In this document: one piece after another, positions 1 through 64,000 of the stretch
How the letters are laid out: each line of letters begins with the position of its first letter
Numbering within the stretch: position 1 is the first letter of the stretch
Assembly (NCBI GenBank): GCA_964613815.1
Contig: CAZTKG010000001.1
Location: 8,895-72,894 of the forward strand
DNA: 64,000 bases
Source: an uncultured Gammaproteobacteria bacterium
GTDB taxonomy: Bacteria > Patescibacteriota > Patescibacteriia > UBA9934
Reading direction: 5' to 3'
The notes under the pieces: generated by a model
What the model was told of the DNA's origin: nothing
The model's input: the letters and a program-made list of their open reading frames with translations, nothing else
Databases searched by the model: none
Position numbers and translations under genes: made by a program

Positions 1-468
1 ATTGCCCACAATATTCGCAGTCTCTATAACGTTGGTTCCATTTTTCGGAATGCGGCGGGGTTTGGGGTTTTTAAATTGTATTTGACGGGGTATACGGGGG
101 TGCCGCCTCGGAAGGAGATTTCTAAGGTTGCGCTTGGGGCGGAGCGGTTTCAGGATTGGGAAGAGGGGGAGGTTTTTGGGGTTATTGATCGGCTTAAGAA
201 GGAGGGGTATCGGGTGGTTGGGCTTGAGCAGGGGGAAGGAGCGGTTGATTTGGATGGGTTTGAGGTTGGGGATGGGAAGGTTGCGGTTGTGCTTGGGAAT
301 GAGGTTGAGGGGATCGATGAGGGGGTGATTGAAGTGCTTGATGGACTTGTGGAGATTGGGATGGACAAGAAGAAGAGTTTGAATGTGGCGGTTGCTAGTG
401 GGGTGATGATGCATGTTTTGATGGGGAAAATTCGACGAAAAAGTCATGCGGCATATGGTACAATGTAG
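1..468 (+). CDS. SpoU/TrmH-family RNA 2'-O-methyltransferase, 5'-partial (continues upstream of window)
   Basis: Frame 1 is open from nt 1 (IAHNIRSLYNVGSIFRNAAGFGV = SpoU motif I region). Downstream motif SLNVAVASGV near the C-terminus. ORF track 76..468 is the same frame. Confidence 0.7.
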   Translation: MAHNIRSLYNVGSIFRNAAGFGVFKLYLTGYTGVPPRKEISKVALGAERFQDWEEGEVFGVIDRLKKEGYRVVGLEQGEGAVDLDGFEVGDGKVAVVLGNEVEGIDEGVIEVLDGLVEIGMDKKKSLNVAVASGVMMHVLMGKIRRKSHAAYGTM

Positions 469-472
469 GCAC

Positions 473-1240
473 ATGCATTCTGTTTCGATTGTGATTCCTG
501 TGAAGGATGAGGCTGATTGTTTGCCTCGGTTGCTTGATTGCATTTCGCGTCAGACGTTGCAGCCTGTTGAGGTGATTGTGGCGGATGCGGGGTCTAGCGA
601 TGAGACACGGGCGATTGCTCGTGCTCATGGGGCTACGGTTGTTGAAGGGGGATTACCTGGTGTTGGACGGAATCGTGGAGCTGTGGCGGCGCGCGGGGAA
701 TGGATTTTGTTTCTCGACGCGGATGTGGAGCTTCATAGTGAGCAATTGCTTGAGAATGCGATGAGTGAACTTTGCAGGCGGAATATTGATTGTGCGACGG
801 CTGATGTGGTGCCGCTTGATGCGACGCGATATGACGTTGGATCGCACAAGTTTTATAACCGATATGTTCGGTTTATTGAGCGCGGGTTTCCGCATGCGCC
901 TGGGTTCTTTATTTTTGTGAAGCGAGAATTTCACGACCGTGTTGGAGGGTTTGATGAGTCGATCGTGTTTTGCGAGGACCATGTGTATGTTGATCGCGTT
1001 GGTCGGCTTGGGACGTTTCGGTTTTTGAATGATGTGGTGGTGCATGCGTCTACACGGCGACAGCGGAAGGACGGACGGTTTTGGATGGGGGTGAAATTTA
1101 TTCTTGCGGAATTGCATTTGTGGACTATTGGACCGATTCGGCATCGCGGATTTAGATACGAGTTTGGTCATCAGAAAGATTTAGATATTAATGTGAATTA
1201 TGGGGGAGCGGAATCAGCTGTTCGATCAGCAGAACGTTAA
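473..1240 (+). CDS. family 2 glycosyltransferase
   Basis: VSIVIPVKDEA...VEVIVADAGSSDET...LFLDADV: classic GT2 N-terminal DxD architecture. Start chosen at MHSVSIV within ORF 446..1240. Confidence 0.75.
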   Translation: MHSVSIVIPVKDEADCLPRLLDCISRQTLQPVEVIVADAGSSDETRAIARAHGATVVEGGLPGVGRNRGAVAARGEWILFLDADVELHSEQLLENAMSELCRRNIDCATADVVPLDATRYDVGSHKFYNRYVRFIERGFPHAPGFFIFVKREFHDRVGGFDESIVFCEDHVYVDRVGRLGTFRFLNDVVVHASTRRQRKDGRFWMGVKFILAELHLWTIGPIRHRGFRYEFGHQKDLDINVNYGGAESAVRSAER

Positions 1241-1880
1241 ACATCAGGAGGTATTGGATCGTCTGGTGCGCGAGGCGTCGCCAAGGCGGACGTTTTTGAT
1301 GCTGATGATTATTTCGAGTTTGATTGCGGTTCTTGGTTTGTTGCATGAAAATACGGCGGTGGTGATTGGGGCGATGCTTGTTGCGCCGATGTTGTGGCCT
1401 ATTTTGGGAATTAGCATGTCGTTTGTGGTTCGGGATTGGCGGATGCTTCGACTTTCTATAGTGAGTATTGTCATGGGGGTGGCGCTCGCGCTCGCGACGT
1501 CTATTACGGTGACACTTTTTTATGTTCCGCTTGGGTCTGAACTTGAGGTTGTGCGTGACATGCCGTTTTTGGTGTCAGCACTTGTTGCTGTAGGTGCTGG
1601 TGCTGCTGCGGCGTTTGCGCTTTGTTTTGAGCATATTAAAGAAGCGGTTACTGGGGTTGCGATTAGTGTTGCGCTTGTTCCACCGCTTGCTGCTATCGGT
1701 ATTGGGCTAGGTGGGACGGATTGGGACTTGATGAGCATTTCTGTTAAGGCGCTTGTGGTGAATTTGGTTGGGATCATTTTGGTGTCGATGGTGATTTTTA
1801 TGATGCTTGGGTTTGGGAGGCATCGCCGTGAGGCGATGAATGCGTCGAAAAAAGAAGAAAAGGTTTTGAGCAAGAATTAG
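1200..1880 (+). CDS. polytopic membrane protein, DUF389/TIGR00341-like
   Basis: Multiple hydrophobic segments (AVVIGAMLVAPMLWPILG, GVAISVALVPPLAAIGIGLG). The start is uncertain because the ORF overlaps the GT2 stop; an internal start at about 1299 is possible. Confidence 0.5.
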   Translation: MGERNQLFDQQNVKHQEVLDRLVREASPRRTFLMLMIISSLIAVLGLLHENTAVVIGAMLVAPMLWPILGISMSFVVRDWRMLRLSIVSIVMGVALALATSITVTLFYVPLGSELEVVRDMPFLVSALVAVGAGAAAAFALCFEHIKEAVTGVAISVALVPPLAAIGIGLGGTDWDLMSISVKALVVNLVGIILVSMVIFMMLGFGRHRREAMNASKKEEKVLSKN

Positions 1881-1881
1881 C

Positions 1882-2790
1882 ATGCATAAGCAAATAAAAG
1901 GAAAGAAGTTTACTTGGTGGCATTTTTCTTCGCTTGAGGAGGCGGATTTTGGGGTTTTGGAAAAAGAGTTTAAATTTCATCCGCTTGATTTTGATGATTT
2001 GCGTGACGAAACAGAGATTCCAAAGTCGGATGTTTATAAATATTACGTGTTTAGCGTTTTTGCGGTTCCGAAGATTTCGGATGAGCTTTCACTTGTGAGA
2101 CGAAGTAATTTAGCGGTGTTTGTCGGTAAAGACTACGTGGTTACGGCAACGCGGAAGCCGATCGATACGGTTGATCGATTTTTTGCACGTGCTGGACGTA
2201 GTTCGGGGCTGAAAAGAGATGCACTTGGTCATTCTCCCGGATATTTTGTGTATAAACTTTTAGATTATGTTTTTCGAGATGCGAAAGTTGTTCTTCGGGA
2301 ATTGGTCCGAGAAACAGAGCAAATTGAGAGCGAGCTCTATGTTGCTCATACGAAGACGACGACAAAGCGACTTGGGATTTTGCGACGAAACGTGTTGTAT
2401 CTTCGGCATATCATTGAACCGCAGCGAATGTTGTTAGAGCATTACGTGCATAGCAAAAAGGCGTTTATTCCAAAATCGACGGAGATGTATTTTGATGACA
2501 TTCGAGATACGCTTGATGGGATTTCGCTTGTGACGGAAAATTTGAAAAGCATCGTTGATGGGCTTTTTGATGTGAATGAGGCGTTTCTTTCGCATAAGAC
2601 GAATCAGATTATTCGTATTTTGACGATTATTTCTGTTATTTTTATGCCGCCGATGCTCATTTCTAGTTATTATGGGATGAATGTGTCTGGATTGCCGTTT
2701 AAAGACAATTTGCCGCTTCTGACGGTGATTATATTGCTTTCGTTTGGGTCTTTTTTGTGGTTTGTGATAAAGCTGGATCGAAGAAATTGA
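1882..2790 (+). CDS. corA: CorA-family Mg2+/Co2+ transporter
   Basis: C-terminal two TM helices with the YGMNV (GMN) signature, plus a long acidic cytoplasmic N-domain. Confidence 0.8.
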   Translation: MHKQIKGKKFTWWHFSSLEEADFGVLEKEFKFHPLDFDDLRDETEIPKSDVYKYYVFSVFAVPKISDELSLVRRSNLAVFVGKDYVVTATRKPIDTVDRFFARAGRSSGLKRDALGHSPGYFVYKLLDYVFRDAKVVLRELVRETEQIESELYVAHTKTTTKRLGILRRNVLYLRHIIEPQRMLLEHYVHSKKAFIPKSTEMYFDDIRDTLDGISLVTENLKSIVDGLFDVNEAFLSHKTNQIIRILTIISVIFMPPMLISSYYGMNVSGLPFKDNLPLLTVIILLSFGSFLWFVIKLDRRN

Positions 2791-2794
2791 TTTT

Positions 2795-3361
2795 ATGGCA
2801 CGTCCAATCCCTGTTGACATTATCCCATCGCATGTGTATTTGAGTGTAGAAGATCAGTCTGTTTTGTTTGGGTCGGGTCACCCGATGACCGTAGGGGGAG
2901 AGCTTTCTCAGCCTGGCCAGCTTTATTATGAAGAAACTGTTGAAGTGTTTGGTAGATTGAAACGTGGATTAATATTGCGTGTTCTTGGGCCAAATTGGGC
3001 TCGAAGTATTGTTGAGGTTACTCCTACGGAAGCAGCTTATCTTGGAATCAGTGCGAAAGAATTGAAAACTGGGGAGGAGGGTGTGAAGTGTCGATTGGTG
3101 GGTCCTGCGGGAGAGGTGGTTCTTGATGAGGGGATTAGTGTTCCGAAGCCGCATGTGCTTTGCAGTGCGGATGAAGCAAGGGCACATCATTTACAAAATG
3201 GTTCTGAGGTAGCGGTGATGATTTCGGGAGATCGAATGCAACGAATTGAGGAGGTGGTTGTACGCGTTCATCCAATGTTTCGATGGAGATTAGAAATTCA
3301 TCAAGATTATGCACGAGATCTCTGGCTAACTCGGCCAACTCATGCAAGAATACAAGTATAG
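2795..3361 (+). CDS. PduL/EutD-like phosphate acyltransferase (two-repeat PTAC fold)
   Basis: RPIPVDIIPSHVYLS...LSQPGQ...VLGP in repeat 1 and KPHVLCSADEA...ISGDRMQ in repeat 2 align with PduL repeats. His motifs are partly substituted. Confidence 0.55.
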   Translation: MARPIPVDIIPSHVYLSVEDQSVLFGSGHPMTVGGELSQPGQLYYEETVEVFGRLKRGLILRVLGPNWARSIVEVTPTEAAYLGISAKELKTGEEGVKCRLVGPAGEVVLDEGISVPKPHVLCSADEARAHHLQNGSEVAVMISGDRMQRIEEVVVRVHPMFRWRLEIHQDYARDLWLTRPTHARIQV

Positions 3362-3374
3362 TTAGCAAGGATAT

Positions 3375-4706
3375 ATGAAACGTTTATTTTTTACATTTTT
3401 GTTCGGACTGCTTATCTTGCCTGGTAGTGCATTTGCAGACAATCCGGATATTGGGATTTATTCTAAGGATGTTCGATTCTCGGAAGAGGTTTTGGTTTCT
3501 GGATATGAGACTCGGATTTATTTCAAGTTGCGTAATGAGGGGGATGTTGATGCGATTGGGTACGTGTTTGTGTATCAAGGCACTGAAGTCGTTGGGGCAA
3601 GCCAGGTCGTAACGCTTGTTTCCGGTGGGCAGGAAGAGGAGGTTTGGGTCGATTTTACGGTTCCGAATGGCTCGTTCAATATTCGTGCAGAAATTCGTGG
3701 GCAGGACCCGGCAGATGTCAATCCAGATAATGATGTCGCGATTACTTCACTTTTTTATCCTATTTCTGATGATGATGGAGATGGGGTCGCTGATGATGAT
3801 GATAATTGTCCGGATGTCTCGAATGCTGATCAATTGGATACTGACGGAGATGGTTCGGGCGATGCATGTGATGACGATGATGATAATGATGGGTTGAGTG
3901 ATGATGTTGAGGATGAGTTAGGGACTGATCCGGCGAATTCTGATAGCGATGGAGATGGGGTTAGTGATTTGAGCGATGCGTATCCTACGGATGGGACTCG
4001 GAGTGAAGAGGAGGTTGTCGTTGAGGTTGAGGAGCCTACAGTCGCAGAGGTGATAGAGACGATTGTGGAGGATGTTGTCGTTGAGACGCCGACTATTGAA
4101 GGGATAGATGATTCGATTGTTGATCAGATTAGTAAACTTTGGGATTGGGATGGAGATGGAGAAGAGGGGGTTGATTCTGAAGATGATGAAGACGTTTCTG
4201 CTGTTTCCTTAGAGGAAGGAGATAGTGGTTTGCATATTTCTCCGAATGCGTCGTTTGCATTTGTGCATGAAGATTGGAAGACGTATCGATTTTATTCGCT
4301 TGCGCCTGAGGGGATGGAGATTACTGTTGATTGGGATTTTGGAGATGATGTTATTTCGAGTCAGCGGGAAGTGAGTCATACGTTTAGGAAGCCTGGAACG
4401 TACCTTGTGACGCATCGTGTGACTAATGATGCAGGAGATGTTTCTTATGATTCTCAGGAAATTGAGATTTCTCGGTTTCATTTAGATAATCCTTATATTA
4501 AGCTCTCTGTTGTTGGACTTGGGATTCTTGCCTTTTTAGCGCTTCTTCTAGCGGCGCGTCGGGATGATAAGTCCGACGAAGAGGAGGACTTAGAAGAATT
4601 TTTATCCAAGAAGAATTCGGTGCGTAAGAGTTCGGTAAGAAAGACGGTTAAAAAGGTTGCCGGAAAAAAGAAGGGATCGGTACGTAAGAGTTCAAAGAAA
4701 AAATAG
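3375..4706 (+). CDS. cell-surface protein: signal peptide, CARDB-like domain, thrombospondin type-3 Ca-binding repeats, PKD domain, C-terminal TM anchor and Lys-rich tail
   Basis: N-terminal signal peptide [21 protein letters not shown]. DxDxDGxxDxxD repeats ([35 protein letters not shown]). WDFGDD...[14 protein letters not shown] is PKD-like. A hydrophobic helix and a K-rich tail follow. Confidence 0.7.
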
Positions 4707-4714
4707 CGAGGAGC

Positions 4715-6319
4715 ATGTTTAAGAGGTTCTTTAAAAAAGCTTCTTATTCGATTACGAGCGCGGCATTTATTGTCGCGTCGTTTTCGTTGATTTCGCGATT
4801 TTTTGGATTTATTCGGGATCGTATTTTGGCAGGGGAGTTTGGGGCTAGTGACAGTCTTGATATTTATTTCGCGGCGTTTCGGGCTCCCGATTTGCTTTTT
4901 CAGCTCGTTGTTGTTGGGGGGATTTCTGCGAGTTTTATCCCGATTTTTAACCGGCTTGTGGTTAAGAAGAAGGGAGCAGAGTGGGCGTTTGTGAATCGTG
5001 CGTTGCATTTGATTTTGTGTTTGTTTGGGGTACTTGCGATTGTTGCGGCGGTGTTTGCGTTTGAACTTGCTGGGCTTGTGGCTCCTGGGTTTGATGCGGC
5101 GAAGCAGATGCAGGTGGCGGAGTTGATGCGGGTGATGTTTGTGGCGCAGTTTTTGCTTGCGGCGTCGATGGTGTTTGGGTCAGTGCTTCAAGGGATGAAG
5201 CGGTTTATGGTGTATTCGGTGGCGCCGATTTTGTACAACATGGGGATTATATTTGGGATTTTGGTGTTTTATCCTCGGTTTGGATTGGTTGGTCTTGCTT
5301 GGGGGGTGGTGTTTGGCGCGGGGCTTCATTTGTTGATGCAGGCGTTTGGAGCTTGGAATTTGGGGTACCGGTGGCGTCCGTCTGTGAAGCTTGATAAGGA
5401 TGTGAAGTTGATGATGAAGCAGAGTGTGCCGCGGGTTTTGGGGCTTGTGGTGAATCAGGTGAATTTTTTGGCGATGACGATTATTGCGTCGCTTTTGGTG
5501 GCAGGGTCGGTGACGGTGGTGCAGTTTGCGTATAATTTGAACTTTTTTGCGATTGGGATTATTGCGGTGAGTTATGCAGTGGCGGCGTTTCCGGCGTTTT
5601 GTGAATATGTGAATAAGAAGGAGATGGGGAAGCTTCGAAGTGGAATTTCTAGTACGGTGCGACAGACGTTGTTTTTTATCGTGCCGGCGACGGCGTTGTT
5701 TTTGATATTGCGGGCGCAGATTGTGCGTATTGTGTTTGGGGCTGGAGAGTTTGATTGGATTTCGACGGTTTTGACGGCTAATACGCTTGGGATATTTGCG
5801 CTTAGTTTTTTCGCGCAGGCGCTTGTGTATATTTTTGTGCGGGCGTTTTTTGCCATGCATGACACATGGACGCCGTTTGTGGTTGGGCTCATTGCGGCTG
5901 GGGTGAATGTTGGGGTGGCGATGATGCTTGTGGGTGAATATGGCGTGCTTGGGCTTGCGATGGGATTTTCTGTAGCGGCGGTGGTGCAGATGGGATTGCT
6001 TTGGATATTGCTTCGGCGGAAGGCTGGGGAGCTTGATGGGTGGCGGATTGCCTGGTCGTTTTTGATTATGCTTGGAGCTGGTGGGGCGTGCGCGGTGGTT
6101 GCTCAGTATGTGAAGACGGCGTATGGGACGTATGTGGATTTGGATACGTTTGTGGCGGTGCTTGGGCAGTTTGGGGTTGCGGCGGCGCTTGGTGGGGTGA
6201 CGTATTTAGTTGTGGCTGGATTGTTGCGGAGTGAGGAGCTTGGGGTGTTTATGGCTGGGGTGCGGAAGAAATTGCTTAGAAAGGTGAAGCCGGAGGAGGC
6301 TGTGGTGGATTTGGCGTGA
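4715..6319 (+). CDS. murJ: lipid II flippase MurJ (MviN family)
   Basis: N-terminal SRFFGFIRDRILAGEFGASDSLDIYFAAFRAPDLLFQL is the conserved MurJ start. About 14 predicted TM segments over 534 aa. Confidence 0.8.
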   Translation: MFKRFFKKASYSITSAAFIVASFSLISRFFGFIRDRILAGEFGASDSLDIYFAAFRAPDLLFQLVVVGGISASFIPIFNRLVVKKKGAEWAFVNRALHLILCLFGVLAIVAAVFAFELAGLVAPGFDAAKQMQVAELMRVMFVAQFLLAASMVFGSVLQGMKRFMVYSVAPILYNMGIIFGILVFYPRFGLVGLAWGVVFGAGLHLLMQAFGAWNLGYRWRPSVKLDKDVKLMMKQSVPRVLGLVVNQVNFLAMTIIASLLVAGSVTVVQFAYNLNFFAIGIIAVSYAVAAFPAFCEYVNKKEMGKLRSGISSTVRQTLFFIVPATALFLILRAQIVRIVFGAGEFDWISTVLTANTLGIFALSFFAQALVYIFVRAFFAMHDTWTPFVVGLIAAGVNVGVAMMLVGEYGVLGLAMGFSVAAVVQMGLLWILLRRKAGELDGWRIAWSFLIMLGAGGACAVVAQYVKTAYGTYVDLDTFVAVLGQFGVAAALGGVTYLVVAGLLRSEELGVFMAGVRKKLLRKVKPEEAVVDLA

Positions 6320-6338
6320 TGGAGTTGTGAGGCTTCTT

Positions 6339-6450
6339 CCCATCCTGAGGAGGGGGGATTTCGCCCCCGACGGAAGGATCTCACGGCAGGGCTGTGCCGC
6401 GCGGAGAGGGATCCTTCCGTCCGTCGGCTACGCTCCCTCCTCAGGATGGG
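6339..6450. repeat. about 110 bp nested palindrome (CCCATCCTGAGGAGG...GACGGAAGGATC...GATCCTTCCGTC...CCTCCTCAGGATGGG), left copy
   Basis: The outer 15 bp arms are perfect inverted repeats and the inner 12 bp arms are also inverted repeats. It sits immediately after the murJ stop. Confidence 0.7.
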
Positions 6451-6508
6451 AGATTAGAAGATATACGCTTTTTATATGGGAGGTGATGGCGTTATTGGGG
6501 TTTATATT

Positions 6509-6775
6509 ATGAGCAACCGGCGGAATACGGTTGTTTATGTTGGGTGCACTCATGACTTGATTCGGCGAGTTTATGAGCATCGTTTAAAGGCGGTAGATGG
6601 GTTTACGAAGAAATATAATTTGACGAAATTGGTTTATTATAAGCCTTTTGGTTGTCATGATTATGCGCGGGAATGGGAAATTGAGTTGAAGAAGTGGCGG
6701 AGAGCGAAGAAGGATAAGTTGATAGAAGAGGAGAATCCGACTTGGAGGGATTTGTGGGATGAGATTGTTGAGTGA
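6509..6775 (+). CDS. GIY-YIG nuclease family protein
   Basis: MSNRRNTVVYVGCTHDLIRRVYEHR...YYKPF...EWEIELKKW: canonical GIY-YIG motif layout. An upstream in-frame ATG at 6476 is possible. Confidence 0.8.
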   Translation: MSNRRNTVVYVGCTHDLIRRVYEHRLKAVDGFTKKYNLTKLVYYKPFGCHDYAREWEIELKKWRRAKKDKLIEEENPTWRDLWDEIVE

Positions 6776-6794
6776 TGTGCGATGTCTTCTGTAG

Positions 6795-6906
6795 CCATCC
6801 TGAGGAGGGAGCATCAGCGATGGACGGAAGGATCTTGTGTTGTGGTGGTGCTGCGCGGGATGGGATCCTTCCGTTCGTCGGCTACGCTCTCCTCTGCTCA
6901 GGATGG
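6795..6906. repeat. about 110 bp nested palindrome, right copy (same orientation as the left copy)
   Basis: CCATCCTGAGGAGG...GACGGAAGGATC...GGATCCTTCCGT...GTCGGCTACGC...CTCAGGATGG. It shares the asymmetric GTCGGCTACGC segment with the left copy, so the two are direct repeats. Confidence 0.7.
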
Positions 6907-6949
6907 CTGCTAGGGTTTTGGATAAAAAATAAGCGCTCGAGATGAGTGC

Positions 6950-7561
6950 TTAGATGCGTGGCGGTGCCATGAGGTTCACTGCGGCGTGTTGTGGGATGCG
7001 GGTTCCGTCGATGATGATTCGTGCGCGTGGGTTGGCTTCACGGATGGAAGGGATGCATTTTGGGCAGACGGGGGTTTCTGATCTGGGGCCGTCGGTTTGG
7101 ATCAGGAATGCGGTGTTGATGGTGAGGATGTTGAAGCATTCTTCCATGACGCATTCTCCTCCGCTGGTTTTGATGAGGCGCGCGAATTCGATGATGGCGT
7201 CGATTGATGTTTGTCCCTGCAGTACCATGGGTCGCGCGGGTGGTGTCGGCTTTCCTGCGAATGCACTTCGTGCACTGAGCGGATTGTGTGGCTTGAGCGA
7301 GGAGACGCCTTCTACGTGGATCAGTCCGTCTCTGAGGATGAGTTGACCCCAGTGTGTTCGGCGGTTTCCGGGGAGGTGATCCAGAAGTCTTGGGTGGATG
7401 TATATTTGTCCGTCACGGTCAGTGATGCATGCGCCGGGTGCGATGAGTCCGCCGGTTGAAAAGTGGCGGACTGGGCCGATGATTGGTGATTTGCGACCTT
7501 CGAAAACTTCGCGGGTGAGGGGGTGAAGGAGCTGGGTGAGTGAAATGACGACTCTTGACAT
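6950..7561 (-). CDS. hypothetical protein (204 aa) with ECVMEE ... PVCPKC cysteine motifs
   Basis: Start at MSRVV with GGAGG 5 nt upstream on the - strand; the longer ORF 6950..7750 is rejected. Not confidently assignable; a faint deaminase-like C..E/PxCxxC pattern. Confidence 0.5.
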   Translation of the reverse strand: MSRVVISLTQLLHPLTREVFEGRKSPIIGPVRHFSTGGLIAPGACITDRDGQIYIHPRLLDHLPGNRRTHWGQLILRDGLIHVEGVSSLKPHNPLSARSAFAGKPTPPARPMVLQGQTSIDAIIEFARLIKTSGGECVMEECFNILTINTAFLIQTDGPRSETPVCPKCIPSIREANPRARIIIDGTRIPQHAAVNLMAPPRI

Positions 7562-7608
7562 GGATGCCTCCTGTGGCGTGGTGATTAGACTTGTTTTTGA
7601 TTTACTTG

Positions 7609-8115
7609 TCAATGATGATTTTCGTGGCGAGTGCTTTGGTCCCACCAATCGGTTGCGTAGGGATTTTTTGAGGTTGATTTTTGGATCATTTTTGTCATGT
7701 AGGGGATGATGTTTTTTTCGTTTGGGGTGAGCCAGGCCAGCTTTGAGCATTTATGTGGTTCTGCGTTTTTGATTTCGCCTGTGTACGTGTTGCATGAAAA
7801 GAGAAAATCTATTCTATGAAAGTCTTCAGCGTTTCTATCTGTAACTGATAGGAATGTGAGGTCGCTTTGTTTGATGGTGATATCGATTTCTTCTTTTGCT
7901 TCACGGATCATTCCTTGGATGATTGGTTCACCGTACTCAACATGTCCTGATGGTAGGCCGAATAATCCGTCCATGAATCCGGTGTTTTGACGTTTTAGGA
8001 AGAGGTATTTTCCGTCTTGTTCGAGAAGAAGGTAGACGGCAGCGACGAGTTGGTGTCGGTTTTTTGCATAGGGAATGTCGTTGCTTTTGCGGGTGTTTTC
8101 TAATACACTCTTCAT
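7609..8115 (-). CDS. NUDIX hydrolase
   Basis: Nudix box GHVEYGEPIIQGMIREAKEEIDI (GX5EX7REUXEEXGU). Start at MKSVLE; the ORF extension to 8358 overlaps alaS and is rejected. Confidence 0.75.
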   Translation of the reverse strand: MKSVLENTRKSNDIPYAKNRHQLVAAVYLLLEQDGKYLFLKRQNTGFMDGLFGLPSGHVEYGEPIIQGMIREAKEEIDITIKQSDLTFLSVTDRNAEDFHRIDFLFSCNTYTGEIKNAEPHKCSKLAWLTPNEKNIIPYMTKMIQKSTSKNPYATDWWDQSTRHENHH

Positions 8116-8118
8116 TGT

Positions 8119-9894
8119 ATGACTTCCAACGAACTTCGACAAAAATTTATTTCCTTTTTTGTTTCTAAAGGCCATGAGCAGATTCCTTCTGCGAGTTTGG
8201 TGCCGGAGAATGATCCTTCTGTGTTGTTTACCACGGCGGGGATGCATCCGCTTGTGCCTTATTTGATGGGGGAGGAGCATCCGGCGGGGAAGCGGCTTGT
8301 GAATGCGCAGAAGTGTGTTCGGACCGGGGATATCGATGAGGTTGGGGATGATTCGCATTTGACGTTTTTTGAGATGCTTGGGAATTGGTCGCTGGGGGAT
8401 TATTTTAAGGAGGATGCGATTCGTTGGAGTTTTGAATTTTTGACGGAAGAGCTTGGTATTGGGATTGATGATCTTGCGGTGAGTGTTTTTGCTGGGGATG
8501 AGGATGCACCGTTTGATGAGGAGGCTTTTAAGGTTTGGAGGGAGCTCGGGGTGTCAGAATCTCGTATTGCGAAGTTGGGAAAGGGGGATAATTGGTGGCC
8601 TGCTGGTGGGAAGCATCCGGGGCCTCAGGGGCCGGATACGGAGATGTTTTATTGGACTGGGGAGGGGGATGCGCCGGAGGTTTTTGATGCTGAGGATGAG
8701 CGGTGGATGGAGATTTGGAATGATGTGTTTATGGAGTTCAATGAGGTTGGGGATGGGCTTCAGCCTTTGGAGAAGAAGAATGTTGATACGGGGATGGGGT
8801 TTGAACGAGTTGTTGCGGTTCTGCAGGGGAAGAAGAGCGTGTTTGAGACGGATGTGTTTGCGGGGATTTTTGAGGCGATTCGGTCGGTTTGTACGGAGGA
8901 TTGTGGGCCGGATAATGAGAGCGCTCGGATTGTGGCTGATCATGTGCGGAGTGCGGTGATGATGGTTTCTGATGGAGTGATGCCGAGTAATAAAGATCAA
9001 GGATATATTTTGCGGCGATTGATTCGGCGTTCGATTCGACATGCGAAGCATTTGGGGGTTGAGGGGCGTGATTTGATGGAGCCGGTTTGCGATGCGGTAG
9101 TTGCAAGTCTTGGGGATGCTTATCCGAGTTTGAAAGAGCAGCGAAATGCGATTGTAGATACGCTCATTGCGGAGGCGGAAAAGTTTGGGAAGACGCTGGA
9201 GAAAGGGCTTCGTCAGTTTGAGAAAATTTTTGATAAGAAAGGTGGGCTTGATGGGAATGATGCGTTTGATTTGTATCAGTCGTTTGGGTTTCCTTTGGAG
9301 TTGACGGAAGAGCTTGCGGCTGAAAAGGGTCAGCATGTGGATCGTGAAGTGTTTGAAAAAGAGTTTAAGGTTCATCAGGAAAAGAGTCGCGCTGGGGCTG
9401 GACAGAAGTTTGCCGGAGGGCTTGCGGATGATTCTGTGGAGACGACGCGGCTTCATACGGCGACGCACTTGGTGCATCAGGCGCTTCGTACGGTGCTTGG
9501 GGATCATGTTGGGCAGAAAGGGTCGAATATTACGAAGGAGCGGTTGAGGTTTGATTTTTCGCATTCTGAGAAGATGACGGATGAGCAGAAATTAGACGTT
9601 GAAAAGATTGTGAATGAGGTGATTCAGAAGGCGTTTCCTGTGCGGTATGAGTTGATGACGGTGGAGGAGGCGAAGGCTGCTCAAGCGATTGGATTTTTTG
9701 AGGATACGTATGCGCAGCTTGACGGGAAGGTGAAAGTGTATTTTATTGGGGACGATGCACTGGGTTACGCGAGTCGAGAGATTTGTGGTGGTCCGCATGT
9801 GCAGAATACTTCGGAGCTCGGTAGTGGGTTTCGGATAACGAAAGAACAGTCGTGCTCGCAGGGAGTGCGGCGAATCAAAGCGATCCTTGAATAG
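8119..9894 (+). CDS. alaS: alanine--tRNA ligase, compact form ending after the editing domain (no C-Ala domain)
   Basis: MTSNELRQKFISFFVSKGH...SASLVPENDPSVLFTTAGM. HTATHLVHQALRTVLGDHVGQKGS is the editing HxxxH motif. Ends ...GGPHVQNTSELGSGFRITKEQSCSQGVRRIKAILE. Confidence 0.9.
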   Translation: MTSNELRQKFISFFVSKGHEQIPSASLVPENDPSVLFTTAGMHPLVPYLMGEEHPAGKRLVNAQKCVRTGDIDEVGDDSHLTFFEMLGNWSLGDYFKEDAIRWSFEFLTEELGIGIDDLAVSVFAGDEDAPFDEEAFKVWRELGVSESRIAKLGKGDNWWPAGGKHPGPQGPDTEMFYWTGEGDAPEVFDAEDERWMEIWNDVFMEFNEVGDGLQPLEKKNVDTGMGFERVVAVLQGKKSVFETDVFAGIFEAIRSVCTEDCGPDNESARIVADHVRSAVMMVSDGVMPSNKDQGYILRRLIRRSIRHAKHLGVEGRDLMEPVCDAVVASLGDAYPSLKEQRNAIVDTLIAEAEKFGKTLEKGLRQFEKIFDKKGGLDGNDAFDLYQSFGFPLELTEELAAEKGQHVDREVFEKEFKVHQEKSRAGAGQKFAGGLADDSVETTRLHTATHLVHQALRTVLGDHVGQKGSNITKERLRFDFSHSEKMTDEQKLDVEKIVNEVIQKAFPVRYELMTVEEAKAAQAIGFFEDTYAQLDGKVKVYFIGDDALGYASREICGGPHVQNTSELGSGFRITKEQSCSQGVRRIKAILE

Positions 9895-9908
9895 AGAAGA
9901 GGTGTGAA

Positions 9909-10760
9909 GTGGCGTGGTATTCGAAGCAGATGGCGGCGGATAAGGCTCGGGCGGCGGCGGATTCGATTCGGGCTGGGACTGGGTATGATGGTGTGATTCA
10001 TTGCGCGATCATTGCTGGGACTGGGTGGAGTGAGGTGCTGGCGTTCGATGAGCTGCTCGGTGAGATGGGCATCAAGGACATCCACGGGTTTGAGAACTTT
10101 GGTACAATTGAGGGGCACGTTCCGCGGCTTGCGATTGGTCGGATTGGGATCCATGTGGTCCTTGTGCTGTTCAAGCGTGTGCACATGAACGAGGATACGT
10201 TCAACCCGGTGCCTGTGCGGAGCATGGCGCGGCTGCAGATCGAGATGCTCAATGCGCTTGGGATCGATCGTGTGATCGTGACGGCTGGTGTGGGCGGGCT
10301 GACTGCTGGCATTCAGTGGGGGGATGTGGGTGTTGTGACCTCGATGGTGACGAACCCGAGCGATGTGTTCCCGTTGTTCCCTGGTGAGTTTGGGTTGCCG
10401 GAGGATCCCATTTCGCAGGGCTGGTCTCATGACGTGTTTTCGGCGGCTCGGGATCAGGGCGGCGTTCAGGGTCTGCGGCTTCTGAAGGTTTGTCACGCGA
10501 TTCATCGTGGATCTCACTTTGAGACGTTCGCTGGTAAGCGGCACTTTGCTCGTATGGGTGGGGACATCGTTGGCATGAGTGGTCAGCCGGAATGTGCGGT
10601 TGCTGCTGTCTTTGTGCGGATGCGTGTGCTTTTCCTGACGTTCGTGACGAATGATGCTGTTGAGCCGATGAGTCACGAGAAGCATTGTGAGCGTGCGCGG
10701 CAGTCTGGATCTGGGCTCAATGCGGTTCTTCGATTGGCGCTTACGCTGATTCCTGGCTAG
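9909..10760 (+). CDS. purine nucleoside / MTA phosphorylase family protein (PNP family 2)
   Basis: AIIAGTGW, KRVHMNED, DRVIVTAGVGGL, GDIVGMSGQPE align with PNP/MTAP motifs. Locally GC-richer than flanks. Confidence 0.7.
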   Translation: MAWYSKQMAADKARAAADSIRAGTGYDGVIHCAIIAGTGWSEVLAFDELLGEMGIKDIHGFENFGTIEGHVPRLAIGRIGIHVVLVLFKRVHMNEDTFNPVPVRSMARLQIEMLNALGIDRVIVTAGVGGLTAGIQWGDVGVVTSMVTNPSDVFPLFPGEFGLPEDPISQGWSHDVFSAARDQGGVQGLRLLKVCHAIHRGSHFETFAGKRHFARMGGDIVGMSGQPECAVAAVFVRMRVLFLTFVTNDAVEPMSHEKHCERARQSGSGLNAVLRLALTLIPG

Positions 10761-10829
10761 TCCTTCTGGGCTGGTTTTTTTCTTTTGGGCGTGGTAGAAC
10801 GAAGGCGTTTTCTACGTTCTTTGGAGTGC

Positions 10830-11810
10830 GAGATGTATACTGCTGATTCTTCGATGAAGTTCGTGCGTGAGATGCTTCCTGATATTCGTGTGCGGCTTGG
10901 GCTTGATCCTGATGATGTGTTTGACGTGGGTGTTCTGCTGGGGTCTGGATGGTTCTCGTCCGAGAGCTGGCGCGGTGTTTGTCGTGTTGGTTTGATGACG
11001 TTCAATCCGTTTCGCGAGGTTCATGGTCGTCGATTGGAGCTTGTCATTGGCTGGCTCGGGGATGTTCGGGTCGTGGGGCTTCTGGATCGGGTTCACATGA
11101 ACGAGGCGCCGAACGAGCCTTTGGTTCCGGTGATTGTTCGGACGCAGGTGGAGCTGCTTTTGGCGCTCGGGATTCGTCGACTTGTGGTTACTGGGTCTGC
11201 GGGGGCTGTGAAGAGTGAGTATTTGGTCGGTGACTTGGCGCTCATTCGTGGTTTCGTGTCTGAGTCGACGGAAGGGATGCCTTTGTGGCGAGTGGAGGAG
11301 AAACATCGAGAAGCACCACGTGGTCGGCTTCATCCTTCGCGCGAGCTTGATCGGCCCCTTAGGGTTGCGGTGCAGGGAGTGTTTACTTCCGAAACCGCTG
11401 GAGCCATGTCTCGTCAGGCCTATACGCGAGAGGGTGCAGAGGGAGAGCGGGCTCCTGGACGGGATCGCACGATTCATTCTGTGGTTCTGATGTTCCACTT
11501 GGGGCCTCATCTCGAGGGGCTTACGCACGATCGTAGGTATCAATCACATCGCGGCGCTGGAGTGATTTCGAACGACATCAAGCCGCCGGTGCTTGTTGGT
11601 GGGGCGTGGAATCGTCGTGTGGGGCCGGCTGGATACGTTCAGGTTGTGGCGGCTGTGATTGTGACGAGCGATCATCGGCGTTCTCGATCCGAGACTTCTT
11701 CATCTGAGGTTGCGGGCGGGTATCTCGCTGCGAATCATGCGTTTTTGGATCATCTTGTTCAGCATCCGATCCCTGAGCGCAAGGTGCCTTCGGAAGAAGA
11801 TGAAGAGTAG
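10830..11810 (+). CDS. divergent PNP-family paralogue (tandem to previous)
   Basis: Shares LDRVHMNE, ALGIRRLVVTGSAGA and a C-terminal VVAAVIVTSD with the upstream gene but carries insertions and degenerate segments. Start taken at MYTADSS; the ORF begins at 10785. Confidence 0.5.
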   Translation, partial: EMYTADSSMKFVREMLPDIRVRLGLDPDDVFDVGVLLGSGWFSSESWRGVCRVGLMTFNPFREVHGRRLELVIGWLGDVRVVGLLDRVHMNEAPNEPLVPVIVRTQVELLLALGIRRLVVTGSAGAVKSEYLVGDLALIRGFVSESTEGMPLWRVEEKHREAPRGRLHPSRELDRPLRVAVQGVFTSETAGAMSRQAYTREGAEGERAPGRDRTIHSVVLMFHLGPHLEGLTHDRRYQSHRGAGVISNDIKPPVLVGGAWNRRVGPAGYVQVVAAVIVTSDHRRSRSETSSSEVAGGYLAANHAFLDHLVQHPIPERKVPSEEDEE

Positions 11811-11814
11811 CGTG

Positions 11815-11840
11815 GAGAGGTGAATGCCTCTTCTTTTTTA
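11815..11840 (+). terminator. weak intrinsic terminator after the PNP pair
   Basis: AGAGG-TGAATG-CCTCT hairpin followed by TCTTTTTTA. Confidence 0.35.
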
Positions 11841-11855
11841 TGCTCACGATGCCTA

Positions 11856-11930
11856 TTGACTATTTTTGAGGTTTCCGGTAACATCGCAGCACACGAAAAT
11901 CTTGTTAAAATATTGATTTTCTGGTATTAT
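11856..11930 (+). promoter_or_regulatory. two tandem sigma70-like promoters upstream of infA
   Basis: TTGACT-17-TAACAT (11856..11884) and TTGTTA-16-TATTAT (11903..11930). Confidence 0.4.
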
Positions 11931-11956
11931 TCGTCCGTAATTCGTTTTATAGAAGC

Positions 11957-12172
11957 ATGGCTGAAAAGCAGTTTCTGGAGATGAGAGCACATGTGGAGGA
12001 GTCGCTTCCGGGCGGTAAGTTCCGTGTTCGTCTCGAGAATGATCAAGAGATCATCGCATATTTGTCTGGTAAGATGCGGAAATTCCGTATTCGAATCATG
12101 CCAGGGGACGATGTCAAAGTTCAGATTAGTCCTTATGATCTGACAAAGGGTCGCATCACGTATCGGTTTTGA
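11957..12172 (+). CDS. infA: translation initiation factor IF-1
   Basis: [71 protein letters not shown], near-identical layout to bacterial IF1. Confidence 0.9.
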
Positions 12173-12238
12173 TACGGCATGCGGTTCTGACAGGAATCAC
12201 CTCTTTTTTGGTGATATTCTGATATCTAAGCAATTTGT

Positions 12239-12352
12239 ATGAAAGTACGCGCATCAGCAAAGAAAATGTGTCGCGATTGCCGAGTGATTCGTCGCAAGGG
12301 TCGCGTACGCGTGATTTGTAAGAATCCAAAGCATAAACAGCGACAGGGTTAG
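12239..12352 (+). CDS. rpmJ: 50S ribosomal protein L36
   Basis: Unlisted small [40 protein letters not shown] with the C-x2-C...C zinc-ribbon pattern, in the expected slot between infA and rpsM. Confidence 0.85.
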
Positions 12353-12375
12353 TTTTTAGTTTTAATTATCGTCAC

Positions 12376-12762
12376 ATGGCTCGAATTGCAGGTGTAAATA
12401 TTCCTAGTAAGAAGCGAATCGTGATTGGTCTCACGTATGTTTATGGTATTGGACCGTCTCGATCAAAAAAGGTTCTTGCTCAGGCGAATATTGATGAAAG
12501 TATTAAGGCGCAAGATCTTACGGATGAGCAAGTGAATGCGATTCGTCAGATTCTTGAGAAAGAATATCGTCTTGAGGGGGAGCTTCGACGAGACGTTTTA
12601 GGGAACATTAAGCGTTTGAAGGAGATTAAGTCTTATCGTGGATCTCGTCACAAGGCGCATTTGCCTGTGCGTGGACAGCGAACGAAAACAAATTCTCGAA
12701 CGGTTCGAGGGAATGTGCGACGGACGGCTGGAAGTGGTCGACGAACACTTACGAAGACCTAA
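12376..12762 (+). CDS. rpsM: 30S ribosomal protein S13
   Basis: MARIAGVNIPSKKRIVIGLTYVYGIGPSRSKKVL. Confidence 0.95.
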   Translation: MARIAGVNIPSKKRIVIGLTYVYGIGPSRSKKVLAQANIDESIKAQDLTDEQVNAIRQILEKEYRLEGELRRDVLGNIKRLKEIKSYRGSRHKAHLPVRGQRTKTNSRTVRGNVRRTAGSGRRTLTKT

Positions 12763-12776
12763 GTTTCTGATTTATT

Positions 12777-13271
12777 ATGGATACTCCAACGACAAATACT
12801 GAGGAGACAGCAACGCCTGAAGAGGCTGGGAAGGCAGCAGCACCTGCTGCAGCTTCTGCTCCGAAGAAAACAAATCAGCAGAAGTACGTTCGAACGGCGA
12901 AAGGAAAGCGACGGATTGCGAAGAAGCTTTCTCGCGGGAAGGCGTATGTTCATGCGTCTGTGAATAACACGATTATTTCTGTTACTGATCAGAATGGCAA
13001 CGTTGTTGCTTGGTCTAGTGCGGGAAACTGTGGGTTCCGCGGGCCAAAGAAGGCGACGCCGTATGCGGCTAGCATGATTGTGAATAAAATTGCTGAGCAG
13101 CTTGCTCCGCTTGGCATGAAAGAATTACAAGTCATCGTGAAAGGGATTGGGAATGGACGAGATGCGTCTGTGCGATCGCTTAATGCGAAAGGATTTAATA
13201 TTGTGAGCGTGAAAGAAGTGACGCCGATTCCACATAATGGATGTCGCGCACGACGCCCACGACGAGTTTAA
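12777..13271 (+). CDS. rpsK: 30S ribosomal protein S11 (with a roughly 35-aa N-terminal extension)
   Basis: ...AYVHASVNNTIISVTDQNGNVVAWSSAGNCGFRGPKKATPYAA... Confidence 0.9.
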   Translation: MDTPTTNTEETATPEEAGKAAAPAAASAPKKTNQQKYVRTAKGKRRIAKKLSRGKAYVHASVNNTIISVTDQNGNVVAWSSAGNCGFRGPKKATPYAASMIVNKIAEQLAPLGMKELQVIVKGIGNGRDASVRSLNAKGFNIVSVKEVTPIPHNGCRARRPRRV

Positions 13272-13272
13272 T

Positions 13273-13899
13273 ATGGGACGAACAACACAAAAAATTGGAA
13301 AGATGAGTCGACGCGAAGGCGTTGCGCTTTCGACTGGTGATGGCGTTTTGAAGTTGATGCAAAAGCGTCCGTATGCGCCTGGTGTGCATGGGAACGAAAG
13401 CGGAAAACGACGACGACGACTTTCTACCTTTGGAAAGCAGCTTCGAGAGAAGCAAAAAGCTAAGCGTCTTTATGGTGTGATGGAGAAGCAGTTCCGCAAT
13501 TATTTTGCGAAGGCTTCTCGTATGGATGGGAACACCGCAGAGAATCTTGGTCGACTTTTGGAAACGCGGCTCGATAATGCAGTGTTTCGACTTGGTTTTG
13601 CGAAAACTCGTCCGCAGGCTCGACAAATGGTCACGCACGCGCTCTTTAATGTGAATGGAAAAAAGGTTAATATTCCTTCATACAAGGTGCGAGTTGATGA
13701 TGTGATTTCGATTCGTGAAAATAAATTGAAAAAAGGGGTGTTTAACGACCTGGATGAACGTCTATCGTCACATGAAACACCGTCATGGCTCAGTATGGAC
13801 CTTGGTGAAAAGGCAGGAAAGGTCGTTGGCAGTCCAGAGGGGGAAGATTTGAAGGAAGTGTACGATCCAAAGCTCATTGTTGAGTTTTACTCTCGATAA
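13273..13899 (+). CDS. rpsD: 30S ribosomal protein S4
   Basis: MGRTTQKIGKMSRREG...RLDNAVFRLGFAKTRPQARQMVTHALFNVNGKKVNIPSYKV. The start follows 1 nt after the rpsK stop; the ORF-track start at 13237 is rejected. Confidence 0.9.
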   Translation: MGRTTQKIGKMSRREGVALSTGDGVLKLMQKRPYAPGVHGNESGKRRRRLSTFGKQLREKQKAKRLYGVMEKQFRNYFAKASRMDGNTAENLGRLLETRLDNAVFRLGFAKTRPQARQMVTHALFNVNGKKVNIPSYKVRVDDVISIRENKLKKGVFNDLDERLSSHETPSWLSMDLGEKAGKVVGSPEGEDLKEVYDPKLIVEFYSR

Positions 13900-13901
13900 T
13901 C

Positions 13902-14759
13902 TTGGCAGATTTGCCGATCAATTACTCTATATCTATGCAAAACATTTTGCTTCCATCTAAGATGACGTTCTCTGACGGAGAAAAAGAGAACGAACAGGTG
14001 CTCGTGATTGAGCCGCTTCATCATGGCTACGGAACAACCATTGGAAATGCGCTTCGACGTGTCATGCTTGCTTCTTTGAAGGGAGCTGCGGTTGTAAGTG
14101 TAAAGATTAAGGGAGCTCAGCACGAGTTTTCTACGGTTGATGGTGTGAAAGAAGACGTCCTTGATGTGATTTTGAACTTGAAAGGGCTTCGAATGAAGGT
14201 TCATAGCGAGGATGTTGTTGCGCTTCGACTTGAGGTTACTGGACGCGAAGGCGTTGTGACGGCAGCAGATATTGCGGCAAATGCAGATGTAGAGATTGCG
14301 AATCCTGATCTTGTGATCGCGACGCTTACAGATAAGAAGGCGACGCTTGCGATGGATATTCTTGTGTCTCAAGGGCGTGGGTTTGTTCCTACCGAAGAGC
14401 GCGATGATGAGCAGCGTGATATTGGGATGATTGCGATTGATTCAATGTTTAGTCCTGTTATTAGCGTCGGACTTAAGGTTGAGAATACGCGTGTTGGAGA
14501 GATTACCAACTATGACAAGGTGATCATGAATATTTTGACGGATGGAACCATGGAGGTGAAAGATGCGGTTCTTGAGTCAACAAAGATTATTCAAAATCAC
14601 TTCAACTGGATTGAGGGTCAGCTTAGCAATGCGTCGTTGACAGAGAAGCTAGAATCTGTTAAAGAGCAGGCTCTCGCTGCAAATCATGAAGAGGCATCTG
14701 AAGCTGAGGAAAAGAAGGATGATAGCGAAGAACCATCAGAAAAAGGAGAGGACGAATAA
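13902..14759 (+). CDS. rpoA: DNA-directed RNA polymerase alpha subunit, N-terminal domain only (acidic tail, no alpha-CTD)
   Basis: IEPLHHGYGTTIGNALRRVMLASL ... the protein ends in an EE/D-rich tail at 285 aa. The canonical helix-hairpin-helix alpha-CTD is absent. Confidence 0.85.
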   Translation: MADLPINYSISMQNILLPSKMTFSDGEKENEQVLVIEPLHHGYGTTIGNALRRVMLASLKGAAVVSVKIKGAQHEFSTVDGVKEDVLDVILNLKGLRMKVHSEDVVALRLEVTGREGVVTAADIAANADVEIANPDLVIATLTDKKATLAMDILVSQGRGFVPTEERDDEQRDIGMIAIDSMFSPVISVGLKVENTRVGEITNYDKVIMNILTDGTMEVKDAVLESTKIIQNHFNWIEGQLSNASLTEKLESVKEQALAANHEEASEAEEKKDDSEEPSEKGEDE

Positions 14760-14773
14760 TAGAGATTTGATTT

Positions 14774-15124
14774 ATGCGACATCGTAATACAACAAAGACG
14801 CTTGCTAGAAAGCCTACTGCTCGGAAGGCCTTGCTTCGTGATCTTGCAACGAGTGTGATTGTTTATGAAAACGTGAAGATTACTAAAGGAAAGGCAAAAG
14901 CGGTTCGGCCGGTTGTAGAGAAGTTGATTACCGTCGCGAAAAAGGGAGACCTTGCTGCACGACGACGACTGTTGGCATATTTTCCAACACGTCAGCCGGT
15001 AGACAAGCTTCTTGAGGTTATTGGGCCTCGATATAAAGATCGAAATGGAGGGTACACGCGGATGACAAATCTTGGTGCTCGAAAGGGTGACGGGGCTGAT
15101 GTTGTGCGTGTTGAACTTGTGTAA
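14774..15124 (+). CDS. rplQ: 50S ribosomal protein L17
   Basis: MRHRNTTKTLARKPTARKALLRDLATSVIVYENVKITKGKAKAVRPVVEKLIT. Confidence 0.9.
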   Translation: MRHRNTTKTLARKPTARKALLRDLATSVIVYENVKITKGKAKAVRPVVEKLITVAKKGDLAARRRLLAYFPTRQPVDKLLEVIGPRYKDRNGGYTRMTNLGARKGDGADVVRVELV

Positions 15125-15125
15125 T

Positions 15126-15491
15126 ATGAAGAGTACGTACAAAATTACGCGTGATGTTTATAAAGTAGATGCGACTGACCAGATTTTGGGTCGGTTTGCT
15201 TCGGACATTGCGATTCATTTGATTGGAAAGCATAAGCCAAACTGGCAGAAGCACGTTGATAGCGGTGACGTTGTTGAGGTTTCGAATGTTGGGAAGATTG
15301 CGCTTAGTGGTCAGAAAATTGATCAGAAAGTGTATCACCGACATAGTGGATTTCCTGGTGGAATTAAAGAAATGCCTCTTCGAAAGGCTTTTGAGAAGAA
15401 TCCTTCTTGGGTTTTGAAGATGGCGGTATCTCGAATGCTTCCGAAGAATAAGCATCGCACCGAGCGACTTAAGCGATTGAAGATTTCTTAA
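15126..15491 (+). CDS. rplM: 50S ribosomal protein L13
   Basis: MKSTYKITRDVYKVDATDQILGRFASDIAIHLIGKHKP; the ORF-track start at 15072 is rejected. Confidence 0.9.
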   Translation: MKSTYKITRDVYKVDATDQILGRFASDIAIHLIGKHKPNWQKHVDSGDVVEVSNVGKIALSGQKIDQKVYHRHSGFPGGIKEMPLRKAFEKNPSWVLKMAVSRMLPKNKHRTERLKRLKIS

Positions 15492-15492
15492 T

Positions 15493-15888
15493 ATGAGTGA
15501 TAAGTATTATCAGTGCGTTGGTCGACGAAAGACTGCTGTTGCGCAGGTACGAATTTTTCCTGGTGGAACAGGGAAGGTTACTGTGAACGGGAAGGAGATG
15601 AAGGTTTATTTTCCTGTGAAGCGATTGCAAGAGGTTGTTACTGGGCCGCTTAGTGCAACTGGACGAACAGAGAACACTGACGTAACTGTGCGAGCGGTTG
15701 GTGGTGGACCTGTTGGTCAGGCTGATGCGGTTCGGCTGGGAATTGCTCGTGCGCTTGTGAAGATGGATGAGAGCATGAAGGAGACGATTAAAGGAAAAGG
15801 AATGCTTACGCGAGATCCTCGAAAGAAGGAGCGAAAGAAGTTTGGAAAGCGTGGAGCGCGTCGTTCGAAGCAGTGGCGAAAACGATAA
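15493..15888 (+). CDS. rpsI: 30S ribosomal protein S9
   Basis: ...GGGPVGQADAVRLGIARALV...KKFGKRGARRSKQWRKR. Confidence 0.9.
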   Translation: MSDKYYQCVGRRKTAVAQVRIFPGGTGKVTVNGKEMKVYFPVKRLQEVVTGPLSATGRTENTDVTVRAVGGGPVGQADAVRLGIARALVKMDESMKETIKGKGMLTRDPRKKERKKFGKRGARRSKQWRKR

Positions 15889-15892
15889 TTGA

Positions 15893-15917
15893 GAAAGAGC
15901 TGAAAGGCTCTTTTTTG
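15893..15917 (+). terminator. intrinsic terminator after rpsI
   Basis: AAAGAGC-TGAAAG-GCTCTTT hairpin followed by TTTTTGATTTTTATTT. Confidence 0.6.
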
Positions 15918-15925
15918 ATTTTTAT

Positions 15926-16032
15926 TTCCCATCTCGACCTTGTGGAGAGATCTGATTGTGATAAAACTGCGAGATCTCTCCGTAAGGTCCCCACTTTGCA
16001 GAATGCTTCGTTAGGGGCAGGCGAGATGGGAG
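15926..16032. repeat. RPE-like palindromic element, copy 1 (long form)
   Basis: TTCCCATCTCGACC..GGAGAGATCT..AGATCTCTCC..AAGGTCCCCACTTTGCAGAATGCTTCGTTAGGGG..GAGATGGGAG. It shares its long right arm with copy 6. Confidence 0.8.
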
Positions 16033-16097
16033 TAGTAAAGAGCTGCATTGCTTATTCCATTCTGACTGAATAGATGCTATTGTTAGCAATAGATTCT

Positions 16098-17561
16098 ATG
16101 AAAAAAGCTTCAGCTTTAGCGAAAAATACGTTCTATTTGACGCTTGCGATGATTGGGCAGAAAGTGATTGCCTTTCTTTATTTTGCGCTCATTGCTCGAT
16201 ACATGGGGGCCGGGGATACGGGGGCGTATTTTTTGGCGTTGGCGGTGGTTACGGTGCTGACGGTGCTCGATGATGTGGGGGTGACAAGCGTGCTTATTCG
16301 TGAGGTGGCGAAGAAGACGAATGATGCGAAGGTCTGGTGTCGGACGGTGATGGGGGTGAAGGTGGTTACGGTGCCGCTGATGATTTTGATGGCGTTTTTG
16401 GTCCCATCCGTGTTTGGATATGAAGATGGCGTAGCGAAATTGATTCAACTTGCGCTTATTGTGATGGTGGCGGATTCGTTTACGATTTCTTGGTATGGCG
16501 TTTTGCGAGGGCTCCAGAAATTGAAGTTTGAGGCGCTTGGCGTGTTTGTTGGGCAGATTTTGATTGCGGCTGTTGGTGTTGGATGGCTTTTGACGGGGAC
16601 GGCCACGTTGCCTATTTTGATTCTAGCGCTTGCGGCTGGGAGTGTTTGGAATATGTGTTTTAGTGGGTTTTGGATTGCGCGGCATTTGGGGTTGGGGGCG
16701 TTTGTGCCTGGGTATGCGATGGGTTGGAAGCCTTTGAAGATGGCGTTTGCGTTTTTCTTAGCAGCCGTGTTTGTGAAGGTGTACTCGTATGTTGATAGTT
16801 TGATTTTGTCGATGGAGCTTGGGAATGATGCCGTTGGACGGTATGCGGTGGCGTATAAGTTGACGTATGCGTTTCAGTTTTTTCCGTTAGCGTTTGTAGG
16901 GGCGCTTTATCCGGCGATGAGTTCTTGCGCGCGGGATAAGGAGCGATTGAAGCATGTGTTTTTGCAAGCGCTTTGGTATTTGGCGATTATTGGGTTTCCG
17001 ATTGTGTTTGGGATTTGGGCGATGGCGCCGGAGATTATTGGATTGTTTTATGGAGCTGATTATTCGGCGTCGGTTTTGCCGTTGCAAATATTGATCTTTG
17101 TTCTTCTGTTCTTGTTTTTGGATTTTCCGATTGGATCTTTGCTTAACGCTTGTGATCGGCAGGGGACGAAGACGGCGATCATGGGTGGGACGATGGTGGT
17201 TAATGTGGTGGCGAATTTGATGTTGATTCCGATGTATGGCGTGGAAGGAGCGGCGATTGCAGGACTGATTAGTTTTGCATTCCTTTTCTTTGCTGGATGG
17301 GTGTTTATGCAGTCGGTTGTGCGTGTGACGATGGTTGATCTTTGGCGAAGTGTTGGGATGGTGTTGTTGATTTCGATTTTGATGGCGGTCTGTGTGGTGC
17401 TTGTTAAGGCGTGGGTGCATATGCTTGTCGCGATTGGTGTGGGAGCCGTTTTGTATGCCCTGTTATTGGTTTTATGTGGTGTTGTTCGAAAGGAGCACTT
17501 GGCACTCTTTATGTCGATTGTAAAACCTTCGTATGAAGCGCGTATTTCTTCCGACGTTTGA
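16098..17561 (+). CDS. Wzx-like oligosaccharide/polysaccharide flippase (MOP superfamily)
   Basis: About 14 TM helices in a polysaccharide-biosynthesis-protein layout; start taken at MKKASALAKNTF. Confidence 0.65.
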   Translation: MKKASALAKNTFYLTLAMIGQKVIAFLYFALIARYMGAGDTGAYFLALAVVTVLTVLDDVGVTSVLIREVAKKTNDAKVWCRTVMGVKVVTVPLMILMAFLVPSVFGYEDGVAKLIQLALIVMVADSFTISWYGVLRGLQKLKFEALGVFVGQILIAAVGVGWLLTGTATLPILILALAAGSVWNMCFSGFWIARHLGLGAFVPGYAMGWKPLKMAFAFFLAAVFVKVYSYVDSLILSMELGNDAVGRYAVAYKLTYAFQFFPLAFVGALYPAMSSCARDKERLKHVFLQALWYLAIIGFPIVFGIWAMAPEIIGLFYGADYSASVLPLQILIFVLLFLFLDFPIGSLLNACDRQGTKTAIMGGTMVVNVVANLMLIPMYGVEGAAIAGLISFAFLFFAGWVFMQSVVRVTMVDLWRSVGMVLLISILMAVCVVLVKAWVHMLVAIGVGAVLYALLLVLCGVVRKEHLALFMSIVKPSYEARISSDV

Positions 17562-18525
17562 GGGGCCTGATGGGGCGGGAGGGATTGGACGATACATTAA
17601 GGCGATTGCCGCGGAGTATCCGAGTGTTGATATTTGTGTCTGGGAAGCTGATAAGGGTCGATTTTGGTATTTTAAGGAGATGCTTCGAGCAAGGAAGCTG
17701 TTTGATGGTGTTTGGGTGCATCATGTGTTGCCGCTTGGGACATTTGCGTTGCTTGCACGTGTGAATTTTGTTGTGTTTTTGCATGGGATGGATTTTGATC
17801 TTGCTCGACGAAATTCTTGGAAGCGATGGCTTTTACGGAAGGTTTTGGTGAGGGCGAAGCGTGTTGTGGTGAATTCTTGCGCGCTTCGTGATGAGGTTAT
17901 GTTGTTTTGCGGGGTTGAAGCGATTGTCGTGTTTCCGTGTTTGGATGATTCTTTTGCTGCGGTTCCAGAGGTGGATCGTGGGGACGATTGTAAGCATCCT
18001 GTTGTGTTTTTGACGGTTGCCCGGCTTGTAGAACGGAAAGGGCATGTGAAAGTGCTTGAGGTTATCAAGAGCTTGCCTGATGTTCAGTATTGGATTGTTG
18101 GCGGCGGTGCGTATGCGCATGCGTTGCAGCGTCATGTGGAGAGACTTGGGCTTTCGGAGCGTGTGTTGCTTCTTGGAAAGGTGGATGATGATCAGCTCAA
18201 GGAGTGTTATCGATCAGCTGATGTGTTTGTGATGCCGACGTCTCAGACGGATCATGATCGAGAGGGGTTTGGGATTGTGTATTTGGAAGCAGGAGCATTT
18301 GGATTGCCTGTGATTGCAACTGACCTTGTTGGGGTGAATGAGGCGGTTGAGCATGGGGTTAATGGACTTTTGGTGGGTGAGGGATGTACGCTTGAGAGAG
18401 CGATTGCTCGACTTTTGCATGCGCCAGAGTTGCGTCGGGAGCTTGGGAAGCGAGGACGAGGGCGGGCGTTGCATCGTTTTTCTCGGAATGTTCAAATGGG
18501 GAAGCTTAAGGTGCTTTTTGAATAG
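17533..18525 (+). CDS. family 4 glycosyltransferase
   Basis: EX7E region EGFGIVYLEAGAFGLPVIATD plus GT4 Rossmann C-domain motifs. Confidence 0.8.
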   Translation: MKRVFLPTFEGPDGAGGIGRYIKAIAAEYPSVDICVWEADKGRFWYFKEMLRARKLFDGVWVHHVLPLGTFALLARVNFVVFLHGMDFDLARRNSWKRWLLRKVLVRAKRVVVNSCALRDEVMLFCGVEAIVVFPCLDDSFAAVPEVDRGDDCKHPVVFLTVARLVERKGHVKVLEVIKSLPDVQYWIVGGGAYAHALQRHVERLGLSERVLLLGKVDDDQLKECYRSADVFVMPTSQTDHDREGFGIVYLEAGAFGLPVIATDLVGVNEAVEHGVNGLLVGEGCTLERAIARLLHAPELRRELGKRGRGRALHRFSRNVQMGKLKVLFE

Positions 18526-18526
18526 T

Positions 18527-19225
18527 ATGAAGCTTGTATCTATTATTATTCCTAGTTATCAGCATGCGAAGGCGCTTCGTGTGTGTTTGGGGAGCGTAAC
18601 TCAGCAAAGCTATGATGAGGTTGAAGTGATTGTGGTTGATGATGGGTCAACGGATGAAACGAAGGAGGTGGTGAAGATGTTTGATGGGGTTCGGTATGTG
18701 TATCAGGAGAATGCGGGGCCGCAGGTGGCTCGGAATCGGGGGTTTGATGAGAGTCGGGGGGAATTTGTGATTTTTTGTGATGCGGACGTGGTGATGCAGC
18801 CTGGGATGATTGAGAAGATGGTGAAGGCGCTTGATGGTGGGGATGTGGCGTATGTGTATAGTGGGTTTCGGTTTGGGTGGAAGGTGTTTGGTGCGGTGGA
18901 ATTTGACGAGAAGAAGTTGAAAACACATAATTTTATTCATACAACGAGTTTGATACGTCGGGAGGTGTTTCCGGGGTTTGATGTGAAGGTGAAGCGGCTT
19001 CAGGATTGGGATTTGTGGTTGACGCTGCTTGAGAATGGGCATCGAGGGGTGTGTATTGATGAGGTGTTGTTTGCGGTTCAGGTGGATGGGGAGAGTCGGG
19101 TTGGGTCGTCTTGGTTGCCGCGGTTTATGTATGGAGCGGTTTGGCGGAAGGTGTTTGGGTGGGTGCCGGCACTTCGAACGTATGAGGCTGCTCGGGAGGT
19201 TATTTTTGAGAAGCATGGGTTATGA
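18527..19225 (+). CDS. family 2 glycosyltransferase
   Basis: MKLVSIIIPSYQHAKALRVCLGSVTQQSYDEVEVIVVDDGSTDET...FCDADV; the ORF-track start at 18338 is rejected. Confidence 0.75.
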   Translation: MKLVSIIIPSYQHAKALRVCLGSVTQQSYDEVEVIVVDDGSTDETKEVVKMFDGVRYVYQENAGPQVARNRGFDESRGEFVIFCDADVVMQPGMIEKMVKALDGGDVAYVYSGFRFGWKVFGAVEFDEKKLKTHNFIHTTSLIRREVFPGFDVKVKRLQDWDLWLTLLENGHRGVCIDEVLFAVQVDGESRVGSSWLPRFMYGAVWRKVFGWVPALRTYEAAREVIFEKHGL

Positions 19226-20067
19226 ATAAAGAGCTTTCCGTGATTGTGGTGACGTTTAATGAGGCTGAGAATGTCCTGCGGGCTTGTTTTGGGTCGGTTC
19301 GGGAGAGTGAGGTCGGGTGTGAGTTGATCGTGGTTGATAACGGATCTCGGAAGGCGACAGCTGATATCGTTGAGGCGTATAATGGGCGGTATGTTGATAT
19401 GGGGCGGAATGCGGGATTTGCGGCGGCGGTGAATGCGGGGATGAAGGTTCGTGGAGCTCGAGATGTGCTTTTGTTGAATCCTGATGCGCGGTTTGAGAAA
19501 GGGGTGCTTCGGAAGGTTTATGATCGGTTTAGAGGCGATGAAGATGTTGGGATTGGGAGCTCGGTGATTCGGTATCCGGATGGGCGTTTGCAAGAGAGCA
19601 TTCGGCGGTTTCCGACTGTTTTTGATCAATTGTTGATTTTGATGAAGGTGCCGCATGTGATGCAGTCGAAGACGATTGATCGGTATATGATGCGGGATGT
19701 TGATGCGCTCGGGACGCGTGATGTGGATTCGATTATGGGCGCGTTTATGCTCATTAAGGGTGATTTGATAGATGACATTGGGATGTTTGATGAGCGGTAT
19801 TTTATTTGGTTTGAAGAAGTGGATTACTGCAAAATGACGGTGGATGCGGGATGGAAGGTGCGACATTATGGAGATGTGGAGGTGGAACATCTGAAGGGGC
19901 ATGCGTTTAGTCGGCAAGCGACGTGGCGGAAGCAGCGATGGATGCGGGAGAGTTTGCGGAAGTATGTGCGGAAGCATTTAGGATTTGGGGCTTGGGTGTT
20001 TTTTTGGGGGATGACGCCGGTGTTTATTTTGATGGCTGCGGTGTCGTCGGTGGTTAAGCCGAGGTGA
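19222..20067 (+). CDS. family 2 glycosyltransferase (rhamnosyltransferase-like)
   Basis: LSVIVVTFNEAENVLRACFGSV...LIVVDNGS...LLLNPDARF. Confidence 0.75.
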   Translation: MNKELSVIVVTFNEAENVLRACFGSVRESEVGCELIVVDNGSRKATADIVEAYNGRYVDMGRNAGFAAAVNAGMKVRGARDVLLLNPDARFEKGVLRKVYDRFRGDEDVGIGSSVIRYPDGRLQESIRRFPTVFDQLLILMKVPHVMQSKTIDRYMMRDVDALGTRDVDSIMGAFMLIKGDLIDDIGMFDERYFIWFEEVDYCKMTVDAGWKVRHYGDVEVEHLKGHAFSRQATWRKQRWMRESLRKYVRKHLGFGAWVFFWGMTPVFILMAAVSSVVKPR

Positions 20068-20074
20068 TGTCTTT

Positions 20075-20158
20075 TTCCCATCTCGACCGAACGAAGTGAG
20101 TGGAGAGATCTGATTGTGGCAGAGCTGCGAGATCTCTCCGCGTTGGTCGAGATGGGAA
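20075..20158. repeat. RPE-like palindromic element, copy 2
   Basis: CCCATCTCGACC..GGAGAGATCT-(18 nt)-AGATCTCTCC..GGTCGAGATGGGAA. It fills the entire GT2/ligase intergenic region. Confidence 0.8.
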
Positions 20159-20166
20159 GTGGATAT

Positions 20167-21849
20167 ATGCTAGATCAATTTTTTGGAACATATACGTGGT
20201 GGACGGTTGGAGGCATTGTTGGGGTGTTTTTGTTGGCGCTTTTTGGGAAGATCGCGGGTTTGTCGGCGCTTGTTTTGATGTTGCTTGGAGTTTTGATTGC
20301 GTATGCTGCGTGGAATTCATTGGAAGTTGGGATGTTTGTCGCGTTTGTGGAGATGTTTGTTGGGGGGCATGGGCGATTGCTAGCTATGGAGGTGCTTGGG
20401 TTTTCGATGAGTTTGCGGATGGTGATTTTTGGCGTTGTGATGGGGGTGTTTTTGGTGCGGTTTTTGCAAGGTCGATTTAAGATCAATATTTTGCCTTGGC
20501 GGGACGGGCCTTGGATGCTTTTGATGGCTGCGGTGGTTTTGGGGGTTGTTGTGGGAGGGTTTGATCATGATGGAGGCGCGGTATTTGATGATGCGAATGG
20601 GTTTTTGGTTGTTGGCTACTTACTTCCTGTGATTGCAATTCGGTGGACGGCTGCATGGCGGCATCGGATGTTGCAGGCTTGTATGGGGGCGTATGTTTGG
20701 GTGACGGGTTTGACGCTTGGACTTGGATATTTGTTTACGCATTTACCAGGGAAGGCGCTTGATTTTGTATATAAGTTTGTGCGAGATGGGCGGATTGCGG
20801 AGGTGACGTTGCAGACGGTCGGGCATTTTGAAGGGGGGAGGTTTTATGAAGTTTTGATTGCTATGCTGGGGGATGGAGGGTATTGGTTTCGGGTGTTTTT
20901 GCCGAATCAGTTTACGATTTTGATTGGGATGTTTTTGCTTCTCGGTGCGGTGGTTTGGAGTAAGAAAGGGCAGTTGTCGGGACGTGTGATGCTGGTTGTT
21001 GGTGGTTTGATTGGGAGTGGGGCTGCGGCTCTTTTGCTTGGGGGATCGCGGAGTTTTTTGGTGGGAGTTTTGGCTGGTGGGGTTTGTTTGGTGGTTTTGA
21101 TGGTTCTTTCCCATCTCGACCGACCGCAGGGAGTGGAGAGATCTCTCCGCGTTGGTCGAGATGGGAGGATGGATGGTGTAATGAAGATTTTGATGATTGG
21201 TGTTGGGTCGTGTTTGGTTGCGTTCATGACGGCTTGGATTGTGGTGGAATTGCCGGTTCCTGCACGGCCTGATTTGAGTGATGCGTATTTTTACAGTACT
21301 TCTGCCGATGAGGGGCGGGCGAGTGCGGTGGCAAGTCGGTGGGATTTGCTTGATCCGATGATGGATGAGATTAAGGGCGCGCCGATGTTGGGATCTGGTT
21401 TTGGAGAAGAGATTACGTATCAGAGTAGCGATCCACGTGTGATTGCAGAGACTGGGGGCGGAGAGTGGACGACGTATCGGTTTGAGTGGGGGTATTTGGA
21501 TATTTGGTTGAAGATGGGAGTCTTGGGGGTGTTGGCGTTTGGGTGGTATTTGATGTCGATTTTTGTGGGCGTGCGACGGTTTGGTAGAGATCGAATATGG
21601 CTTGGGGTGGCTTTGATGTCGGCTGTTGTTGCGCTTTTTGGGACGCATATATTTTCGCCGTATTTGAATCACCCGATTGGGATTGGGTTTATGGTGTTTG
21701 TGTTGGTGTTTTTTGATGGTAGCGATGATGTCCGGCGAGGGAGGGTTGTTGATGAGGTTTTGGAAAAAATGGATTACGTTCGTGTTTCGGTTGGAGCCAC
21801 TTTTGGGCCGGCCGGACAAAAAGTGGTTCGGGAAGGTTTGGAAAAATAA
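20167..21849 (+). CDS. O-antigen ligase/polymerase-like (Wzy_C domain) membrane protein carrying an in-frame repeat-element insertion
   Basis: LLLGGSRSFLVGVLAGGV (the SR-containing helix) ... [element-encoded SHLDRPQGVERSLRVGRDGRMDG] ... MLGSGFGEEITY...EWGYLDIWLKMGVLGVL (GxGxG and ligase C-terminal motif). Start at MLDQFF; the 20116 start lies in repeat copy 2. Confidence 0.65.
   Translation: MLDQFFGTYTWWTVGGIVGVFLLALFGKIAGLSALVLMLLGVLIAYAAWNSLEVGMFVAFVEMFVGGHGRLLAMEVLGFSMSLRMVIFGVVMGVFLVRFLQGRFKINILPWRDGPWMLLMAAVVLGVVVGGFDHDGGAVFDDANGFLVVGYLLPVIAIRWTAAWRHRMLQACMGAYVWVTGLTLGLGYLFTHLPGKALDFVYKFVRDGRIAEVTLQTVGHFEGGRFYEVLIAMLGDGGYWFRVFLPNQFTILIGMFLLLGAVVWSKKGQLSGRVMLVVGGLIGSGAAALLLGGSRSFLVGVLAGGVCLVVLMVLSHLDRPQGVERSLRVGRDGRMDGVMKILMIGVGSCLVAFMTAWIVVELPVPARPDLSDAYFYSTSADEGRASAVASRWDLLDPMMDEIKGAPMLGSGFGEEITYQSSDPRVIAETGGGEWTTYRFEWGYLDIWLKMGVLGVLAFGWYLMSIFVGVRRFGRDRIWLGVALMSAVVALFGTHIFSPYLNHPIGIGFMVFVLVFFDGSDDVRRGRVVDEVLEKMDYVRVSVGATFGPAGQKVVREGLEK
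21107..21168. repeat. RPE-like palindromic element, copy 3 (short form, inside the ligase-like CDS)
   Basis: CCCATCTCGACC GACCGCAGGGAGT GGAGAGATCTCTCC GCGTT GGTCGAGATGGG: perfect 12 bp terminal inverted repeats and a central 14 bp palindrome. It is read through without a stop. Confidence 0.8.
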
Positions 21850-21929
21850 AACCACGTGAGCCGAAGCTTTTACGTGGTCGGTGCGAAGCGAAGCGCGGCA
21901 TGGCTCTGCGAAGCTACGCGCTGTGCATT

Positions 21930-22607
21930 CTAGAAACGTTTTGTGGAGCTTTGGGTGACGTCGGTGAAGGCGAGGCCGATGTTGTGGTCGTCTTTGTCCC
22001 GTGAGGTTGCGGTTTCCTCTGGGAAGCCCATTTGGCGAGCGAGCGCTTCTGTGTCGATGCCGAAGCCGTGGGCTGAAAGATGGACGCCGATTCTTCGCAT
22101 CTGAGCACATTGGGATGGAAGCGCGAGAAGTGTTCCTTGTCTTGATCCTCGGTCGTCGCCGTCGGTGAAGAGATGGAGGTGTGCTCGAACTGGATGTTCT
22201 CTTGAGATGTTCTGTATGCAGTACACGAATTGCAACAGCATGTGACTGCTACCGCAGGTTGCGTCGTGGATTCGGCTGCCGCCTCCGACGTTGAGCGTTC
22301 TTCGTTCGCGGACGCTTCCGGCTTCTGCGAGACCGATATCGATCGCGATGTGTCCGTTGAAAGTGATAATGGAGATGAGATGACGGTTGTTTGTGTCTGC
22401 TGCGAGAGTTCTGATCAGCTCGGCGAGTTCACGCCGAACTGTCTCCATGTGTCTTCTCATCGACGTTGAGCAGTCGATGATCAGCATGGTGATGACGGTC
22501 GGACGGTGATCGATGCGCCCAAGAAGGTTGAGGCATCCACTGGCGATGTCGGACCAACGGTCTCCGGTTGTGTCGCCTTGCATGGTTTCAGTTACTTTGG
22601 TGGACAT
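21930..22607 (-). CDS. von Willebrand factor type A (vWA) domain protein
   Basis: MIDAS DxSxS motif VITMLIIDCSTSM, later LHLFTDGDD. AGGAGA 5 nt upstream of ATGTCCACC. GC-richer than surroundings. Confidence 0.6.
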   Translation of the reverse strand: MSTKVTETMQGDTTGDRWSDIASGCLNLLGRIDHRPTVITMLIIDCSTSMRRHMETVRRELAELIRTLAADTNNRHLISIITFNGHIAIDIGLAEAGSVRERRTLNVGGGSRIHDATCGSSHMLLQFVYCIQNISREHPVRAHLHLFTDGDDRGSRQGTLLALPSQCAQMRRIGVHLSAHGFGIDTEALARQMGFPEETATSRDKDDHNIGLAFTDVTQSSTKRF

Positions 22608-22886
22608 GAAGTCTCCTGTTTGAAAGAGTGAAGGGAGCGTATCTTGTTTTTTCGGTTTTGTCAATGTTTTTTGGTCACTTTCTTGACAGGATCTTCGAGG
22701 GGGTGTAGGGTCGCTATTACATTTGAATATGTTTCATTCAGCAAACAACAACTCAGCCAAATTTTGTGTCGATCTTCGACGCGGATTTGTGACACCTGGA
22801 GGACGAGACGCATTTAAGAATGCGGGGGCTGATTTTGATATGGCGCAGTGTATTGAGTGATTTTAATGAAAATTGAGATCAGTTAA

Positions 22887-22922
22887 GACCCTGCGGTGAT
22901 CGCAGGGTCTTTGTTCTTTTTT
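22887..22922 (+). terminator. intrinsic terminator / attenuator hairpin immediately upstream of the ABC exporter RBS
   Basis: GACCCTGCG-GTGAT-CGCAGGGTC followed by TTTGTTCTTTTTT, then AGGAGA and the ATG at 22934. Confidence 0.55.
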
Positions 22923-22933
22923 AGGAGAATACT

Positions 22934-24791
22934 ATGTCGGAGGAAAATGTGCAGGAGCTGGAGCATCAGGACAAGAAGAGTTTTCTTGATTATACGCGCG
23001 GGATTCGTGCGACGTGGACGCTGATTCAGTGGCTTGGGGAGGCGTTCGTGTCTCGTCGAGCGTTCAAGTACATGACGCGGATGTGGATCTGGGTGATGGT
23101 CGCTCATGCTGTGGGTCTTTTGTATCCGTGGTTTATGGGGCTTGCGATCGAGGAGCTGGCGCATGGGACGCAGGGTTCGTTCCGGTTTCGTGTGTGGGGG
23201 ATGTGCGGGCTGATGGCCTGGGCGACGCTCATGCATTGGCGTCGATGGCACAACGTCGAGATGATGATCGTGGAGAACTTTCGGACGCTTGATCGAGAGT
23301 CTCTTGCGATGTTCTTGCGGAAGTCGCTCGGCTTGCACTTGCAGGAGGATTCAAAGCTTTCGTATGGGAATATGGAGAAGGGGTATAATCGAATCGATAA
23401 GATTCAGAGCTCTCTTCTGTTCGTTGCGATTGATGCGTTTGTGTCGCTTGTACTCATCTCGATCATGATGCTTGTCGTCAGTCCGGTGACGTTTGCGATT
23501 ATGGGGGGGTGTCGCTGTGGTCAATGCATTCATTTCGCTTGTGCTCAATCATCGCATGATTGTGCATGGGGAGGTGATTGATGTGGAGTGGCGCGCCTTG
23601 AATCGATGGCGGTTGCAGTTGATTCGGAATGTGCAGCGGGTGATTACGGTTGGGCGTGTAGAAGAGGTGATCGCGGAGTTTGATCGGCGGTTTATGGAGA
23701 TCGCGCCCAAGGATCACAAGCTGTGGATTCCGTATATGCGTGATAGTAATCTCCGTTCCCTTGTGGGTGTGGTTGGGATTGCGGCGCTTGGGCTCTATGT
23801 CGAGCATGCGTATTACGGTGGCACGATGTCGCTTGCGGTTGCGGTGCCTGTGTTTGCGTGGGCGTCGATGATTACGCAGCTTATCCGTGTGCTGAGTGGC
23901 GTGGAGCGAGAGGTCAACTGGTGTACGCCTGCGGCTCGGTCGTTTATGGAGGCGCTTACGACGGAAGATCCTGTTCAGGACGTTGAAGATCCGCATGTGT
24001 TGCCCTCGGATGAGCTTGCTCGGATTGAGTTTCGCAATGTGAGTCATTCTTATGGTGCTGATCTTGTGCTTCAGAACGTTTCCTTTGTGCTTGAGCCTGG
24101 CAAGACGGTGGCGTTGATTGGGCGAAGTGGGAGCGGGAAGAGTACGCTTGGGAATTTACTCTTGCGTGCGATGGATCCGACTTCTGGTTCGATTCTGGTC
24201 AATGGCGTTGATTTGCGTGAAGTTCAGTATTCGTCTTGGATTCGATTGCTTGGGGTGATTCTGCAGAAGCCTCTGGTGATGGATGGGACGATTCGAGACA
24301 ATTTGTTGTTCGGGATCTTTGAGGCAGATCGTTCGCGGTTTACCGATGAGGTTCTGTGGCAGCTGTTGCGTGATCTTGGGATCGACTTTGGGAAGCGGTT
24401 GAAGGACGGCCTCGACACGCGCGTGGGTCACAACGGCTTGAAGCTTTCGGGGGGAGAGCAGCAGCGGCTTATGATTGCCGCGGCGGTGATTCGTGATCCC
24501 AAGGTGATGCTGATCGATGAGGCGACGAGTTCGCTTGATGCGGTTGCGCAGCGGCAGGTTCAAGAAGGGATTGGTCGGGTGCTTTCTCGCGGCATGAGCG
24601 CTGTGATGATTGCACATCGGCTTTCGACGATTCTTGGGGCTGATATGTTCGTGGTGCTTCGGCCTGTGGATGAGCTTGGTCCTGGCGAGAGTCAGATTGA
24701 GACGATTGCGTATTCGGTCGAGGATTTGCACGCTCGGTCCTTGATTTTCCGTGAGCTTGCTGAGCTTGAGGGACTTCAGATTGGAGGGTGA
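22934..24791 (+). CDS. ABC exporter, fused permease/ATP-binding (MsbA-like), reading frame broken by +1 at a G7 tract (23503..23509)
   Basis: ORFs 22934..23581 and 23493..24791 are one gene. FAIMGG | VAVVNAFISLVL becomes continuous if the tract is G6. Walker A GRSGSGKST, signature LSGGEQQR, Walker B MLIDEATSSLD. Confidence 0.7.
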
Positions 24792-24805
24792 GTTTGGACT
24801 CTGTC

Positions 24806-24832
24806 TCCGGTGATTGTGCCGGAGATTTTTTG
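24806..24832 (+). terminator. intrinsic terminator after the ABC exporter
   Basis: CTCCGG-TGATTGTG-CCGGAG followed by ATTTTTT. Confidence 0.6.
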
Positions 24833-24874
24833 CTTGATACAAAAGTGGTCCGTACGGACCACTTTTGTATCAAG
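24833..24874. repeat. 42 bp perfect palindrome CTTGATACAAAAGTGGTCCGTACGGACCACTTTTGTATCAAG (copy 1); a half-copy lies at 24955..24985
   Basis: Identical to the palindrome at 34854..34897. Both copies lie just 3' of an ABC exporter gene and are followed about 100 bp later by a degenerate right-arm copy. Confidence 0.75.
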
Positions 24875-24995
24875 GAGAGATTTTTGGAATGATGCGCGTT
24901 GTCTTTAGTTTGTGTTTTTTTGGAATGGTTGTTTGTATTGTCTTGTTTTGATTTTGGTCCGTACGGATCATTTATGTATCAAGGTGGATGATTAG

Positions 24996-25025
24996 AAAAA
25001 CCCGTGACTTGTATTGGGTCACGGG
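24996..25025 (-). terminator. intrinsic terminator (- strand), second of a tandem pair downstream of fmt
   Basis: On the - strand: CCCGTGACCCAATACAAGTCACGGG + TTTTT. Confidence 0.5.
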
Positions 25026-25123
25026 ATCGGTGCGTTGCTACGCTTTGCATCGCTTTGCTCGGCGACGCCTAGCTTTGCGTGATGTTTTTATCTTTATTTT
25101 GTAGAAGTGTCAATGGGAATGAT

Positions 25124-25146
25124 AAAATCCCGCATTGGGTGCGGGA
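25124..25146 (-). terminator. intrinsic terminator (- strand) downstream of fmt
   Basis: On the - strand: TCCCGCACCCAATGCGGGA + TTTT. Confidence 0.55.
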
Positions 25147-25203
25147 TCGGTGCGTTGCCGTGCGTTGCGCCGCGAAGCGCAGCGGTGCGATGGCCGTTGT
25201 TGT

Positions 25204-26133
25204 TTATCGGTTTGTTGTTCCAATGTCAATGGCTTGATGGCCTTTTGTGAATTTTTCGGTAGTCATTTTAGGTTTTCCTTCTGGTTGGAGAGTGTGGATT
25301 TTTAGGGCGGTTGTGATTGTGCCGATGTGGATTGTGTTGTTTTCGATGAGGACTTGGGCTGGTTTGAGTTTTTTGGTTGAGATGGATGCTTCGTGGATTT
25401 TTAGGCGTTTTCCGTCAGTGAGTATCGTAAATGTTCCGGGCCAGGGGGTTAGGCCTCGGATTTGGTTGTAGATGGTTTGCGCAGGTTGGTTCCAGTTGAT
25501 TTTTCCGTCTTCTCGTTTGAGGATGTGGCAGTAGGTGGCGGCATCATGATTTTGTTCCTGGGGGGTGATCGTGCCTGCTGCGTAGTTTTTGATGGTTTTG
25601 ATGAGGAGTGGGGCGCCGATGGTCTCTACGTTGGCTTTGAGCGTTTCGGGGGTATCGGTTTTTGATACGGTGATTGGCTCTTGGGCGAGGATTGGGCCGT
25701 GGTCCATTTGGTCGTCTAGGAGCATGATGGAGATGGCTGTTTCTGTGTCTCCGGCGACAATGGCGGATTGGATGGGGGATGGGCCTCGGTAGGCGGGGAG
25801 TTTTGAAGGGTGGACGTTGATGGAGCCTTGTTTTGGAATATCTAAAATTGTTTGGGGGATGATTTTGCCGTAGGCGATGACGATGAAGAGGTCGGGAGAT
25901 TCGTTTGTGAGGGTTTTGATGAGGGCATCAGTTTTAAGTGATGTTGGTTGGTGGACGAGGATGTTATGTGATTCTGCCCAGGTTTTCGCGGGAGGGGGAG
26001 TGATGGTTTTTTTGCGGCCGACGGGTTTGTCTGGTTGGGTGATGAGGGAAGTGATGGTGAGGTCGGGGTCGGCGTGGACGGCCTCGAAGAAGGGGATGGC
26101 GAATTTGGGGGTGCCTAGGAGGGTGATGTTCAT
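25204..26133 (-). CDS. fmt: methionyl-tRNA formyltransferase
   Basis: N-terminal formyltransferase fold (HPSKLPAYRGPSPIQSAI) plus C-terminal Fmt domain. Confidence 0.9.
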   Translation of the reverse strand: MNITLLGTPKFAIPFFEAVHADPDLTITSLITQPDKPVGRKKTITPPPAKTWAESHNILVHQPTSLKTDALIKTLTNESPDLFIVIAYGKIIPQTILDIPKQGSINVHPSKLPAYRGPSPIQSAIVAGDTETAISIMLLDDQMDHGPILAQEPITVSKTDTPETLKANVETIGAPLLIKTIKNYAAGTITPQEQNHDAATYCHILKREDGKINWNQPAQTIYNQIRGLTPWPGTFTILTDGKRLKIHEASISTKKLKPAQVLIENNTIHIGTITTALKIHTLQPEGKPKMTTEKFTKGHQAIDIGTTNR

Positions 26134-26134
26134 A

Positions 26135-26620
26135 TTAGAGATAAGCTTCTTCGGGGATGTCGCCTTTTGTGATTTTTTTGGCTTTTTCGATGAAGAGGAT
26201 GCCGTCTAGGTGGTCGATTTCGTGTTGGAAGACGATGGAGAGGAGTTTGTCGGCTTTGATGCGGACGGGGTCACCGTTTCGATCTTTGGCTTTGATTTTG
26301 CAGGATTTGTGGCGTTCGACAATGCCCCAGACGCCTGGGATGGAGAGGCAGCCCTCTTGGAAGTCGATCTTCGTGTTTGAGGTGGAGATGATTTTGGGGT
26401 TGATGAAGGCTTGTGGGCCTTTTTTGGTTTCGGCGATGATGATGCGGACGTTTTCTCCGATTTGTGGAGCGGCGATACCGATGCCATTTTCTGCCGCCAT
26501 GGTTTCGATCATGTTGTCGATGAGGGTTTGGATTTTTTCTGACTGAATATCGGCATCAGGTACGGGGGCTGATGGGGTGTTAAGGGTTTTGTTTGGGTGG
26601 GTGAGGACGTTGAGTTTCAT
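26135..26620 (-). CDS. def: peptide deformylase
   Basis: GIGIAAPQIG, EGCLSIPG, HEIDHLDG: the three PDF motifs. Confidence 0.9.
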   Translation of the reverse strand: MKLNVLTHPNKTLNTPSAPVPDADIQSEKIQTLIDNMIETMAAENGIGIAAPQIGENVRIIIAETKKGPQAFINPKIISTSNTKIDFQEGCLSIPGVWGIVERHKSCKIKAKDRNGDPVRIKADKLLSIVFQHEIDHLDGILFIEKAKKITKGDIPEEAYL

Positions 26621-28379
26621 AGGTTGTTAGGGTGGTTTCGATGATGCAGGCGTCGGGGAGGGTTTTTAAGAGAGGGGTTATGGAAGGGGTTTGTAATGGA
26701 TGCGTTCTGATGGTGATTTTGTTGTCTTGTTGTTCTGTTTCTGCTTGAGGGGGGAGGGCGCCAATGAAGTCTGGAGGGACTTGATGGGTTTTTGGGGTGA
26801 TGGTGATTTCATCAAATGCAGGTGGGAGGTGGTAGTCGTTTGCGAGGTCGGTTTGGGATTTGATGAAGGATTCTGCGTTTAGGGTTGGGGTGACGATTTC
26901 TGGGATCCAGGTTTGGACGATGTGCGTTGCGTTTTGTTGTTTTGCGATGTAGTGGGAGCGGTAGAGTGTTCGTGCCATTCTTTGTGTTGCGTCTTGGTCA
27001 GCCATGGAAAGTTCTTGGTCGATGCTGATGTGGGCGATGAGGTTGAACGTTTGAGGAAAGAATGGTTTCCAGATTTGGTTGAAGAAGTATTCTGTGGCGA
27101 TGTTGATGTCGGCGTCTGGGTTGCCTGGATGCTGTTTGTCGATAATTTTGATGGAAGCTTTTGGAAACGCTTTTTGGATGATGGATTTGAGGCGGGCGTT
27201 TCCGATGCCTTTTTGTTTCCAGTCCATGGATCTGCAGTTTGGGCAGGAGGAGGCTTTTTGTGGAAGTTTGCAGAGGGTGCAGAATGGAGCGTTGTCTTGG
27301 TTTTTGAGGATCGATTGGCAGGTTTTGCAGCGGAGAATTTGTTTACAGGTGCCGCATTGGAAGCGTCTTGAAGTACCTTTTCGATTGAATGAAAGTAGCA
27401 CGGATTTAGGGGTTTGTAAAGCGTCAGTGATGGCATCGATGAGGCTAGAGGAGAGGAGTGGGAAGGGGGATTGCTGTTCTTCTGCTTTGAGGTCGATGAT
27501 GGTCAGGGTGGGGTGATTATCGAAAACGGATGCTTGGTAGGGAAGGGGGTCTGTTTGGAGGAGGGTGGCGTTATGCTGTTTGGTGAGAAGTTTTGCGGCG
27601 GTGCGGGCGTCGAATCTTGGGTTTCGTTTGGTGTTTTTGTGGGCTTCGTCGGAGGCGCATTCGATAATGACAAATGAAAGGTTGTGAGCTGGGAGAAGAG
27701 CGCCAACTTTTGTGGCGATGAGTGTTGTGCAAGTGCCAGTGCGCCAGGCTTTTTGGATGGTTTGACGGTGGGGTTTTGACGTTTTGCCGTGGATAGCGAG
27801 AGCGTTTGGGAATGAGAGGGATTTGGCGAGATTGTCGACATCTCTTCCTGTGGGAAGGAGGATGAGGGTTTGGTTTGGGGCGTTTTTGGCGAGGATGGAA
27901 AAAAGCGTCCAGGCGGTTTCTGGAGAAGATTGGATGGTGAGGGATTTGGTGGTTTTGATGGTTGGGAGGAGGGATTTGATGCGGTCGGCTGCGTGTTTTG
28001 AGATGGAGGTCTGGGGGTTTGTTGGATTTTCCCATCTCGACCTTGTGGAGAGATCTCTCGACTGCGCTCGAGATGGGGAAGAAGGGAATATGAAAAAGAG
28101 GAGACTTGGGACGGATTGGCCGATGGAAGTAGCAATAGATTCAAGGCGGGTGATGTCGGCTGAGGTTATTAGATTTTTGATCGCGATGCCGGAGATCGGT
28201 TTGGCGTTTGGAACTTCTGCGGTTTGGTTGATTTTGGCGACGATACCGGTTGTCTTGAAACCTCGGATGGTGATGTAGACGAGGTCGCCGATATTAGTGT
28301 TTACTCCTGCTGGAATTTGGTAATCAAAAACACCGAACCTCCTTGGCATTCGGCGGATTGGGTAGACCTGGGCAATCAT
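26580..28379 (-). CDS. priA: primosomal protein N' (PriA helicase) carrying an in-frame repeat-element insertion near residues 95-115
   Basis: N-terminal MIAQVYPIRRMPRRFGVFDYQIP...GDLVYITIRG. Cys4-Cys4 zinc fingers CGTCKQILRCKTCQS...CTLCK...CPNCRS. Helicase motifs are present. The element encodes FPSSPSRAQSRDLSTRSRWE. Confidence 0.85.
   Translation of the reverse strand: MIAQVYPIRRMPRRFGVFDYQIPAGVNTNIGDLVYITIRGFKTTGIVAKINQTAEVPNAKPISGIAIKNLITSADITRLESIATSIGQSVPSLLFFIFPSSPSRAQSRDLSTRSRWENPTNPQTSISKHAADRIKSLLPTIKTTKSLTIQSSPETAWTLFSILAKNAPNQTLILLPTGRDVDNLAKSLSFPNALAIHGKTSKPHRQTIQKAWRTGTCTTLIATKVGALLPAHNLSFVIIECASDEAHKNTKRNPRFDARTAAKLLTKQHNATLLQTDPLPYQASVFDNHPTLTIIDLKAEEQQSPFPLLSSSLIDAITDALQTPKSVLLSFNRKGTSRRFQCGTCKQILRCKTCQSILKNQDNAPFCTLCKLPQKASSCPNCRSMDWKQKGIGNARLKSIIQKAFPKASIKIIDKQHPGNPDADINIATEYFFNQIWKPFFPQTFNLIAHISIDQELSMADQDATQRMARTLYRSHYIAKQQNATHIVQTWIPEIVTPTLNAESFIKSQTDLANDYHLPPAFDEITITPKTHQVPPDFIGALPPQAETEQQDNKITIRTHPLQTPSITPLLKTLPDACIIETTLTTYETQRPHPPKQNP
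28029..28079. repeat. RPE-like palindromic element, copy 4 (short or truncated form, inside the priA CDS)
   Basis: TTCCCATCTCGACC TTGT GGAGAGATCTCTC GACTGCGC TCGAGATGGGG. Confidence 0.75.
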
Positions 28380-29170
28380 CAGATGATGGTGAAGTTGACG
28401 ATAAGTTCTCCGACGCCGAATGGGGCTTCGTAGCTGATGATGTGAGGACGGTTTGCGGTTCTGTCGAGGACGCCGAGGAGCATGCAGAGTGGGAGGTGGG
28501 CGGTTTCTTGGGCGTTTGTTTTGAGGGTTTCGTCGATACCCATGATGCCTGTGGAGTTTTGGGAGGTGATGAGGTCTTGGATGGTTTTATCGAACGCAGC
28601 GCCGTCGTCGTGAAATCCTCCTGGGGCGTAGCTTGAGAGGGTGTGAGCGAGGTCGCCGCTTGCGATGATAGCGATACGGCGGGTTGAGCTAATGAGCGAT
28701 TCTCGAAGCGCTTGGCCGAATTGGAAGTGAGCTTTGGGTGATGCCGCGGATGTGCTGATGGGGAGGAGTTTGATGTTTTTGATGTTTGTTGCGAGGGCGT
28801 TTAGGGGGATGGCGGCGGTGTGATTGAGGTGGGCTTCTGTGGTGAGGGTGATGGGTTGGTGTTCGCTGCGGAGGTGGCGTTGGAGTGTATCGACAAGATG
28901 GAGGTCGGGGTGGAATTTGGATTTAAATGTTGAGTCTCCGAGGGCGGAGAGGTCAAATTCGAAGGGGTCGTGGACGTAGAGAGTGAACGCGTCTTTTTCT
29001 GCGTTTGGATGAGAGGAGATGAGGACGATGGTGTCTGGATGGGTAGCGTAGAGTTCGTGGGAGAGTTCTTCGAGGCCTGTGAGGGTCTTTTTGGCTTCTT
29101 TAAGGCGCTCCTTGTTGATGGATTCAAGAAGGAGGGGGGAGTGAGGTGTGAAGGCGGCGAAGACGATCAT
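28379..29170 (-). CDS. LigB-family (class III extradiol dioxygenase / Memo-like) protein
   Basis: MIVFAAFTPHSPLLL ... ISSHPN ... IIASGDLAHTLS resembles YgiD/Memo/AmmeMemoRadiSam protein B layout. The start could also be at 29215. Confidence 0.5.
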   Translation of the reverse strand: MIVFAAFTPHSPLLLESINKERLKEAKKTLTGLEELSHELYATHPDTIVLISSHPNAEKDAFTLYVHDPFEFDLSALGDSTFKSKFHPDLHLVDTLQRHLRSEHQPITLTTEAHLNHTAAIPLNALATNIKNIKLLPISTSAASPKAHFQFGQALRESLISSTRRIAIIASGDLAHTLSSYAPGGFHDDGAAFDKTIQDLITSQNSTGIMGIDETLKTNAQETAHLPLCMLLGVLDRTANRPHIISYEAPFGVGELIVNFTII

Positions 29171-29171
29171 A

Positions 29172-30554
29172 TTAGTTTGAGGCGATGGAGGAGTCTGCTC
29201 CTTCGATTGGGTCACCGAGGTCGTGGAGGTTTAGGGTTTTGTCGGAAACGGTGAGGATGTCGTCCCAGCTCCATCCGTAGTCGAGGAAGATTTCTGCCGA
29301 TGGGATGGCGAGACGGCGTGTTTCTGAGATGACGTAGACGGTTGGGTCTTCTGTGGCTTTGATAAGGCGGCCGTCGGGGATGCCGAGGGGGGTGCCTTCG
29401 CGGAATTGTTCGATTTCGACGGGGGCGGCGGCTCCGACGAGTGCGCCTGGGAAGCGGGATTCTAGGACAGCGTTATCGAAAATAGGGTGACGGATGCCGT
29501 CTTGGACGAAGAAGAGTGCTCCTGTAGTCGCGAGCCTGAGGAGGGTGCCTTTGGGGTGGATGGATTCTTGGGTGATGGTGGATCCGATCTCGTAGAGGCC
29601 GACGTCTTCGTCTGAGACTTGGTTGATTTCGTCTTCCATGAAGCCGATGGATTGGAAGGTTTCTAGGCTGTCGATTGGGCGGAGTGTGTCGTTGACGAGG
29701 AGGTAGATTGTGCCGTCTTCATCTTGGAGTAATGAGTAGTTTGGGAAGCTGATTGGGGTGCCGTCTGGGTAGTTGTCTAGTGATGTGTCGGAAACCGTGA
29801 TGATAAGGTTTGAATCGAATCGAGAAATGAGTGCACTCATGCTTTTGATGGCGCGTTTGTAGCCGTACTGAATGAGGTAGACGGTTTCGTCGATGTCTGA
29901 TTTGACGAGGGTTCCTGTGGGGTATTCGGTGCTGAACCAGCGCTTCCAGATGATGGAGAGGTTTTCGTTGCCGTGGAGGTGGGGGGTGTAGGCGTACATG
30001 GAGGCGGTGGCGGCGTTTTGTGGGATGACGGTGGTGCCATCGATGCTCACTGCGACGCCTGGGCCGTATTTGCCTTTTGTGGTGCCGTCAGCTTCGATAT
30101 CGGCGAGGTAGCCTTCGATGAATTGCATGGAAGATGATCGAATTTGTTTGGCAAATCCTTTCCAGCGCTGGATGTTTGGGTCGGATTTTGAGCAGTCGTC
30201 GCAAACGGCATAGCCGGCTGCCCAGTCTAGTTGGGAGTCTGATGGGTTGTCGTCTTCGACGAGGCTTTGTTCTTTTTGGATGAGAGCGAGGATGAATTTG
30301 GGTGAGATGAGGTGTTGTTGTGCGGCGCGCCAGATGATGTCTGCGGCATAGCGTGTTTTACCATCCGTGTCTTCTGTTTTGTAATCGCCGAGGTAGCCCC
30401 TGTCGAGGAAGGCTTGGATTTGGTTTCGATCAAGCGCAAAGGGGTTTGTGAGGTCGTAGTCGGAGATGATGTAGTTTGGGTCAAATGCGAGAGAATTTGC
30501 GGGGATTGTAAGAATGGTGAGAGCGATGACGAGGGTTTTGAGTGGGTGAGTCAT
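29172..30554 (-). CDS. secreted protein with signal peptide; possible glucosaminidase-like N-domain
   Basis: MTHPLKTLVIALTILTIPANSLA signal peptide. ISPKFILALIQKEQSL is weakly FlgJ/glucosaminidase-like. The ORF-track extension to 30725 is rejected. Confidence 0.55.
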   Translation of the reverse strand: MTHPLKTLVIALTILTIPANSLAFDPNYIISDYDLTNPFALDRNQIQAFLDRGYLGDYKTEDTDGKTRYAADIIWRAAQQHLISPKFILALIQKEQSLVEDDNPSDSQLDWAAGYAVCDDCSKSDPNIQRWKGFAKQIRSSSMQFIEGYLADIEADGTTKGKYGPGVAVSIDGTTVIPQNAATASMYAYTPHLHGNENLSIIWKRWFSTEYPTGTLVKSDIDETVYLIQYGYKRAIKSMSALISRFDSNLIITVSDTSLDNYPDGTPISFPNYSLLQDEDGTIYLLVNDTLRPIDSLETFQSIGFMEDEINQVSDEDVGLYEIGSTITQESIHPKGTLLRLATTGALFFVQDGIRHPIFDNAVLESRFPGALVGAAAPVEIEQFREGTPLGIPDGRLIKATEDPTVYVISETRRLAIPSAEIFLDYGWSWDDILTVSDKTLNLHDLGDPIEGADSSIASN

Positions 30555-30622
30555 AGTGGGGGTAGTATAGCATGATATTGAGGGGGATTTGGGTAAAATA
30601 ATACCCTCGATGGAGTCGAGAG

Positions 30623-31231
30623 TTACTGTTTGCGGAGGATGAGTCCGTAGAGGTGCCAGCGTTTTTGTTCGTCGACGAACGAGGGGCTGTATTGGATTTT
30701 TTCCCAGAAGGAGACAGTTTCCCATCCGGTGCGCATGTGATGGATGGTGTCTCGGTCGGTGAAGGTGATGGAGGCGTCTGGAGTGTTCCAGGTGTCTTCT
30801 GGTCCGACGAGGGTGAAGGCGAAGATGCCTCCTAGTTTGAGACTCGTCTGGATGGCGGCGATGAGGTCGTAGAAGTCATCGCCAGTTGCGAAGAAGAGAC
30901 AGTGGCGAGCGAGGACGAGGTCGAATCGTTCTGTGCCGAAGTCGTAGTCGAGGAAGTCGGAGATGACGATGTCGATGCCTGGGACGCCGTGTTTTGCTGC
31001 GAGAACGGCGACTTCTGGTTCGGCGTCAAGGCCGATGACGGTGTCGAAATCGGCTTCGAGGAGGTAGTAGGTGTCGGTGAGGCCTCCGCAGCCGATTTCG
31101 ATGGCGGTGCCTCGCGTGTGGACGGCGGCGACGGCGGCGCGGACGAGGGGGGTGGGGGCGTCGTTTGCGTGGGCACGGACGAAGTTGGCCCAGGAGAAGT
31201 CGGAAGGGGGAGGGGTGTCGGTGGTGGTCAT
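30623..31231 (-). CDS. class I SAM-dependent methyltransferase
   Basis: Motif I IEIGCGGLTDTYYLL, motif II DIVISDFL, LKLGGIFAF. Confidence 0.7.
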   Translation of the reverse strand: MTTTDTPPPSDFSWANFVRAHANDAPTPLVRAAVAAVHTRGTAIEIGCGGLTDTYYLLEADFDTVIGLDAEPEVAVLAAKHGVPGIDIVISDFLDYDFGTERFDLVLARHCLFFATGDDFYDLIAAIQTSLKLGGIFAFTLVGPEDTWNTPDASITFTDRDTIHHMRTGWETVSFWEKIQYSPSFVDEQKRWHLYGLILRKQ

Positions 31232-31240
31232 GAGGGGCTC

Positions 31241-31483
31241 CTAGATGAGGCGTTTGTTTCGGAAGGCTATTCCGGAGGAGGTTTTTAGGTATTTTTCAAA
31301 GTTCGATGCTGTTTGTCGATTTGGAAAGGCTGCGTAGAAGATGATTTTCCAGGGTTTGAATCGAGCGGTGTGCGGGGATCGTCCGGCGTTGTGGGATTTG
31401 AGTCGGGACGCGAGGTGTTGGGATATGCCTACGTAGGTTTTTGTCGGGAAGCGGGTGCTTCGGAGGATGTAAACGTAGTGCAT
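31241..31483 (-). CDS. GIY-YIG nuclease family protein (second copy in window)
   Basis: MHYVYILRSTRFPTKTYVGISQHLASRLKSHN; the longer ORF to 31552 is rejected. Confidence 0.7.
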   Translation of the reverse strand: MHYVYILRSTRFPTKTYVGISQHLASRLKSHNAGRSPHTARFKPWKIIFYAAFPNRQTASNFEKYLKTSSGIAFRNKRLI

Positions 31484-31512
31484 GCAGACGTTGCTTAGTC
31501 TTGGGTGTGGCC

Positions 31513-31652
31513 CGTTCTTCGCTCTGCGAGCTACGAAGGGCATTCTTCGCATTTTTTTTGATGCGAGTTCGTGCCTTCGAGTTTGTTAGCAATATGGCTT
31601 GCCATTCGTGCCCGTTCTTCGCTCAGCGGCGCCGAGCTACGAAGGGCAAACT
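31513..31652. repeat. two direct copies (31513..31547 and 31606..31652) of GCCCGTTCTTCGCTC(N)GCGAGCTACGAAGGGCA between GIY-YIG-2 and tRNA-Ala
   Basis: Seen directly in the sequence. A palindrome AAACTTCCCCCCGGGAAGTTT (31646..31666) abuts the tRNA 3' end. Confidence 0.4.
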
Positions 31653-31667
31653 TCCCCCCGGGAAGTT

Positions 31668-31743
31668 TGGTGGACCCTAGCGGATTTGAACCGCTGACCT
31701 CCTGCATGCCATGCAGGCGCTCTACCAGCTGAGCTAAGGGCCC
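31668..31743 (-). tRNA. tRNA-Ala (anticodon GGC), CCA encoded
   Basis: - strand: GGGCCCTTAGCTCAGCTGGTAGAGCGCCTGCATGGCATGCAGGAGGTCAGCGGTTCAAATCCGCTAGGGTCCACCA. Cloverleaf fits. G3:U70 Ala identity pair. Anticodon loop AUGGCAU. Confidence 0.85.
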
Positions 31744-31968
31744 GGAAATACACTCTCCCTGCTGGGACTTCATTGTTGTTGACAGGATAACTATATGGAT
31801 GAGGGTCTTTGCAGGGAGAGTGTGAGAAGGAGAGTCCTTGCGAGGTTCGGTGCGCGGCGAGGGTCCGAATCCATCCGCGCGCTGTCTTGCATGGACCTGG
31901 TGCGATATTATTGTTTTTTTGGCTGATTGTCAATAAAAAGAACTCGCTTTTGGCGAGATCACGAGGCG

Positions 31969-32304
31969 TTATTGCGAGTTGAAGATTTCGAGAAGTTCCG
32001 TAAACGGAGCGTTGACTTCTTTTGGGGGTCTGAAGGTTCGGATGGGGCCGGTGCCGTGGGGGAAGTCGAAGGCGAAATGGCAGTATGCGCCTCTATCATC
32101 GGGATTTGCTCTGCACTTGTCTGCGTGGCCGCCGGCGTTGTAGAGGCAATCTTGTGGGGCGCAGGTGATGCCGCCTCCGGCGAGGAGGGAGTCGTCGCGG
32201 AAGAGGAGTCCGACGGTGACGGGGTGCGAGGTCTGAAGGGCTGGGTCTCCGTTGCTGGTTCTGCCTGGGCATTGGACGACGATGGTGCGTTCTGCGGTGT
32301 TCAC
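31969..32304 (-). CDS. hypothetical cysteine-rich protein (111 aa), GC-rich
   Basis: AGGAGA 5 nt upstream of the ATG; five Cys residues. The antisense ORF 31927..32343 is low-complexity and rejected. Confidence 0.45.
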   Translation of the reverse strand: MNTAERTIVVQCPGRTSNGDPALQTSHPVTVGLLFRDDSLLAGGGITCAPQDCLYNAGGHADKCRANPDDRGAYCHFAFDFPHGTGPIRTFRPPKEVNAPFTELLEIFNSQ

Positions 32305-32402
32305 ATGTCTCCTAGGGAGGGTGAAAGTGGAATATATGTGTAGATTTGGTTGATGTCAAGGGTTGTATTGTTTTGAGATTTTGGTAAGGTCTTGGGGTTC
32401 TT

Positions 32403-33005
32403 TTGGAGGTTCTTGTGTCAAAGATTCTTGGTATTGTCGCCATCATCGTTGCGCTTATGTCGGCGGTTCTCTACGTCAAGCAGCTTCTGACGACCGGGAA
32501 GAAGTTGAGCATCTCTACGTGGACGATTTCATCGGTGGTGCTGATGATCAACGCGTTCGTTTTTCACGATTTGGCCGAATCGAATTGGTACGAATCTGGA
32601 AATGTGTTCGTTGTCGCGTTCAGTGTCGTGTTTGTGACCGTTTGGTCGTGGTTTACCGGGCAGTTGACCATGGTGACGATTCCGGATGCTGTTGCTGTGA
32701 CTGGTGCGCTCGGGATTGGATATTTTTGGTTCACGGGTGGTGATACAGCGCTTGCGAGTGGGGCGCTTGTGGCCGTGTGCGGGATTTCGCTTGCAATGAC
32801 AGTGATCGGTCTTGTGGATGGTGATCTTGAAGATGAGCCTGAGGCGTGGTTTTTGACTGCGATTTCGTCGGTGTTTCAGATCTCGGCGATTTATTTCAAT
32901 CCTGATGGGTGGGTTTGGCACCGGTTTATGTATCCGATGGCGATTGGGTTGGTGGGAAACTTGACCGTCGCCTTGGTGATCATGTTCTCGGTGGTGAGGC
33001 GCTGA
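32403..33005 (+). CDS. hypothetical polytopic membrane protein
   Basis: Six hydrophobic segments; no recognised motif. Confidence 0.5.
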   Translation: MEVLVSKILGIVAIIVALMSAVLYVKQLLTTGKKLSISTWTISSVVLMINAFVFHDLAESNWYESGNVFVVAFSVVFVTVWSWFTGQLTMVTIPDAVAVTGALGIGYFWFTGGDTALASGALVAVCGISLAMTVIGLVDGDLEDEPEAWFLTAISSVFQISAIYFNPDGWVWHRFMYPMAIGLVGNLTVALVIMFSVVRR

Positions 33006-33012
33006 ATTCTAG

Positions 33013-33036
33013 CTCTCGATGCGTCGAGGGTTTTTT
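33013..33036 (+). terminator. intrinsic terminator
   Basis: CTCGA-TGCG-TCGAG followed by GGTTTTTT. Confidence 0.55.
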
Positions 33037-33074
33037 GTTAGAATTAGTGCATTGCTCGATTATTGATTTTTTAC

Positions 33075-34835
33075 ATGTTTGGAGATTTTGGAAAGTATAA
33101 AAAAGTTTATTCGCATCTTTTTGATACGTATGGGAGGTCATGGCAGGTTTGTTTGTCGTTTATTCTTCAGATTATCAGTCGGGCTTGTAAGTTTATTTTT
33201 CTTCCGATTGCAATTAGTTTGATTATTGCGAATTTATCGGTTCAGGATTTTGATGGAGCGTATCGGTCTGTGTATTTGTTTGTTGCGTTTTCTTTGACGC
33301 TTGGGATTTTGACGCCAATGGTTCAATATCTTGGGATGAAGGGGGAGAATCCTGTGTATCAGGAATTGACAGGTTCTTATTTTTCCCGGTTGATTACATC
33401 TGATATTGAATATTTGAATTCTCATTTGGCTGGCTACCTCACGGCTGCGACTCGTCATTATGTTGATGCTGGTGTGACGCTTGTTCGGGTGTTTCGCGAT
33501 CGGTTTATAAATACGATTTTGGGGATTTTATTGCCTCTTGTGGTGATTTTTTGGGTAGACATTGTTTTGGGGTTTGTTGCATTAGGGTTGAGTATTGTGC
33601 AAGCGGTTTATTTGGTTTGGGCTTCTCATGCTATTTCGCCATATCGAACAATGTCTCGAGAGCTTTATAAGAAAAATTCTGGAAGAATTGCTGATGTTGT
33701 TTCGAATATTCTCGCTGTGCGTTCTTTTGCTATGGAAGAGCATTACGCGAACCGTGCTCGGAGAGATGCATCTCGTGAGGCGGATGTTTTTACTAAACGT
33801 TATGGTGTTCAGGCTAAGTTGATTGGTGTTCGAACGGGTATTACAGTCATTTTTTTCATGATTCTTCTTTGGCTTGTTGTGGAGCGAATGAGCGGAGGAG
33901 CACTTGATATTGCTGAGGCGGTGCTTATTGTGACGTATACGGGAACTATTTTGACGGGCATTCAGAGCCTTTCTAGTAATTTGGATGAGCATGATGATCT
34001 TGTTGATAAGATTGTGCCCGCGTTTGAGATTTTGGATCGTCAGAATAAGATTTGTGATCTAGATGAGCCGGCGACGTTTGATCATGTGGGAGGAGAGATT
34101 GTTTTTGACCATATTTCGTTTTCATACTATGAGGGGAAGAAGGGGCAAAATGTGTTTGATGGGTTTTCTTTGCGGATTCCGGAAGGGCAGAAGCTTGGGG
34201 TTGTTGGGCTTAGTGGGGCGGGGAAGAGTACGATTACGAAGTTGCTTTTGCGATTTAATGATGTAGATCGTGGACGTGTTTTGATTGATGGGGTTGATAT
34301 TCGAGATGTTCGTCAGCAGGATTTGCGGCGACAGATTTCGTATGTGCCGCAGGAGCCGTTGTTATTTCATGCATCAATTAAGGACAATGTTCTTTTGTCA
34401 GATCCTGACGCTTCTGTGCGTGCATTAAATAAGGCGCTTCGATCGGCGCATGCGTTTGATTTTATTCAGCGGCTTCCGGATGGGGTGGATAGTATTGTTG
34501 GTGAGCGTGGGGTGAAGTTAAGTGGTGGGCAGAAGCAGCGCGTTGCTATTGCTCGGGCGGTGCTTCAGAGTGCGCCTATTATAATTTTGGATGAGGCGAC
34601 AAGCGCGCTTGATAGTGAGAGTGAGCAGATTATTAAGGATTCATTTAGTGAGATATTGAAAGGGAAGACGGCGATTGTTGTTGCGCATCGTTTGAGTACG
34701 CTTTCTGATATGGATCGGATTATTGTGATTGAGGATGGAAAGATTGCAGAGGATGGGACGCATGCGTCGCTACTGAGAAAGCGAGGTGTTTATGCGAATA
34801 TGTGGAAGCGGCAGCTGCGGCACGAGGAAGGTTGA
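33075..34835 (+). CDS. ABC exporter, fused permease/ATP-binding
   Basis: Walker A GLSGAGKST, LSGGQKQR, IIILDEATSALD, VVAHRLST, with an N-terminal 6-TM domain. Confidence 0.85.
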   Translation: MFGDFGKYKKVYSHLFDTYGRSWQVCLSFILQIISRACKFIFLPIAISLIIANLSVQDFDGAYRSVYLFVAFSLTLGILTPMVQYLGMKGENPVYQELTGSYFSRLITSDIEYLNSHLAGYLTAATRHYVDAGVTLVRVFRDRFINTILGILLPLVVIFWVDIVLGFVALGLSIVQAVYLVWASHAISPYRTMSRELYKKNSGRIADVVSNILAVRSFAMEEHYANRARRDASREADVFTKRYGVQAKLIGVRTGITVIFFMILLWLVVERMSGGALDIAEAVLIVTYTGTILTGIQSLSSNLDEHDDLVDKIVPAFEILDRQNKICDLDEPATFDHVGGEIVFDHISFSYYEGKKGQNVFDGFSLRIPEGQKLGVVGLSGAGKSTITKLLLRFNDVDRGRVLIDGVDIRDVRQQDLRRQISYVPQEPLLFHASIKDNVLLSDPDASVRALNKALRSAHAFDFIQRLPDGVDSIVGERGVKLSGGQKQRVAIARAVLQSAPIIILDEATSALDSESEQIIKDSFSEILKGKTAIVVAHRLSTLSDMDRIIVIEDGKIAEDGTHASLLRKRGVYANMWKRQLRHEEG

Positions 34836-34853
34836 TCGTTTGATGTTTCTTCT

Positions 34854-34897
34854 GCTTGATACAAAAGTGGTCCGTACGGACCACTTTTGTATCAAGC
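34854..34897. repeat. 42 bp perfect palindrome (copy 2, CTTGATACAAAAGTGGTCCGTACGGACCACTTTTGTATCAAG); a half-copy lies at 34980..35008
   Basis: Identical to 24833..24874. Confidence 0.75.
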
Positions 34898-35057
34898 AGG
34901 CATGGGGGTGTTTTTTTTGGAAATGATTGATGACTGCCAGTTTTGTCATTGTCTTTTCGATTCTGCCTGTATTTTTTTTGGTCCGTACGGACCATTTTTG
35001 TTACAAGGAGACGGGAGCATCATTTGGTTTAAATGGGGTGTGTTAAAATGGTGGCCT

Positions 35058-35387
35058 ATGCAAATGAATGACTATCAATTTGAGGCTCGGAAGACGGCTA
35101 TTTATCCGGATGTTGGGAGGAATGTGTATTATCCGACGCTTGGTTTGGCTGGAGAAGCTGGAGAGGTTGCGGGGAAGGTGAAGAAGATTCAGCGGGATGA
35201 TGGGGGGATTGTTACGGACGAGCGGCGGGCGGCGCTTGGGAAGGAGCTTGGGGATGTGCTTTGGTATGTTGCGCAGGTGGCGACGGAGCTTGGGTTGACG
35301 ATGGATGGAATTGCGCAGGGGAATTTGGATCGGTTGAAGAGTCGTCAGGATCGGGGGGTTTTGACGGGGGATGGGGATAATCGTTAG
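35058..35387 (+). CDS. MazG-like nucleotide pyrophosphohydrolase
   Basis: GLAGEAGEVAGKVKK (EExGE-like) and ELGDVLWYV; the 57-aa N-terminal extension of ORF 34887 runs through the repeat and is rejected. Confidence 0.65.
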   Translation: MQMNDYQFEARKTAIYPDVGRNVYYPTLGLAGEAGEVAGKVKKIQRDDGGIVTDERRAALGKELGDVLWYVAQVATELGLTMDGIAQGNLDRLKSRQDRGVLTGDGDNR

Positions 35388-35551
35388 TTTTTGGAAAAAA
35401 AGAGGACCCTGCAGACTGCTCGAGGAGTAGTTTGCAGGGTGAGGTCGGCTGATCGTCTTTTGGGATGGTCAGCCTGACACGTCTTCAGCGATTTAAGGAT
35501 CGCATTTTTTTGTTTTCGATCAAGAAAAAAGCCGCCTTTGGGGCGGGGAGG

Positions 35552-36076
35552 CTAGGAGGTCTGGCGGACGGTGTTCGTGGTGGGTCTTGTGATGTTGTTG
35601 AGGTCTTCTCGGGCGTTTAGGCAGAGAGTGAGGCAGCGTTGGCTCAGGGCTTCGGAGGCTTCAGCGTGTGGGAGGGTGCCGAATTGCATGGCTGCGAGGT
35701 GGGTGGCGTCGGATTTGATGCCCTTGAGCGCATCTCGCCAGCCGATGAGGGATTCCATGAATCTCGTCTGCTGATCGGTTGCGTCTTCTCGGTTTGAGAG
35801 TGCTGAGAACGCTTCGCGGAATCTTGGGAGGAAGGGTCGGATGATTTGTATCAGGTCTGTCTTGATGTTGAGGGTCTTGAGGCGAATGGTGGTGCTTGTG
35901 TCGAGCTCGTTGAGGATGTCTCGGATCTCGGACATGACGTCGTCGAGAGTGGGGTTCTTTGGCCTGATGAAGAGGTTGGTCTTGGCGGCGAATTTGGCCA
36001 TTAAGACTAAGATGATGATTCCGAAGAATGCCAGGATGAATTCAGGAGGGAATTCGATTGCCATGGGATAGATCAT
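35552..36076 (-). CDS. hypothetical membrane-anchored protein
   Basis: Start at MIYPMAIEFPPEF with GGAGA 5 nt upstream; one N-terminal TM helix. An intrinsic terminator (GCCGCC-TTTG-GGGCGG + T-run on the - strand) lies at 35525..35550. Confidence 0.5.
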   Translation of the reverse strand: MIYPMAIEFPPEFILAFFGIIILVLMAKFAAKTNLFIRPKNPTLDDVMSEIRDILNELDTSTTIRLKTLNIKTDLIQIIRPFLPRFREAFSALSNREDATDQQTRFMESLIGWRDALKGIKSDATHLAAMQFGTLPHAEASEALSQRCLTLCLNAREDLNNITRPTTNTVRQTS

Positions 36077-36813
36077 GTTGATCTCCGTGTGAAAGAAGAA
36101 GGGCCCTGTAGGCTTGTGTCTGGAAGCTGAGTCCGGGCACATGCCTGCAGGGCGAGGGTGGAGCACACCTGGTTGTTTTAGATGCACCTGTTACCATTTT
36201 TAGTGTGGCATGGGGCTAGGAAGATGTCAAGTCTCAGTAGGATATAAAAGTACCCCGTTCTTTCGATTGTGCGCACGAGTAGCATATGCAGTCGGTTTGG
36301 TTTGATTGCCGTGCGAGGATTCACAATTAAGAGACGGGGCAGAGAGGGTCCCTCGGCCGTCAGGGTTGAGCTGTTGGACCAACGAGAAGGGAATTTCCCG
36401 GTGAGATTCTGAGGCCGAGGGAAGGTGGGGTGGTTGGAATATAACAGTCGGTTTGGATCGAGGCAAATAAAAAACTTCCCCCTCTCAGAATCTTTACTAT
36501 GCTTTGGTAGTTGCAACTACTGAAGCGGAATGCTTCAGCGAAGTATTGAGATTCTGAGGGAGGAAGGGTGAAAGGTCCCCGCGACTCGTGTTTAGGCTGG
36601 GCGGGTGAGATGCCGATAGCAGGATGATGCTGGGCCTGAAACACGAGACGGGGGAGGTGGATCCCTCCCGAGGCGGTGCAGATTGCGCGTCATCGCGCCT
36701 TTTGACTTTTGCTGCGTTACCGTCCCGGGAGGGAAGATATTCCTTCTGTTCGTTGGTTGGAAACCCCCGAGGCAATGGCCGACGAACAGAAGGGATGAAA
36801 TGATCGACGGATA

Positions 36814-36842
36814 AGAATAGCAAAGATTTGGGGTTTTGTCAA
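36814..36842 (-). promoter_or_regulatory. sigma70-like promoter (- strand) heading the long non-coding region
   Basis: - strand TTGACA-17 nt-TATTCT (-35 at 36837..36842, -10 at 36814..36819). Confidence 0.45.
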
Positions 36843-36867
36843 GGGGGAGGAGATGATGGGAAGAAAA

Positions 36868-36890
36868 AAGACCCTTTATTGGTCTTTTTT
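36868..36890. terminator. bidirectional intrinsic terminator downstream of clpB
   Basis: AAGACC-CTTTATT-GGTCTT flanked by an A-run and a T-run. Confidence 0.55.
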
Positions 36891-36897
36891 GGCTGTT

Positions 36898-36972
36898 TTC
36901 CCATCTCGACCTTGTGGAGAGATCTCTGCGATGATCAAGAAGGAAGGATCTCTCCGCAAGGTTGAGATGGGA
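36898..36972. repeat. RPE-like palindromic element, copy 5
   Basis: TTCCCATCTCGACC TTGT GGAGAGATCTCT-(20 nt)-ATCTCTCC GCAAGG TTGAGATGGGAA. Confidence 0.8.
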
Positions 36973-37052
36973 AGGCGGAGGGTTTTTTGAATCAGAATAG
37001 CTTTTCGGTCTCGTTGGATTCGGCCTTCGCAGGACGTTATTTTAAGGGTGGG

Positions 37053-39689
37053 TTATTTTCGTTGTCGGATTTCTAGCATGCCTTTTGTGGCGTCGATGGT
37101 GACGTTTGCGCCTTCTTTGATTTCTCCTGTGATGATTTTCATGGCTAGTGGGTCGAGGATTTCGGTTTGGAGGATGCGTTTGAGGGGGCGGGCGCCGAAT
37201 TCTTGGGAGTAGCCGAGGTCGCCGAGGGTTTTTTGGGCTCTGGCGGTGACTTTGAGGTTCATGGCGCGTTGTTCTTTGAGTCGGGCGGCGATTTGTTCGA
37301 TTTGGAGTTTGACGATTTGGGTGATCTCCTCCTTCTTAAGAGCGTCGAAGAAGATGATTTCATCGATTCGGTTGAGGAATTCGGGTTTGAATTGTTCCTT
37401 TAGCATGTTTAGCACTCTGTCCTTGGTAGTGCTAGGTGCTTGATCTGCGGTGCCGTCCTCGAATCCGATGTCGCCGGTTTTGTGGCCGTTTAGGATGACG
37501 TTTGATCCGACGTTGGAGGTCATGATGATGATGGTGTTTTTGAAGTTGATTTTGCGACCTTTGGAGTCGGTGACATGGCCGTCGTCAAGAATCTGCAACA
37601 AAATGTTGAAGATGTCTGGATGGGCTTTTTCGATTTCGTCGAAGAGGATGACGGAGTAGGGCTTTCGGCGGATGGTCTCGGTAAGTTGGCCGGCTTCGTC
37701 GTAGCCAACATATCCAGGAGGGGAGCCGATCATTTTGCTGATGGCGTGTTTTTCCATGAACTCGGACATGTCGACGCGGACGAGGGCGTCTTCGTCGTTG
37801 AACATGAACTCTGCCAGAGCTTTGGCGAGCTCGGTTTTTCCGACACCGGTAGGGCCGAGGAACATGAAGGAGCCGATGGGTTTGTTCTCCTCGTTAATGC
37901 CGGCTCGGGAGCGTCTGAGGGCGTTTGAGACGGCGGAGAGGGCTCTTGATTGGCCGATGACGCGGCCGGCGAGGTTTGCCTCCATTTTGCTTAAGCGCTC
38001 CATTTCGCTCTGGAGCATTTTGACGACAGGGATGTGGGTCCAGCGGCTGACGACGGTTGCGATGTCTTCTTCTGAGATGTGCTCTTTGAGGAGGCCGCGT
38101 TCTGCTTGGAATTTCTTGAGTTCGTCTTGGAGTCTTTCGAGGCTTTCTCGTAGGGCGGGAATGTCGTTGTAGCGGATTTGGGCGACTTTTTGGAGGTCAC
38201 CTCGACGTTCGGCAATTTCTGCTTCGTTTGAGAGTTTATCGGTTTCGTCTTTTAGGGATCGGATTTGTTCGATGAGAGATTTTTCGTTTTTCCAGCGGAG
38301 TTCGAGTTCGTTTGACTCTTCCTTGATGTCGGCGATTTGTTTTTCGATTTCTTTTTTCCGAGATTTGGATTTTTTACTATCCTCCTTGAGGAGTGATTGG
38401 CGTTCGATTTCCAGGCGCATGATGTCGCGTTTGTAGCGGTCGAGTTCTTCTGGCATGGAATCGATTTGCATGCGGAGGCCAGCGCTTGCTTCGTCCATGA
38501 GGTCAATGGCTTTGTCTGGGAGTTGGCGAGTGGTGATGTAGCGGTTTGAAAGTTCGGCGGCAGAAATGATTGCTTCGTCAGTGATGCGGATGCCGTGGTG
38601 GATTTCGTATTTTTCTTTGATTCCGCGGAGGATCGCGATGGTGTCTTTAACGGTTGGTTCTTTGATCATGACGGTTTGGAATCGGCGTTCAAAGGCGGCG
38701 TCTTTTTCGATGTATTTTTGGTATTCCTTGAGCGTCGTTGCGCCGACAACGCGAAGTTCACCGCGGGCGAGGGCGGGTTTGAGCATGTTTGATGCGTCCA
38801 TGGGGGACTCGTCACCTTTTCCTGCGCCGACGAGGGAATGGAGTTCATCGATGAAGAGGATGATTTGGCCGTTTGAGGCTTCGATTTCGCGGATGACAGC
38901 CTTGAGTCGTTCTTCGAATTCTCCTCGAAATTTGGTTCCGGCGACAAGGGCGCCAAGGTCTAGTGAAACGATTTCTTTGTCTTTGAGCATTTCTGGGACG
39001 TCGCCAGTAGCAATGCGTTGTGCGAGCCCTTCTGCGACGGCTGTTTTTCCGACGCCGGCTTCGCCGATAAGGACAGGGTTATTCTTGGTTCGGCGGACGA
39101 GGACCTGCATGGTTCGGCGGATTTCTTCGTCACGGCCGATGATCGGGTCGATTTTTCCTTGGCGCGCTGCCTCGGTGACGTTGACAGAGTATTTTTCTAG
39201 GGCTTGGAATTTGGCTTCTGGATTGGCAGAATCGACTTTTTGGTTTCCGCGAACGTCTTTGAGCGCTTCGAGGATCGCTTCTTCGTTGACGCGATGTTGG
39301 TTGAGAAGTTTGGAAATTGGGCCGTCGTGAAGGAGGCCGAGAAGCATGTGCTCGGTGGAGATGAATTCATCGCCAAAGTCTTTAGCGCGGTTGCCGGATT
39401 CTTGGAGGACTTTTGCGAGGTTTGGAGAAAGGAGGACCTGGCCAATACCGCCGGTTGCGAATCCTTGTGTTTTTGGAAGGCGTTCGAGAATGCGGTTGAT
39501 GGACATGCGTAGGTTTTCTACGTCGATGTTCATTTTGAGAAGAGTGGAAATGACAATGCCGTCTTCTTGGTTGAGAAGGGCAGAGATGAGGTGAATGGGT
39601 TCAACGCCTTGCTGACCGTTTTCGTTGGCGAGCATTTGGGCGAATTGGATGGCTTGTTGTGATTTTGAGGTGAAATTGTTGGGGATCAT
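37053..39689 (-). CDS. clpB: ATP-dependent chaperone ClpB
   Basis: Two AAA+ modules (GEAGVGKT...; GPTGVGKT...), Clp N-domain and a long coiled-coil M-domain. Start at [12 protein letters not shown]; the 12 extra N-terminal residues of the ORF are translation of the 120 bp repeat. Confidence 0.9.
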
Positions 39690-39698
39690 AATGGGAGG

Positions 39699-39830
39699 GT
39701 TGAATCGCTTCGCTCGTTGAATCACTCGCCTGCGGCATCGTTCGTTTAAAGCGTTGATTCCGGAATCAACGAGCGCAGCGATTCAACGAGTTTCGGCGAT
39801 TAGTCGAACGATTCAACGATTTAAACGTTA
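39699..39830. repeat. about 120 bp palindromic intergenic repeat, copy A (TCGTTGAATCACTCGCC...CGTTGATTCCGGAATCAACG...GATTCAACGATTTAAACGTT)
   Basis: Three copies: A 39699..39830, B 59109..59255, C 60629..60747. Contains the 20 bp perfect palindrome CGTTGATTCCGGAATCAACG. Each copy abuts the 5' end of a - strand gene. Confidence 0.8.
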
Positions 39831-39857
39831 TTAGCAGTCTTTAGTGTAGAGTGCTAA
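39831..39857. promoter_or_regulatory. CIRCE element (HrcA operator) upstream of clpB
   Basis: TTAGCAGTC-N9-GAGTGCTAA versus consensus TTAGCACTC-N9-GAGTGCTAA (one mismatch). Confidence 0.65.
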
Positions 39858-39871
39858 TCTGAATTTGTCAA
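39843..39871 (-). promoter_or_regulatory. sigma70-like promoter for clpB overlapping CIRCE
   Basis: - strand TTGACA-17-TACACT. Confidence 0.4.
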
Positions 39872-39922
39872 TGCGTTTTTTGGTTGAAAATTGTGGGTAA
39901 AGTTGCTACTCTTGGTTCAGAT

Positions 39923-40351
39923 ATGACAACGAAATCACTTTCATTATTTTCGATTTTTGCAATTGTTATTGCGATTGTGGGGATTTTGCATTCCGCCGGA
40001 CTTGTATGGGACTTGTACGGGCTTTATGACTGGTATGACACGGTTTTGCATTTTGGTGGTGGGTTGACGGCTGGGGTGTTTGCGCTTGCTGTTTGGCGGC
40101 ATTTTGGGGTTGAGGTGAAGGGCGGACACTTGAAAATTATTCGGTCGCTCGTACATTTGACATGGGTTCTTGGTGTGGTTTCGATTATTAGTATTGTTTG
40201 GGAGCTGCATGAGTATGGTCTTGATCAAATTATGCTTGGGGTAGGTGGGCAATTGCGGCAGCTTTCGACGGCAGATACAATGGGAGACTTTGTTCTTGAT
40301 TTACTCGGAGGATTTGTGGCGTATGCGGTCTTCCGAAATGGACGGGTTTAA
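39923..40351 (+). CDS. hypothetical membrane protein
   Basis: MTTKSLSLFSIFAIVIAIVG..., four hydrophobic segments; start uncertain (the ORF begins at 39884). Confidence 0.45.
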   Translation: MTTKSLSLFSIFAIVIAIVGILHSAGLVWDLYGLYDWYDTVLHFGGGLTAGVFALAVWRHFGVEVKGGHLKIIRSLVHLTWVLGVVSIISIVWELHEYGLDQIMLGVGGQLRQLSTADTMGDFVLDLLGGFVAYAVFRNGRV

Positions 40352-41153
40352 GGTTTTTGGGGTGCGGGTCGACGCCGTTGACGCGGCGGTTTTTGATTCT
40401 TTGATGATGGAGTGGCTTCAGGGTGATCGGTTGAAGCGGATTGTGACGCCGAATGCGGAGATGGTTCTTGCTGCGCGAAATGATGTGGTATTTACGTCGG
40501 CGCTTGTTGGGGCGGATTTGGCGCTTCCTGATGCGGTGAGTTTGGAGTTTGCGGCGCGTGCGTTTGGTCATCAGAATTTTGCGCATCGGTATACGGGGGT
40601 GGATGCGGTGATTAGGCTTGCGGAGTTATGTAGAGATCAGAATAAGCGGATGATGTTGTTTGGTGGCGTTGATAATGTTGCTGCACTTGCGGCGGAGGAA
40701 TTGCGTGGGAGATATCAGCATCTTGATGTGCTTGGAGTGAATCCTGGAGATGTGCATGTGGATGGGGGAGGGAAGTGCACGGTGCATATGGAGGCGATTC
40801 GGCAGGTGCGAGAGTTTAAGCCGGATGTGATGGTTGTTGCGCTTGGGCATCGGAAGCAGGAGTTGTTTATGGAGGGGTTTCGGGCTTGGTTTCCGTCGAT
40901 TCGCATTGCGATTGGGGCTGGTGGGGCGCTTGATATGATTGCGGGCGTGATTCCGCGATCGCCTCGATGGATGCGGAAGCGTGGATTTGAATGGGTTTGG
41001 CGGGCCCTCCGGCAGCCGAGTCGGATTGGGAGGATTGTGCAGGCTAGCCTTGTTTTTCCGCTGTTTGTGGCGTACGATTGCGCTAAACAAGGACGATTTA
41101 TTCAAGCATGTCGCGACGTGATTCCGGCGGTTATTGAGCGGACGCGCGGCTAA
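40338..41153 (+). CDS. WecB/TagA/CpsF-family glycosyltransferase (GT26)
   Basis: FKVFGVRVDAVD...RIVTPNAEMVLAARND...GVDNVAALAAE...HRKQELFM is the GT26 layout. Confidence 0.7.
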   Translation: MDGFKVFGVRVDAVDAAVFDSLMMEWLQGDRLKRIVTPNAEMVLAARNDVVFTSALVGADLALPDAVSLEFAARAFGHQNFAHRYTGVDAVIRLAELCRDQNKRMMLFGGVDNVAALAAEELRGRYQHLDVLGVNPGDVHVDGGGKCTVHMEAIRQVREFKPDVMVVALGHRKQELFMEGFRAWFPSIRIAIGAGGALDMIAGVIPRSPRWMRKRGFEWVWRALRQPSRIGRIVQASLVFPLFVAYDCAKQGRFIQACRDVIPAVIERTRG

Positions 41154-41163
41154 CATCAACACT

Positions 41164-42615
41164 ATGGGACATCGAACACGAATTGCTCCGTCACCGACGG
41201 GGTATATGCATATTGGAACGCTGCGGACTGCACTTTTTGATTATTTTGTTTCACGGCAGTCTGGTGGAGCGTTTGTGCTTCGTGTTGAGGATACGGATCG
41301 GAATCGGATGGTTGAGGGGGCGACGGAATCGCTTTTGCGGACATTTAAGAAGATGGGGATTCAGGCAGATGAGGGGTTGTTTATTGATGAGGATGGAGCG
41401 GTTCAATCACGAGGAGAGTTTGGGCCGTATGTGCAGAGTGAGCGGTTAGGGATTTATGAGGATTTTATTCGGACGCTTCTTGAGCAGGATGATGCGTATT
41501 ACTGTTTTTGTTCGAAGGAGCGGCTCGATGAGGTTCGGGAGGCGCAGAAGATGACGAAGCAGACGACGAAGTATGATCGGGCGTGTTTGGGGTTGGATGC
41601 GGATGACATCAAAACGCGTTTGGATGCTGGGGAGAGTCATGTGGTGCGGATGCGGGTTCCTGAGGGGGAGACGGTGTTTGAGGATGTCGTCCGGGGGCGT
41701 GTGCGTGTTTCTAATCAGGAAGTGGATGATCAGGTTTTGATCAAGGCGGATGGGTTTCCGACGTATCATTTTGCGGTGGTCGTGGATGATCATTTGATGA
41801 AGATTTCTCACATTTTGCGAGGAGAAGAATGGATCAGCTCGACGCCAAAGCAAGTTATTTTGTATGGTATGTTTGGATGGGATGTGCCGAAGTTTGCGCA
41901 TACGCCGAATTTGTTGAATGCAGATAAGACGAAGTTGTCTAAGCGTCAGGGAGATGTTGCTGTTGAGGATTATTTGGAAAAGGGGTATTTGCCTGAAGCG
42001 CTGATTAATTTTGTTGGGACGCTTGGGTTTAATCCTCGTGGGGATCGGGAGATTTATACGCTTGAAGAGCTTGTGGAGATGTTTGATTTGTCGAAAGTGA
42101 AGCCGGCTGGGGCGGTGATGAATGTGGAGAAGCTTGATTGGATGAATAATCAGTATTTGAGCAAGTTGGAGATTGACGAAGTGAAACGTGTGGCTGAGCC
42201 GTTTGTGGGAGAGCTTTCTGATGAGCGGTTGCGCGCCGCGTTTGTGGAGGTGAAGCGGGTGGATCGGCTGGATCAGCTTGAAGAGCGGTTGGCGTCTTAT
42301 GGTGATGTCGGGGGGTATGATGGTGAGATTTTGGTTTGGAAAAAGTCTGATGCTGCTGCGGCTAAAGCGGCGCTTGAGCATGTGCGAGCTTTTATTGATT
42401 CGCTTGATGATGCGGTGTTTGAGGATGCCGAGAAGCTTGAAAGTGAGATTTTGCGACACATCGAAGAGAGAGGGGTAGGGAAAGGGGAGGTTTTGTGGCC
42501 CCTTCGCGTTTCACTTTCGGGATTGCAGAAATCGCCGAGCCCGTTTGAATTGTTGTGGGTGCATGGGAAGGATGGTTCAGTTGCGCGGATTGATGACGGA
42601 ATTGTAAAATTGTAA
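41164..42615 (+). CDS. gltX: glutamate--tRNA ligase
   Basis: RTRIAPSPTGYMHIGTLRTALFDYF (HIGH), KLSKRQG (KMSKS). Confidence 0.9.
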   Translation: MGHRTRIAPSPTGYMHIGTLRTALFDYFVSRQSGGAFVLRVEDTDRNRMVEGATESLLRTFKKMGIQADEGLFIDEDGAVQSRGEFGPYVQSERLGIYEDFIRTLLEQDDAYYCFCSKERLDEVREAQKMTKQTTKYDRACLGLDADDIKTRLDAGESHVVRMRVPEGETVFEDVVRGRVRVSNQEVDDQVLIKADGFPTYHFAVVVDDHLMKISHILRGEEWISSTPKQVILYGMFGWDVPKFAHTPNLLNADKTKLSKRQGDVAVEDYLEKGYLPEALINFVGTLGFNPRGDREIYTLEELVEMFDLSKVKPAGAVMNVEKLDWMNNQYLSKLEIDEVKRVAEPFVGELSDERLRAAFVEVKRVDRLDQLEERLASYGDVGGYDGEILVWKKSDAAAAKAALEHVRAFIDSLDDAVFEDAEKLESEILRHIEERGVGKGEVLWPLRVSLSGLQKSPSPFELLWVHGKDGSVARIDDGIVKL

Positions 42616-42632
42616 TCATGATATAATCGTCT

Positions 42633-43838
42633 GTGTATATGCATGGACGATTTTTTGTTTCTCCGCGTGTTTTGATCATGATGATGGTCATGGCGGTTTT
42701 TTTGGTTGTTTCTCCGCGTGTTTCGCTTGGGAATGCGAGCAATGAGATTAATCAGCTTCAGGATCAGATTGAGCAGACGGAGTCTCGAATGGATAGTTTG
42801 GATTCTCAGGTGGATGCGTATCGGCAAAAAGTTCAGGAAAGTGCGGCGAAGTCGGCGAGTTTAGTGAATGATGTTGAGTTGATTGAGAACCAGGCGGCGT
42901 TGACGGAGCTTGATATTGTGGTGACTCAGGTTGAGATTGAGCATCAGGAGTTGCAAATTGATTTGCTTACGGAGAAGATTTCTGCCCTTAGTTTGGAGCT
43001 TGAGCAGCAGCAGAAGATCATGGCGGAGCTGATGTTTACGTTGTATCGGAAGGATCGTATGGGGCTTGTTGAGGTGCTTTTTGGGTCAAATACGTTTGAT
43101 GGGTTTTTTAATCAGGTTGAAGAGCTTGAAAGTGTAAATAGTGATTTGAGTAATACGGTTGAACGTACGAGGGTGACACGGATGTCGCTTGCGGATGATC
43201 GTGCTGAGCAGGAGGTGCGTCTTGGGGATCTTGTGGATTTGGAGGGCGAGCTTGAGAGTCAGCTCGCGATTCTTGATAGTCAGCTTGAGGCGAAGGAAAC
43301 GCTTTTGGTTGAAACGCAGAGTTCCGAGGCGCAGTATCGGGTTTTGATGAGTGAGTTGCGTCAGGAGCGTCAGGCGATTACGTCGGCGCTTGCGAGTTTG
43401 CAGGCTGAAGTTGAAGAGAAGATTCGTCAGGCGGATATGTTTGAGGATGCGGCGGTGATTTCGATGCCGGTGCATGATTACGTGCTGACAGCGTACTACC
43501 ATGACCCAACGTATCCGTTTCGACATTTGTTTGAACATTCTGGGATTGATCTTGCTGCTTGGCGTGGTACGCCGGTTTATGCGGCGGCTCCGGGTGTTGT
43601 CGCTTGGGCGCGCACAGGGCGATCTTACGGAAATTACGTTATGATAATTCATAGTGGAGGCCTTGCGACGCTCTACGCGCATTTGGATGCTATGTACGTG
43701 GTTTCTGATCAGTTCGTATCTCGTGGAGAACAGATTGGAGCTGTGGGAAGTACGGGGTTTTCTACGGGACCGCATTTGCACTTTGAGGTTCGGTTGAATG
43801 GGATTCCGGTGGATCCGTATGCGTATTTGATTGACTAG
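42633..43838 (+). CDS. M23-family peptidase with N-terminal coiled coil (EnvC-like)
   Basis: HSGIDLAA...GNYVMIIHSGGLATLYAHL...GSTGFSTGPHLHFEVR (HxxxD / HxH metal site). Signal peptide plus long coiled coil. Confidence 0.8.
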   Translation: MYMHGRFFVSPRVLIMMMVMAVFLVVSPRVSLGNASNEINQLQDQIEQTESRMDSLDSQVDAYRQKVQESAAKSASLVNDVELIENQAALTELDIVVTQVEIEHQELQIDLLTEKISALSLELEQQQKIMAELMFTLYRKDRMGLVEVLFGSNTFDGFFNQVEELESVNSDLSNTVERTRVTRMSLADDRAEQEVRLGDLVDLEGELESQLAILDSQLEAKETLLVETQSSEAQYRVLMSELRQERQAITSALASLQAEVEEKIRQADMFEDAAVISMPVHDYVLTAYYHDPTYPFRHLFEHSGIDLAAWRGTPVYAAAPGVVAWARTGRSYGNYVMIIHSGGLATLYAHLDAMYVVSDQFVSRGEQIGAVGSTGFSTGPHLHFEVRLNGIPVDPYAYLID

Positions 43839-44509
43839 GGTGTAGACAGGGGAGGGATGGTTGTAAAGGCTCTGTCGCGGCTTGTCTTGTGTGCCGTTTG
43901 TTTGTACGGCATCGTGTCGAATGTTAGACGCTCTGTTATTCATTGAGTGACCTTGATTGAGAGTTACTCACCTACCTTTCCCCGATTGATTCGTTTTACG
44001 ACACATTATTTTCTTTGTGCATGGATTGAGAGACGTTTGTGTCTTGTTAAATCACGGTTCCGATCATGGCGGGGCGGGTGAGCGTTTCATTATTGTTTAT
44101 AGATATTTTCGCAGATTTCTTCTTAAGGAGATTTTTGGTCTAGCCTCACGGTTTTGAGTCCTTTATTGAGGTGTTCGTAGAACGGTGTTTTGTTTTTAGA
44201 TGACCTCTATTACCCCCTATTGACGGGTTTGTATTCTGTAGTGTCGTATAAGATATATTGTGCGACGCCAAGGATTTGTCAGATGGTTGATGGGTGATGA
44301 GAGGGTCATGAGGATTTGAAATTGGTTTAGGTGCTTACCTCTCCCTTCTATGTCTTGCTGCGTTTGAAAGATGTTCTGTCAATGGATTTGGATGATCGTT
44401 TCTGCGTGGTGGACTCAGGGTTTGTGCTTTATTGTTGTTTTGGATTGTGCCTTGCGCCCTTCCCCTCCCTGGGGTGAATGCAGTTTTGTGTCGCAAAATA
44501 AAGAGCGCC

Positions 44510-44689
44510 TGTTTGGGCGCTAGAGTCTTTGGACGCGTTCGTTGGCGGGGATTGCAACGAGTGTGCCTCTGTTTTGTACGTTGACGGCTTTTTCCTTGCC
44601 GTGTTTTTGCCAGACAATCTCACTGTTCCCTGCCCTGACGAAAAACGTTCCAGACGTGATGTCTGAAAATTTTACGTTGTGGATGGGTG
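44510..44689 (-). CDS. hypothetical small protein (59 aa), unlisted ORF
   Basis: - strand AGAGG-6 nt-ATG. Translation MCEAPIHNVKFSDITSGTFFVRAGNSEIVWQKHGKEKAVNVQNRGTLVAIPANERVQRL. The stop is embedded in a hairpin AGCGCC-CAAACA-GGCGCT + CTTTATTTTG. Confidence 0.4.
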
Positions 44690-44758
44690 CTTCACACATG
44701 TAAGCCTCTAATGAACGAGATCACTATAACTTGATTGTGTAGGCATGCCAAATCCGAT

Positions 44759-45640
44759 TTATTTGATGTAGACGTGATCGCCAAATCGAAGATCAATATA
44801 TTCTAATGCTGCTGGATCTTCTTGTTCGCGTATGAGCACCTGGAGACGCTCTAGTTGGGATTTGATGTCATCTTCAATAGTGAACAGGATATAATATTCT
44901 GGGAGGCTGATCTCTGCCCATGCTTCGGTGGGAGTTTCTATCCTGAATCGTAGTGGCGTGATTTGCATTTGGCGTGCAACTGTGTCGATTTTGATGAATG
45001 CTTGTGTGCGTTCGGGTGAGATTATTTTTGTGTTTGTTTCTATTGAGGCTGGGTTTTTATGGTCAATGATTGGGATTTGATCGTGAAGTGTTGTGCTTTC
45101 GATGATTGGTTCATTCGGCTTCATTCGACTTTGGATACTTGCACGTTCTTCATCTGTGAGATTTCGGATGGCGATGCCGTTTAAATCTGTCAGGATATAT
45201 TGGTCTCCTGAGGTCCAGACGACCCCTGTGACGCGTTCTGTGATGTCGATGTGGAGATTGTGTTTATCAATATTGATTTGAATGGTTTCGAAGGCGTATG
45301 CCTCCATGAGTTCATCATGAAGTGCCTGTGTATTGAATACGGGTTTGAATGACTGTTTGAGGCCGTATCTTCTTGAATTCAATTGTGTTTGTGCAATAGA
45401 GATGATTTCCTCTTTGGTTGCGGATTTGATGTCTGATGCGGTGATTGAATTGATTCTGAGAATGCCTGAGGTGACAATGGCAGCAAAGGTAAATATTAAA
45501 AGTAGTATAAAGCCAAGGAGGGTGACGAGCGGTCGCCATTTTTGCCAAAGTGATGGCTCGTTAGAAAAATAGGGATTGTTGAATTTCCCTTTGTTATACT
45601 CTTTGGCTCGTTGTTTTTTGAAAAAGTTCCTCCGTTTCAT
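44759..45640 (-). CDS. FtsQ/DivIB-like cell-division protein
   Basis: Basic cytoplasmic N-terminus, one TM helix, then a POTRA-like domain and C-terminal beta domain. Confidence 0.55.
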   Translation of the reverse strand: MKRRNFFKKQRAKEYNKGKFNNPYFSNEPSLWQKWRPLVTLLGFILLLIFTFAAIVTSGILRINSITASDIKSATKEEIISIAQTQLNSRRYGLKQSFKPVFNTQALHDELMEAYAFETIQINIDKHNLHIDITERVTGVVWTSGDQYILTDLNGIAIRNLTDEERASIQSRMKPNEPIIESTTLHDQIPIIDHKNPASIETNTKIISPERTQAFIKIDTVARQMQITPLRFRIETPTEAWAEISLPEYYILFTIEDDIKSQLERLQVLIREQEDPAALEYIDLRFGDHVYIK

Positions 45641-46803
45641 GGGGTTTGGTTAGATTGAGATGGGATCAGGACGCGCGGGATGTTTTCTCTGATACGTGTC
45701 GTGATTTCGTAATTGATTGTTTTGAGTCGTTCGGCCATGGAATCTGCCGTGAATTCGTGCATACCTTGTTTGCCAAGTAGCGTGACAGGGTCGCTGACGT
45801 TGATTTTTGGAACGGTGCTGATGTCGATCATGCACATGTTCATGCATATTCTACCAACAATTGAGCAGAGTTGTCCTTTGACAAGGACGTTTCCGTTTGA
45901 GGAGAGCCCCCTGTCGTAGCCATCGTAATAGCCTATTGGGAGAACGGCGATGCGGATTGGGCGGTTAGGTTTGTAGAACCTGCCGTAGCCGATGGATGCA
46001 CCTGAGGGAACGTCTTTTATTTGGGCGATGCGCGTTTTCCAGGTGAGAGCTGGCTTGAGTATGAGTGATGGATTTTTGCTCCGTAGACGTTTTTTGATGC
46101 TTTCTGACGGCCAGAGTCCGTAGAGGGCAATGCCAAGTCGGCTCATGCTGAGATGTGTTTCTGGGTTGAGGATTGCGGCAGCTGAGCAGGCGATGTGTTT
46201 GTATGGTGGGTTGAAGCCGAGGTTGGTGATTTGGTCGATGGAGCCTGCGAATGTGCGAAATTGAGATTTTGTGAAGCTTGGGTCGGTGATGTTTTCGGCG
46301 TCGGCGAAGTGTGTAGAAATACCAATGAGTTCTAAGGCGTCTGCGGCTTGTTTGATGGTGATGAGGGTTTGACGGAGATGGTTTAGTCCAACACCTTGGC
46401 GTTGTGTCCCTGTTTCGATTTTGAGATTGATGAATCCTCGTTTTTTTTGTTCTCTGGCCTTGAGGGCCATGAGCATGATGGATTCCTCGTTGTAGACGGT
46501 TTGGATGAGATGGTATTTGATGACATCGTCTAGTCGTTCTGGGACGGTGTAGCCGAGAATGAAGATGATGTGTTCTGGGTGGAGTTTTCTGATGGCGATT
46601 GCTTCATCGACAGAGTCGACGCCAATTTCGGTAATCCCCTGCTCTGCGACGATGTTCGAGACGATATCTGTGCCATGCCCGTAGGCATTTGCTTTGAGGA
46701 TGGCGCAAAAGACGCTTCCTTCTGAAAGCGTGCCTTTGAGTTTTTTGATGTTGTTTATGAGCGCTGCTTCATCGATTTCCACCCATGTCTTCGCTCCATG
46801 CAT
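45637..46803 (-). CDS. alr: alanine racemase
   Basis: PLP-lysine motif AILKANAYGHG; TIM-barrel plus C-terminal beta domain length. Confidence 0.85.
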   Translation of the reverse strand: MHGAKTWVEIDEAALINNIKKLKGTLSEGSVFCAILKANAYGHGTDIVSNIVAEQGITEIGVDSVDEAIAIRKLHPEHIIFILGYTVPERLDDVIKYHLIQTVYNEESIMLMALKAREQKKRGFINLKIETGTQRQGVGLNHLRQTLITIKQAADALELIGISTHFADAENITDPSFTKSQFRTFAGSIDQITNLGFNPPYKHIACSAAAILNPETHLSMSRLGIALYGLWPSESIKKRLRSKNPSLILKPALTWKTRIAQIKDVPSGASIGYGRFYKPNRPIRIAVLPIGYYDGYDRGLSSNGNVLVKGQLCSIVGRICMNMCMIDISTVPKINVSDPVTLLGKQGMHEFTADSMAERLKTINYEITTRIRENIPRVLIPSQSNQTP

Positions 46804-46807
46804 AGTT

Positions 46808-48127
46808 TTATCGAGGTTCGATGACTGTTTTGCCTCCCATGTATGGTTGTAAGACGGTTGGGATTTTGACGGTGCCGTCTTTTTGTTGGTTGTTTTCGAG
46901 AATGGCGACCAAAAGGCGTCCGATAGCGATTGCGGTGGCGTCGTTCATGTGGGCGAATTCGGAGGTGCCGTCTTCGTGTTTGATTTTGGTTCCAAGGCGC
47001 CTTGATTGGTAGTTGGTCATGTAATCGGCGGTGTGGGTCTCTCGATAGGTCTCTTGTGTTGGAATCCAGGTTTCGATATCGATTTGTTTGGCGTCTGGCG
47101 TTCCCGTGTCACCGGTGCACATTTCGATTATTTGGTATGGGAGCTCCAGTTGATTGAGGAGATATTCTTGGATTGCGACGAAAAATAGCTGTTCGGTCTC
47201 CCCTGCTTCTGATGTGGTGAAGGATTCCATTTCGAGTTTGTCGAATTGGTGGACGCGGATGATGCCCTTTGTATCTTTTCCGTATGAGCCAGCTTCTCGG
47301 CGAAATGCTGAAGAGTAGCCGATCATGCGGATTGGGAGGTCGGCTTCGGGGATGGATGTTTTCATGTACATTGGGCCGAGGGCGTGCTCGGCGCTTCCAA
47401 CGAGATAGACGTTGTCTTTTTTGAGGTAATAGCGCTCATCGGCGTTTTCGGCATCAAGACGAGCCATTTTTTGCATGACGTCTGGTTTGATCATGACCGG
47501 TGGGAGGACGGGGGTGAACGGTTTTGCGTTGCATTCGAGGCCGGCGGATTTGATGATGGACTCAAGCGTTGATTTATTGGTTAGGGTTGCCATCACGAGC
47601 TGCACGAGTGCGAATTGCATTAATACGGCATCGCCTTTGAGGTATGCAAAGCGTGAGCCGCTGACTTTTGCTGCGGTTTTGATGTCGATAATGTCGAGTA
47701 TCTCTCCGAGTTCAACGTGGTCTTTTGGTGTGAATGTGAATGCAGGTTTGTCGCCAACTGTTTTGATGACGGTGTTTTCTGTTTCGTCTTTTCCGATTTT
47801 GACACTGTCTAAACAGGGGTTTGGAATTTTCCAAAGAAGGTCGTTTAGTTCATCTTGAATGGGTGTGAGCTTTGTCTTGAGTTCTTCTTCCTTCTTCCCT
47901 ACCATTTTCATTTCCTCGATCATGCGGTCTCGCTCTCCTCCGTGGGCGCTTGCGATATGTTCAGAGGCTTGGTTTTTTTGTGCGGCAAGAGATTCAATTT
48001 CTTGTTTGAGAGATCGGACTTCTTTGTCGAGTTTGAGGATTGTGTCTACTTCAATCGTTTTGTTTTTTGCTTTTGCGGCAGCTTGGACCTTATTTGGGTC
48101 GTCGCGGAGGAGTTTGATGTCGATCAT
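46808..48127 (-). CDS. serS: serine--tRNA ligase
   Basis: N-terminal coiled-coil arm plus class II core (motif 2/3 region FRREAGSYGKDTKGIIRVHQF). Confidence 0.9.
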   Translation of the reverse strand: MIDIKLLRDDPNKVQAAAKAKNKTIEVDTILKLDKEVRSLKQEIESLAAQKNQASEHIASAHGGERDRMIEEMKMVGKKEEELKTKLTPIQDELNDLLWKIPNPCLDSVKIGKDETENTVIKTVGDKPAFTFTPKDHVELGEILDIIDIKTAAKVSGSRFAYLKGDAVLMQFALVQLVMATLTNKSTLESIIKSAGLECNAKPFTPVLPPVMIKPDVMQKMARLDAENADERYYLKKDNVYLVGSAEHALGPMYMKTSIPEADLPIRMIGYSSAFRREAGSYGKDTKGIIRVHQFDKLEMESFTTSEAGETEQLFFVAIQEYLLNQLELPYQIIEMCTGDTGTPDAKQIDIETWIPTQETYRETHTADYMTNYQSRRLGTKIKHEDGTSEFAHMNDATAIAIGRLLVAILENNQQKDGTVKIPTVLQPYMGGKTVIEPR

Positions 48128-48531
48128 AGTAAGGAGGATTTGTATTTTGTTGGTTCAATGGGGTTGATGGTGACGAGTTTTATATCAAGGTTGTTTTTTT
48201 TGAGCCATGTTTTGAGATCTGCTTTGAGTTCTTCTTGATCGTATCCGAGTGCGATGATGTGGGGTTTGACTTGCTTGATGACGGTGTATGTTCCTAGCTC
48301 TGTATCGCCAATGCGTACTTCATTGATGTTTGGGAGGTTTTTTATGGCTTTGATCCGATCTCGGATTTGATTTTTAGGCGCCTTGCCCTTCAATTTTTTT
48401 ACGATTTCGTCTGGGGGGAGAACGACGGTTATGTATGTTCCGAGATATCTTGCTTTTTGCAAGAAGTATTCATGGCCGGGGTGCAGGCCGTCGAATGTGC
48501 CAAAAACGAGGATTTTAATCAGTTTTTTCAT
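48124..48531 (-). CDS. cytidylyltransferase-family nucleotidyltransferase (TagD / HldE domain II-like)
   Basis: ILVFGTFDGLHPGHEYFL = (H/T)xGH nucleotidyltransferase motif. Confidence 0.65.
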   Translation of the reverse strand: MKKLIKILVFGTFDGLHPGHEYFLQKARYLGTYITVVLPPDEIVKKLKGKAPKNQIRDRIKAIKNLPNINEVRIGDTELGTYTVIKQVKPHIIALGYDQEELKADLKTWLKKNNLDIKLVTINPIEPTKYKSSLL

Positions 48532-50008
48532 CTTGTTCTCCGTGGTTTGATTCGGGTCTGAGTGTTGGGAAAATGATGACTTCTTTAATACTATGCGAGC
48601 CTGAAAGAAGCGCGCAGATCCGATCGATGCCCATGCCGTAGCCTGATGCTGGTGGCATACCGATTTTGAGCGCTTCTAAGAAGTCTTCGTCGACTTGGTG
48701 TGCCTCGTCGTTTCCTCGTTCTCTGAGTTTTTCTTGTTCACGGAAGCGGGCCTCTTGTTCCAATGGGTCGTTTAGCTCATCCCAGCCGTTTAGAACTTCC
48801 ATGCCTTTGATGAGAAGTTGAACGTTGGATGATTTGTGAGCGTCATCTTTACTTACTTTTGCTAGTGGTTTCATGGAGGCTGGATAGCCTATGACAAATG
48901 TGGGTTGAATAATATTGGGACGTACTTTTGTCTTCCAAAGACTGTCGGTTAGCTCGCCATAGCCAATAATGCCATCTGTATTGATTTTGGCTTTGTTCAT
49001 TGCTGCGCGGAGTTCTTCCTCTGTCTTGAGCGTTCCTAGATCGATGTTGGTTTTTTCCTTGATGAGTTCGAAAAATTCTTTTCTTGGGATTGGTGTGTTG
49101 AAGTCTAACTCGCAATCTTCGTGGGTGATTTTTGTTCCACCGCCGGTGACTGTTTTTACGATATGCGCAATGAGTCGTTCGAGGTGGTCAAGCATTTGGT
49201 CTCTGTCGGTGTAAGCGGCGTAGACTTCCACTTGGGTGAACTCTGGGTTGTGTTGGAAGCTGATGCCTTCGTTTCGGAAGCATCGAGCGAATTCAAAAAC
49301 ACGTTCAAATCCTCCCACCATGCAGCGTTTGAGGAAAAGTTCTGGAGCGATGCGGAGATAGAAGTCGGCATCGAGGGCGTTGTGGTGTGTTTTGAATGGT
49401 CGTGCTTCTGCGCCGCCAGCTTGTGCTTGGAGGATTGGTGTTTCGACTTCCATGTAGCCCTCTTGATGGAAGAGATCGCGCATTGCATGGATGATTTTTG
49501 AACGTAATGCGATTTTTGTCTTTGCTTCTGGGTTTGCAATGAGGTCGAGATAACGTTTTCGGTAGCGTTTTTCGACATCTGTAAGACCGTGCCATTTTTC
49601 TGGAAGTGGGAGGAGGGTTTTGGTGAGCATTTTGATGCTGTCGAGTGCAACGGACATTTCGCCTTTTTTTGTTTTGATTGCTGTCCCCTGCCCTTCAACG
49701 ATGTCACCAATGTCGTAAAGGTCGTGGAAGCCATTGTAGGTATCGATGCCGATATGGTCACGATGCATCATGAGCTGGATTTTTCCGGATTGATCTTCGA
49801 GTACGCAAAAAGTTACTCCGCCGTGTTTTCGGATCGCGCGAAGGCGACCGCTAACGGTGAGTTTTTCTTTTGTTGTTTCTAATGTTGAGAAGGTGTCGAT
49901 TACTTCCTTTGCCATGTGTGTTCTTGATGACCCGATTGGGTAGGGTTCAACTCCAGCTTCTCGGAGGTTTTTGAGGCGTTCTCGGCGAGCGATCTCTTCT
50001 GGGATCAT
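48515..50008 (-). CDS. lysS: lysine--tRNA ligase (class II)
   Basis: OB-fold anticodon-binding N-domain plus class II core FRNEGISFQHNPEFTQVE. Confidence 0.9.
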   Translation of the reverse strand: MIPEEIARRERLKNLREAGVEPYPIGSSRTHMAKEVIDTFSTLETTKEKLTVSGRLRAIRKHGGVTFCVLEDQSGKIQLMMHRDHIGIDTYNGFHDLYDIGDIVEGQGTAIKTKKGEMSVALDSIKMLTKTLLPLPEKWHGLTDVEKRYRKRYLDLIANPEAKTKIALRSKIIHAMRDLFHQEGYMEVETPILQAQAGGAEARPFKTHHNALDADFYLRIAPELFLKRCMVGGFERVFEFARCFRNEGISFQHNPEFTQVEVYAAYTDRDQMLDHLERLIAHIVKTVTGGGTKITHEDCELDFNTPIPRKEFFELIKEKTNIDLGTLKTEEELRAAMNKAKINTDGIIGYGELTDSLWKTKVRPNIIQPTFVIGYPASMKPLAKVSKDDAHKSSNVQLLIKGMEVLNGWDELNDPLEQEARFREQEKLRERGNDEAHQVDEDFLEALKIGMPPASGYGMGIDRICALLSGSHSIKEVIIFPTLRPESNHGEQDEKTD

Positions 50009-50010
50009 AG

Positions 50011-50475
50011 CTATGTGATTGAAATAACTTTGTAGGTTGTGATTCCTGATGGTGTTTTGATTTCGACGTCGGTTCCAACTTCTTTTCCGAGGAAGGCTTT
50101 TCCAAATGGTGATTCATTGCTGATTTTGCCAGTCATCGGATCGGTTTCTGTGGCGCCAACAAGTTCGTAAGGACGTTCGTTTCCGTTTGCATCTGCGGCG
50201 ACAAATTTTGTGCCGAGATTGATCGTGGACTCCCCTTCTCTTGCTTCTACGATGACGGCGTTTTTGAGGAGGTCGTTGAGTTCGTGAATGCGCGCTTCAT
50301 TTTGTCCTTGCATTTCTTTTGCGGCATGATATTCAAAGTTTTCTGAAAGATCACCCTGTTCTTTGGCAACGCCAATTTTTTCGGAAATTTCTTTTCGGAG
50401 GGTTTTTGTTCGGTGGTTGTATTCTTCTTTAATCTTTTCGAGTCCTTCCGGAGATACGAAGTGTTGGTTGTTCAT
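50011..50475 (-). CDS. greA: transcription elongation factor GreA
   Basis: N-terminal coiled coil with acidic tip (QGDLSENFEYHAAKE) plus C-terminal FKBP-like domain. Confidence 0.9.
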   Translation of the reverse strand: MNNQHFVSPEGLEKIKEEYNHRTKTLRKEISEKIGVAKEQGDLSENFEYHAAKEMQGQNEARIHELNDLLKNAVIVEAREGESTINLGTKFVAADANGNERPYELVGATETDPMTGKISNESPFGKAFLGKEVGTDVEIKTPSGITTYKVISIT

Positions 50476-50536
50476 AATGCAATCATATCAGACGCTCAAT
50501 GAGCGTCTTTTCGTTAGTGATCGTAGCATATGAAGT

Positions 50537-52438
50537 CTATTGATACCAGTAGTCGAGAATGTCTTTTGTGATGGGTACGGCGAGGTAATCGTCCCCGCCT
50601 TCTTCTATCAAGACGGTGATAACGATTTCTGGATTTTCGTAAGGCGCGAAGCCAGTAAACCACGAATGAGGTGGTTTTGTGGACGACCATTGAGCTGTTC
50701 CTGTTTTCCCAGCAACTTCAACAGCGACACTTTGGAGCATCTGTGCAGATCCTTGAGTTATTGTGCGTCGCATGCCGGTGGCGACGATGTTCACGATTTC
50801 TGTTGAAATTACTCGTGAAGAGGATGTTTCAAGGGAGTTGTTTACATGTGGTGTTACTAGATGTCCGTCATTGGCAAACATCGCCGTCGCTCTTGCGATC
50901 TGTAAAGGTGTTGCAAGGAAGTCTCCTTGACCAATTGCGGCGTGATACGTGTCGCCGATGTACCACGGTTCCCCTTTTGCCTCAATTTTCCATTCTTTTG
51001 TTGGAAGGAACCCGTCTTGTTCACCTGCAATGTCTAAGCCTGTTTGTGAACCGAAGCCATAGCTGGCTGCATATTCCATCATTTTTTCGATTCCTAGGCC
51101 GTCGAAGTGTTCATTTCCGCCGCCGATGAGGTAGAAAAATGTATTTACTGAGTCGGCGATTGCGTGGTAAACGTTTGTATTTCCGTGTCCATCTGCTCGC
51201 CAATCAGGGAAATACCAGATCCCAATTTGTATTCCCCCTGTTGAGATAAAGGAGGTTTCCGGAGTGATGATGCCTTCGATTAGCGCAGAAGCGGCGTTCA
51301 TGGGTTTAATTGTGGATCCAGATGGGAATTCTCCTGAGAAGGCTCTTGCAAAGAGTGGGCGGTCCTCATCTTCAATAAGGGCTCTGTATGATGCTGTATC
51401 GATTCCTCCGGTGAACGCGTTTGCGTCGTACGCTGGCCAGGAAACGAGTGCATAAATTTCTCCATTTTTTGGGTTCATCGCGATGACGGAGGCTTTTGAT
51501 GCTGGGGTTCCTTCGAGTCGTGTTTTTAACACTTCTTCAATGTATTTCTGAAATGCGGCATCTACGGTGAGTGTAATGTTTTGTCCTTGAGTTGGTTCAG
51601 TTTTTGAAACAACTCTTCCGATGGATCCAAGGGCGTTTATTTCTAAGAGTTCAAGTCCGAATTGTCCTCGAAGACGTTGTTCGTAGGCTTGTTCGATCCC
51701 CATTTTTCCAATGGAGTCAAAGGGACGATATCCTTCTGATTTTTTTTCTTCATATTCGTCTTCGTTTAAGCCTCCTGAATAGCCGATGATGTGTGAAAGC
51801 GATGGAATTTCGTTTGTGATGTATCCTCGTTTTGATGAGAGTTCTGTGGTGATGCCTGGGAAAGACGTTGGGCTTGATTCGACAGTGAGCGCGAGTTCGT
51901 ATGGGACGTTTGCTGCAAGAAGGATTGATGTTTTAGGTTCCGTTGTGTCTGATTCTTCAAGAGCGATGTACAATTCGTTGATCGGAGTCTCTGAATTTTT
52001 TGCAATATGTGACAATATTTGATGTTGATGTTCACGGTCTTTTGTCATTGATGCAGGTGTTGCAAGGAGGTTAAATACTGCTTCGTTCCAAGCAAGCTCA
52101 GTTCCTGTGCGATCATAGATAATGCCACGTTGAGACGGTAGAATATGATTCCAAAGTCTGTTTTGTTCTGCTTGCGTTCGGTATTCTTGACCTTTTACAA
52201 TTTGTAAATATCCGGATTTTCCAAGGAGTATTGCAATGATGAAGCCGGTGATAATAAATGACAGTTTAAAGCGTTTTGCATGAATTGCTGGTCCGATGAA
52301 GGATGTGTTTGTGTCATCGCTTGGATTTTTGGCATCGGAAAAAATGTCGGCGAAGATTTCTTCGTTTTGTATCTCTCGATTTTTTGATAGATCGATTGAT
52401 GGGGGAAGTGGGAATAAACTGTTTTGTTTTTTTACCAT
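50537..52438 (-). CDS. mrdA: penicillin-binding protein 2 (peptidoglycan D,D-transpeptidase)
   Basis: SxxK FPSGSTIKP, SxN, KTGT in a transpeptidase domain; start at MVKKQN directly after the mreD stop. Confidence 0.85.
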   Translation of the reverse strand: MVKKQNSLFPLPPSIDLSKNREIQNEEIFADIFSDAKNPSDDTNTSFIGPAIHAKRFKLSFIITGFIIAILLGKSGYLQIVKGQEYRTQAEQNRLWNHILPSQRGIIYDRTGTELAWNEAVFNLLATPASMTKDREHQHQILSHIAKNSETPINELYIALEESDTTEPKTSILLAANVPYELALTVESSPTSFPGITTELSSKRGYITNEIPSLSHIIGYSGGLNEDEYEEKKSEGYRPFDSIGKMGIEQAYEQRLRGQFGLELLEINALGSIGRVVSKTEPTQGQNITLTVDAAFQKYIEEVLKTRLEGTPASKASVIAMNPKNGEIYALVSWPAYDANAFTGGIDTASYRALIEDEDRPLFARAFSGEFPSGSTIKPMNAASALIEGIITPETSFISTGGIQIGIWYFPDWRADGHGNTNVYHAIADSVNTFFYLIGGGNEHFDGLGIEKMMEYAASYGFGSQTGLDIAGEQDGFLPTKEWKIEAKGEPWYIGDTYHAAIGQGDFLATPLQIARATAMFANDGHLVTPHVNNSLETSSSRVISTEIVNIVATGMRRTITQGSAQMLQSVAVEVAGKTGTAQWSSTKPPHSWFTGFAPYENPEIVITVLIEEGGDDYLAVPITKDILDYWYQ

Positions 52439-52440
52439 GA

Positions 52441-52962
52441 TTATGTTGCTGTTCTTGGCAAGAACTGGTTTTTTGCATCTTGCCATTTTCTGGCAGTAAT
52501 TTGGGCGATGTAAAGCCCTGTAATGAGCCATGCAAGTATGACAATTTGTTCAGAAAAAAATGGCTTAAAGAACGCATCGTGGATTGTGTCTCGATTGAAA
52601 AATTGAAATAGGATCGTGGGCAGGGTTTGCGCCAATGATCCTACGACGAACATGGAAATGCCAAGTCCTTGAAGCCCCCATAGCGATCGTTGTGCGAAGA
52701 TGCGTAAGCAAAGTGGAATCGCAGCGCAAAGCATCAGAGTGTAGATTCCGCTTGGTATTGTAGGGAACCCGGTGAGCTTGATGAAGATGACGCATGTTAA
52801 TGTCCAGATGATGCCAAGCGGGATTGTTGTTCTATGAAGAAGTGTTGTGCCAATGATGAGCGGGAGGGGGATGAGGTTAAGAGGAGTTGGAAGGCTGCCA
52901 ATAAGACTTGTTTGTATGAGTGCGATAATGAGTGCACTTAGGGCGACGATAACTTCTTTCAT
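52441..52962 (-). CDS. mreD: rod shape-determining protein MreD
   Basis: Five-TM small membrane protein in the mreBCD slot. Confidence 0.7.
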   Translation of the reverse strand: MKEVIVALSALIIALIQTSLIGSLPTPLNLIPLPLIIGTTLLHRTTIPLGIIWTLTCVIFIKLTGFPTIPSGIYTLMLCAAIPLCLRIFAQRSLWGLQGLGISMFVVGSLAQTLPTILFQFFNRDTIHDAFFKPFFSEQIVILAWLITGLYIAQITARKWQDAKNQFLPRTAT

Positions 52963-52965
52963 ACA

Positions 52966-53781
52966 TCAGATTGAGGGAGATGTTTCAATCAGGACCCTTG
53001 AGATTGTATTTACGTCAATGAGAGGTTCTATGTTAGCTGTTTGAAATAGAGCCGTTTCGTTTTTTATGATTTCTCGAATAATGCCGATTATCAAGCCTGC
53101 CGGGATGTCGTCTTGAAGGCCAGAAGTAAGAATGAGCGTTCCTTCAGTGATGATTTTTTCTTGAGGGATGAACCCTAGTTCAAGATAGAATCCCTCTTTC
53201 CCTTCAACGATGCCGATTGTTGCTTCGTCGGATTGAAGCATGGCGGTGATTTTGCTTTCCGGACTAGACAAAAGTTGCGCAGTGGATGTGTTTTGTGTTG
53301 TTTTGCTAATGGTGCCAATGATATGGCCGTTTTCTGCGATAACAGGCATGCCGATGTTGATTCCGGCTCGTTCTCCTTGATTGATGAGGATCTTTGCGTC
53401 TTCTTTGATGTTTTTCGCGAGGACGTGCGCGAGGACGAGATTTGCATCGACAGATTGTTTGTAGTTTAGTAATTCTTCAAGCTCTGCGATTCTTGATTCC
53501 AAAATGGTCACATACGCTTTGTCACTTGCGAGAGCATTTCGGTCGGATTCACATATCTGCAATTGTCCCGCAAGACTTTCTGGCGATGCCGTATTTACCT
53601 CATAGATTGTGTAAAATGTTGTTCCAATTGTTGAAAATGTTGATTGAATGAAGTTAATCGATGCTGATATAGGGCCCCAGTTTCTGAAAAGAAGAATGAG
53701 AATAAGTGAAATGGTAAAAGTGATCAGCTTTTTAGCGATTTGTTTATTTTGTTTTGTAATGCGTTGGCGGGATACTGGCAT
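52966..53781 (-). CDS. mreC: rod shape-determining protein MreC
   Basis: N-terminal TM helix, coiled coil, then two beta domains. Confidence 0.75.
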   Translation of the reverse strand: MPVSRQRITKQNKQIAKKLITFTISLILILLFRNWGPISASINFIQSTFSTIGTTFYTIYEVNTASPESLAGQLQICESDRNALASDKAYVTILESRIAELEELLNYKQSVDANLVLAHVLAKNIKEDAKILINQGERAGINIGMPVIAENGHIIGTISKTTQNTSTAQLLSSPESKITAMLQSDEATIGIVEGKEGFYLELGFIPQEKIITEGTLILTSGLQDDIPAGLIIGIIREIIKNETALFQTANIEPLIDVNTISRVLIETSPSI

Positions 53782-53782
53782 G

Positions 53783-54835
53783 TTATGCGAAGCCGTCTTC
53801 TGATGTCGAAGGAAGCGTGACGTCTTTGAGGAGCTCTTCGTTGCTGAGCAAAATTCCGTTCCCTCTCACGACGGCTGTGAGTGGGTCGTTTGCGATTGTG
53901 ACGGGAATGTCTGTAGCTTTTGACATGAGCGTGTCGAGTCCCTTTAGAAGCGCGCCTCCGCCTGCGAGCACGATGCCGTGTTCGTAAATGTCTGCGACCA
54001 ATTCCGGGGGAGTCATTTCAATTGTAACTTTGACGTTTTCGATGATTGCTTGGACGGATTTTTGGAGTGCTTCTCTGATTTCATTGTCGCTTACGATGAC
54101 TTGTTTTGGTAAACCTGTGATGAGGTCTCTCCCCCGCATTTCGATTTGTAGCGGTTCTGCGGGTTCCACCGCTGTTCCGATGGACCACTTTACGATTTCG
54201 GCAACGCGTTCGCCGATGAGAAGGTTGAAGACGTCTCGTGCATATTGGACAATATTTTTTGTCATTTCCTCTCCGGCGATGGACATGGTTTTTGAAGTGA
54301 CAACGCCGCTTAGAGCGATGACGGCAATCTCGGTTGTTCCTCCGCCGATGTCAACGATCATGCTGCCCGTTGACTCTGTGACTGGAAGAGATGCTCCAAT
54401 GGCTGCTGAAATGGGTTCTTCGATAAGAAAAACTTGTCTTGCGCCGGCGCTTATTGCCGCGTCTTCAACTGCTTTTTGTTCCACTTCCGTGATTTCTAGA
54501 GGAACTCCGATGACGATTCTGGGTCTTGGTATGATTGTGAATGATTCTTCATGAATTTTGTCGATAAAGAATTTGAGCATGCGTTCTGCGATTTCGAAAT
54601 CTGAGATAACGCCTTTTGTTAGTGGTCGCGAAGTTTTGATGTGTGGCGGTGTTTTGCCAAGCATGTCTTTAGCTGAGTGGCCGACGGCGATGATTTGGTT
54701 TGTTCTGACGTTTAAAGAGACGATTGAGGGTTCGTTCATGACGATCCCTTTCTTTTTGATGTAGATAAGCGTGTTTGCGGTGCCAAGATCTACAGCGACA
54801 TCTTCTGAGAATTTTCCTAGGAATTTATTCAGCAT
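53783..54835 (-). CDS. mreB: rod shape-determining protein MreB
   Basis: Actin-fold ATPase motifs DLGTANTLIY, DIGGGTTEIAVI. Confidence 0.9.
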   Translation of the reverse strand: MLNKFLGKFSEDVAVDLGTANTLIYIKKKGIVMNEPSIVSLNVRTNQIIAVGHSAKDMLGKTPPHIKTSRPLTKGVISDFEIAERMLKFFIDKIHEESFTIIPRPRIVIGVPLEITEVEQKAVEDAAISAGARQVFLIEEPISAAIGASLPVTESTGSMIVDIGGGTTEIAVIALSGVVTSKTMSIAGEEMTKNIVQYARDVFNLLIGERVAEIVKWSIGTAVEPAEPLQIEMRGRDLITGLPKQVIVSDNEIREALQKSVQAIIENVKVTIEMTPPELVADIYEHGIVLAGGGALLKGLDTLMSKATDIPVTIANDPLTAVVRGNGILLSNEELLKDVTLPSTSEDGFA

Positions 54836-54897
54836 ACGGGGTCATGAGATGTTATCTTAACAAAAAAAATTCTGTATGCAAGCAGAATTTTGTTGTT

Positions 54898-55284
54898 TTA
54901 TTGATGCTTGCTATGTGTTGCGGCGAGGAAAATGTATTCAATGGTGCTTATTACAGCGATGCAAACGAGAAGAAGCCACCATGAAAGTAGGTTTGATTTG
55001 AGGAGTATGAGCGTGGTTACGATGAGGATGGTGAGAATGATGGCTTGTCTTAGTGATGTTTTTACGATTTCGTCGATTTTGCGATTTGGATATTTGTTGA
55101 TACGGATGAGGGTACCGCAACTCGTGAAGAGTCCGGCGGATGCGGTGAAAAGCGTGATATAAAAGCTGCTTATCGTAAAGCTGTTTGCGTTTATTGGATT
55201 GATGCCAAAAAGTACAATAATCCAGGCGAGCGCGGCCAAGAGTGTTCCCGAGAATAAGGCGATGATGTATTGCTTGACGGTCAT
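54898..55284 (-). CDS. hypothetical small membrane protein (4 TM)
   Basis: Hydrophobicity only. Confidence 0.4.
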   Translation of the reverse strand: MTVKQYIIALFSGTLLAALAWIIVLFGINPINANSFTISSFYITLFTASAGLFTSCGTLIRINKYPNRKIDEIVKTSLRQAIILTILIVTTLILLKSNLLSWWLLLVCIAVISTIEYIFLAATHSKHQ

Positions 55285-55622
55285 GAGTGCATTATATCAC
55301 GCTGGATGCGAAGGTCTGCTTGGGAATTAGGGTCGATAAAGGTAAAAATTTCGATGATATTTGATTGTGGAAATTCACGTTTGAGACCATCGAGGAGAGG
55401 CTGCTTGAATCTATTCATTAGTGATTTTGCTTGTGTGTTGAGACAGGCGATGCGGATTTGATCGTGCAGGAACGACCGGATTTCGATGTCTTGCTTGGCA
55501 CGTTCTGGGAGCATGTTAAATAGAATCATTTCTGCTTTTTTGACGATCATTGCAGCGGTGACAGATCTGCCGATGTTGTGGCGCGCAAGTGTTTGATTGA
55601 TGAGACTGGAAAAGGTGTCCAT
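55281..55622 (-). CDS. hypothetical protein, possibly DUF721/DciA-like
   Basis: Start at MDTFSSLIN right after the helicase stop; weak family resemblance only. Confidence 0.4.
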   Translation of the reverse strand: MDTFSSLINQTLARHNIGRSVTAAMIVKKAEMILFNMLPERAKQDIEIRSFLHDQIRIACLNTQAKSLMNRFKQPLLDGLKREFPQSNIIEIFTFIDPNSQADLRIQRDIMHS

Positions 55623-55623
55623 A

Positions 55624-58509
55624 TTACGTTTGAGCGAATTCGCAGATGTCTTTGAAGTCACAGTAGTTGCATCCGAAGCCTGGTGTTGGCTTGAAGTCAC
55701 TTGATTTGATGGCTTCTACGGATGATTTGATTTCTTCAATGAGACGTTCTTTGAGTTTGTCTTTTGGTTCAAAGGAAACGGTGCTGTTGTTTTCGAGATA
55801 GTGATATTCGAGTTCTGTGACGTGAAGTGGAGGGTCAAAGCATTTTTCGGCTGCGATAGCGTAGAGAATCAACTGTTTTTTGTCGTCCCAATTCAGTTTA
55901 CCATCTTTTTTTGGATTACCGGTTTTGTAGTCGACGATTTTGTAGGCGTTGTTAATTTTGTCTATTCTGTCGATGCGTCCCTTGATGGTGATGTCGCCGA
56001 TCTTGATCGTGAAAGGTTTTTCGATGAAGGCGACGGTTGGCGGGGTTGCTGTGATCTGGGTGTGGTATTCAATGAGCGATTCCCTTCCTTTTTTGCGATA
56101 CTCATCTCGAATAGCGTCTGAGGGGTACCACTCATTAATCCAGTTTTGATCATACAGAGCGAGGAGATTTTTGAGAGATGGGATGTCTGACTGGGGAGCG
56201 CTTTCGAATAGCGATGTTTGTGTATCCCCTGCCCCGGATTCGAAAAAGTGTTGCAAGGTGTTGTGCATGGTTTTTCCGAAACTCATTTGGTGTTTGCCGA
56301 AGATGGGAATGCGGAGGATATGAGCGAATTTGTATTGGAGTGGGCATTTGGCGAAGGCGGCGAGTTGGGTGAAGCTGACGCGTTTGAGTTCATGCCCTTT
56401 TTGGCTAGACGGGAGTGGAGTTTCGATGGTCGTTTGGGTGGTGATGTCTTTTTGAGATTCGCCTTCGTCTGCTTGGATGTTGAGTTCTTGTAAGAATCTT
56501 GATGGTTTTCGTGTGCGTTTGCCGCCGTAGTCTTTTGCAGCGAGGAGATAGAGGCCTTCTTTGGCGCGAGTGATGGCGACGTAAAAAAGGCGTCGTTCTT
56601 CTTCGACGTGGTCGTGGTCTATGTTTGATGTGATGAGTTCTTGCGGGAGCGGGATCGCGTCTGGACGCGCACGAGATGGGAAACGTTGTTCGATGAGGTT
56701 GATGATGAATACGTAAGGAAATTCGAGGCCTTTTGATCCATGGATGGTCATGATGTTGATGGCGTCGTTATGATCGGTTTCTGATGTTGAGAGGGCGCCT
56801 GTCTCCCCTGCTTGGCGTTCATGTTCGAATTCTTCGAGGAAATGTGTGAGGGTTTTGTCCCCGGTGTTTGATTCGAAGGATTTTAGGCGGGTGAGAAATT
56901 GTTGCAAATAATCGTACTGTTCGGCCTGTTGGATTTCCGGGAGGGTGCCTACGTGTCCGAGGATACCGGTTTGTTTGAGGACTTCTAGATACAGTTCGGT
57001 GATTGGGGCTCGGCGGGATTTTGTATGGAGCTGGTCGATTGTTGTTGTGATGGATTGGAGGCGTTTTGCGGTACCCGTGTCTTCTGGTGTTTTAGCGGTC
57101 ATTGCTTTGTAGAGTGAGGAGCCGTCTTGTTTGGCGGTGAGCGCGATGTTTGCGATGTCTTTGTGCGCAAGGCCGAGTTCTGGGTGCGCAAGGATGCGGT
57201 AGATGGAGATGCTGTCATGGTGGAAGGCGATGGCGCGGAAGTAGGCGAGAATATCGAGGATGATTGGCTGGGTGTAGAGGCCGGCTCTTGCTTGGAATGT
57301 GTATGGAGCACCGATTTGGTCTAGTTTGTTGACGAGTTCTGTGGCGTGGGCATTTGCTCGAACGAGGATAGCGAAGTCTCCCCAGTTTGTTTCTGAAGCT
57401 TCTTTTTTGGTGAGGATTTCTTGAATGGTGAAATCGATTTCGTCTTCGAGGGTTGGGAATATTAGATGTCGAACAAAGCCCTCCCCTTCTTTGTGGGGTT
57501 TGAGTTCTTTGTTGAGGCCTTCGCGGGCTTCGAGACGGTTTGGATTGTTGTTTTGGATGAGGCTATAGGCGGCGTTTAGGATGCTGGCTTTTGATCTGTA
57601 GTTTGTGGTGAGGACAACGGTGGTGGTTTGGGGGAAGTCGGATTTAAAAGAGAGGATATTTGAGAGGGATGCGCCGCGGAATTTGTAAATGGATTGGTCG
57701 TCATCTCCGACGATGGTGATGTTTTGTTCTTTGTTTATCAAGAGCTTTACGAGTTCGTATTGTGAGCTGTTGGTGTCTTGGAATTCGTCGACGAGGATGT
57801 GTTTGAATTGGGTTTGATAGTGCTCGCGGATGTTTGGGCGTGTTTTGAGGAGTTCGAGGGTGTAAGCGATCAGGTCGGCGAAATCAAGCGCGTTGTTTTC
57901 GAGCATGATTTGTTGATAGGTGTGGTAGGCGCTTGCGAGTTCTTGATATTTGGCCGGTTCCGAGAGTGCCTTGTCTGCTTCGGCAATGTCGTCATTTAGC
58001 CGGAGAGACTCGGCAAAGGTGTGGTAGTCGTTTGGGGTGACGCCTTCGTCTTTTGCTCTTGAGATGTGATTGATGATGGCTTTGATGAATCGGGTTGGAT
58101 TGGATTTTGGTTTGTAGTAGTCCAGGGTGAATTTATCGAGATTGCGGTTGATGGTGAGGAGGGTTTGGACTTCGTCGAGGAGCGTAAAGTCGTTTGCGAG
58201 GCCGATTTCTACGGCGTGGGCACGGAGGACGCGTTCGCAAAAGGCATGAAATGTGGAGATCCATGTTTCTAGGTAGCCGATTGGGAGGAGTTCGTCGATA
58301 CGTTCTTCCATTTCTGTGGCGGCTTTTTCGGTGAATGTGAGTGCAAGGATTTCTTCTGGTTTTGCGCCTTGTTCGATGAGCCAGGCGACGCGTTTGGTGA
58401 TGACGGTGGTCTTCCCTGTTCCAGCACCGGCGATAATCATGAGTGGACCGGTTTTGTGTGTGACGGCGGTGTGTTGTTCTGGGTTTAGGGCGGAGAGGTC
58501 GATTGGCAT
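55624..58509 (-). CDS. UvrD/PcrA-family SF1 helicase fused to a C-terminal PD-(D/E)xK (Cas4/AddB-like) nuclease domain with a Cys cluster
   Basis: Walker A AGAGTGKT, helicase motifs across about 650 aa. C-terminal DYKTG (nuclease motif III) with Cys in FAKCPLQYKF and GCNYCDFKDIC (4-Cys Fe-S-like). Confidence 0.85.
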   Translation of the reverse strand: MPIDLSALNPEQHTAVTHKTGPLMIIAGAGTGKTTVITKRVAWLIEQGAKPEEILALTFTEKAATEMEERIDELLPIGYLETWISTFHAFCERVLRAHAVEIGLANDFTLLDEVQTLLTINRNLDKFTLDYYKPKSNPTRFIKAIINHISRAKDEGVTPNDYHTFAESLRLNDDIAEADKALSEPAKYQELASAYHTYQQIMLENNALDFADLIAYTLELLKTRPNIREHYQTQFKHILVDEFQDTNSSQYELVKLLINKEQNITIVGDDDQSIYKFRGASLSNILSFKSDFPQTTTVVLTTNYRSKASILNAAYSLIQNNNPNRLEAREGLNKELKPHKEGEGFVRHLIFPTLEDEIDFTIQEILTKKEASETNWGDFAILVRANAHATELVNKLDQIGAPYTFQARAGLYTQPIILDILAYFRAIAFHHDSISIYRILAHPELGLAHKDIANIALTAKQDGSSLYKAMTAKTPEDTGTAKRLQSITTTIDQLHTKSRRAPITELYLEVLKQTGILGHVGTLPEIQQAEQYDYLQQFLTRLKSFESNTGDKTLTHFLEEFEHERQAGETGALSTSETDHNDAINIMTIHGSKGLEFPYVFIINLIEQRFPSRARPDAIPLPQELITSNIDHDHVEEERRLFYVAITRAKEGLYLLAAKDYGGKRTRKPSRFLQELNIQADEGESQKDITTQTTIETPLPSSQKGHELKRVSFTQLAAFAKCPLQYKFAHILRIPIFGKHQMSFGKTMHNTLQHFFESGAGDTQTSLFESAPQSDIPSLKNLLALYDQNWINEWYPSDAIRDEYRKKGRESLIEYHTQITATPPTVAFIEKPFTIKIGDITIKGRIDRIDKINNAYKIVDYKTGNPKKDGKLNWDDKKQLILYAIAAEKCFDPPLHVTELEYHYLENNSTVSFEPKDKLKERLIEEIKSSVEAIKSSDFKPTPGFGCNYCDFKDICEFAQT

Positions 58510-58512
58510 AGG

Positions 58513-59091
58513 TTAATGTTGTTTGCCCCAGGCGACGATGAGGGCATGGTATTCGTTGAAGAGGGCTGCGTCGTTATCAAGATTTGAAGTGAAGAGATGC
58601 TTGTATTCGTCGTAGGTTGACAATGTTAGCCTTTTTGATGCGCAGAGGCGTTTGGTGTAGGTGTCGATGACGAATTCTGGGCGATTTCCGGCGTAGAGAA
58701 GAATAGAATCGGCCGTTTCTGGGCCGATCCCCCATTGTGCAAGGACATGGTTTCTTGATGCGGATTCTGCGAAGTGTTTGGCCGATTGCCAGTTGTTCGT
58801 GATTTCTGCGGCGATGAGACGGAGTTTTTTGGCTTTTTGGTTGTAGTATCCGCTTGGCTTGATGGCGGCTTTGAGATCGTCTTCTGGGAGGGTTAGGAGT
58901 GCTTGTGGTGATAACGCCTTGCGTGTTTTTAGGTTTGCGATGGCTTTTTCGACATTTTTCCAAGTGGTGTTTTGGGTGAGGATGGTGCCGATGATGATTT
59001 CGAAGGCGGGATCCTGTTTTGATGTGGTTGGCCACCAGTGCTGCGGGCCGAATTCATCAAGTAGCTCTTGGTAGGTCTGGTTGATGTCCAT
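58513..59091 (-). CDS. HhH-GPD superfamily base-excision DNA glycosylase (EndoIII/MagIII-like)
   Basis: WWPTTSKQDPAFEIIIGTILTQNTTWKNVEKAIANL is the HhH-GPD N-terminal helix pattern. The ORF extension to 59121 is translation of repeat copy B. Confidence 0.65.
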   Translation of the reverse strand: MDINQTYQELLDEFGPQHWWPTTSKQDPAFEIIIGTILTQNTTWKNVEKAIANLKTRKALSPQALLTLPEDDLKAAIKPSGYYNQKAKKLRLIAAEITNNWQSAKHFAESASRNHVLAQWGIGPETADSILLYAGNRPEFVIDTYTKRLCASKRLTLSTYDEYKHLFTSNLDNDAALFNEYHALIVAWGKQH

Positions 59092-59108
59092 GTTGTGGGG
59101 GCGTTTAA

Positions 59109-59255
59109 GTCGTTGAATCACTCCCGGCGGGGCCGGGTTGTTCGTTTAAGGCGTTGATTTCGGAATGAACGAGCGGAGTCACGTCGTTCGCGAACGACGT
59201 GGCGGAGCGATTAAACGAGTTAGGGCGTTAGCCCACGATTCAACGACTTAAACGT
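59109..59255. repeat. about 120 bp palindromic intergenic repeat, copy B (with a 24 nt hairpin insertion)
   Basis: Aligns end-to-end with copies A and C. Confidence 0.8.
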
Positions 59256-59257
59256 TT

Positions 59258-59665
59258 TCAGCTCGCGGGCTGCATGGAGACGTTTCCTTCTTCGTCGATG
59301 TCGGCGATGAGGGTGATGATGTTGAGGTTTGGGTAGCGGACAGCGAGGGTTTGTTTGGCAGACATTAGCTCGCTTTGATGGTGTTTGTATTCTTCTTCTT
59401 TTGATGGAAATGCCGCTCTTCCGCCGTAGCCTCCGCAGTCTGTGTGGTTGATGAGAATGAGGTCTTGGATGTCGTGTAATTGTTTTGAGAGGGCGATTTG
59501 GTTTTCGACGGAGCTGTCTGCTGGGTCGTTGACGCCTTTTGTGGCACCAGCAATGGAGATGATATCGGCGTCGCCACAGATGTCGTGGGATGTGAGGTAG
59601 TCGTGGATCGCGTGTTCGAGTCGGAAGTCCATGCATCGGACGAGAGCTGCTTTGCATGAGGCCAT
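59258..59665 (-). CDS. short beta-carbonic-anhydrase-like protein
   Basis: CMDFR ... HTDCGG zinc-ligand pattern (CxDxR...HxxCG). Confidence 0.5.
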   Translation of the reverse strand: MASCKAALVRCMDFRLEHAIHDYLTSHDICGDADIISIAGATKGVNDPADSSVENQIALSKQLHDIQDLILINHTDCGGYGGRAAFPSKEEEYKHHQSELMSAKQTLAVRYPNLNIITLIADIDEEGNVSMQPAS

Positions 59666-59744
59666 ATGATTTTGTGAGTGTTTATTGGAGGTAGTTTAGC
59701 ATCTTTAATAGAAAAACACCCACGTTTTGACGTGGATGGTGTGA

Positions 59745-59996
59745 CTAGTTGATGGTGAAGATCTCGTTGATCTTCGGGATCAGGACTCGTCTGTCTGTGA
59801 TCCCGCTGTCGCGGAGCTCGGTGAGGCCCGCGATCGTGTCGACAGCATCGGTGCGAGCACGTCGGATGGCGTCGTTGAAGATAGCTGGATAGTTCGACGG
59901 CGAGTCAGCCCACAGGGCGGATTCGAGCATTGCGACGATGCGTCGTCTGGGAGAAAATGGTGCCGGAGTTGTTCTGGTTTTTGCGAGCGCGGCCAT
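59745..59996 (-). CDS. hypothetical small protein (83 aa), GC-rich, with its own promoter/operator-like palindrome and terminator
   Basis: - strand TTGACA-17-TATCAT with the -10 inside the loop of an 11 bp inverted repeat (AAGAACGACAT...ATGTCGTTCTT). AGAGGA 5 nt before the ATG. A hairpin + T-run lies downstream at about 59712..59745. Confidence 0.45.
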   Translation of the reverse strand: MAALAKTRTTPAPFSPRRRIVAMLESALWADSPSNYPAIFNDAIRRARTDAVDTIAGLTELRDSGITDRRVLIPKINEIFTIN

Positions 59997-60083
59997 GAGA
60001 TCCTCTTGATGAAAACGAAAAGAACGACATGCGGCGGATGATAGCGCAAAATGTCGTTCTTGTCAATGCTGGGTTGTCATCAT

Positions 60084-60190
60084 TCCCATCTCGAGCATCG
60101 TTGAGAGATCTGATGGGGGCAGGGCTGCAAGATCTCTCCACAAGGTCCCCACTTTGCAGAATGCTTCGTTAGGGGTAGGCGAGATGGGAG
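60084..60190. repeat. RPE-like palindromic element, copy 6 (long form)
   Basis: TTCCCATCTCGAGC..GAGAGATCT-(18 nt)-AGATCTCTCC..AAGGTCCCCACTTTGCAGAATGCTTCGTTAGGGG..GAGATGGGAG. Confidence 0.8.
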
Positions 60191-60204
60191 AGCGGTTTTT
60201 TTGA

Positions 60205-60618
60205 TTATTGTTTTCCTACATCGCGGTATTTCCCTTTTCGCGCGATACGTAGACGGGCCATTTCTCTTTCTAGCATCATCATGGCATCTGCGTGGTCGGT
60301 TCCGGATTCTTTTGCTTTTTTGATGCGTTCTTCTGCGAGTTGTTTAGCTTTTTCGATTTCTTCGAGGATGAGCTCGTCGGATCGTTCTGCGGTGTCGGCA
60401 AGGATCATGACTTGGTTGCCGGTTTTTACCTCGAGAAGTCCGGTTGAGATGGCGAAGACTTGGTTATCGATTCGCACCTCCCCTGCCCTCAAAAGTGAGG
60501 CAAGCGGGACGTGGCCTGGGAGGATGGTGACTTCGCCGGTTTCTGTCATGACAGAAATTGAAGATGACTCGCCTTCGAAAAGCGTGCGTTCTGGGGTGAC
60601 GATTTTGATTGTTAGCAT
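60205..60618 (-). CDS. atpC: F0F1 ATP synthase subunit epsilon
   Basis: MLTIKIVTPERTLFEGE... beta-sandwich plus C-terminal helices. Confidence 0.85.
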   Translation of the reverse strand: MLTIKIVTPERTLFEGESSSISVMTETGEVTILPGHVPLASLLRAGEVRIDNQVFAISTGLLEVKTGNQVMILADTAERSDELILEEIEKAKQLAEERIKKAKESGTDHADAMMMLEREMARLRIARKGKYRDVGKQ

Positions 60619-60628
60619 AGGCGGAGTT

Positions 60629-60745
60629 TAAATCGTTGAATCACTCGCCGACGGCATCGTTCGTTTAAGGCGTTGATTCCGGAATCAACGAGCGGAGCGA
60701 TTAAACGAGTTTGGGCGATTAGTCCACGATTCAACGATTTAAACG

Positions 60746-60747
<2 letters not shown>
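60629..60747. repeat. about 120 bp palindromic intergenic repeat, copy C (fills the atpD-atpC intercistronic gap)
   Basis: AATCGTTGAATCACTCGCCGACGGCATCGTTCGTTTAAGGCGTTGATTCCGGAATCAACGAGCGGAGCGATTAAACGAGTTTGGGCGATTAGTCCACGATTCAACGATTTAAACGTT. Confidence 0.8.
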
Positions 60748-62122
<1,375 letters not shown>

Positions 62123-63013
62123 TTATTCGATTGCAGCGGCTCCTGAGGAGATTTCCGCGATTTCTTGGGTGATTCCGGCTTGGCGGATTCGGTTATAGGT
62201 AAGTTTGAGATCTCCTAGCATGTCCTTTGCGTTTTCTGTGGCGTTTTTCATGGCGACCATTCTTGCAGCGTGTTCGGATGCGGCGGATTCGAGGAGGGCC
62301 TGGAAGACCATGGTTTCTGCAATCTTTGGCAGGATGTAGTTTAGGACGTCTGGCGCGGAAGGTTCGAATACATGGTCGGAAATTTGTGTTTGCTCTGTTT
62401 CCGATGATTGATTGGTTTCCCCGAGCTCTGTATCTGGTTTTGATAGCGGGAGGAGTTCGATGACTCTGGCCTTTTGCGTGAGTCCAGAGATGTAGTCTGT
62501 GTAGGCGATGAAGACTTTTTCGTAAGCGCCTTTGCCGTATTCGTTTAAGATGAGTTTTCCGACCGGGATAATATCTTCTGCTTTTGGTTTGCTTGTGAAG
62601 CCTTCGAATTGGGCGATGATTGGGATATCTTGGCGTGTCAGTGCTGCAGTTCCGCGCTTTCCGATGGTAATGGCTTCGACAGGTTTTTCGAGTGATTTGA
62701 TTTTTGTTGTTGCTTCTTTGAGGACGTTTGTATTGAGTCCGCCTGCAAGTCCTCTGTCTGCGGTGAAGAGGACGATGAGGTGTTTGGGGGCGGTTTCGTT
62801 TGCTTGCAGGAGCGGATGCGTGACGTCGGGCGCTGATGCGGTGACAGATTTGACCATGTCCCATGCTGCTTTGGCGTATGGTCGCGCGTTAAGCACGGCG
62901 CTTGTTGCTCGGCGCATTTTGGATGCGGCAACAAGTTCCATTGCTTTGGTGATTTTCATCGTGTTGGCAATGGATTTGATGCGGCGTTTTACTACTTTTG
63001 CGTTGGCAGCCAT
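62123..63013 (-). CDS. atpG: F0F1 ATP synthase subunit gamma
   Basis: MAANAKVVKRRIKSIANTMKITKAMELVAASKMRRA ... C-terminal LTYNRIRQAGITQEI. Confidence 0.9.
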   Translation of the reverse strand: MAANAKVVKRRIKSIANTMKITKAMELVAASKMRRATSAVLNARPYAKAAWDMVKSVTASAPDVTHPLLQANETAPKHLIVLFTADRGLAGGLNTNVLKEATTKIKSLEKPVEAITIGKRGTAALTRQDIPIIAQFEGFTSKPKAEDIIPVGKLILNEYGKGAYEKVFIAYTDYISGLTQKARVIELLPLSKPDTELGETNQSSETEQTQISDHVFEPSAPDVLNYILPKIAETMVFQALLESAASEHAARMVAMKNATENAKDMLGDLKLTYNRIRQAGITQEIAEISSGAAAIE

Positions 63014-63018
63014 GGGGA

Positions 63019-64000
63019 TTATTCAGCGGTTTCTGAGGGGGCGTTGGTTTTTTTATAGTCTTCTGCAGCGGTGAGGATTCTTGCTTTCATTTCATCGTCG
63101 ACTTTTCGTTCGTCGTGGATTTTGTTGATGATTTCTGGTGTCTGTGTTTTGAGATGCTTCAAGAATGACTTTTCGAAGTCTTGGATGTTTTCTGGCTTTA
63201 CAGAGTCGAGCGCTCCTTCGTTCAAGAGGAGGATCATGACAGATTGTTCCGCGAAGTCGATTGGTGAGTACTGTGGTTGCTTCATGAGTTCCATGGCGCG
63301 TTTTCCTCGGTCGAGTTGTTTCTTTGTTGCTTCGTCGAGATCTGTTGCGAATTGCGCAAAAGCTTCGAGCTCTCGGAATTGCGCGAGGTCGACTTTGAGG
63401 GTTTTTGCAACGGACTTCATTGCTTTTGTTTGCGCAGCTGATCCGACACGTGAGACAGATAGTCCAACGTTGAGTGCTGGGCGTTGACCTTTGTAGAATA
63501 GATCAGATTCAAGATAGATTTGTCCGTCGGTAATTGAAATCACGTTTGTTGGGATGTATGCGGAAACATCGCCAGCTTGCGTTTCGATGATTGGAAGGGC
63601 GGTGATGGACCCTCCACCTGCTTCGTCGTTTAGCTTTGCTGCGCGTTCGAGAAGGCGTGAGTGGAGGTAGAAGACGTCTCCTGGGTAAGCCTCTCGTCCT
63701 GGTGGACGACGGAGCAAGAGGGAGATTTCTCGGTAGGCCCATGCGTGCTTGGAAAGATCATCATAAATGATGAGGACGTCGTCTCCTTTTGCCATGAAGT
63801 ATTCTGCGATGGCGCAGCCGGCGTATGGGGCGATGTAGCTTAGTGATGCTGGATCTGATGCACCGGCAAGGACGACGGTGGTGTATTCCATCGCGCCTGC
63901 TTTTTCTAGGCGTGAAACGATGTTTGCAATTTTTGATTCTTTTTGTCCGATGGCGACATAAACACACTTCATTCCTTCATCTTTTTGGTTGATGATGGTG
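63019..64000 (-). CDS. atpA: F0F1 ATP synthase subunit alpha, 3'-portion (gene continues beyond window end)
   Basis: ...[21 protein letters not shown]..., alpha C-terminal domain. The reading frame is open to nt 64000. Confidence 0.9.

What the first reader, a model, noticed from the sequence alone, without database searches (positions are those of the whole stretch)
28029..28079. Same palindromic element inserted in-frame in priA (opposite orientation)
PriA (26580..28379, - strand) has an intact N-terminal 3'-DNA-binding domain, intact Cys-rich zinc fingers and an intact helicase core. About residues 95-115 (FPSSPSRAQSRDLSTRSRWE) are encoded by copy 4 of the element.

The element lies in an essential replication-restart helicase, between the N-terminal DNA-binding module and the helicase domain. 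The reading frame is preserved. This suggests tolerance or selection for frame-neutral insertions.
Basis: partly seen in the sequence, partly recalled or inferred. Interest (0 to 1): 0.8.

Follow-up and report, generated by a model that had tools for sequence, protein, structure and literature searches.

The report
Nuclease-associated hairpin repeat read through inside priA
A 51-base palindromic repeat really does sit in frame inside the priA-like gene of this candidate-phylum bacterium, but it is a miniature copy of the hairpin repeats that accompany small Ssn-type GIY-YIG DNA nucleases, lodged in a floppy linker of a protein that has already lost its helicase motor motifs, so it is a new example of a known phenomenon, not a new kind of thing.

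Summary
Observation confirmed. Window 28029-28079 is one of six copies of a nested palindrome (TTCCCATCTCGA..GGAGAGATCT | AGATCTCTCC..TCGAGATGGGAA). It is exactly 17 codons of the 599-aa priA ORF (residues 101-117, SPSRAQSRDLSTRSRWE), and priA is identical in five assemblies.

Interpretation partly right. The segment lies in the linker between the 3'BD and the first RecA-like lobe, and it is the only internal low-confidence stretch of a good AlphaFold model.

Two corrections:
- The "helicase core" is not intact. The whole Uhrbacteria clade lacks the Walker A loop, the DExH box and the winged-helix domain.
- The loop is only 5-6 aa longer than in homologues, so the element replaced sequence rather than simply adding 17 aa.

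A second copy (21108-21167) is a clean private in-frame insertion in an O-antigen-ligase gene.

The family is explained by known biology. A 99-aa GIY-YIG gene in the window (6476-6775) is bracketed by related hairpins. A homologue elsewhere is flanked by the published Neisseria NTS consensus. Two others sit between the two arms of this very hairpin type. This matches the Ssn nuclease/hairpin system (Chenal 2025).

In-frame palindromes have a precedent in Rickettsia RPEs. Verdict: new member of a known kind, moderate interest.

The parts
28029..28079 (-). Copy 4 of the hairpin repeat. It is the short, loop-less form and is read through as PriA residues 101-117 (SPSRAQSRDLSTRSRWE).
   Evidence: DNA hairpin -13.5 kcal/mol, z -3.6; 51 nt, frame 0, no stop in any of six frames; GC skew -0.03 against a gene mean of -0.49
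26580..28379 (-). priA-like gene. It has a 3'BD, two RecA-like lobes, a Cys-rich region and a CTD, but no WH domain, no Walker A loop and no DExH box, so it is probably a pseudohelicase.
   Evidence: E 2e-119 to PriA 4NL4; best fold match 6DCR, the E. coli PriA WH-deletion protein
21108..21167 (+). Copy 3, 60 nt, in frame inside the O-antigen-ligase-family gene 20167..21849. It encodes SHLDRPQGVERSLRVGRDG(R).
   Evidence: (private 16-column insertion against 22 homologues)
15926..16032 (.). Copy 1. Long form with an 18-nt loop and an extra side hairpin, intergenic, 37 nt downstream of rpsI.
20075..20158 (.). Copy 2. Intergenic, 7 nt after the GT2 gene stop and 8 nt before the ligase ATG.
36898..36973 (.). 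Copy 5. Intergenic, 79 nt downstream of clpB. It folds as a 27-bp stem.
60083..60190 (.). Copy 6. Long form, intergenic, 14 nt downstream of atpC. Its loop shares GGCAGGGCTG with hairpin X1.
6476..6775 (+). 99-aa single-domain GIY-YIG nuclease gene of the Ssn type. It is the candidate cognate nuclease of the hairpins.
   Evidence: PF01541; Y10, Y21, G23, R31, E34, H35, E68 and N87 invariant across the family; a homologue, 55-57% identical, flanked by the exact NTS consensus
6337..6452 (.). Hairpin X1, immediately upstream of the GIY-YIG gene. It has the same outer ends (TTCCCATC...GATGGGAG) and a loop motif related to the priA-type family.
   Evidence: (D16, I2)
6795..6906 (.). Hairpin X2, immediately downstream of the GIY-YIG gene.
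   Evidence: (D16, I2)

Best explanation
The 51-bp segment is a gene-less miniature of a hairpin cassette that, in full form, carries a small Ssn-type GIY-YIG single-stranded-DNA nuclease gene between its arms. It consists of two inverted hairpin units joined head to head (CCCATCTCGA-spacer-GAGAGATCT and its complement), which is a REPIN/MITE-like relation to the full cassette.

A copy landed in priA, in the variable and unstructured loop that stands where canonical PriA has its winged-helix domain, and it replaced most of that loop.

This short form is a multiple of three in length and has no stop codon in any frame. It is therefore simply translated as a 17-residue Ser/Arg-rich disordered loop, and the protein tolerates it. 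It is a passenger filtered by purifying selection, not an adaptive module.

Shown:
- membership of the repeat family;
- preservation of the frame;
- location in a low-confidence linker;
- a clean in-frame insertion of a sister copy in another gene;
- physical association of this hairpin class with Ssn-like GIY-YIG genes in several genomes.

Inferred:
- that the nuclease recognises or mobilises these hairpins;
- that the segment is translated;
- that it is functionally neutral.
For: Family and statistics: six copies match TTCCCATCTCGA N7-16 GAGAGATCT, with essentially none expected by chance. All fold as long hairpins.

Foreignness: GC skew is -0.03 in the element against -0.49 for the gene.

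In-frame insertion precedent in the same genome: copy 3 is a private 16-column insertion in an O-antigen ligase compared with 22 homologues.

Location: AlphaFold model with mean pLDDT 87 and pTM 0.87. The only internal segment with pLDDT<50 is residues 102-115, and there is no secondary structure from 98 to 127. The fold matches PriA, best of all the WH-deletion protein 6DCR.

Tolerance: only the two genic copies are both 3n long and stop-free in all six frames.

Link to the nuclease:
- The window's 99-aa GIY-YIG gene is bracketed by hairpins X1 and X2, which share the TTCCCATC/GATGGGAG ends and a GGCAGGGCTG loop motif.
- In Uhrbacteria UBA12070 the orthologue (54.5% identical) lies between TTCCCATCTCGA..GAGAGATCT and AGATTTCTC..TCGAAATGGGAA.
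- In L062 a homologue lies between TGTCATTTCGA..GAGAAATCT and AGATTTCTC..TCGAAATGACA.
- In L056 a homologue, 55-57% identical, is flanked on both sides by CGTCATTCCCGCGAAGGCGGGAATCCAG, the published NTS consensus.
- These proteins form one tight family with mean column identity 68%.

Published biology: Ssn proteins are hairpin-specific ssDNA nucleases, and the NTS-ssnA-NTS layout is IS-like (PMC11893778). In-frame palindromic elements are documented in Rickettsia (PMC10969869).
Against: - No empty-site allele or close sister genome exists. The nearest PriA is 38% identical and all assemblies are clonal, so the insertion event is inferred, not observed.
- The loop is only 5-6 aa longer than in homologues, which requires a concomitant or later deletion of about 11 aa.
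- No target-site duplication or other transposition footprint is visible.
- Mobility of Ssn cassettes has not been demonstrated by anyone.
- The published SRM search pattern has 0 hits in the window. These hairpins carry CCCAT where canonical ones carry GTCAT, so recognition by the local nuclease is untested.
- Low pLDDT could partly reflect the absence of homologous sequence in the alignment rather than true disorder.
- There are only two intragenic copies, so no statistics on frame selection are possible.
Confidence: 0.7

Rival explanations
1. The hairpin in priA is kept because it works in cis at the DNA or RNA level. One possibility is an Ssn cleavage site that limits recombination or transformation across the priA-def-fmt locus, as NTS does in Neisseria. 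Another is an mRNA structure that modulates expression. On this reading the encoded peptide is incidental.
For: The outer 10-bp stem and the inner GAGAGATCTCTC palindrome are still perfect despite a very strong strand-biased mutation pressure. In Neisseria, NTS repeats flanking genes modulate transformation. The four intergenic copies all lie 7-79 nt downstream of gene ends.
Against: The priA copy is the weakest hairpin of the six: its spacers do not pair and it folds at -13.5 kcal/mol against -20 to -29 for four of the other five. Nothing distinguishes this locus. A recent insertion explains the intact stems equally well. NTS is rarely intragenic (2%).
Confidence: 0.12
2. The 17-residue Ser/Arg-rich loop has been co-opted as a functional part of this WH-less PriA, for example as a flexible basic DNA- or partner-binding tether that compensates for the missing winged-helix domain.
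For: It sits exactly where the WH domain is in canonical PriA. It adds 4 Arg in a protein otherwise depleted of G-rich codons.
Against: Homologues manage with unrelated loops of similar length and no conserved charge pattern. The other genic copy is read in a different frame and gives an unrelated peptide, so there is no conserved element-encoded module.
Confidence: 0.08
3. The segment is not an insertion at all. It is the ancestral linker that resembles the repeat by chance, or the repeat family was seeded from priA.
For: Loop length is within the range of homologues.
Against: 32/32 nt are identical to copy 5 and both arms match the family, with 0 chance matches expected. The same arms occur in other Uhrbacteria, Doudnabacteria and other genomes, next to GIY-YIG genes. 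GC skew is anomalous for the gene.
Confidence: 0.03
4. The segment is an assembly or sequencing artefact, or priA is a pseudogene.
For: Palindromes can cause mis-assembly.
Against: Identical sequence in five independent assemblies from different samples. The 599-aa ORF is open, with all PriA domains modelled confidently.
Confidence: 0.02

Closest known systems
Ssn (SsnA) GIY-YIG single-stranded-DNA nucleases with their NTS/SRM hairpin repeats (Chenal et al., Nat Commun 2025, PMC11893778)
   Same: A small (~95-100 aa) single-domain GIY-YIG gene is bracketed by hairpin repeats that are also scattered through the genome, mostly just outside genes. A homologue of the window's protein, 55-57% identical, is flanked by the exact NTS consensus. 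The hairpins are directional units with a conserved 5' tag.
   Different: These hairpins do not match the published SRM pattern (0 hits). Their stem sequences differ (TCGA/GAGAGATCT with CCCAT instead of GTCAT). They occur as inverted doublets that form one long hairpin, sometimes with the nuclease gene between the arms. Two of six copies in this window are intragenic and in frame, against 2% intragenic for NTS in N. meningitidis. No biochemistry exists for this pair.
Rickettsia palindromic elements (RPEs; Ogata et al. 2000, 2002, as reviewed in PMC10969869)
   Same: Palindromic repeats inserted in frame into unrelated housekeeping genes, translated with the host protein, and judged compatible with the host protein's fold and function.
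   Different: RPEs are about 100-150 bp and each family encodes a conserved peptide. Here the genic copies are 51-60 bp and are read in different frames, giving unrelated peptides. A link between RPEs and Ssn is not established: no paper connects them, although Rickettsia is listed among SRM-rich genomes.
REP/REPIN elements with RAYT (Y1/HUH) transposases
   Same: Short hairpin units are paired in inverted orientation (REPIN-like doublets), dispersed mostly downstream of genes, and associated with a single-copy nuclease gene flanked by the repeats.
   Different: The associated enzyme is GIY-YIG, not HUH/Y1. There is no GTAG or CGTC tag. No Y1 transposase was seen in the window ORFs tested.
Deinococcus radiodurans PriA pseudohelicase (PMC4504706)
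   Same: A PriA homologue that has lost the helicase ATPase motifs.
   Different: The Uhrbacteria clade additionally lacks the WH domain and has the whole P-loop deleted. This is unrelated to the repeat.

Membership tests
Ssn nuclease / SRM hairpin system | Single-domain GIY-YIG protein of about 94 aa (CDD cd10448) | tested here: inconclusive
   A 99-aa protein with PF01541 only. The GIY-YIG catalytic residues are invariant in the family alignment. CDD cd10448 assignment could not be run, and no N. meningitidis SsnA sequence was available for direct comparison. The nearest solved structure is UPF0213 BH0048, at only E 5e-4.
Ssn nuclease / SRM hairpin system | Gene flanked on both sides by hairpin repeats that also occur elsewhere in the genome | tested here: met
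   X1 (6337-6452) and X2 (6795-6906) bracket the gene. Related hairpins bracket homologues in L004, L056, L058, L059 and L062.
Ssn nuclease / SRM hairpin system | Repeats match the published SRM search pattern HGTCWYN(0-2)YYVSBRHN(0-5)WNVSBRGN(0-2)RNCYNB | tested here: not met
   0 matches in the window (0.2 expected by chance). The same script finds both NTS copies in L056, which serves as a positive control.
Ssn nuclease / SRM hairpin system | Close homologue of the nuclease demonstrably paired with canonical NTS | tested here: met
   P0154 (55-57% identical) is flanked by CGTCATTCCCGCGAAGGCGGGAATCCAG on both sides in inverted orientation.
Ssn nuclease / SRM hairpin system | Strand-specific ssDNA binding and cleavage next to the hairpin | not testable with these tools
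   Requires purified protein and oligonucleotides.
Protein-coding palindromic elements (RPE-like) | Dispersed palindromic repeat present inside ORFs with the frame preserved | tested here: met
   priA copy and O-antigen-ligase copy.
Protein-coding palindromic elements (RPE-like) | Absent from the same site in orthologues (true insertion) | tested here: inconclusive
   Met for the ligase copy: a 16-column private insertion. For priA the loop is repeat-derived but only 5-6 aa longer than in homologues that are at most 38% identical, and no close orthologue exists.
Protein-coding palindromic elements (RPE-like) | Element encodes a conserved peptide in its genic copies | tested here: not met
   The two genic copies are read in different frames: SPSRAQSRDLSTRSRWE and SHLDRPQGVERSLRVGRDGR.
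Protein-coding palindromic elements (RPE-like) | Insert maps to a surface or loop position compatible with the fold | tested here: met
   Residues 102-115 are the only internal stretch with pLDDT<50, between helices 90-97 and 128-143.
REP/REPIN-RAYT | Associated Y1 (HUH) transposase and a GTAG/CGTC tag | tested here: not met
   No Y1_Tnp hit among the 24 window ORFs scanned. The hairpin ends are TTCCCATC, with no GTAG or CGTC tag. The rest of the genome was not available.
Canonical PriA helicase | Walker A (GxGKT) and DExH motifs, and a WH domain | tested here: not met
   The P-loop is deleted and DEEH reads ECAS. The WH region is missing relative to 4NL4. The best fold match is the WH-deletion protein 6DCR.
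Rfam RNA families | Match to any curated covariance model | tested here: not met
   No hit on any copy in the window or in related loci.

The most novel reading that the evidence does not exclude
Ssn-type GIY-YIG cassettes (hairpin arm, nuclease gene, hairpin arm) are active mobile elements in candidate-phyla bacteria. Their gene-less miniatures would then be the source of RPE-like 'protein-coding palindromes'. On this reading the Ssn nuclease is the long-missing mobilisation machinery for in-frame palindromic insertions, and this lineage, with an altered CCCAT tag shared by two hairpin families, shows nuclease-hairpin co-evolution in progress.
Probability: 0.2. Interest if true: 0.7.

Novelty: new member of a known kind. 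Interest (0 to 1): 0.42.

Why it matters
It extends two known phenomena into the candidate phyla radiation and ties them together in one 64-kb window. The first is hairpin repeats paired with Ssn GIY-YIG ssDNA nucleases. The second is palindromic repeats that end up translated inside housekeeping proteins.

It gives a concrete, testable nuclease/hairpin pair (gene 6476-6775 against the TTCCCATCTCGA units). The recognition tag of this pair differs from the published motif, which is useful for the enzyme-specificity catalogue that the Ssn discoverers call for.

It also shows that the published SRM search pattern misses whole hairpin classes: the TCGA/GAGAAATCT class is seen here in Uhrbacteria, Doudnabacteria, Caldithrix and Pedobacter.

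For PriA itself the insert is probably inconsequential. The more notable fact is that the whole clade is a WH-less, Walker-less PriA.

Tried and rejected
- Rfam, gathering and permissive thresholds, on the window and eight related loci: nothing on the element.
- Sister genome with an empty site: the protein database has no PriA closer than 38% identity. Contigs carrying the identical neighbour gene def all carry the identical priA. Two further samples are clonal.
- Pattern scans of genome and metagenome collections did not recover the source genome. The metagenome scan returned mostly one conserved coding gene that matches the pattern by chance (L024-L048), as do L006, L009, L011 and L021 in the genome scan. 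L010, L013 and L023 look like chance matches.
- Extending the window: only about 9.5 kb upstream could be fetched, giving one half-copy. The downstream edge gene is not on record.
- Target-site duplications: none evident at any of the six copies.
- Intrinsic-terminator reading of the intergenic copies: no T-run follows them on the transcribed strand (inspection).
- Transposase partner (Y1/DDE): none among 24 ORFs scanned with Pfam.
- Full-text search for the arm sequences: only primers and shRNAs.
- A paper linking RPEs to GIY-YIG: none.
- Published SRM regex: 0 hits in the window and in most Ssn-homologue loci other than L056.
- The apparent conserved G.T/C.A mismatches in relatives are partly an ascertainment effect, because the scan required an exact left arm. 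In L004 the asymmetry is systematic, and this was left unexplained.
Full report
**1. What is in the sequence**

On the - strand, 28077..28031 reads CCCATCTCGAGCGCAGTCGAGAGATCTCTCCACAAGGTCGAGATGGG. With its flanking TT/AA the element spans 28029-28079.

It is a nested palindrome. The outer stem is CCCATCTCGA/TCGAGATGGG (10 bp, perfect). The centre is GAGAGATCTCTC, and the two spacers do not pair. It folds at -13.5 kcal/mol as DNA, with z = -3.6.

The window holds six copies of the family:

| Copy | Coordinates |
|---|---|
| 1 | 15926-16032 |
| 2 | 20075-20158 |
| 3 | 21108-21167 |
| 4 | 28029-28079 |
| 5 | 36898-36973 |
| 6 | 60083-60190 |

All six match TTCCCATCTCGA-N7-16-GAGAGATCT. The left 32 nt of the priA copy are identical to copy 5. 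The copies differ mainly in the central loop (0 to 21 nt) and in an extra side hairpin in copies 1 and 6.

The priA ORF (26580..28379, -) is open for 599 aa. The element begins at a codon boundary and is 51 nt long. It encodes residues 101-117, SPSRAQSRDLSTRSRWE. priA is identical in four other full-length assemblies and in the 1477-nt part held by a fifth, all from different samples, so an assembly artefact is excluded.

**2. The host protein**

The organism is a Candidatus Uhrbacteria (CPR) bacterium, named from the source labels on the nearest homologues. Its nearest PriA relatives are only 35-38% identical.

A profile of the clade aligns end to end with solved PriA (4NL4, E 2e-119). An AlphaFold model has mean pLDDT 87 and pTM 0.87. 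The best structural match is 6DCR, the engineered E. coli PriA lacking the winged-helix domain.

The 3'BD and eight Cys of the zinc-binding region are conserved. In all 13 clade members, however, the Walker A loop is deleted. This is an 18-column gap where canonical PriAs have GVTGSGKTE. The DEEH box reads ECAS, AGAT, ESAS and similar. This is a natural WH-less, ATPase-motif-less PriA, comparable to the D. radiodurans 'pseudohelicase' (PMC4504706).

**3. Where the element falls, and whether it is an insertion**

In the model the only internal stretch with pLDDT below 50 is residues 102-115. There is no secondary structure from 98 to 127, between helix 90-97 (the end of the 3'BD module) and helix 128-143 (the start of the first RecA-like lobe). 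One caveat is that low confidence also follows from the lack of homologous sequence there.

The DNA is compositionally foreign. GC skew is -0.03 in the element against -0.49 for the gene.

The loop between the two flanking helices is 28 aa here, against 22-29 aa (median 22.5) in the 12 homologues. The distance from S89 to Q170 is 80 aa against 70-77 in most. The net gain is therefore about 5-6 aa, not 17. Seventeen of the 28 loop residues are repeat-encoded, so the element replaced most of an existing variable loop, or deletions followed. No close orthologue with an empty site exists in any collection searched.

**4. Independent proof that the family enters genes in frame**

Copy 3 lies in the + strand gene 20167..21849, an O-antigen-ligase-family membrane protein with many homologues at 35-45% identity. 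The 22 that were aligned are 36-42% identical. In that alignment the query alone has a 16-column insertion exactly at the element (...VERSLRVGRDGRMDGVMKILM...).

The two genic copies are the only ones that are both a multiple of three in length (51 and 60 nt) and free of stop codons in all six frames. Each of the longer intergenic forms fails at least one of these tests.

The two copies are read in different frames and yield unrelated peptides, so there is no conserved element-encoded module. The other four copies are intergenic, 7-79 nt downstream of rpsI, a GT2 gene, clpB and atpC.

**5. What the family is**

Rfam has nothing. An exact-pattern scan of 185,579 species genomes found true palindromic relatives in the following:
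- several Uhrbacteria MAGs;
- another Patescibacteria MAG;
- a Doudnabacteria MAG;
- a MAG labelled Gammaproteobacteria;
- Pedobacter alluvionis;
- Anaerococcus, more loosely.

In most of these the arms read CCATTTCGA...GAGAAATCT / AGATTTCTC...TCGAAATGG.

The key came from Uhrbacteria UBA12070 (L004). There a 96-aa GIY-YIG gene lies between a left arm (TTCCCATCTCGA...GGAGAGAGATCT) and a right arm (AGATTTCTCC...TCGAAATGGGAA) of this very family.

The window itself has a 99-aa GIY-YIG gene (6476-6775), 54.5% identical to that one. Two long hairpins bracket it, X1 (6337-6452) and X2 (6795-6906). Both begin with the same ...CCATC tag, and X1 has the full TTCCCATC...GATGGGAG ends. X1's loop shares GGCAGGGCTG with copy 6.

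Homologues of this protein are very widespread, and many sit on roughly 1-kb contigs. I suspect repeat-induced assembly breaks, but did not test this.

| Locus | Source | Flanks of the GIY-YIG gene |
|---|---|---|
| L062 | unknown, GC 33% | Lies between TGTCATTTCGA-AGGAGTCCTCGACT-GAGAAATCT and AGATTTCTC-CCTGTGG-TCGAAATGACA |
| L058 | Caldithrix abyssi | Two paralogues embedded in GTCATTTCGA and GAGAAATCT...AGATTTCTC repeats |
| L059/L060 | Thermodesulfovibrio | Flanked by GTCACCCTGAGG/CTCAGAATGAC hairpins resembling X1 and X2 |
| L056 | Paceibacterota | A homologue, 55-57% identical, flanked on both sides in inverted orientation by CGTCATTCCCGCGAAGGCGGGAATCCAG |

The L056 flanking sequence is exactly the Neisseria Transformation Sequence consensus of Chenal et al. 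2025 (PMC11893778). That paper reports the following:
- This protein family (Ssn, ~94-aa single-domain GIY-YIG) cuts single-stranded DNA next to its cognate hairpin.
- Most ssn genes are flanked by such hairpins ('SRM').
- The NTS-ssnA-NTS layout looks like an insertion sequence.
- NTS is only 2% intragenic in N. meningitidis.

The nine GIY-YIG proteins I aligned form one tight family (68% mean column identity) with all catalytic residues invariant.

**6. Membership caveats**

The published degenerate SRM pattern has no hit in the window (0.2 expected). My implementation finds the two NTS copies in L056, which serves as a positive control.

The hairpins here carry CCCAT where canonical units carry GTCAT. 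The paper says this upstream tag is crucial for the nuclease. Both local hairpin families share the altered tag, which is what co-evolution with one local nuclease would predict, but this is inference. I could not run CDD (cd10448) or compare directly with N. meningitidis SsnA. Mobility of Ssn cassettes has not been shown by anyone.

**7. Mechanism proposed**

The short hairpins are gene-less derivatives of hairpin-arm/ssn/hairpin-arm cassettes, an IS/MITE- or RAYT/REPIN-like relation. They spread by a process involving single-stranded DNA and the nuclease, which is inferred.

Copies that land in genes survive only if they are 3n long, stop-free, and placed in tolerant loops. The priA copy sits in the variable linker that substitutes for the WH domain of a PriA that no longer needs to act as a motor, which is about as tolerant a site as the protein offers. 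It is read through as a disordered Ser/Arg-rich loop.

Rivals are listed with their tests:
- a cis function of the hairpin;
- co-option of the basic loop;
- an ancestral linker;
- an artefact.

**8. Comparison and verdict**

The phenomenon has a precedent in Rickettsia palindromic elements: in-frame, translated, and judged compatible with the host protein's fold (PMC10969869). Here the inserts are much shorter and lack a conserved peptide.

The repeat/nuclease pairing is the Ssn system in a new sequence class and a new phylum. This makes it a new member of a known kind. It is of moderate interest as a testable nuclease/hairpin pair and as a hint that Ssn hairpins can become protein-coding.

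Noticed in passing
window 1-64000: Extreme and uniform strand asymmetry. The + strand has G 20739 against C 10685 (mean GC skew about +0.32, locally up to +0.5) and T well above A. This holds whichever strand the genes are on. As a result - strand proteins such as PriA are rich in P/T/S/Q/K/N/H, and + strand proteins are rich in G/V/W/F/L.
   Followed up: partly
window 26580-28379 and homologues P0002-P0013: The whole Uhrbacteria PriA clade lacks the Walker A loop (18-column deletion), the DExH box and the winged-helix domain. It keeps the 3'BD, both RecA-like folds, the 8-Cys region and the CTD. The best fold match is the engineered E. coli WH-deletion PriA (6DCR).
   Followed up: yes
window 6337-6906: A 99-aa Ssn-like GIY-YIG gene (6476-6775) is bracketed by two ~112-116-nt hairpins, an IS-like cassette. 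This hairpin subtype (CCATCCTGAGGAGGG...GACGGAAGGATC) occurs nowhere else in the window.
   Followed up: yes
window 24828-24986, 34850-35010; L054 5090-5140: A different family of perfect 42-48-nt palindromes (CTTGATACAAAAGTGGTCCGTACGGACCACTTTTGTATCAAG). In the window they occur in pairs about 110 nt apart, each pair just downstream of one of two paralogous ABC-transporter genes (23493-24791 and 33063-34835). A single further copy lies upstream of the window.
   Followed up: no
window 39699-39829, 59140-59256, 60626-60747: A third hairpin family (GTTGAATC...CGAGCG[A/C/G]AGCGATT[C/A]AAC). It shares the CGAGCGNAGCGA core seen in the canonical GTCATTTCGAGCGAAGCGAGAAATC-type units. One copy lies between atpD and atpC, so atpC is flanked by hairpins of two families.
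   Followed up: no
L051 versus window ~23921: A scaffold from another sample (SCRA20-1 scaffold_112) is 99.97% identical to the window up to about window 23921, inside the ABC-transporter gene. It then diverges into different genes (SLT and others). This is a structural variant or recombination at the paralogous ABC genes.
   Followed up: no
L054 430-465 (about 9.1 kb upstream of the window start): A solo right half of the element (GGGAGATCTCTCCGCAAGGTCGAGATGGGAG) lies inside a called 163-aa hypothetical ORF.
   Followed up: no
L016 4590-4680 (MAG ERP019367_co1_56): An SRM-like hairpin doublet (TGTCATTCCGAGCGAGG...GGAATCTCT AAG AGATCCTTCGAC...GCTCAGGATGACA) supplies the last ~25 codons of the lgt ORF (...MSFRARPSDGRVEESLRDPSTPFGRSG*). 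This is a second genome in which such hairpins are part of a coding sequence, here as a C-terminal tail.
   Followed up: partly
L004 3250-4050 (Uhrbacteria UBA12070): In this genome the two arms are systematically unequal: the left arm is CCCATCTCGA/GAGAGATCT and the right arm is AGATTTCTC/TCGAAATGGG. This gives one C.A and one G.T mismatch per hairpin. In the source genome both stems are perfect Watson-Crick, with compensatory changes on both arms.
   Followed up: partly
L006, L009, L011, L021, and most of L024-L048: The search pattern also hits a highly conserved, non-palindromic ~150-nt coding segment in many freshwater and marine contigs of varied GC content. It is unrelated to the element and is a chance match to a conserved gene.
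   Followed up: no

What the first reader, a model, noticed from the sequence alone, without database searches (positions are those of the whole stretch)
36190..36895. About 700 bp promoter-equipped non-coding region with internal repeats and no coherent ORF
Between clpB and the downstream - strand membrane-protein gene there is no ORF with a consistent frame. All six frames show short overlapping low-complexity ORFs.

The region opens, on the - strand, with a near-consensus promoter TTGACA-17-TATTCT at 36814..36842, just after the clpB terminator.

It is internally repetitive and palindromic. GAGATTCTGAGG occurs twice, 156 bp apart, with CTCAGAATC complementary to it. GAGACGGGG..GGTCCCTC occurs twice about 315 bp apart. 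Nested stems include CTCAGAATC...GATTCTGAG enclosing GAAGC-GGAAT-GCTTC.

This could be an unannotated structured ncRNA. It could be a very long structured 5' leader of the membrane-protein gene (start 36076). It could be a decayed tandem array of small elements.

I checked it against RNase P, tmRNA and SRP consensus features by eye. It fits none of them.
Basis: seen in the sequence. Interest (0 to 1): 0.6.

Follow-up and report, generated by a model that had tools for sequence, protein, structure and literature searches.

The report
Orphan hairpin-array leader after clpB
Downstream of the chaperone gene clpB, an uncultured marine CPR (Patescibacteria) bacterium has about 750 bases of real, non-coding DNA with its own promoter that folds into seven long hairpins, but it has no relative anywhere else, so it is most likely a species-specific leader or small RNA built from palindromic modules and not a new conserved RNA family.

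Summary
Window 36101-36860 is non-coding, has a near-consensus promoter on the - strand, and is far more structured than shuffled sequence (z -7 to -10). It resolves into seven extended stem-loops, H0-H6.

On the - strand the layout is orderly:
- clpB stop, then a repeat-family hairpin (H8), then terminator T1.
- Promoter P1, then H6, H5, H4 and H3. H3 is a 26-bp stem followed directly by UUUUUUAUUU, so it looks like an intrinsic terminator (T2). This predicts an RNA of about 343 nt.
- A weaker promoter P2, then H2, H1 and H0, then a Shine-Dalgarno site and an orphan gene for a membrane-anchored helical protein.

A codon-position skew test shows the orphan ORF is coding and the ORFs inside the hairpin region are not.

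No Rfam family matches. There is no homologue in about 160 related clpB loci, in phages or in plasmids. All contigs of the same species are identical, so covariation cannot be tested.

The region sits in a variable island, in a genome crowded with palindromic repeat families. A TIGR-Tas stem-loop guide array was tested and rejected. Two relatives carry an unrelated conserved structured RNA at the same position.

Verdict: a real, lineage-specific transcribed hairpin array whose function is not shown. Interest is modest.

The parts
37053..39689 (-). clpB (context; its stop codon is at 37053-37055)
   Evidence: Pfam Clp_N, AAA, AAA_2 and ClpB_D2-small. The exact protein is found on JGI, ENA and Logan contigs.
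36897..36974 (.). H8: a copy of genome-specific palindromic repeat family A (TTCCCATCTCGACC..GGAGAGATCT..AGATCTCTCC..GGTTGAGATGGGAA), in the clpB 3' UTR
   Evidence: There are 8 copies in the window and all score better on the + strand. Assemblies break here: contigs L165, L167 and L168 end at about window 36901.
36864..36890 (.). T1: bidirectional intrinsic terminator (10-bp stem with A-run and T-run), the clpB terminator
   Evidence: Terminator scan and inverted repeat I10.
36814..36842 (-). P1: sigma-70-type promoter TTGACA-17-(TGc)TATTCT; predicted start near 36807
   Evidence: It is one of five perfect TTGACA-17 sites in the window, all on the - strand and all intergenic. The other four precede clpB, tRNA-Ala and two small genes.
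36739..36796 (-). H6 stem-loop
   Evidence: Inverted repeat of 18 nt, 89% complementary; folds.
36662..36734 (-). H5 stem-loop (TCCCTCCC..GGGAGGGA clamp, inner GCGCG hairpin)
36577..36655 (-). H4 stem-loop (CCCCG..GAGACGGGG clamp, branched interior)
36465..36566 (-). H3/T2: about 26-bp stem (CTTCCTCCCTCAGAATCT..AGATTCTGAGAGGGGGAAG on the - strand, 36566->36475) followed directly by TTTTTTATTT (36474->36465). Predicted intrinsic terminator, on the - strand only.
   Evidence: Sequence; fold with MFE equal to the centroid. On the + strand the run is A-rich and lies 5' of the stem.
36438..36466 (-). P2: weaker promoter-like site TTGCCT-17-(TG)TATATT, directly after the T2 U-tract
   Evidence: 9 of 12 matches.
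36349..36422 (-). H2 stem-loop (TCCCTCGGCC..GGCCGAGGGA clamp, two inner hairpins)
36253..36340 (-). H1 stem-loop (CCCCG..GAGACGGGG clamp)
36101..36157 (-). H0 stem-loop, just upstream of the ribosome-binding site
   Evidence: Self-complementarity E 3e-6; 200-nt window 36001-36200 has z -9.1.
35552..36076 (-). Orphan gene: 174 aa, N-terminal transmembrane helix plus helical bundle; GGAG lies 7-8 nt before the ATG
   Evidence: Third-position skew like real genes. No homologue other than itself in 5.8 G proteins; the exhaustive search of 1.84 G representatives added only one weak match to a repetitive protein. AF2 model is helical, pLDDT 71.
35532..35546 (-). T3: terminator of the orphan gene, 6 nt after its stop codon

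Best explanation
This is a lineage-specific, non-coding transcription unit on the - strand. It lies in a variable island between clpB and tRNA-Ala of an uncultured marine CPR bacterium related to Uhrbacteria.

Proposed mechanism:
1. RNA polymerase starts at P1, near 36807, just after the clpB terminator.
2. It transcribes four extended stem-loops: H6, H5, H4 and H3.
3. H3 is a stem of about 26 bp followed directly by U6AU3. It terminates most transcripts and yields an RNA of about 343 nt made of tandem hairpins.
4. Read-through from P1, or initiation at the weaker P2 that overlaps the end of the U-tract, produces the mRNA of the orphan membrane-protein gene. That mRNA has a leader of about 355 nt carrying three more stem-loops (H2, H1, H0).

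The hairpins probably arose as palindromic modules of the kind that fills the intergenic DNA of this genome, partly by duplication of a two-hairpin unit. They now act in cis as a terminator or attenuator, an insulator from clpB, and transcript-stabilising structures. They are probably not a trans-acting conserved RNA.

Shown: non-coding status, the hairpins, the promoter and terminator motifs and their order, and the lack of homologues.
Inferred: transcription itself, termination at T2, and any regulatory role.
For: - Non-coding: no gene calls in the region. The internal ORFs show no third-position skew, whereas the orphan ORF shows it (pos3 GC skew 0.59, AT skew -0.62, against 0.6-0.86 and -0.36 to -0.68 in clpB, PriA, atpD, the ABC transporter and MurJ). 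There is no pseudogene trace against relatives.
- Structure: z -9.1 for 36462-36808 on the - strand, with MFE equal to the centroid; z -4.6 for the leader. The window-wide scan puts this neighbourhood among the most structured parts of the window.
- Promoter: P1 has the same perfect TTGACA-17 form as the sites upstream of clpB, tRNA-Ala and two small genes. All five are on the - strand and intergenic.
- Strand: the U-tract follows H3 only on the - strand. No promoter-like site was found on the + strand.
- The downstream gene has its own SD and its own terminator.
- Lineage-specific: absent after clpB in about 160 related loci, where the median gap is about 55 nt. It is absent in the 76% and 73% ClpB relatives. 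Synteny shows a variable island between clpB and the 460aa-LigB-PriA block.
- Palindromic context: families A, B and C of palindromic repeats occupy many intergenic regions of this window.
Against: - There is no transcript evidence.
- There is no covariation. All same-species contigs are identical across the hairpins, and the single SNP lies in the orphan ORF.
- Every hairpin is more stable on the + strand: 27 G.U pairs against 5. This ratio is what the extreme mutation bias predicts, so it neither supports nor excludes the - strand.
- P2 is only a 9 of 12 match.
- A leader of about 740 nt from P1 is far longer than at the other four TTGACA promoters, where the gap is 27-160 nt.
- H0-H6 have no second copy in the 64-kb window or in the other same-species DNA held, so an origin from repeat elements is an inference.
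Confidence: 0.5

Rival explanations
1. It is a selfish or neutral mosaic of palindromic DNA elements (BIME-, REP- or MITE-like) that has accumulated in a variable intergenic hot-spot. Under this reading the hairpins matter at the DNA or ssDNA level or not at all, and the promoter simply serves the orphan gene.
For: - The genome carries at least three palindromic repeat families. A family A copy directly abuts the region.
- H0-H6 are in the same size class (57-100 nt) and are simple extended imperfect palindromes.
- They are not conserved in relatives.
- Weak internal direct repeats suggest duplication of modules.
- The G.T to A.C mismatch ratio equals the neutral mutation bias.
Against: - H0-H6 do not match the family A profile and have no other copy in the window.
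- No transposase lies nearby.
- The ordered promoter, hairpins, U-tract, promoter arrangement is strand-specific.
Confidence: 0.3
2. It is a stand-alone structured ncRNA transcribed from the + strand (about 36190->36890) and ending at the bidirectional terminator T1.
For: Each hairpin is 1-14 kcal/mol more stable on the + strand. T1 has a T-run on the + strand too.
Against: - There is no sigma-70-like promoter on the + strand in 35500-37500.
- The + strand stability advantage is explained by the G+T-rich composition. The z-score is no better than on the - strand (-7.4 against -9.8).
- Such an RNA would be antisense to the leader of a real gene.
Confidence: 0.06
3. It is a stem-loop TIGR-type guide-RNA array, or another array processed into single hairpin RNAs, serving an RNA-guided effector. 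Such arrays have been described in CPR bacteria.
For: - It consists of tandem hairpins with variable palindromic stems in a CPR genome. Stem-loop TIGR arrays lack conserved repeats and are frequent in CPR (PMC12045711; bioRxiv 10.64898/2026.09.09.750476).
- CUU lies at the stem base of 4 of 7 hairpins on the - strand.
Against: - No Nop/Tas protein is present. The adjacent orphan is a membrane-anchored helical bundle with only generic fold hits. No Nop domain appears within +-10 kb.
- The loops are 22-55 nt with different interiors. They show no shared box C/D-like motifs and no equal dual spacers.
- CUU is expected often on a pyrimidine-rich strand.
Confidence: 0.03
4. It is a diverged orthologue of the conserved structured RNA ('RNA X') that follows clpB in two relatives, or a housekeeping RNA that Rfam misses.
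For: L084 and L086 have the same layout: clpB terminator, then a TTGACA promoter, then a structured RNA of about 470 nt, then a terminator.
Against: - The covariance model of the RNA X cloverleaf finds only L084 and L086. Its best score in this region is 7.1 bits, E 0.5, and only the closing stem aligns.
- nhmmer finds nothing.
- There are no Rfam hits and ARAGORN finds no tmRNA.
Confidence: 0.04

Closest known systems
BIME / REP clusters of enterobacteria and Correia elements (CREE) of Neisseria
   Same: These are short imperfect palindromes packed into intergenic DNA, often in 3' UTRs. They are co-transcribed, can carry promoter and terminator activity, and can stabilise mRNA. H8 next to the region is a true multi-copy element of this kind.
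   Different: H0-H6 are single-copy in the DNA available and match no repeat family. No RAYT/IS200-type transposase was seen within +-10 kb.
Long structured 5' leaders with an intrinsic-terminator attenuator (for example riboswitch, T-box or protein-dependent antitermination leaders)
   Same: A promoter far upstream of the gene, a strong hairpin plus U-tract inside the leader, and further structure before the RBS.
   Different: There is no recognisable aptamer, no antiterminator alternative and no Rfam family. The leader is unusually long and consists of independent closed hairpins. The regulated gene is an orphan.
Stem-loop TIGR arrays (TIGR-Tas systems) of CPR bacteria
   Same: A tandem array of hairpins with non-conserved palindromic stems, sometimes with an extra hairpin in the loop, in a CPR genome.
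   Different: No Tas/Nop protein is present. There are no box C/D-like motifs, no uniform dual 8-12-nt spacers, and unit architecture is not constant.
'RNA X': an unnamed structured RNA downstream of clpB in two Uhrbacteria-related contigs (L084 = Ga0076162_102, L086 = Ga0233425_10000008)
   Same: It has the same position and strand relative to clpB, its own TTGACA promoter and terminator, a length of 340-470 nt, a modular hairpin or cloverleaf build, and no Rfam family.
   Different: No sequence or covariance-model similarity was detected.

Membership tests
Any Rfam 15 family (including RNase P, tmRNA, SRP, 6S, OLE, GOLLD, ROOL, HEARO, raiA, T-box, riboswitches) | Covariance-model score at or above the family gathering threshold | tested here: not met
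   The only hit in the window is tRNA-Ala. In E-value mode on 35900-37200 the best hits are 29 bits against cut-offs of 55-88, and they fall on H8/T1, not on the region. ARAGORN finds no tmRNA.
REP/BIME/MITE-like palindromic repeats | Multiple near-identical copies dispersed in the same genome | tested here: not met
   H0-H6 have no second copy in the 64-kb window or in the other same-species DNA held, and no match to the family A profile. Only about 7% of a genome of about 1 Mb was searchable. H8 (36897-36974) does meet this feature, with 8 copies.
REP/BIME/MITE-like palindromic repeats | Imperfect palindromes of tens to about 150 nt confined to intergenic DNA | tested here: met
   Seven hairpins of 57-100 nt.
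REP/BIME/MITE-like palindromic repeats | Cognate transposase (RAYT/IS200-IS605 type or other) in the genome | not tested
   None is seen among the Pfam-annotated genes within +-10 kb. The rest of the genome is not available.
TIGR-Tas stem-loop array | Adjacent gene for a Nop-domain Tas protein | tested here: not met
   The orphan neighbour has no Pfam, NCBIfam or PDB-sequence hit. Its AF2 model (pLDDT 71) matches only generic helical bundles (E>=0.17) and none of the 50 matches listed is a Nop or Tas structure. No Nop domain is present in the +-10 kb gene list.
TIGR-Tas stem-loop array | Each unit has two 8-12-nt spacers flanked by conserved box C/box D-like motifs, with a constant unit architecture | tested here: not met
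   The loops are 22-55 nt with one or two different inner hairpins and asymmetric unpaired stretches. No shared motif was found.
TIGR-Tas stem-loop array | Tandem units closed by variable palindromic stems; CUU at the stem base | tested here: inconclusive
   Tandem palindromic stems are present. CUU is at or near the base in 4 of 7 hairpins on the - strand, but that strand is pyrimidine-rich.
Intrinsic (Rho-independent) terminator (for H3/T2) | G+C-rich stem immediately followed by a U-tract on the transcribed strand | tested here: met
   On the - strand the stem ends ..GAGAGGGGGAAG and is followed at once by UUUUUUAUUU. The simple scan missed it only because its loop limit is 8 nt. Termination activity was not tested.
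RNA X (clpB-downstream RNA of L084 and L086) | Match to a covariance model of its cloverleaf domain | tested here: not met
   Model R1 scores 121 and 107 bits on its two source sequences. It gives nothing in the window with default filters, and 7.1 bits (E 0.5) with filters off.
Protein-coding gene | Open frame with the genome's third-codon-position skew, or a homologue | tested here: not met

The most novel reading that the evidence does not exclude
The P1-to-T2 transcript is a new kind of hairpin-array RNA that is cut into individual stem-loop RNAs. These could be guide-like or decoy-like RNAs for an effector not yet recognised. Together with the unrelated RNA X of sister lineages, it would mark a fast-evolving slot for regulatory RNAs linked to clpB in Uhrbacteria-type CPR bacteria.
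Probability: 0.06. Interest if true: 0.7.

Novelty: new member of a known kind. Interest (0 to 1): 0.3.

Why it matters
If it is transcribed as proposed, it adds one orphan example of a long hairpin-array leader or sRNA in a phylum where almost no non-coding RNAs have been described. It also shows how palindromic modules can be turned into promoter, terminator and leader architecture.

On present evidence it does not define a conserved RNA family and does not open a long-standing question.

Its practical value is as a caution. In this genome intergenic DNA is dominated by palindromic elements, and the strand bias is extreme. High folding z-scores and G.U asymmetry therefore cannot be read as evidence for a functional RNA.

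Tried and rejected
- Rfam at gathering thresholds and in E-value mode: nothing.
- ARAGORN tmRNA search: nothing.
- blastn, nhmmer and six-frame tblastn of 35388-37052 against about 160 related clpB loci from GTDB genomes and JGI metagenomes: nothing.
- Distant blastn against phages and plasmids: nothing.
- Two pattern scans of viral contigs: only chance 14-mer hits, or none.
- Same-species contigs, fetched in the hope of finding polymorphism: identical across the hairpins.
- The GIY-YIG gene, used to try to reach other loci of the same genome: it is single-copy.
- Tandem Repeats Finder: no array.
- Family A profile against H0-H6: no match.
- TIGR-Tas hypothesis: rejected.
- RNA X homology by nhmmer and covariance model: rejected.
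- G.U versus A.C asymmetry as a way to tell the transcribed strand: uninformative, because four-fold sites show a mutation bias of similar size.
- 'Far from neutral composition' as evidence for selection: the candidate intergenic gaps picked out of the skew scan all show a similar GC skew of about 0.1-0.3 (that scan also listed real genes as gaps), so it does not discriminate.
- Promoter directly after clpB as a special feature: 30 of 150 relatives have one, so it is not special.
- DnaA-box or origin idea: dropped, because the GC skew does not change sign.

Full report
**Source and context.** The window matches JGI metagenome contig Ga0105016_1000099 and a 579-kb ENA scaffold. Identical copies occur in several Logan assemblies. 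The best ClpB matches in GTDB are MAGs labelled Candidatus Uhrbacteria or Magasanikbacteria, and mislabelled 'Gammaproteobacteria' MAGs, at no more than 73% identity. The organism is therefore an uncultured CPR/Patescibacteria bacterium. clpB is 37053-39689 on the - strand.

**The observation.**
- The region folds far better than dinucleotide shuffles on both strands (z -7.4 and -9.8).
- It holds 5 of the 25 longest hairpins of the 64-kb window.
- It resolves into seven extended stem-loops: H0 36101-36157, H1 36253-36340, H2 36349-36422, H3 36475-36566, H4 36577-36655, H5 36662-36734 and H6 36739-36796.
- Each stem-loop has a clamp that is C-rich on one arm and G-rich on the other (TCCCTC..GAGGGA or CCCCG..CGGGG) and one or two small inner hairpins.
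- The direct repeats are marginal on their own (E 0.02-0.4) and Tandem Repeats Finder sees no array.
- The junction GAGACGGGG-N7-9-TCCCTC is shared by the pairs H1/H2 and H4/H5. This hints at an old duplication of a two-hairpin module.

**Coding or not.** This genome offers its own test for coding sequence. At four-fold degenerate sites the + strand is 46-50% G, 32% T, 13-14% A and 5-7% C, whichever way the gene points.
- Real genes therefore show a third-position GC skew of 0.6-0.86 and an AT skew of -0.36 to -0.68.
- The 174-aa ORF at 35552-36076 shows this signal (0.59 and -0.62). It also has GGAG before its ATG and a terminator 6 nt after its stop. It is a real gene.
- The four ORFs inside 36178-36823 show no such signal.
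- Gene callers call nothing in the region. There are no Pfam hits and no pseudogene trace against relatives.
- The 174-aa protein is a true orphan. It finds only itself in 5.8 G proteins; an exhaustive HMMER scan of 1.84 G representatives adds only one weak match (E 5e-5) to a repetitive 1245-aa protein. It models as a transmembrane helix plus a helical bundle.

**Layout on the - strand.**
- After the clpB stop comes H8 (36897-36974), a member of repeat family A.
- Next is the bidirectional terminator T1 (36864-36890).
- Next is P1, TTGACA-17-(TGc)TATTCT, at 36842-36814.
- A scan of the whole window found five perfect TTGACA-17 sites. All are on the - strand and all are intergenic. The other four sit upstream of clpB, tRNA-Ala, a 111-aa gene and an 83-aa gene. 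P1 is therefore very probably a working promoter.
- Downstream of P1 come H6, H5, H4 and H3.
- The H3 stem extends to CTTCCTCC../..GGGGGAAG and is followed at once by UUUUUUAUUU (36474-36465). This is an intrinsic terminator on the - strand only.
- The predicted RNA of about 343 nt folds into four closed hairpins, with MFE equal to the centroid and z -9.1.
- A second, weaker promoter-like site (TTGCCT-17-TATATT, 36466-36438) overlaps the end of the U-tract.
- It is followed by H2, H1 and H0 and then the SD and ATG of the orphan gene (z -4.6).
- No promoter-like site was found on the + strand.

**Which strand.** Every hairpin is more stable on the + strand: 27 G.U pairs against 5. However, arm-by-arm comparison gives 21 G.T against 6 A.C mismatches. 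That ratio is what the C-to-T and A-to-G bias seen at four-fold sites predicts. The asymmetry therefore does not identify the transcribed strand.

**Homologues.** There are none.
- Rfam finds nothing.
- blastn and nhmmer find nothing in about 160 clpB loci from GTDB genomes and JGI metagenomes.
- Phage and plasmid collections give nothing.
- The closest ClpB relatives, at 76% (L169) and 73% (L004), have other genes directly after clpB. The median spacer after clpB in 140 relatives is about 55 nt.
- Same-species contigs are identical across the hairpins. The single SNP lies in the orphan ORF. No covariation test is possible.
- Synteny is conserved on both sides: M23-gltX-wecG-DUF2238 on one side of clpB and 460aa-LigB-PriA on the other. 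What lies between clpB and that second block differs from genome to genome.
- The hairpin region and the orphan gene therefore sit in a variable island.

**Genome background.** The window carries at least three species-specific palindromic repeat families.
- Family A has 8 copies, all in one orientation. Assemblies break at them.
- Family B includes a perfect 48-nt palindrome.
- Family C has a copy in the clpB 5' UTR.

These families are documented. The candidate intergenic gaps picked out of a skew scan all have a GC skew of about 0.1-0.3, far below the 0.75 seen at four-fold sites, although that scan also listed real genes as gaps. High structure is thus normal for spacers in this genome. 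H0-H6 nevertheless match no family and have no second copy in the DNA available.

**TIGR-Tas.** Stem-loop TIGR arrays are tandem hairpins with non-conserved palindromic stems and are frequent in CPR (PMC12045711; bioRxiv 10.64898/2026.09.09.750476). I tested this idea.
- No Nop/Tas protein is adjacent or within +-10 kb.
- The loops lack the uniform architecture of a dual spacer flanked by box C/D-like motifs.

The idea is rejected.

**RNA X.** Two relatives at 70-71% ClpB identity, L084 and L086, have the same layout after clpB: terminator, TTGACA promoter, a structured RNA of about 470 nt (z -7.4), then a terminator. In L086 this is followed by tRNA-Ala(GGC).
- The two RNAs share a cloverleaf-like domain with 4 compensatory pairs out of 18, and a long CUGCGGGG..CCCCGCAG helix.
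- Neither has an Rfam match.
- A covariance model of the cloverleaf finds only those two loci among 82, and nothing significant in the window.
- RNA X is therefore a positional analogue and not a demonstrable homologue.

**Verdict.** The finding is real. It is best read as a lineage-specific hairpin array transcribed from the - strand. It consists of a terminated RNA of about 343 nt followed by a structured leader of about 355 nt for an orphan membrane-protein gene, probably assembled from palindromic modules. A purely DNA-level palindrome mosaic remains a serious rival. Function is inferred and not shown, and nothing places the region in a known or new conserved RNA family.

Noticed in passing
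window 1-64000: There is extreme strand compositional asymmetry. Bulk GC skew is +0.12 to +0.5 and never changes sign. At four-fold degenerate sites the + strand is 46-50% G and 5-7% C (GC skew +0.74 to +0.81, AT skew about -0.4) for genes on both strands. A bulk disparity of similar size was reported for some CPR Microgenomates and attributed to unidirectional replication (PMC7143001). This organism is related to Uhrbacteria.
   Followed up: partly
window 6337-6452, 6793-6907, 15925-16032, 20074-20158, 21107-21167, 28028-28077, 36897-36973, 60083-60190: Palindromic repeat family A (TTCCCATCTCGACC..GGAGAGATCT..AGATCTCTCC..GGTCGAGATGGGAA) has 8 copies in 64 kb. All are in the same orientation on the + strand, whatever the direction of the neighbouring genes. 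The exact terminal 13-mer occurs only in contigs of this organism among the related loci held. Short-read assemblies break at the copies.
   Followed up: partly
window 28028-28080 (inside PriA ORF 26580-28379) and 21107-21168 (inside ORF 20116-21849): Family A copies lie inside open reading frames without breaking them. PriA here is 599 aa, against 557-562 aa in relatives. This resembles the in-frame palindromic elements of Rickettsia.
   Followed up: partly
window 6337-6907; 31505-31650: Two family A copies flank a small GIY-YIG nuclease gene (6476-6775). A second GIY-YIG gene (about 31241-31481, - strand) is preceded by two copies of another hairpin (GCCCTTCGTAGCTCG..GAGCGAAGAACGGGC). This raises the possibility of a link between GIY-YIG genes and palindromic repeats.
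   Followed up: no
window 24833-24983 and 34851-35011: Repeat family B has a perfect 42-48-nt palindrome (CTTGATACAAAAGTGGTCCGT/ACGGACCACTTTTGTATCAAG). At both sites a second, partial copy lies about 125 nt downstream. One site overlaps the annotated start region of mazG.
   Followed up: no
window 39699-39819, 59120-59255, 60626-60745: Repeat family C is an element of about 110-130 nt (GTTTAAATCGTTGAATCG..). It occurs in the clpB 5' UTR downstream of the clpB promoter, between atpD and atpC, and before a 202-aa gene. It could be a shared regulatory or processing element.
   Followed up: no
L084 6694-7205; L086 6692-7190: 'RNA X' is a structured RNA of about 470 nt with its own promoter and terminator, directly downstream of clpB in two Uhrbacteria-related contigs. 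It has a cloverleaf-like domain (4 compensatory pairs out of 18 between the two) and a long CUGCGGGG..CCCCGCAG helix. It has no Rfam match. In L086 it lies just upstream of tRNA-Ala(GGC). It is a candidate new RNA family.
   Followed up: partly
window 31668-37052, compared with L299, L300, L086: The stretch between clpB and the conserved 460aa-LigB-PriA block (with tRNA-Ala) is a variable island. Its content differs in every relative examined. Here it holds the hairpin region, the orphan gene, mazG, an ABC transporter, two membrane or unknown ORFs and a 111-aa gene.
   Followed up: partly
window 32359, 31933, 36842, 39871, 60066 (- strand): All five perfect TTGACA-17-TAnnnT promoter matches in the window are on the - strand and intergenic. 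None is on the + strand, even though about a third of the genes are on that strand.
   Followed up: partly
L037 8643-9240, L133 6613-6900, L119 6652-6760, L124 6649-6900: Many other CPR relatives carry very long, near-perfect palindromes (40-110 nt arms) directly downstream of clpB. Among 150 loci, 21 have z at or below -4 for the 400 nt after clpB.
   Followed up: no

What the first reader, a model, noticed from the sequence alone, without database searches (positions are those of the whole stretch)
39699..60747. About 120 bp palindromic repeat present three times, always butted against the 5' end of a - strand gene
Copy A 39699..39830 is upstream of clpB, between its CIRCE/promoter and start codon. 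Copy B 59109..59255 fills the gap between the beta-CA-like gene and the HhH-GPD gene. Copy C 60629..60747 fills the atpD-atpC intercistronic gap.

The copies are more than 90% identical. They contain a 20 bp perfect palindrome CGTTGATTCCGGAATCAACG and long-range complementary ends (TCGTTGAATC...GATTCAACGA; CGTTTAA...TTAAACG). Copy B has an extra 24 nt hairpin insertion.

Read on the - strand, each copy begins ATGATTCAACG. This fools ORF callers into adding MIQR(A/L)KR to clpB and the glycosylase.

The element is transcribed as part of mRNAs. It could be an mRNA-stability or processing element, a protein operator, or another MITE family.
Basis: seen in the sequence. Interest (0 to 1): 0.55.

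Follow-up and report, generated by a model that had tools for sequence, protein, structure and literature searches.

The report
Small palindromic mobile-type DNA repeat
A hairpin-forming DNA repeat of about 120 bp has been copied into at least four very tight gaps between genes of an uncultured Patescibacteria (CPR) bacterium; it behaves like an ordinary small selfish repeat (MITE/REP-like) that is carried along inside mRNAs, and nothing shows it is a dedicated regulator.

Summary
The three copies are real. They lie at 39707-39826, 59103-59253 and 60626-60744, all in the same orientation. No other copy is in the window.

I found a fourth copy 3.4 kb left of the window. It has the same orientation but sits between the 3' ends of two convergent genes, trx and era. 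So "always at a gene's 5' end" does not hold for the family.

Each copy has:
- 17-bp terminal inverted repeats, GTTTAARTCGTTGAATC;
- a central 20-bp palindrome;
- two small side hairpins.

Copies are 83-90% identical, not all above 90%. No target-site duplication, no transposase within about 90 kb, and no Rfam, plasmid, phage or E. coli match were found.

Syntenic relatives lack the element. Their trx-era gap is 23 nt, against 164 nt in the host.

Base pairing is 93%, but covariation is not above shuffled controls. Stems vary as much as loops, so there is no sign of selection on structure.

In mRNA sense the element folds as a self-contained domain and leaves the AUG free.

The host genome carries at least three other nested-palindrome families and an extreme GC skew.

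Verdict: a new family of a known kind, a MITE/REPIN-like repeat. It is co-transcribed, and any effect on the mRNA is unproven.

The parts
39707..39826 (+). Copy A (120 bp) in the clpB 5' UTR. Its left terminal 7 nt are degenerate (GCTTCGC instead of GTTTAAR). An extra TTGAATC lies just outside at 39700-39706.
   Evidence: in the fold the outer stem uses the flanking GTTGAATCGCTTCG
59103..59253 (+). Copy B (151 bp) between the Pro_CA_2 gene and the HhH-GPD gene. It has a perfect 17-bp outer stem. Both side arms are replaced by different G+C-rich hairpins.
59179..59207 (+). 29-nt extra segment in copy B. It holds the 22-nt perfect palindrome CACGTCGTTCGCGAACGACGTG (59180-59201) and is bounded by direct repeats GCGGAG (59173-59178 and 59202-59207).
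   Evidence: the palindrome is unique in the window
60626..60744 (+). Copy C (119 bp), filling the atpD-atpC spacer. It is the copy closest to the consensus, with a perfect 17-bp outer stem and the exact central 20-bp palindrome (60671-60690).
39831..39871 (-). clpB promoter (TTGACA-17-TACACT, 39871->39843) overlapping a CIRCE-like inverted repeat TTAGCAGTC-N9-GAGTGCTAA (39831-39857). Copy A starts 4 nt downstream of it.
   Evidence: sequence
37053..39689 (-). clpB (878 aa from the ATG at 39687-39689). The in-frame GTG at 39723-39725 inside copy A would add 12 spurious codons.
   Evidence: Clp_N/AAA Pfam hits; called at 878 or 860 aa
58513..59091 (-). HhH-GPD glycosylase gene (192 aa). Its ATG is 11 nt from the left end of copy B.
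59258..59632 (-). Pro_CA_2 (carbonic-anhydrase-like) gene. Its TGA stop codon is 4 nt from the right end of copy B.
60205..60618 (-). atpC. Its ATG is 7 nt from the left end of copy C.
60746..62119 (-). atpD. Its TAA stop codon (60746-60748) is 1 nt from the right end of copy C. The position of the C-terminus is conserved in relatives.

Best explanation
The element is a non-autonomous, nested-palindromic repeat of the MITE / REP-doublet kind, 118-151 bp long.

**Anatomy**
- Terminal inverted repeats of 17 bp, GTTTAARTCGTTGAATC.
- A second inverted pair, TCGTTTAA/TTAAACGA.
- A central 20-bp palindrome.
- Two short side hairpins that vary between copies.

**Proposed history and behaviour**
1. 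It has spread, or once spread, by transposition within the genome of one uncultured Patescibacteria (CPR, Uhrbacteria-like) lineage. This step is inferred.
2. The genome is very compact, so the surviving insertions are those in tiny spacers just after a stop codon. In an operon such a spot is also just before the next start codon. That explains the apparent attachment to gene 5' ends.
3. The copies are therefore transcribed as part of the clpB 5' UTR and of two intercistronic regions. This step is inferred from promoter and operon context.
4. In the RNA the element folds on itself into a closed multi-branch hairpin that leaves the downstream AUG unpaired. This is predicted, and it would explain why the insertions are tolerated.
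5. Any effect on mRNA half-life or processing would be a by-product or a later co-option. It is not shown.
For: **Repeat family**
- Three copies in the window and a fourth 3.4 kb outside it. All are highly significant by nhmmer, and there are none elsewhere in about 90 kb of host DNA.
- Pairwise identity of 83-90% is what drifting copies would show.

**Terminal inverted repeats and nested palindromes**
-.
- The longest frames through the element are open for only about 40-50 codons. Their peptides match nothing among 5.8 billion proteins.

**Insertion character**
- Syntenic relatives lack the family at nhmmer E <= 10.
- Their convergent era-trx gap is 23 nt, against 164 nt in the host. The host gap is entirely element material: one full copy plus two partial left ends.
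- Era, AtpD, Trx and the CA-like protein end at positions conserved in relatives. In era the last codon and the stop codon (GTT TAA) come from the element terminus.

**Multi-copy behaviour**
- Three independent contigs end inside copy B (L005, L006, L040).

**Genome context**
- At least three other nested-palindrome families lie in the same 64 kb.

**No sign of a selected structure or operator**
- Covariation is not above shuffled controls.
- Variable columns are 24% in stems and 22% in loops.
- All 7 occurrences of GATTCAACG lie inside copies.
- There is no Rfam family.

**Tolerated in mRNA**
- Folds in mRNA sense have z-scores of -2.8 to -5.8, and the AUG is unpaired in all three.
- The genome uses no Shine-Dalgarno sequences. 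Spacers are normally TAA plus 1-5 nt plus ATG.
Against: - No target-site duplication can be recognised at any of the four copies.
- No transposase or related autonomous element appears in the gene tables covering about 90 kb.
- No empty site or presence/absence polymorphism was seen. All strain-level contigs are 99.98-100% identical and carry the copies.
- No copy was found in any other organism or collection. Mobility is therefore inferred, not shown.
- Only 4 copies could be reached, and the rest of the 579-kb scaffold could not be scanned.
- All four copies share one orientation, and three share the same relation to a downstream gene. A purely random MITE would give the first by chance with p of about 0.125.
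Confidence: 0.65

Rival explanations
1. A cis-acting RNA element, either selected as such or co-opted from the repeat. Once transcribed, the long hairpin would act in one of three ways:
- as a barrier to exonucleases, as with REP in malE-malF, raising atpD over atpC;
- as a protective stem-loop near the 5' end of clpB mRNA;
- as an RNase III cleavage site, as with Correia elements in Neisseria.
For: - Three copies lie inside transcription units.
- The folds are stable and autonomous, with z-scores from -2.8 to -5.8.
- In two relatives the atpD-atpC spacer is also unusually long, 81 and 211 nt. The 81-nt spacer folds into an unrelated long hairpin with z = -2.9. This hints that a hairpin at that position may be useful.
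- The beta:epsilon stoichiometry of 3:1 would fit (established knowledge of F1 ATPase).
- An RNase J-type gene is present nearby.
Against: - Covariation is not above shuffled controls, and stems vary as often as loops.
- The fourth copy lies between convergent 3' ends.
- The three host genes have no functional link to each other.
- The L046 spacer fold is not significant, z = -1.8.
- No transcript data were available.
Confidence: 0.2
2. A repeat mobilised as single-stranded DNA, of the REPIN/RAYT or IS200/IS605-derived PATE type. In this model a Y1 transposase recognises the folded top strand on the lagging-strand template. That would give one fixed orientation per replichore and no target-site duplication.
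For: - No target-site duplication is present.
- All four copies have the same orientation on a strand with an extreme, uniform GC skew, so they lie in one replichore.
- A similar short flank (AATAAC, AATAAC, GAAAAC) lies 5' of the element on the - strand in three of four copies.
- The size and the doublet-of-palindromes architecture resemble REPINs (own knowledge).
Against: - The element has long, perfect terminal inverted repeats. These are typical of DDE-type MITEs and absent from IS200/IS605 ends (own knowledge).
- No Y1 transposase or RAYT family appears in the gene tables of about 90 kb.
- Four of four copies in one orientation is expected by chance 1 time in 8.
- The excess of G.T over A.C mismatches on the + strand (7 against 1) is explained by the genome's mutational skew.
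Confidence: 0.12
3. A cluster of protein-binding sites, either an operator or a nucleoid-protein site. The GATTCAACG / CGTTGAATC motif recurs 4-6 times per element in alternating orientation and would recruit a dimeric DNA-binding protein next to promoters or start sites.
For: The 9-mer is strongly over-represented, with 7 matches against 0.7 expected. It is arranged as inverted pairs.
Against: - Every occurrence lies inside an element copy. There are no solitary sites at any promoter in 64 kb.
- Only copy A is near a promoter. Copies B and C are intercistronic, and D lies between gene ends.
- The motif repetition follows trivially from the nested palindromes.
Confidence: 0.03

Closest known systems
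Bacterial MITEs in general; Correia elements (CREE/NEMIS) of Neisseria are the best-studied example
   Same: - About 100-150 bp, non-coding, with terminal inverted repeats.
- Dispersed copies in intergenic regions close to genes.
- Co-transcribed with neighbouring genes and able to fold into a long hairpin. In Neisseria such hairpins are cut by RNase III (own knowledge).
   Different: - No sequence similarity.
- No TA or any other target-site duplication is recognisable.
- No outward promoter or IHF-site evidence.
- The host is a CPR bacterium.
- Only 4 copies could be counted.
REP doublets / REPINs and BIMEs, mobilised by RAYT (Y1) transposases
   Same: - Size of about 100-120 bp.
- Two inverted halves, each carrying its own small hairpin.
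- Intergenic location, often between co-transcribed genes.
- No target-site duplication.
- REPs are known to stabilise upstream mRNA (own knowledge).
   Different: - No conserved GTAG-type head.
- No RAYT gene in the 90 kb examined.
- No similarity to anything in 5,426 E. coli genomes.
- The long perfect terminal repeats look more like a DDE-type MITE.
ERIC/IRU elements of enterobacteria
   Same: An imperfect palindrome of about 127 bp, found in transcribed intergenic regions of operons. Copies vary in length through internal insertions, as copy B does (own knowledge).
   Different: No sequence similarity, a different phylum, and a much lower known copy number.
Rickettsia palindromic elements (RPE)
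   Same: Palindromic repeats of about 100-150 bp in a small, compact genome, which can overlap the ends of ORFs (own knowledge). Here the terminus supplies the last codon and the stop codon of era.
   Different: RPEs insert in frame inside genes and are translated. Here the copies lie outside ORFs apart from 6 nt of era.

Membership tests
MITE (miniature inverted-repeat transposable element) | Small size (<300 bp) and no coding capacity | tested here: met
   118-151 bp. The longest frames through the element are open for only about 40-50 codons, and their peptides match nothing in 5.8 billion proteins.
MITE (miniature inverted-repeat transposable element) | Terminal inverted repeats | tested here: met
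   GTTTAARTCGTTGAATC / GATTCAACGAYTTAAAC pairs at 17/17 positions in B and C, 14/17 plus 2 G.T in D, and 13/17 in A.
MITE (miniature inverted-repeat transposable element) | Target-site duplication flanking each copy | tested here: not met
   No direct repeat of 2 nt or more flanks any of the four copies. The palindromic TTTAAA at both ends cannot be told apart from the inverted repeat.
MITE (miniature inverted-repeat transposable element) | Multiple dispersed copies in one genome | tested here: met
   4 copies in about 90 kb of host DNA. Three contigs break inside copy B. A genome-wide count was not possible.
MITE (miniature inverted-repeat transposable element) | An autonomous IS with the same ends, or empty sites / insertion polymorphism | tested here: inconclusive
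   - No transposase in the gene tables.
- All strain contigs carry the copies.
- Syntenic relatives lack the element and have a 23-nt gap at the site of D, but they are too distant for a base-level empty site.
REP / REPIN (RAYT-associated) | Inverted doublet of short palindromic REP units, with a cognate RAYT (Y1 transposase) gene in the genome | tested here: inconclusive
   The doublet-like architecture is present. No RAYT lies in the 90 kb examined. The rest of the genome could not be reached.
IS200/IS605-derived PATE | Subterminal hairpins without terminal inverted repeats, and insertion 3' of a fixed 4-5-nt target | tested here: not met
   Long terminal inverted repeats are present. The 5' flank is similar in only 3 of 4 copies: AATAAC, AATAAC, GAAAAC, and AGAATA in D.
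ERIC / BIME / other E. coli repeat families | Sequence similarity to the family consensus | tested here: not met
   blastn with word size 11 against 5,426 complete E. coli genomes gave no match.
Any curated RNA family (Rfam 15) | A match at the gathering score | tested here: not met
   At the gathering threshold only a tRNA-Ala is found in the window. In E-value mode the best hit on copy C is a plant miRNA model at 17.7 bits against a gathering score of 95, which is chance.
Structured cis-regulatory RNA (generic) | Base pairs kept by compensatory change, and stems more conserved than loops | tested here: not met
   - 93% of cells are paired, but only 3 pairs change on both sides. 118 of 500 shuffles reach that number.
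- Variable columns: 20 of 82 paired against 8 of 36 unpaired, p = 1.0.
- With only 4 sequences the power is low.
Rho-independent terminator | G+C-rich hairpin followed by a U tract | tested here: not met
   The scan flags no whole-element site. The only flagged site is copy B's left-arm hairpin (59123-59137, + strand, tail TTGTTCGTTT), which lies inside the element. On the - strand the element is followed by C-rich sequence.

The most novel reading that the evidence does not exclude
The family, and perhaps the three other nested-palindrome families beside it, may not be a classical cut-and-paste MITE. Two readings remain open.
1. It is mobilised strand-specifically as folded single-stranded DNA (REPIN/RAYT-like, or by an unknown enzyme). 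That would tie its single orientation to the extreme leading/lagging-strand asymmetry of this CPR genome.
2. It has been co-opted as intercistronic mRNA 'punctuation'. This would set the relative expression of neighbouring cistrons (atpD against atpC, for example) in an organism that uses no Shine-Dalgarno sequences and normally leaves only 1-5 nt between genes.
Probability: 0.12. Interest if true: 0.55.

Novelty: new member of a known kind. Interest (0 to 1): 0.3.

Why it matters
- CPR/Patescibacteria genomes are small and streamlined, and I found no paper describing MITE- or REP-like repeats in them. A genome that carries at least four palindromic repeat families within 64 kb shows that streamlining does not exclude selfish repeats.
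- In practice these repeats break short-read assemblies. Three contigs end inside copy B.
- They also offer false in-frame GTG starts and supply stop codons, as in era. Both matter for annotating MAGs.
- If the copies affect mRNA decay or processing, they would be a simple handle on operon-internal regulation in an organism without Shine-Dalgarno sequences. That is not shown here.

Tried and rejected
1. **Copy census in public DNA collections.**
   - The central 20-mer against 185,579 species genomes gave 3 chance hits.
   - The right-end 20-mer against JGI metagenome contigs gave 15 chance hits. That collection does not even return the host contig.
   - An 18-mer against viral contigs gave 18 chance hits.
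   - The host genome is not in the scannable collections.
2. **Finding copies through mis-called ORFs.** A concatenated six-frame translation of the element against 5.8 billion proteins gave nothing.
3. **Walking along the host scaffold.**
   - The left side was extended by about 19.5 kb and the right side by 6.6 kb.
   - A concatenated Dus+RsmI query meant to extend both sides was flooded by Dus homologues. The RsmI id was lost, so there was no further extension to the right.
4. **G.U-wobble asymmetry as a pointer to the functional RNA strand.** The + strand folds better in all four copies, with G.T 7 against A.C 1. I rejected this as evidence because the + strand of the whole window is extremely G+T-rich. 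Mutational skew explains it.
5. **The G-rich left flank (C-rich upstream of the start codons) as part of the element or as an anti-SD feature.** Rejected. The genome uses no SD, and pyrimidine-rich upstream regions are general here.
6. **TTAA or TAA as a target-site duplication.** Rejected. The bases outside them (GT...AC) are also conserved and complementary, so they belong to the inverted repeat.
7. **Similarity to plasmids, phages or E. coli repeats.** None found.
8. **Organism name from cluster members.** No names are held. The taxonomy rests on the labels of the nearest homologues.

Full report
**What is there**

Read on the + strand they are:
- A, 39707-39826;
- B, 59103-59253;
- C, 60626-60744.

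All three have the same orientation. An nhmmer profile built from them finds them at E = 1e-34 to 2e-41 and finds nothing else in the 64-kb window. The central 20-mer CGTTGATTCCGGAATCAACG is exact in A and C and has two mismatches in B. Shuffled sequence gives no match.

**Anatomy**

The element is a nest of inverted repeats:
- an outer pair, GTTTAARTCGTTGAATC / GATTCAACGAYTTAAAC, which pairs at 17/17 positions in B and C;
- an inner pair, TCGTTTAA / TTAAACGA;
- the central palindrome;
- a short hairpin in each of the two spacers between the outer and inner pairs.

Copy B carries an extra 29 nt. This is a perfect 22-nt palindrome, unique in the window, bounded by a 6-bp direct repeat GCGGAG.

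Identities are 90% (A/C), 88.5% (B/C) and 83-88% for the rest. "More than 90%" is therefore too generous.

On the - strand the in-frame start inside the element is GTG, not ATG. Public gene calls did not use it.

**Host**

The window is 100% identical, or nearly so, to contigs from several independent assemblies:
- ENA ERZ23498905 scaffold_2, 579 kb;
- JGI 3300007512 and 3300007765;
- Logan SRR8062322 and SRR9166044.

The nearest AtpC and DusB homologues are at most 64% and 74% identical. Where they carry a label, it is Candidatus Uhrbacteria or Patescibacteria. The host is therefore an uncultured CPR bacterium without close sequenced relatives.

It uses no Shine-Dalgarno sequences. Its intercistronic spacers are typically TAA plus 1-5 nt plus ATG.

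**Context of the copies**

- **Copy A** lies 4 nt downstream of a CIRCE-like repeat (39831-39857). That repeat overlaps a good promoter, TTGACA-17-TACACT. A ends about 18 nt before the clpB ATG, so it makes up most of the clpB 5' UTR. This is inferred from the promoter position.
- **Copy B** begins 4 nt after the TGA of the Pro_CA_2 gene and ends 11 nt before the ATG of the HhH-GPD gene.
- **Copy C** begins 1 nt after the TAA of atpD and ends 7 nt before the ATG of atpC.

The copies do abut gene starts. In a genome this compact, however, any insertion into an intercistronic spacer must do so.

**A fourth copy changes the picture**

I extended the sequence to the left of the window. Copy D lies 3.35-3.47 kb before window position 1 (L042 6084-6201), again in + orientation.

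D lies between the 3' ends of convergent trx (+) and era (-). Two partial left ends (L042 6035-6053 and 6054-6083) precede it, so the whole 164-nt gap is element material.

The last codon and stop codon of era, GTT TAA, are the first six bases of the element terminus. Even so, Era ends at the same position as in relatives. In a syntenic relative (L058) the era-trx gap is 23 nt.

This is the best evidence that the element is an insertion. It also shows that the family is not tied to gene 5' ends.

What the four sites share is a stop-codon-like context next to the element. On the - strand, the sequence just 5' of the element reads:

| Copy | Sequence immediately 5' of the element (- strand) |
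|---|---|
| A | AATAAC |
| B | TGAAAAC |
| C | AATAAC |
| D | AGAATA |

**Is it mobile?**

For:
- terminal inverted repeats and no coding capacity;
- dispersed, diverged copies;
- three independent contigs that stop inside copy B, the usual sign of a multi-copy repeat;
- absence from all syntenic relatives examined, at nhmmer E <= 10;
- at least three further families of nested palindromes in the same 64 kb.

Against, or missing:
- no target-site duplication;
- no transposase family in any gene table over about 90 kb;
- no empty site among the near-identical strain contigs;
- no copy in any other collection I could scan.

The host genome is not in the scannable DNA collections, so a genome-wide census was impossible.

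**Is the structure selected?**

On a 41-pair structure, 93% of cells are paired. Only three pairs show changes on both sides, and 118 of 500 column shuffles do as well.

Variable columns are equally frequent in stems (20 of 82) and in unpaired regions (8 of 36). With four sequences the power is low, but there is no positive evidence for a selected RNA or DNA fold beyond the inherited palindromy.

The + strand folds better than the - strand in every copy, and G.T mismatches outnumber A.C by 7 to 1. I do not read this as pointing to a functional + strand. The whole window has an extreme compositional skew, with GC skew of +0.15 to +0.46 and T > A in every 4-kb bin whatever the gene orientation. 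That skew alone would turn G-C pairs into G.T on that strand.

**What it probably does in the mRNA**

In mRNA sense the element plus flanks folds into a closed, self-contained domain. The values are dG -45 to -71 kcal/mol and z-scores of -2.8 to -5.8. The start codon and its surroundings are unpaired in all three cases. This fits a tolerated passenger.

A stabilising or processing role remains possible. Examples would be a REP-like 3' barrier protecting atpD mRNA, a 5' hairpin on clpB mRNA, or an RNase III target as for Correia elements. One observation hints at it: two relatives also have long atpD-atpC spacers (81 and 211 nt), and the 81-nt one forms an unrelated hairpin with z = -2.9. Nothing here tests that role.

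An operator function is unlikely. All seven GATTCAACG 9-mers in the window lie inside copies, and only copy A is near a promoter.

No Rfam family matches. The element does not look like an intrinsic terminator.

**Comparison with known kinds**

It works like a bacterial MITE or REP doublet. Correia, ERIC, REPIN/BIME and RPE elements are the closest analogues in size, palindromy, intergenic and co-transcribed location, and tolerance of internal insertions.

It is not a sequence member of any of them. It fails the target-site-duplication criterion of classical MITEs. Its long terminal repeats fail the architecture of IS200/IS605-derived elements. Whether a RAYT or a DDE transposase exists elsewhere in the genome could not be tested.

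I found no paper describing such repeats in CPR bacteria. That is absence from the searchable library, not proof of novelty.

**Verdict**

This is a real repeat and a new family of a known kind. Its "another MITE family" option is the best supported. Interest is modest at 0.3.

The most novel reading not excluded is strand-specific ssDNA mobilisation, or co-option as operon punctuation in an SD-less CPR genome. I give it about 12%.

Noticed in passing
window 1-64000 (every 4-kb bin): Extreme strand asymmetry. GC skew (G-C)/(G+C) is +0.15 to +0.46 and AT skew about -0.2 to -0.33 (one 4-kb bin is +0.04), across + strand and - strand gene blocks alike. This is far above what I know as usual bacterial values (my own knowledge, not tested). 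The A-poor + strand is full of long spurious ORFs.
   Followed up: partly
window 15926-16032, 20065-20164, 21098-21174, 28027-28075, 36883-36962, 60083-60190: A second, unrelated family of nested palindromes of variable length (50-125 bp): TTCCCATCTCGACC ... GGAGAGATCT/AGATCTCTCC ... GGTCGAGATGGGAA. One copy lies just downstream of atpC.
   Followed up: partly
window 24831-24878 and 34852-34899; also L042 5082-5143: A third family: a near-perfect palindrome of 42-48 bp, CTTGATACAAAAGTGGTCCGTACGGACCACTTTTGTATCAAG.
   Followed up: no
window 6340-6449 and 6795-6906: A fourth nested palindrome, present twice 450 bp apart at 77% identity: CCATCCTGAGGAGG ... GGAAGGATC/GATCCTTCC ... CCTCCTCAGGATGG. 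It lies in a stretch where the public gene calls list only small ORFs without Pfam hits.
   Followed up: no
L004 gene starts (window 50205-64000 and 6.6 kb beyond): No Shine-Dalgarno-like sequence precedes any of 22 called genes. Neighbouring genes are usually separated by TAA plus 1-5 nt plus ATG.
   Followed up: partly
L042 1-7100 (left of the window): The ENA gene calls for this contig are all on the + strand and mostly spurious. The real - strand genes DusB (L042 414-1463) and Era (L042 6196-7053) were missed there but are called in the JGI contig L057.
   Followed up: partly
L042 6035-6083: Two truncated left ends of the element (19 and 30 nt, each starting GTTTAAGGCG) lie in tandem in front of the full copy D. 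They may be remnants of earlier insertions at the same spot or abortive events.
   Followed up: no
L046 9967-9999, 12128-12162, 15197-15266: In a relative (AtpC 64% identical), a motif of about 30 nt (CTACTGTATACTGCCTACTGCATACT-like) recurs immediately upstream of the start codons of atpC, the UvrD/AddB-type helicase gene and the next gene. It may be a promoter or leader motif of that lineage.
   Followed up: no
L049 9920-10000 and L046 9790-10000: Relatives also have unusually long atpD-atpC spacers (81 and 211 nt) with unrelated sequence. The 81-nt spacer forms a long imperfect hairpin directly after the atpD stop codon, z = -2.9.
   Followed up: partly
window about 23921 (L056 position 14460): A contig from another sample (SCRA20-1 scaffold_112) is 99.99% identical up to this point and then carries different genes (a shorter ABC_tran gene, then SLT). 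This is a strain-level rearrangement boundary.
   Followed up: no
window 20116-21849 (+): A 577-aa ORF without any Pfam hit is called as a gene in public assemblies. Copies of the second palindrome family overlap its start and lie inside it. It may be a spurious ORF on the A-poor strand.
   Followed up: no
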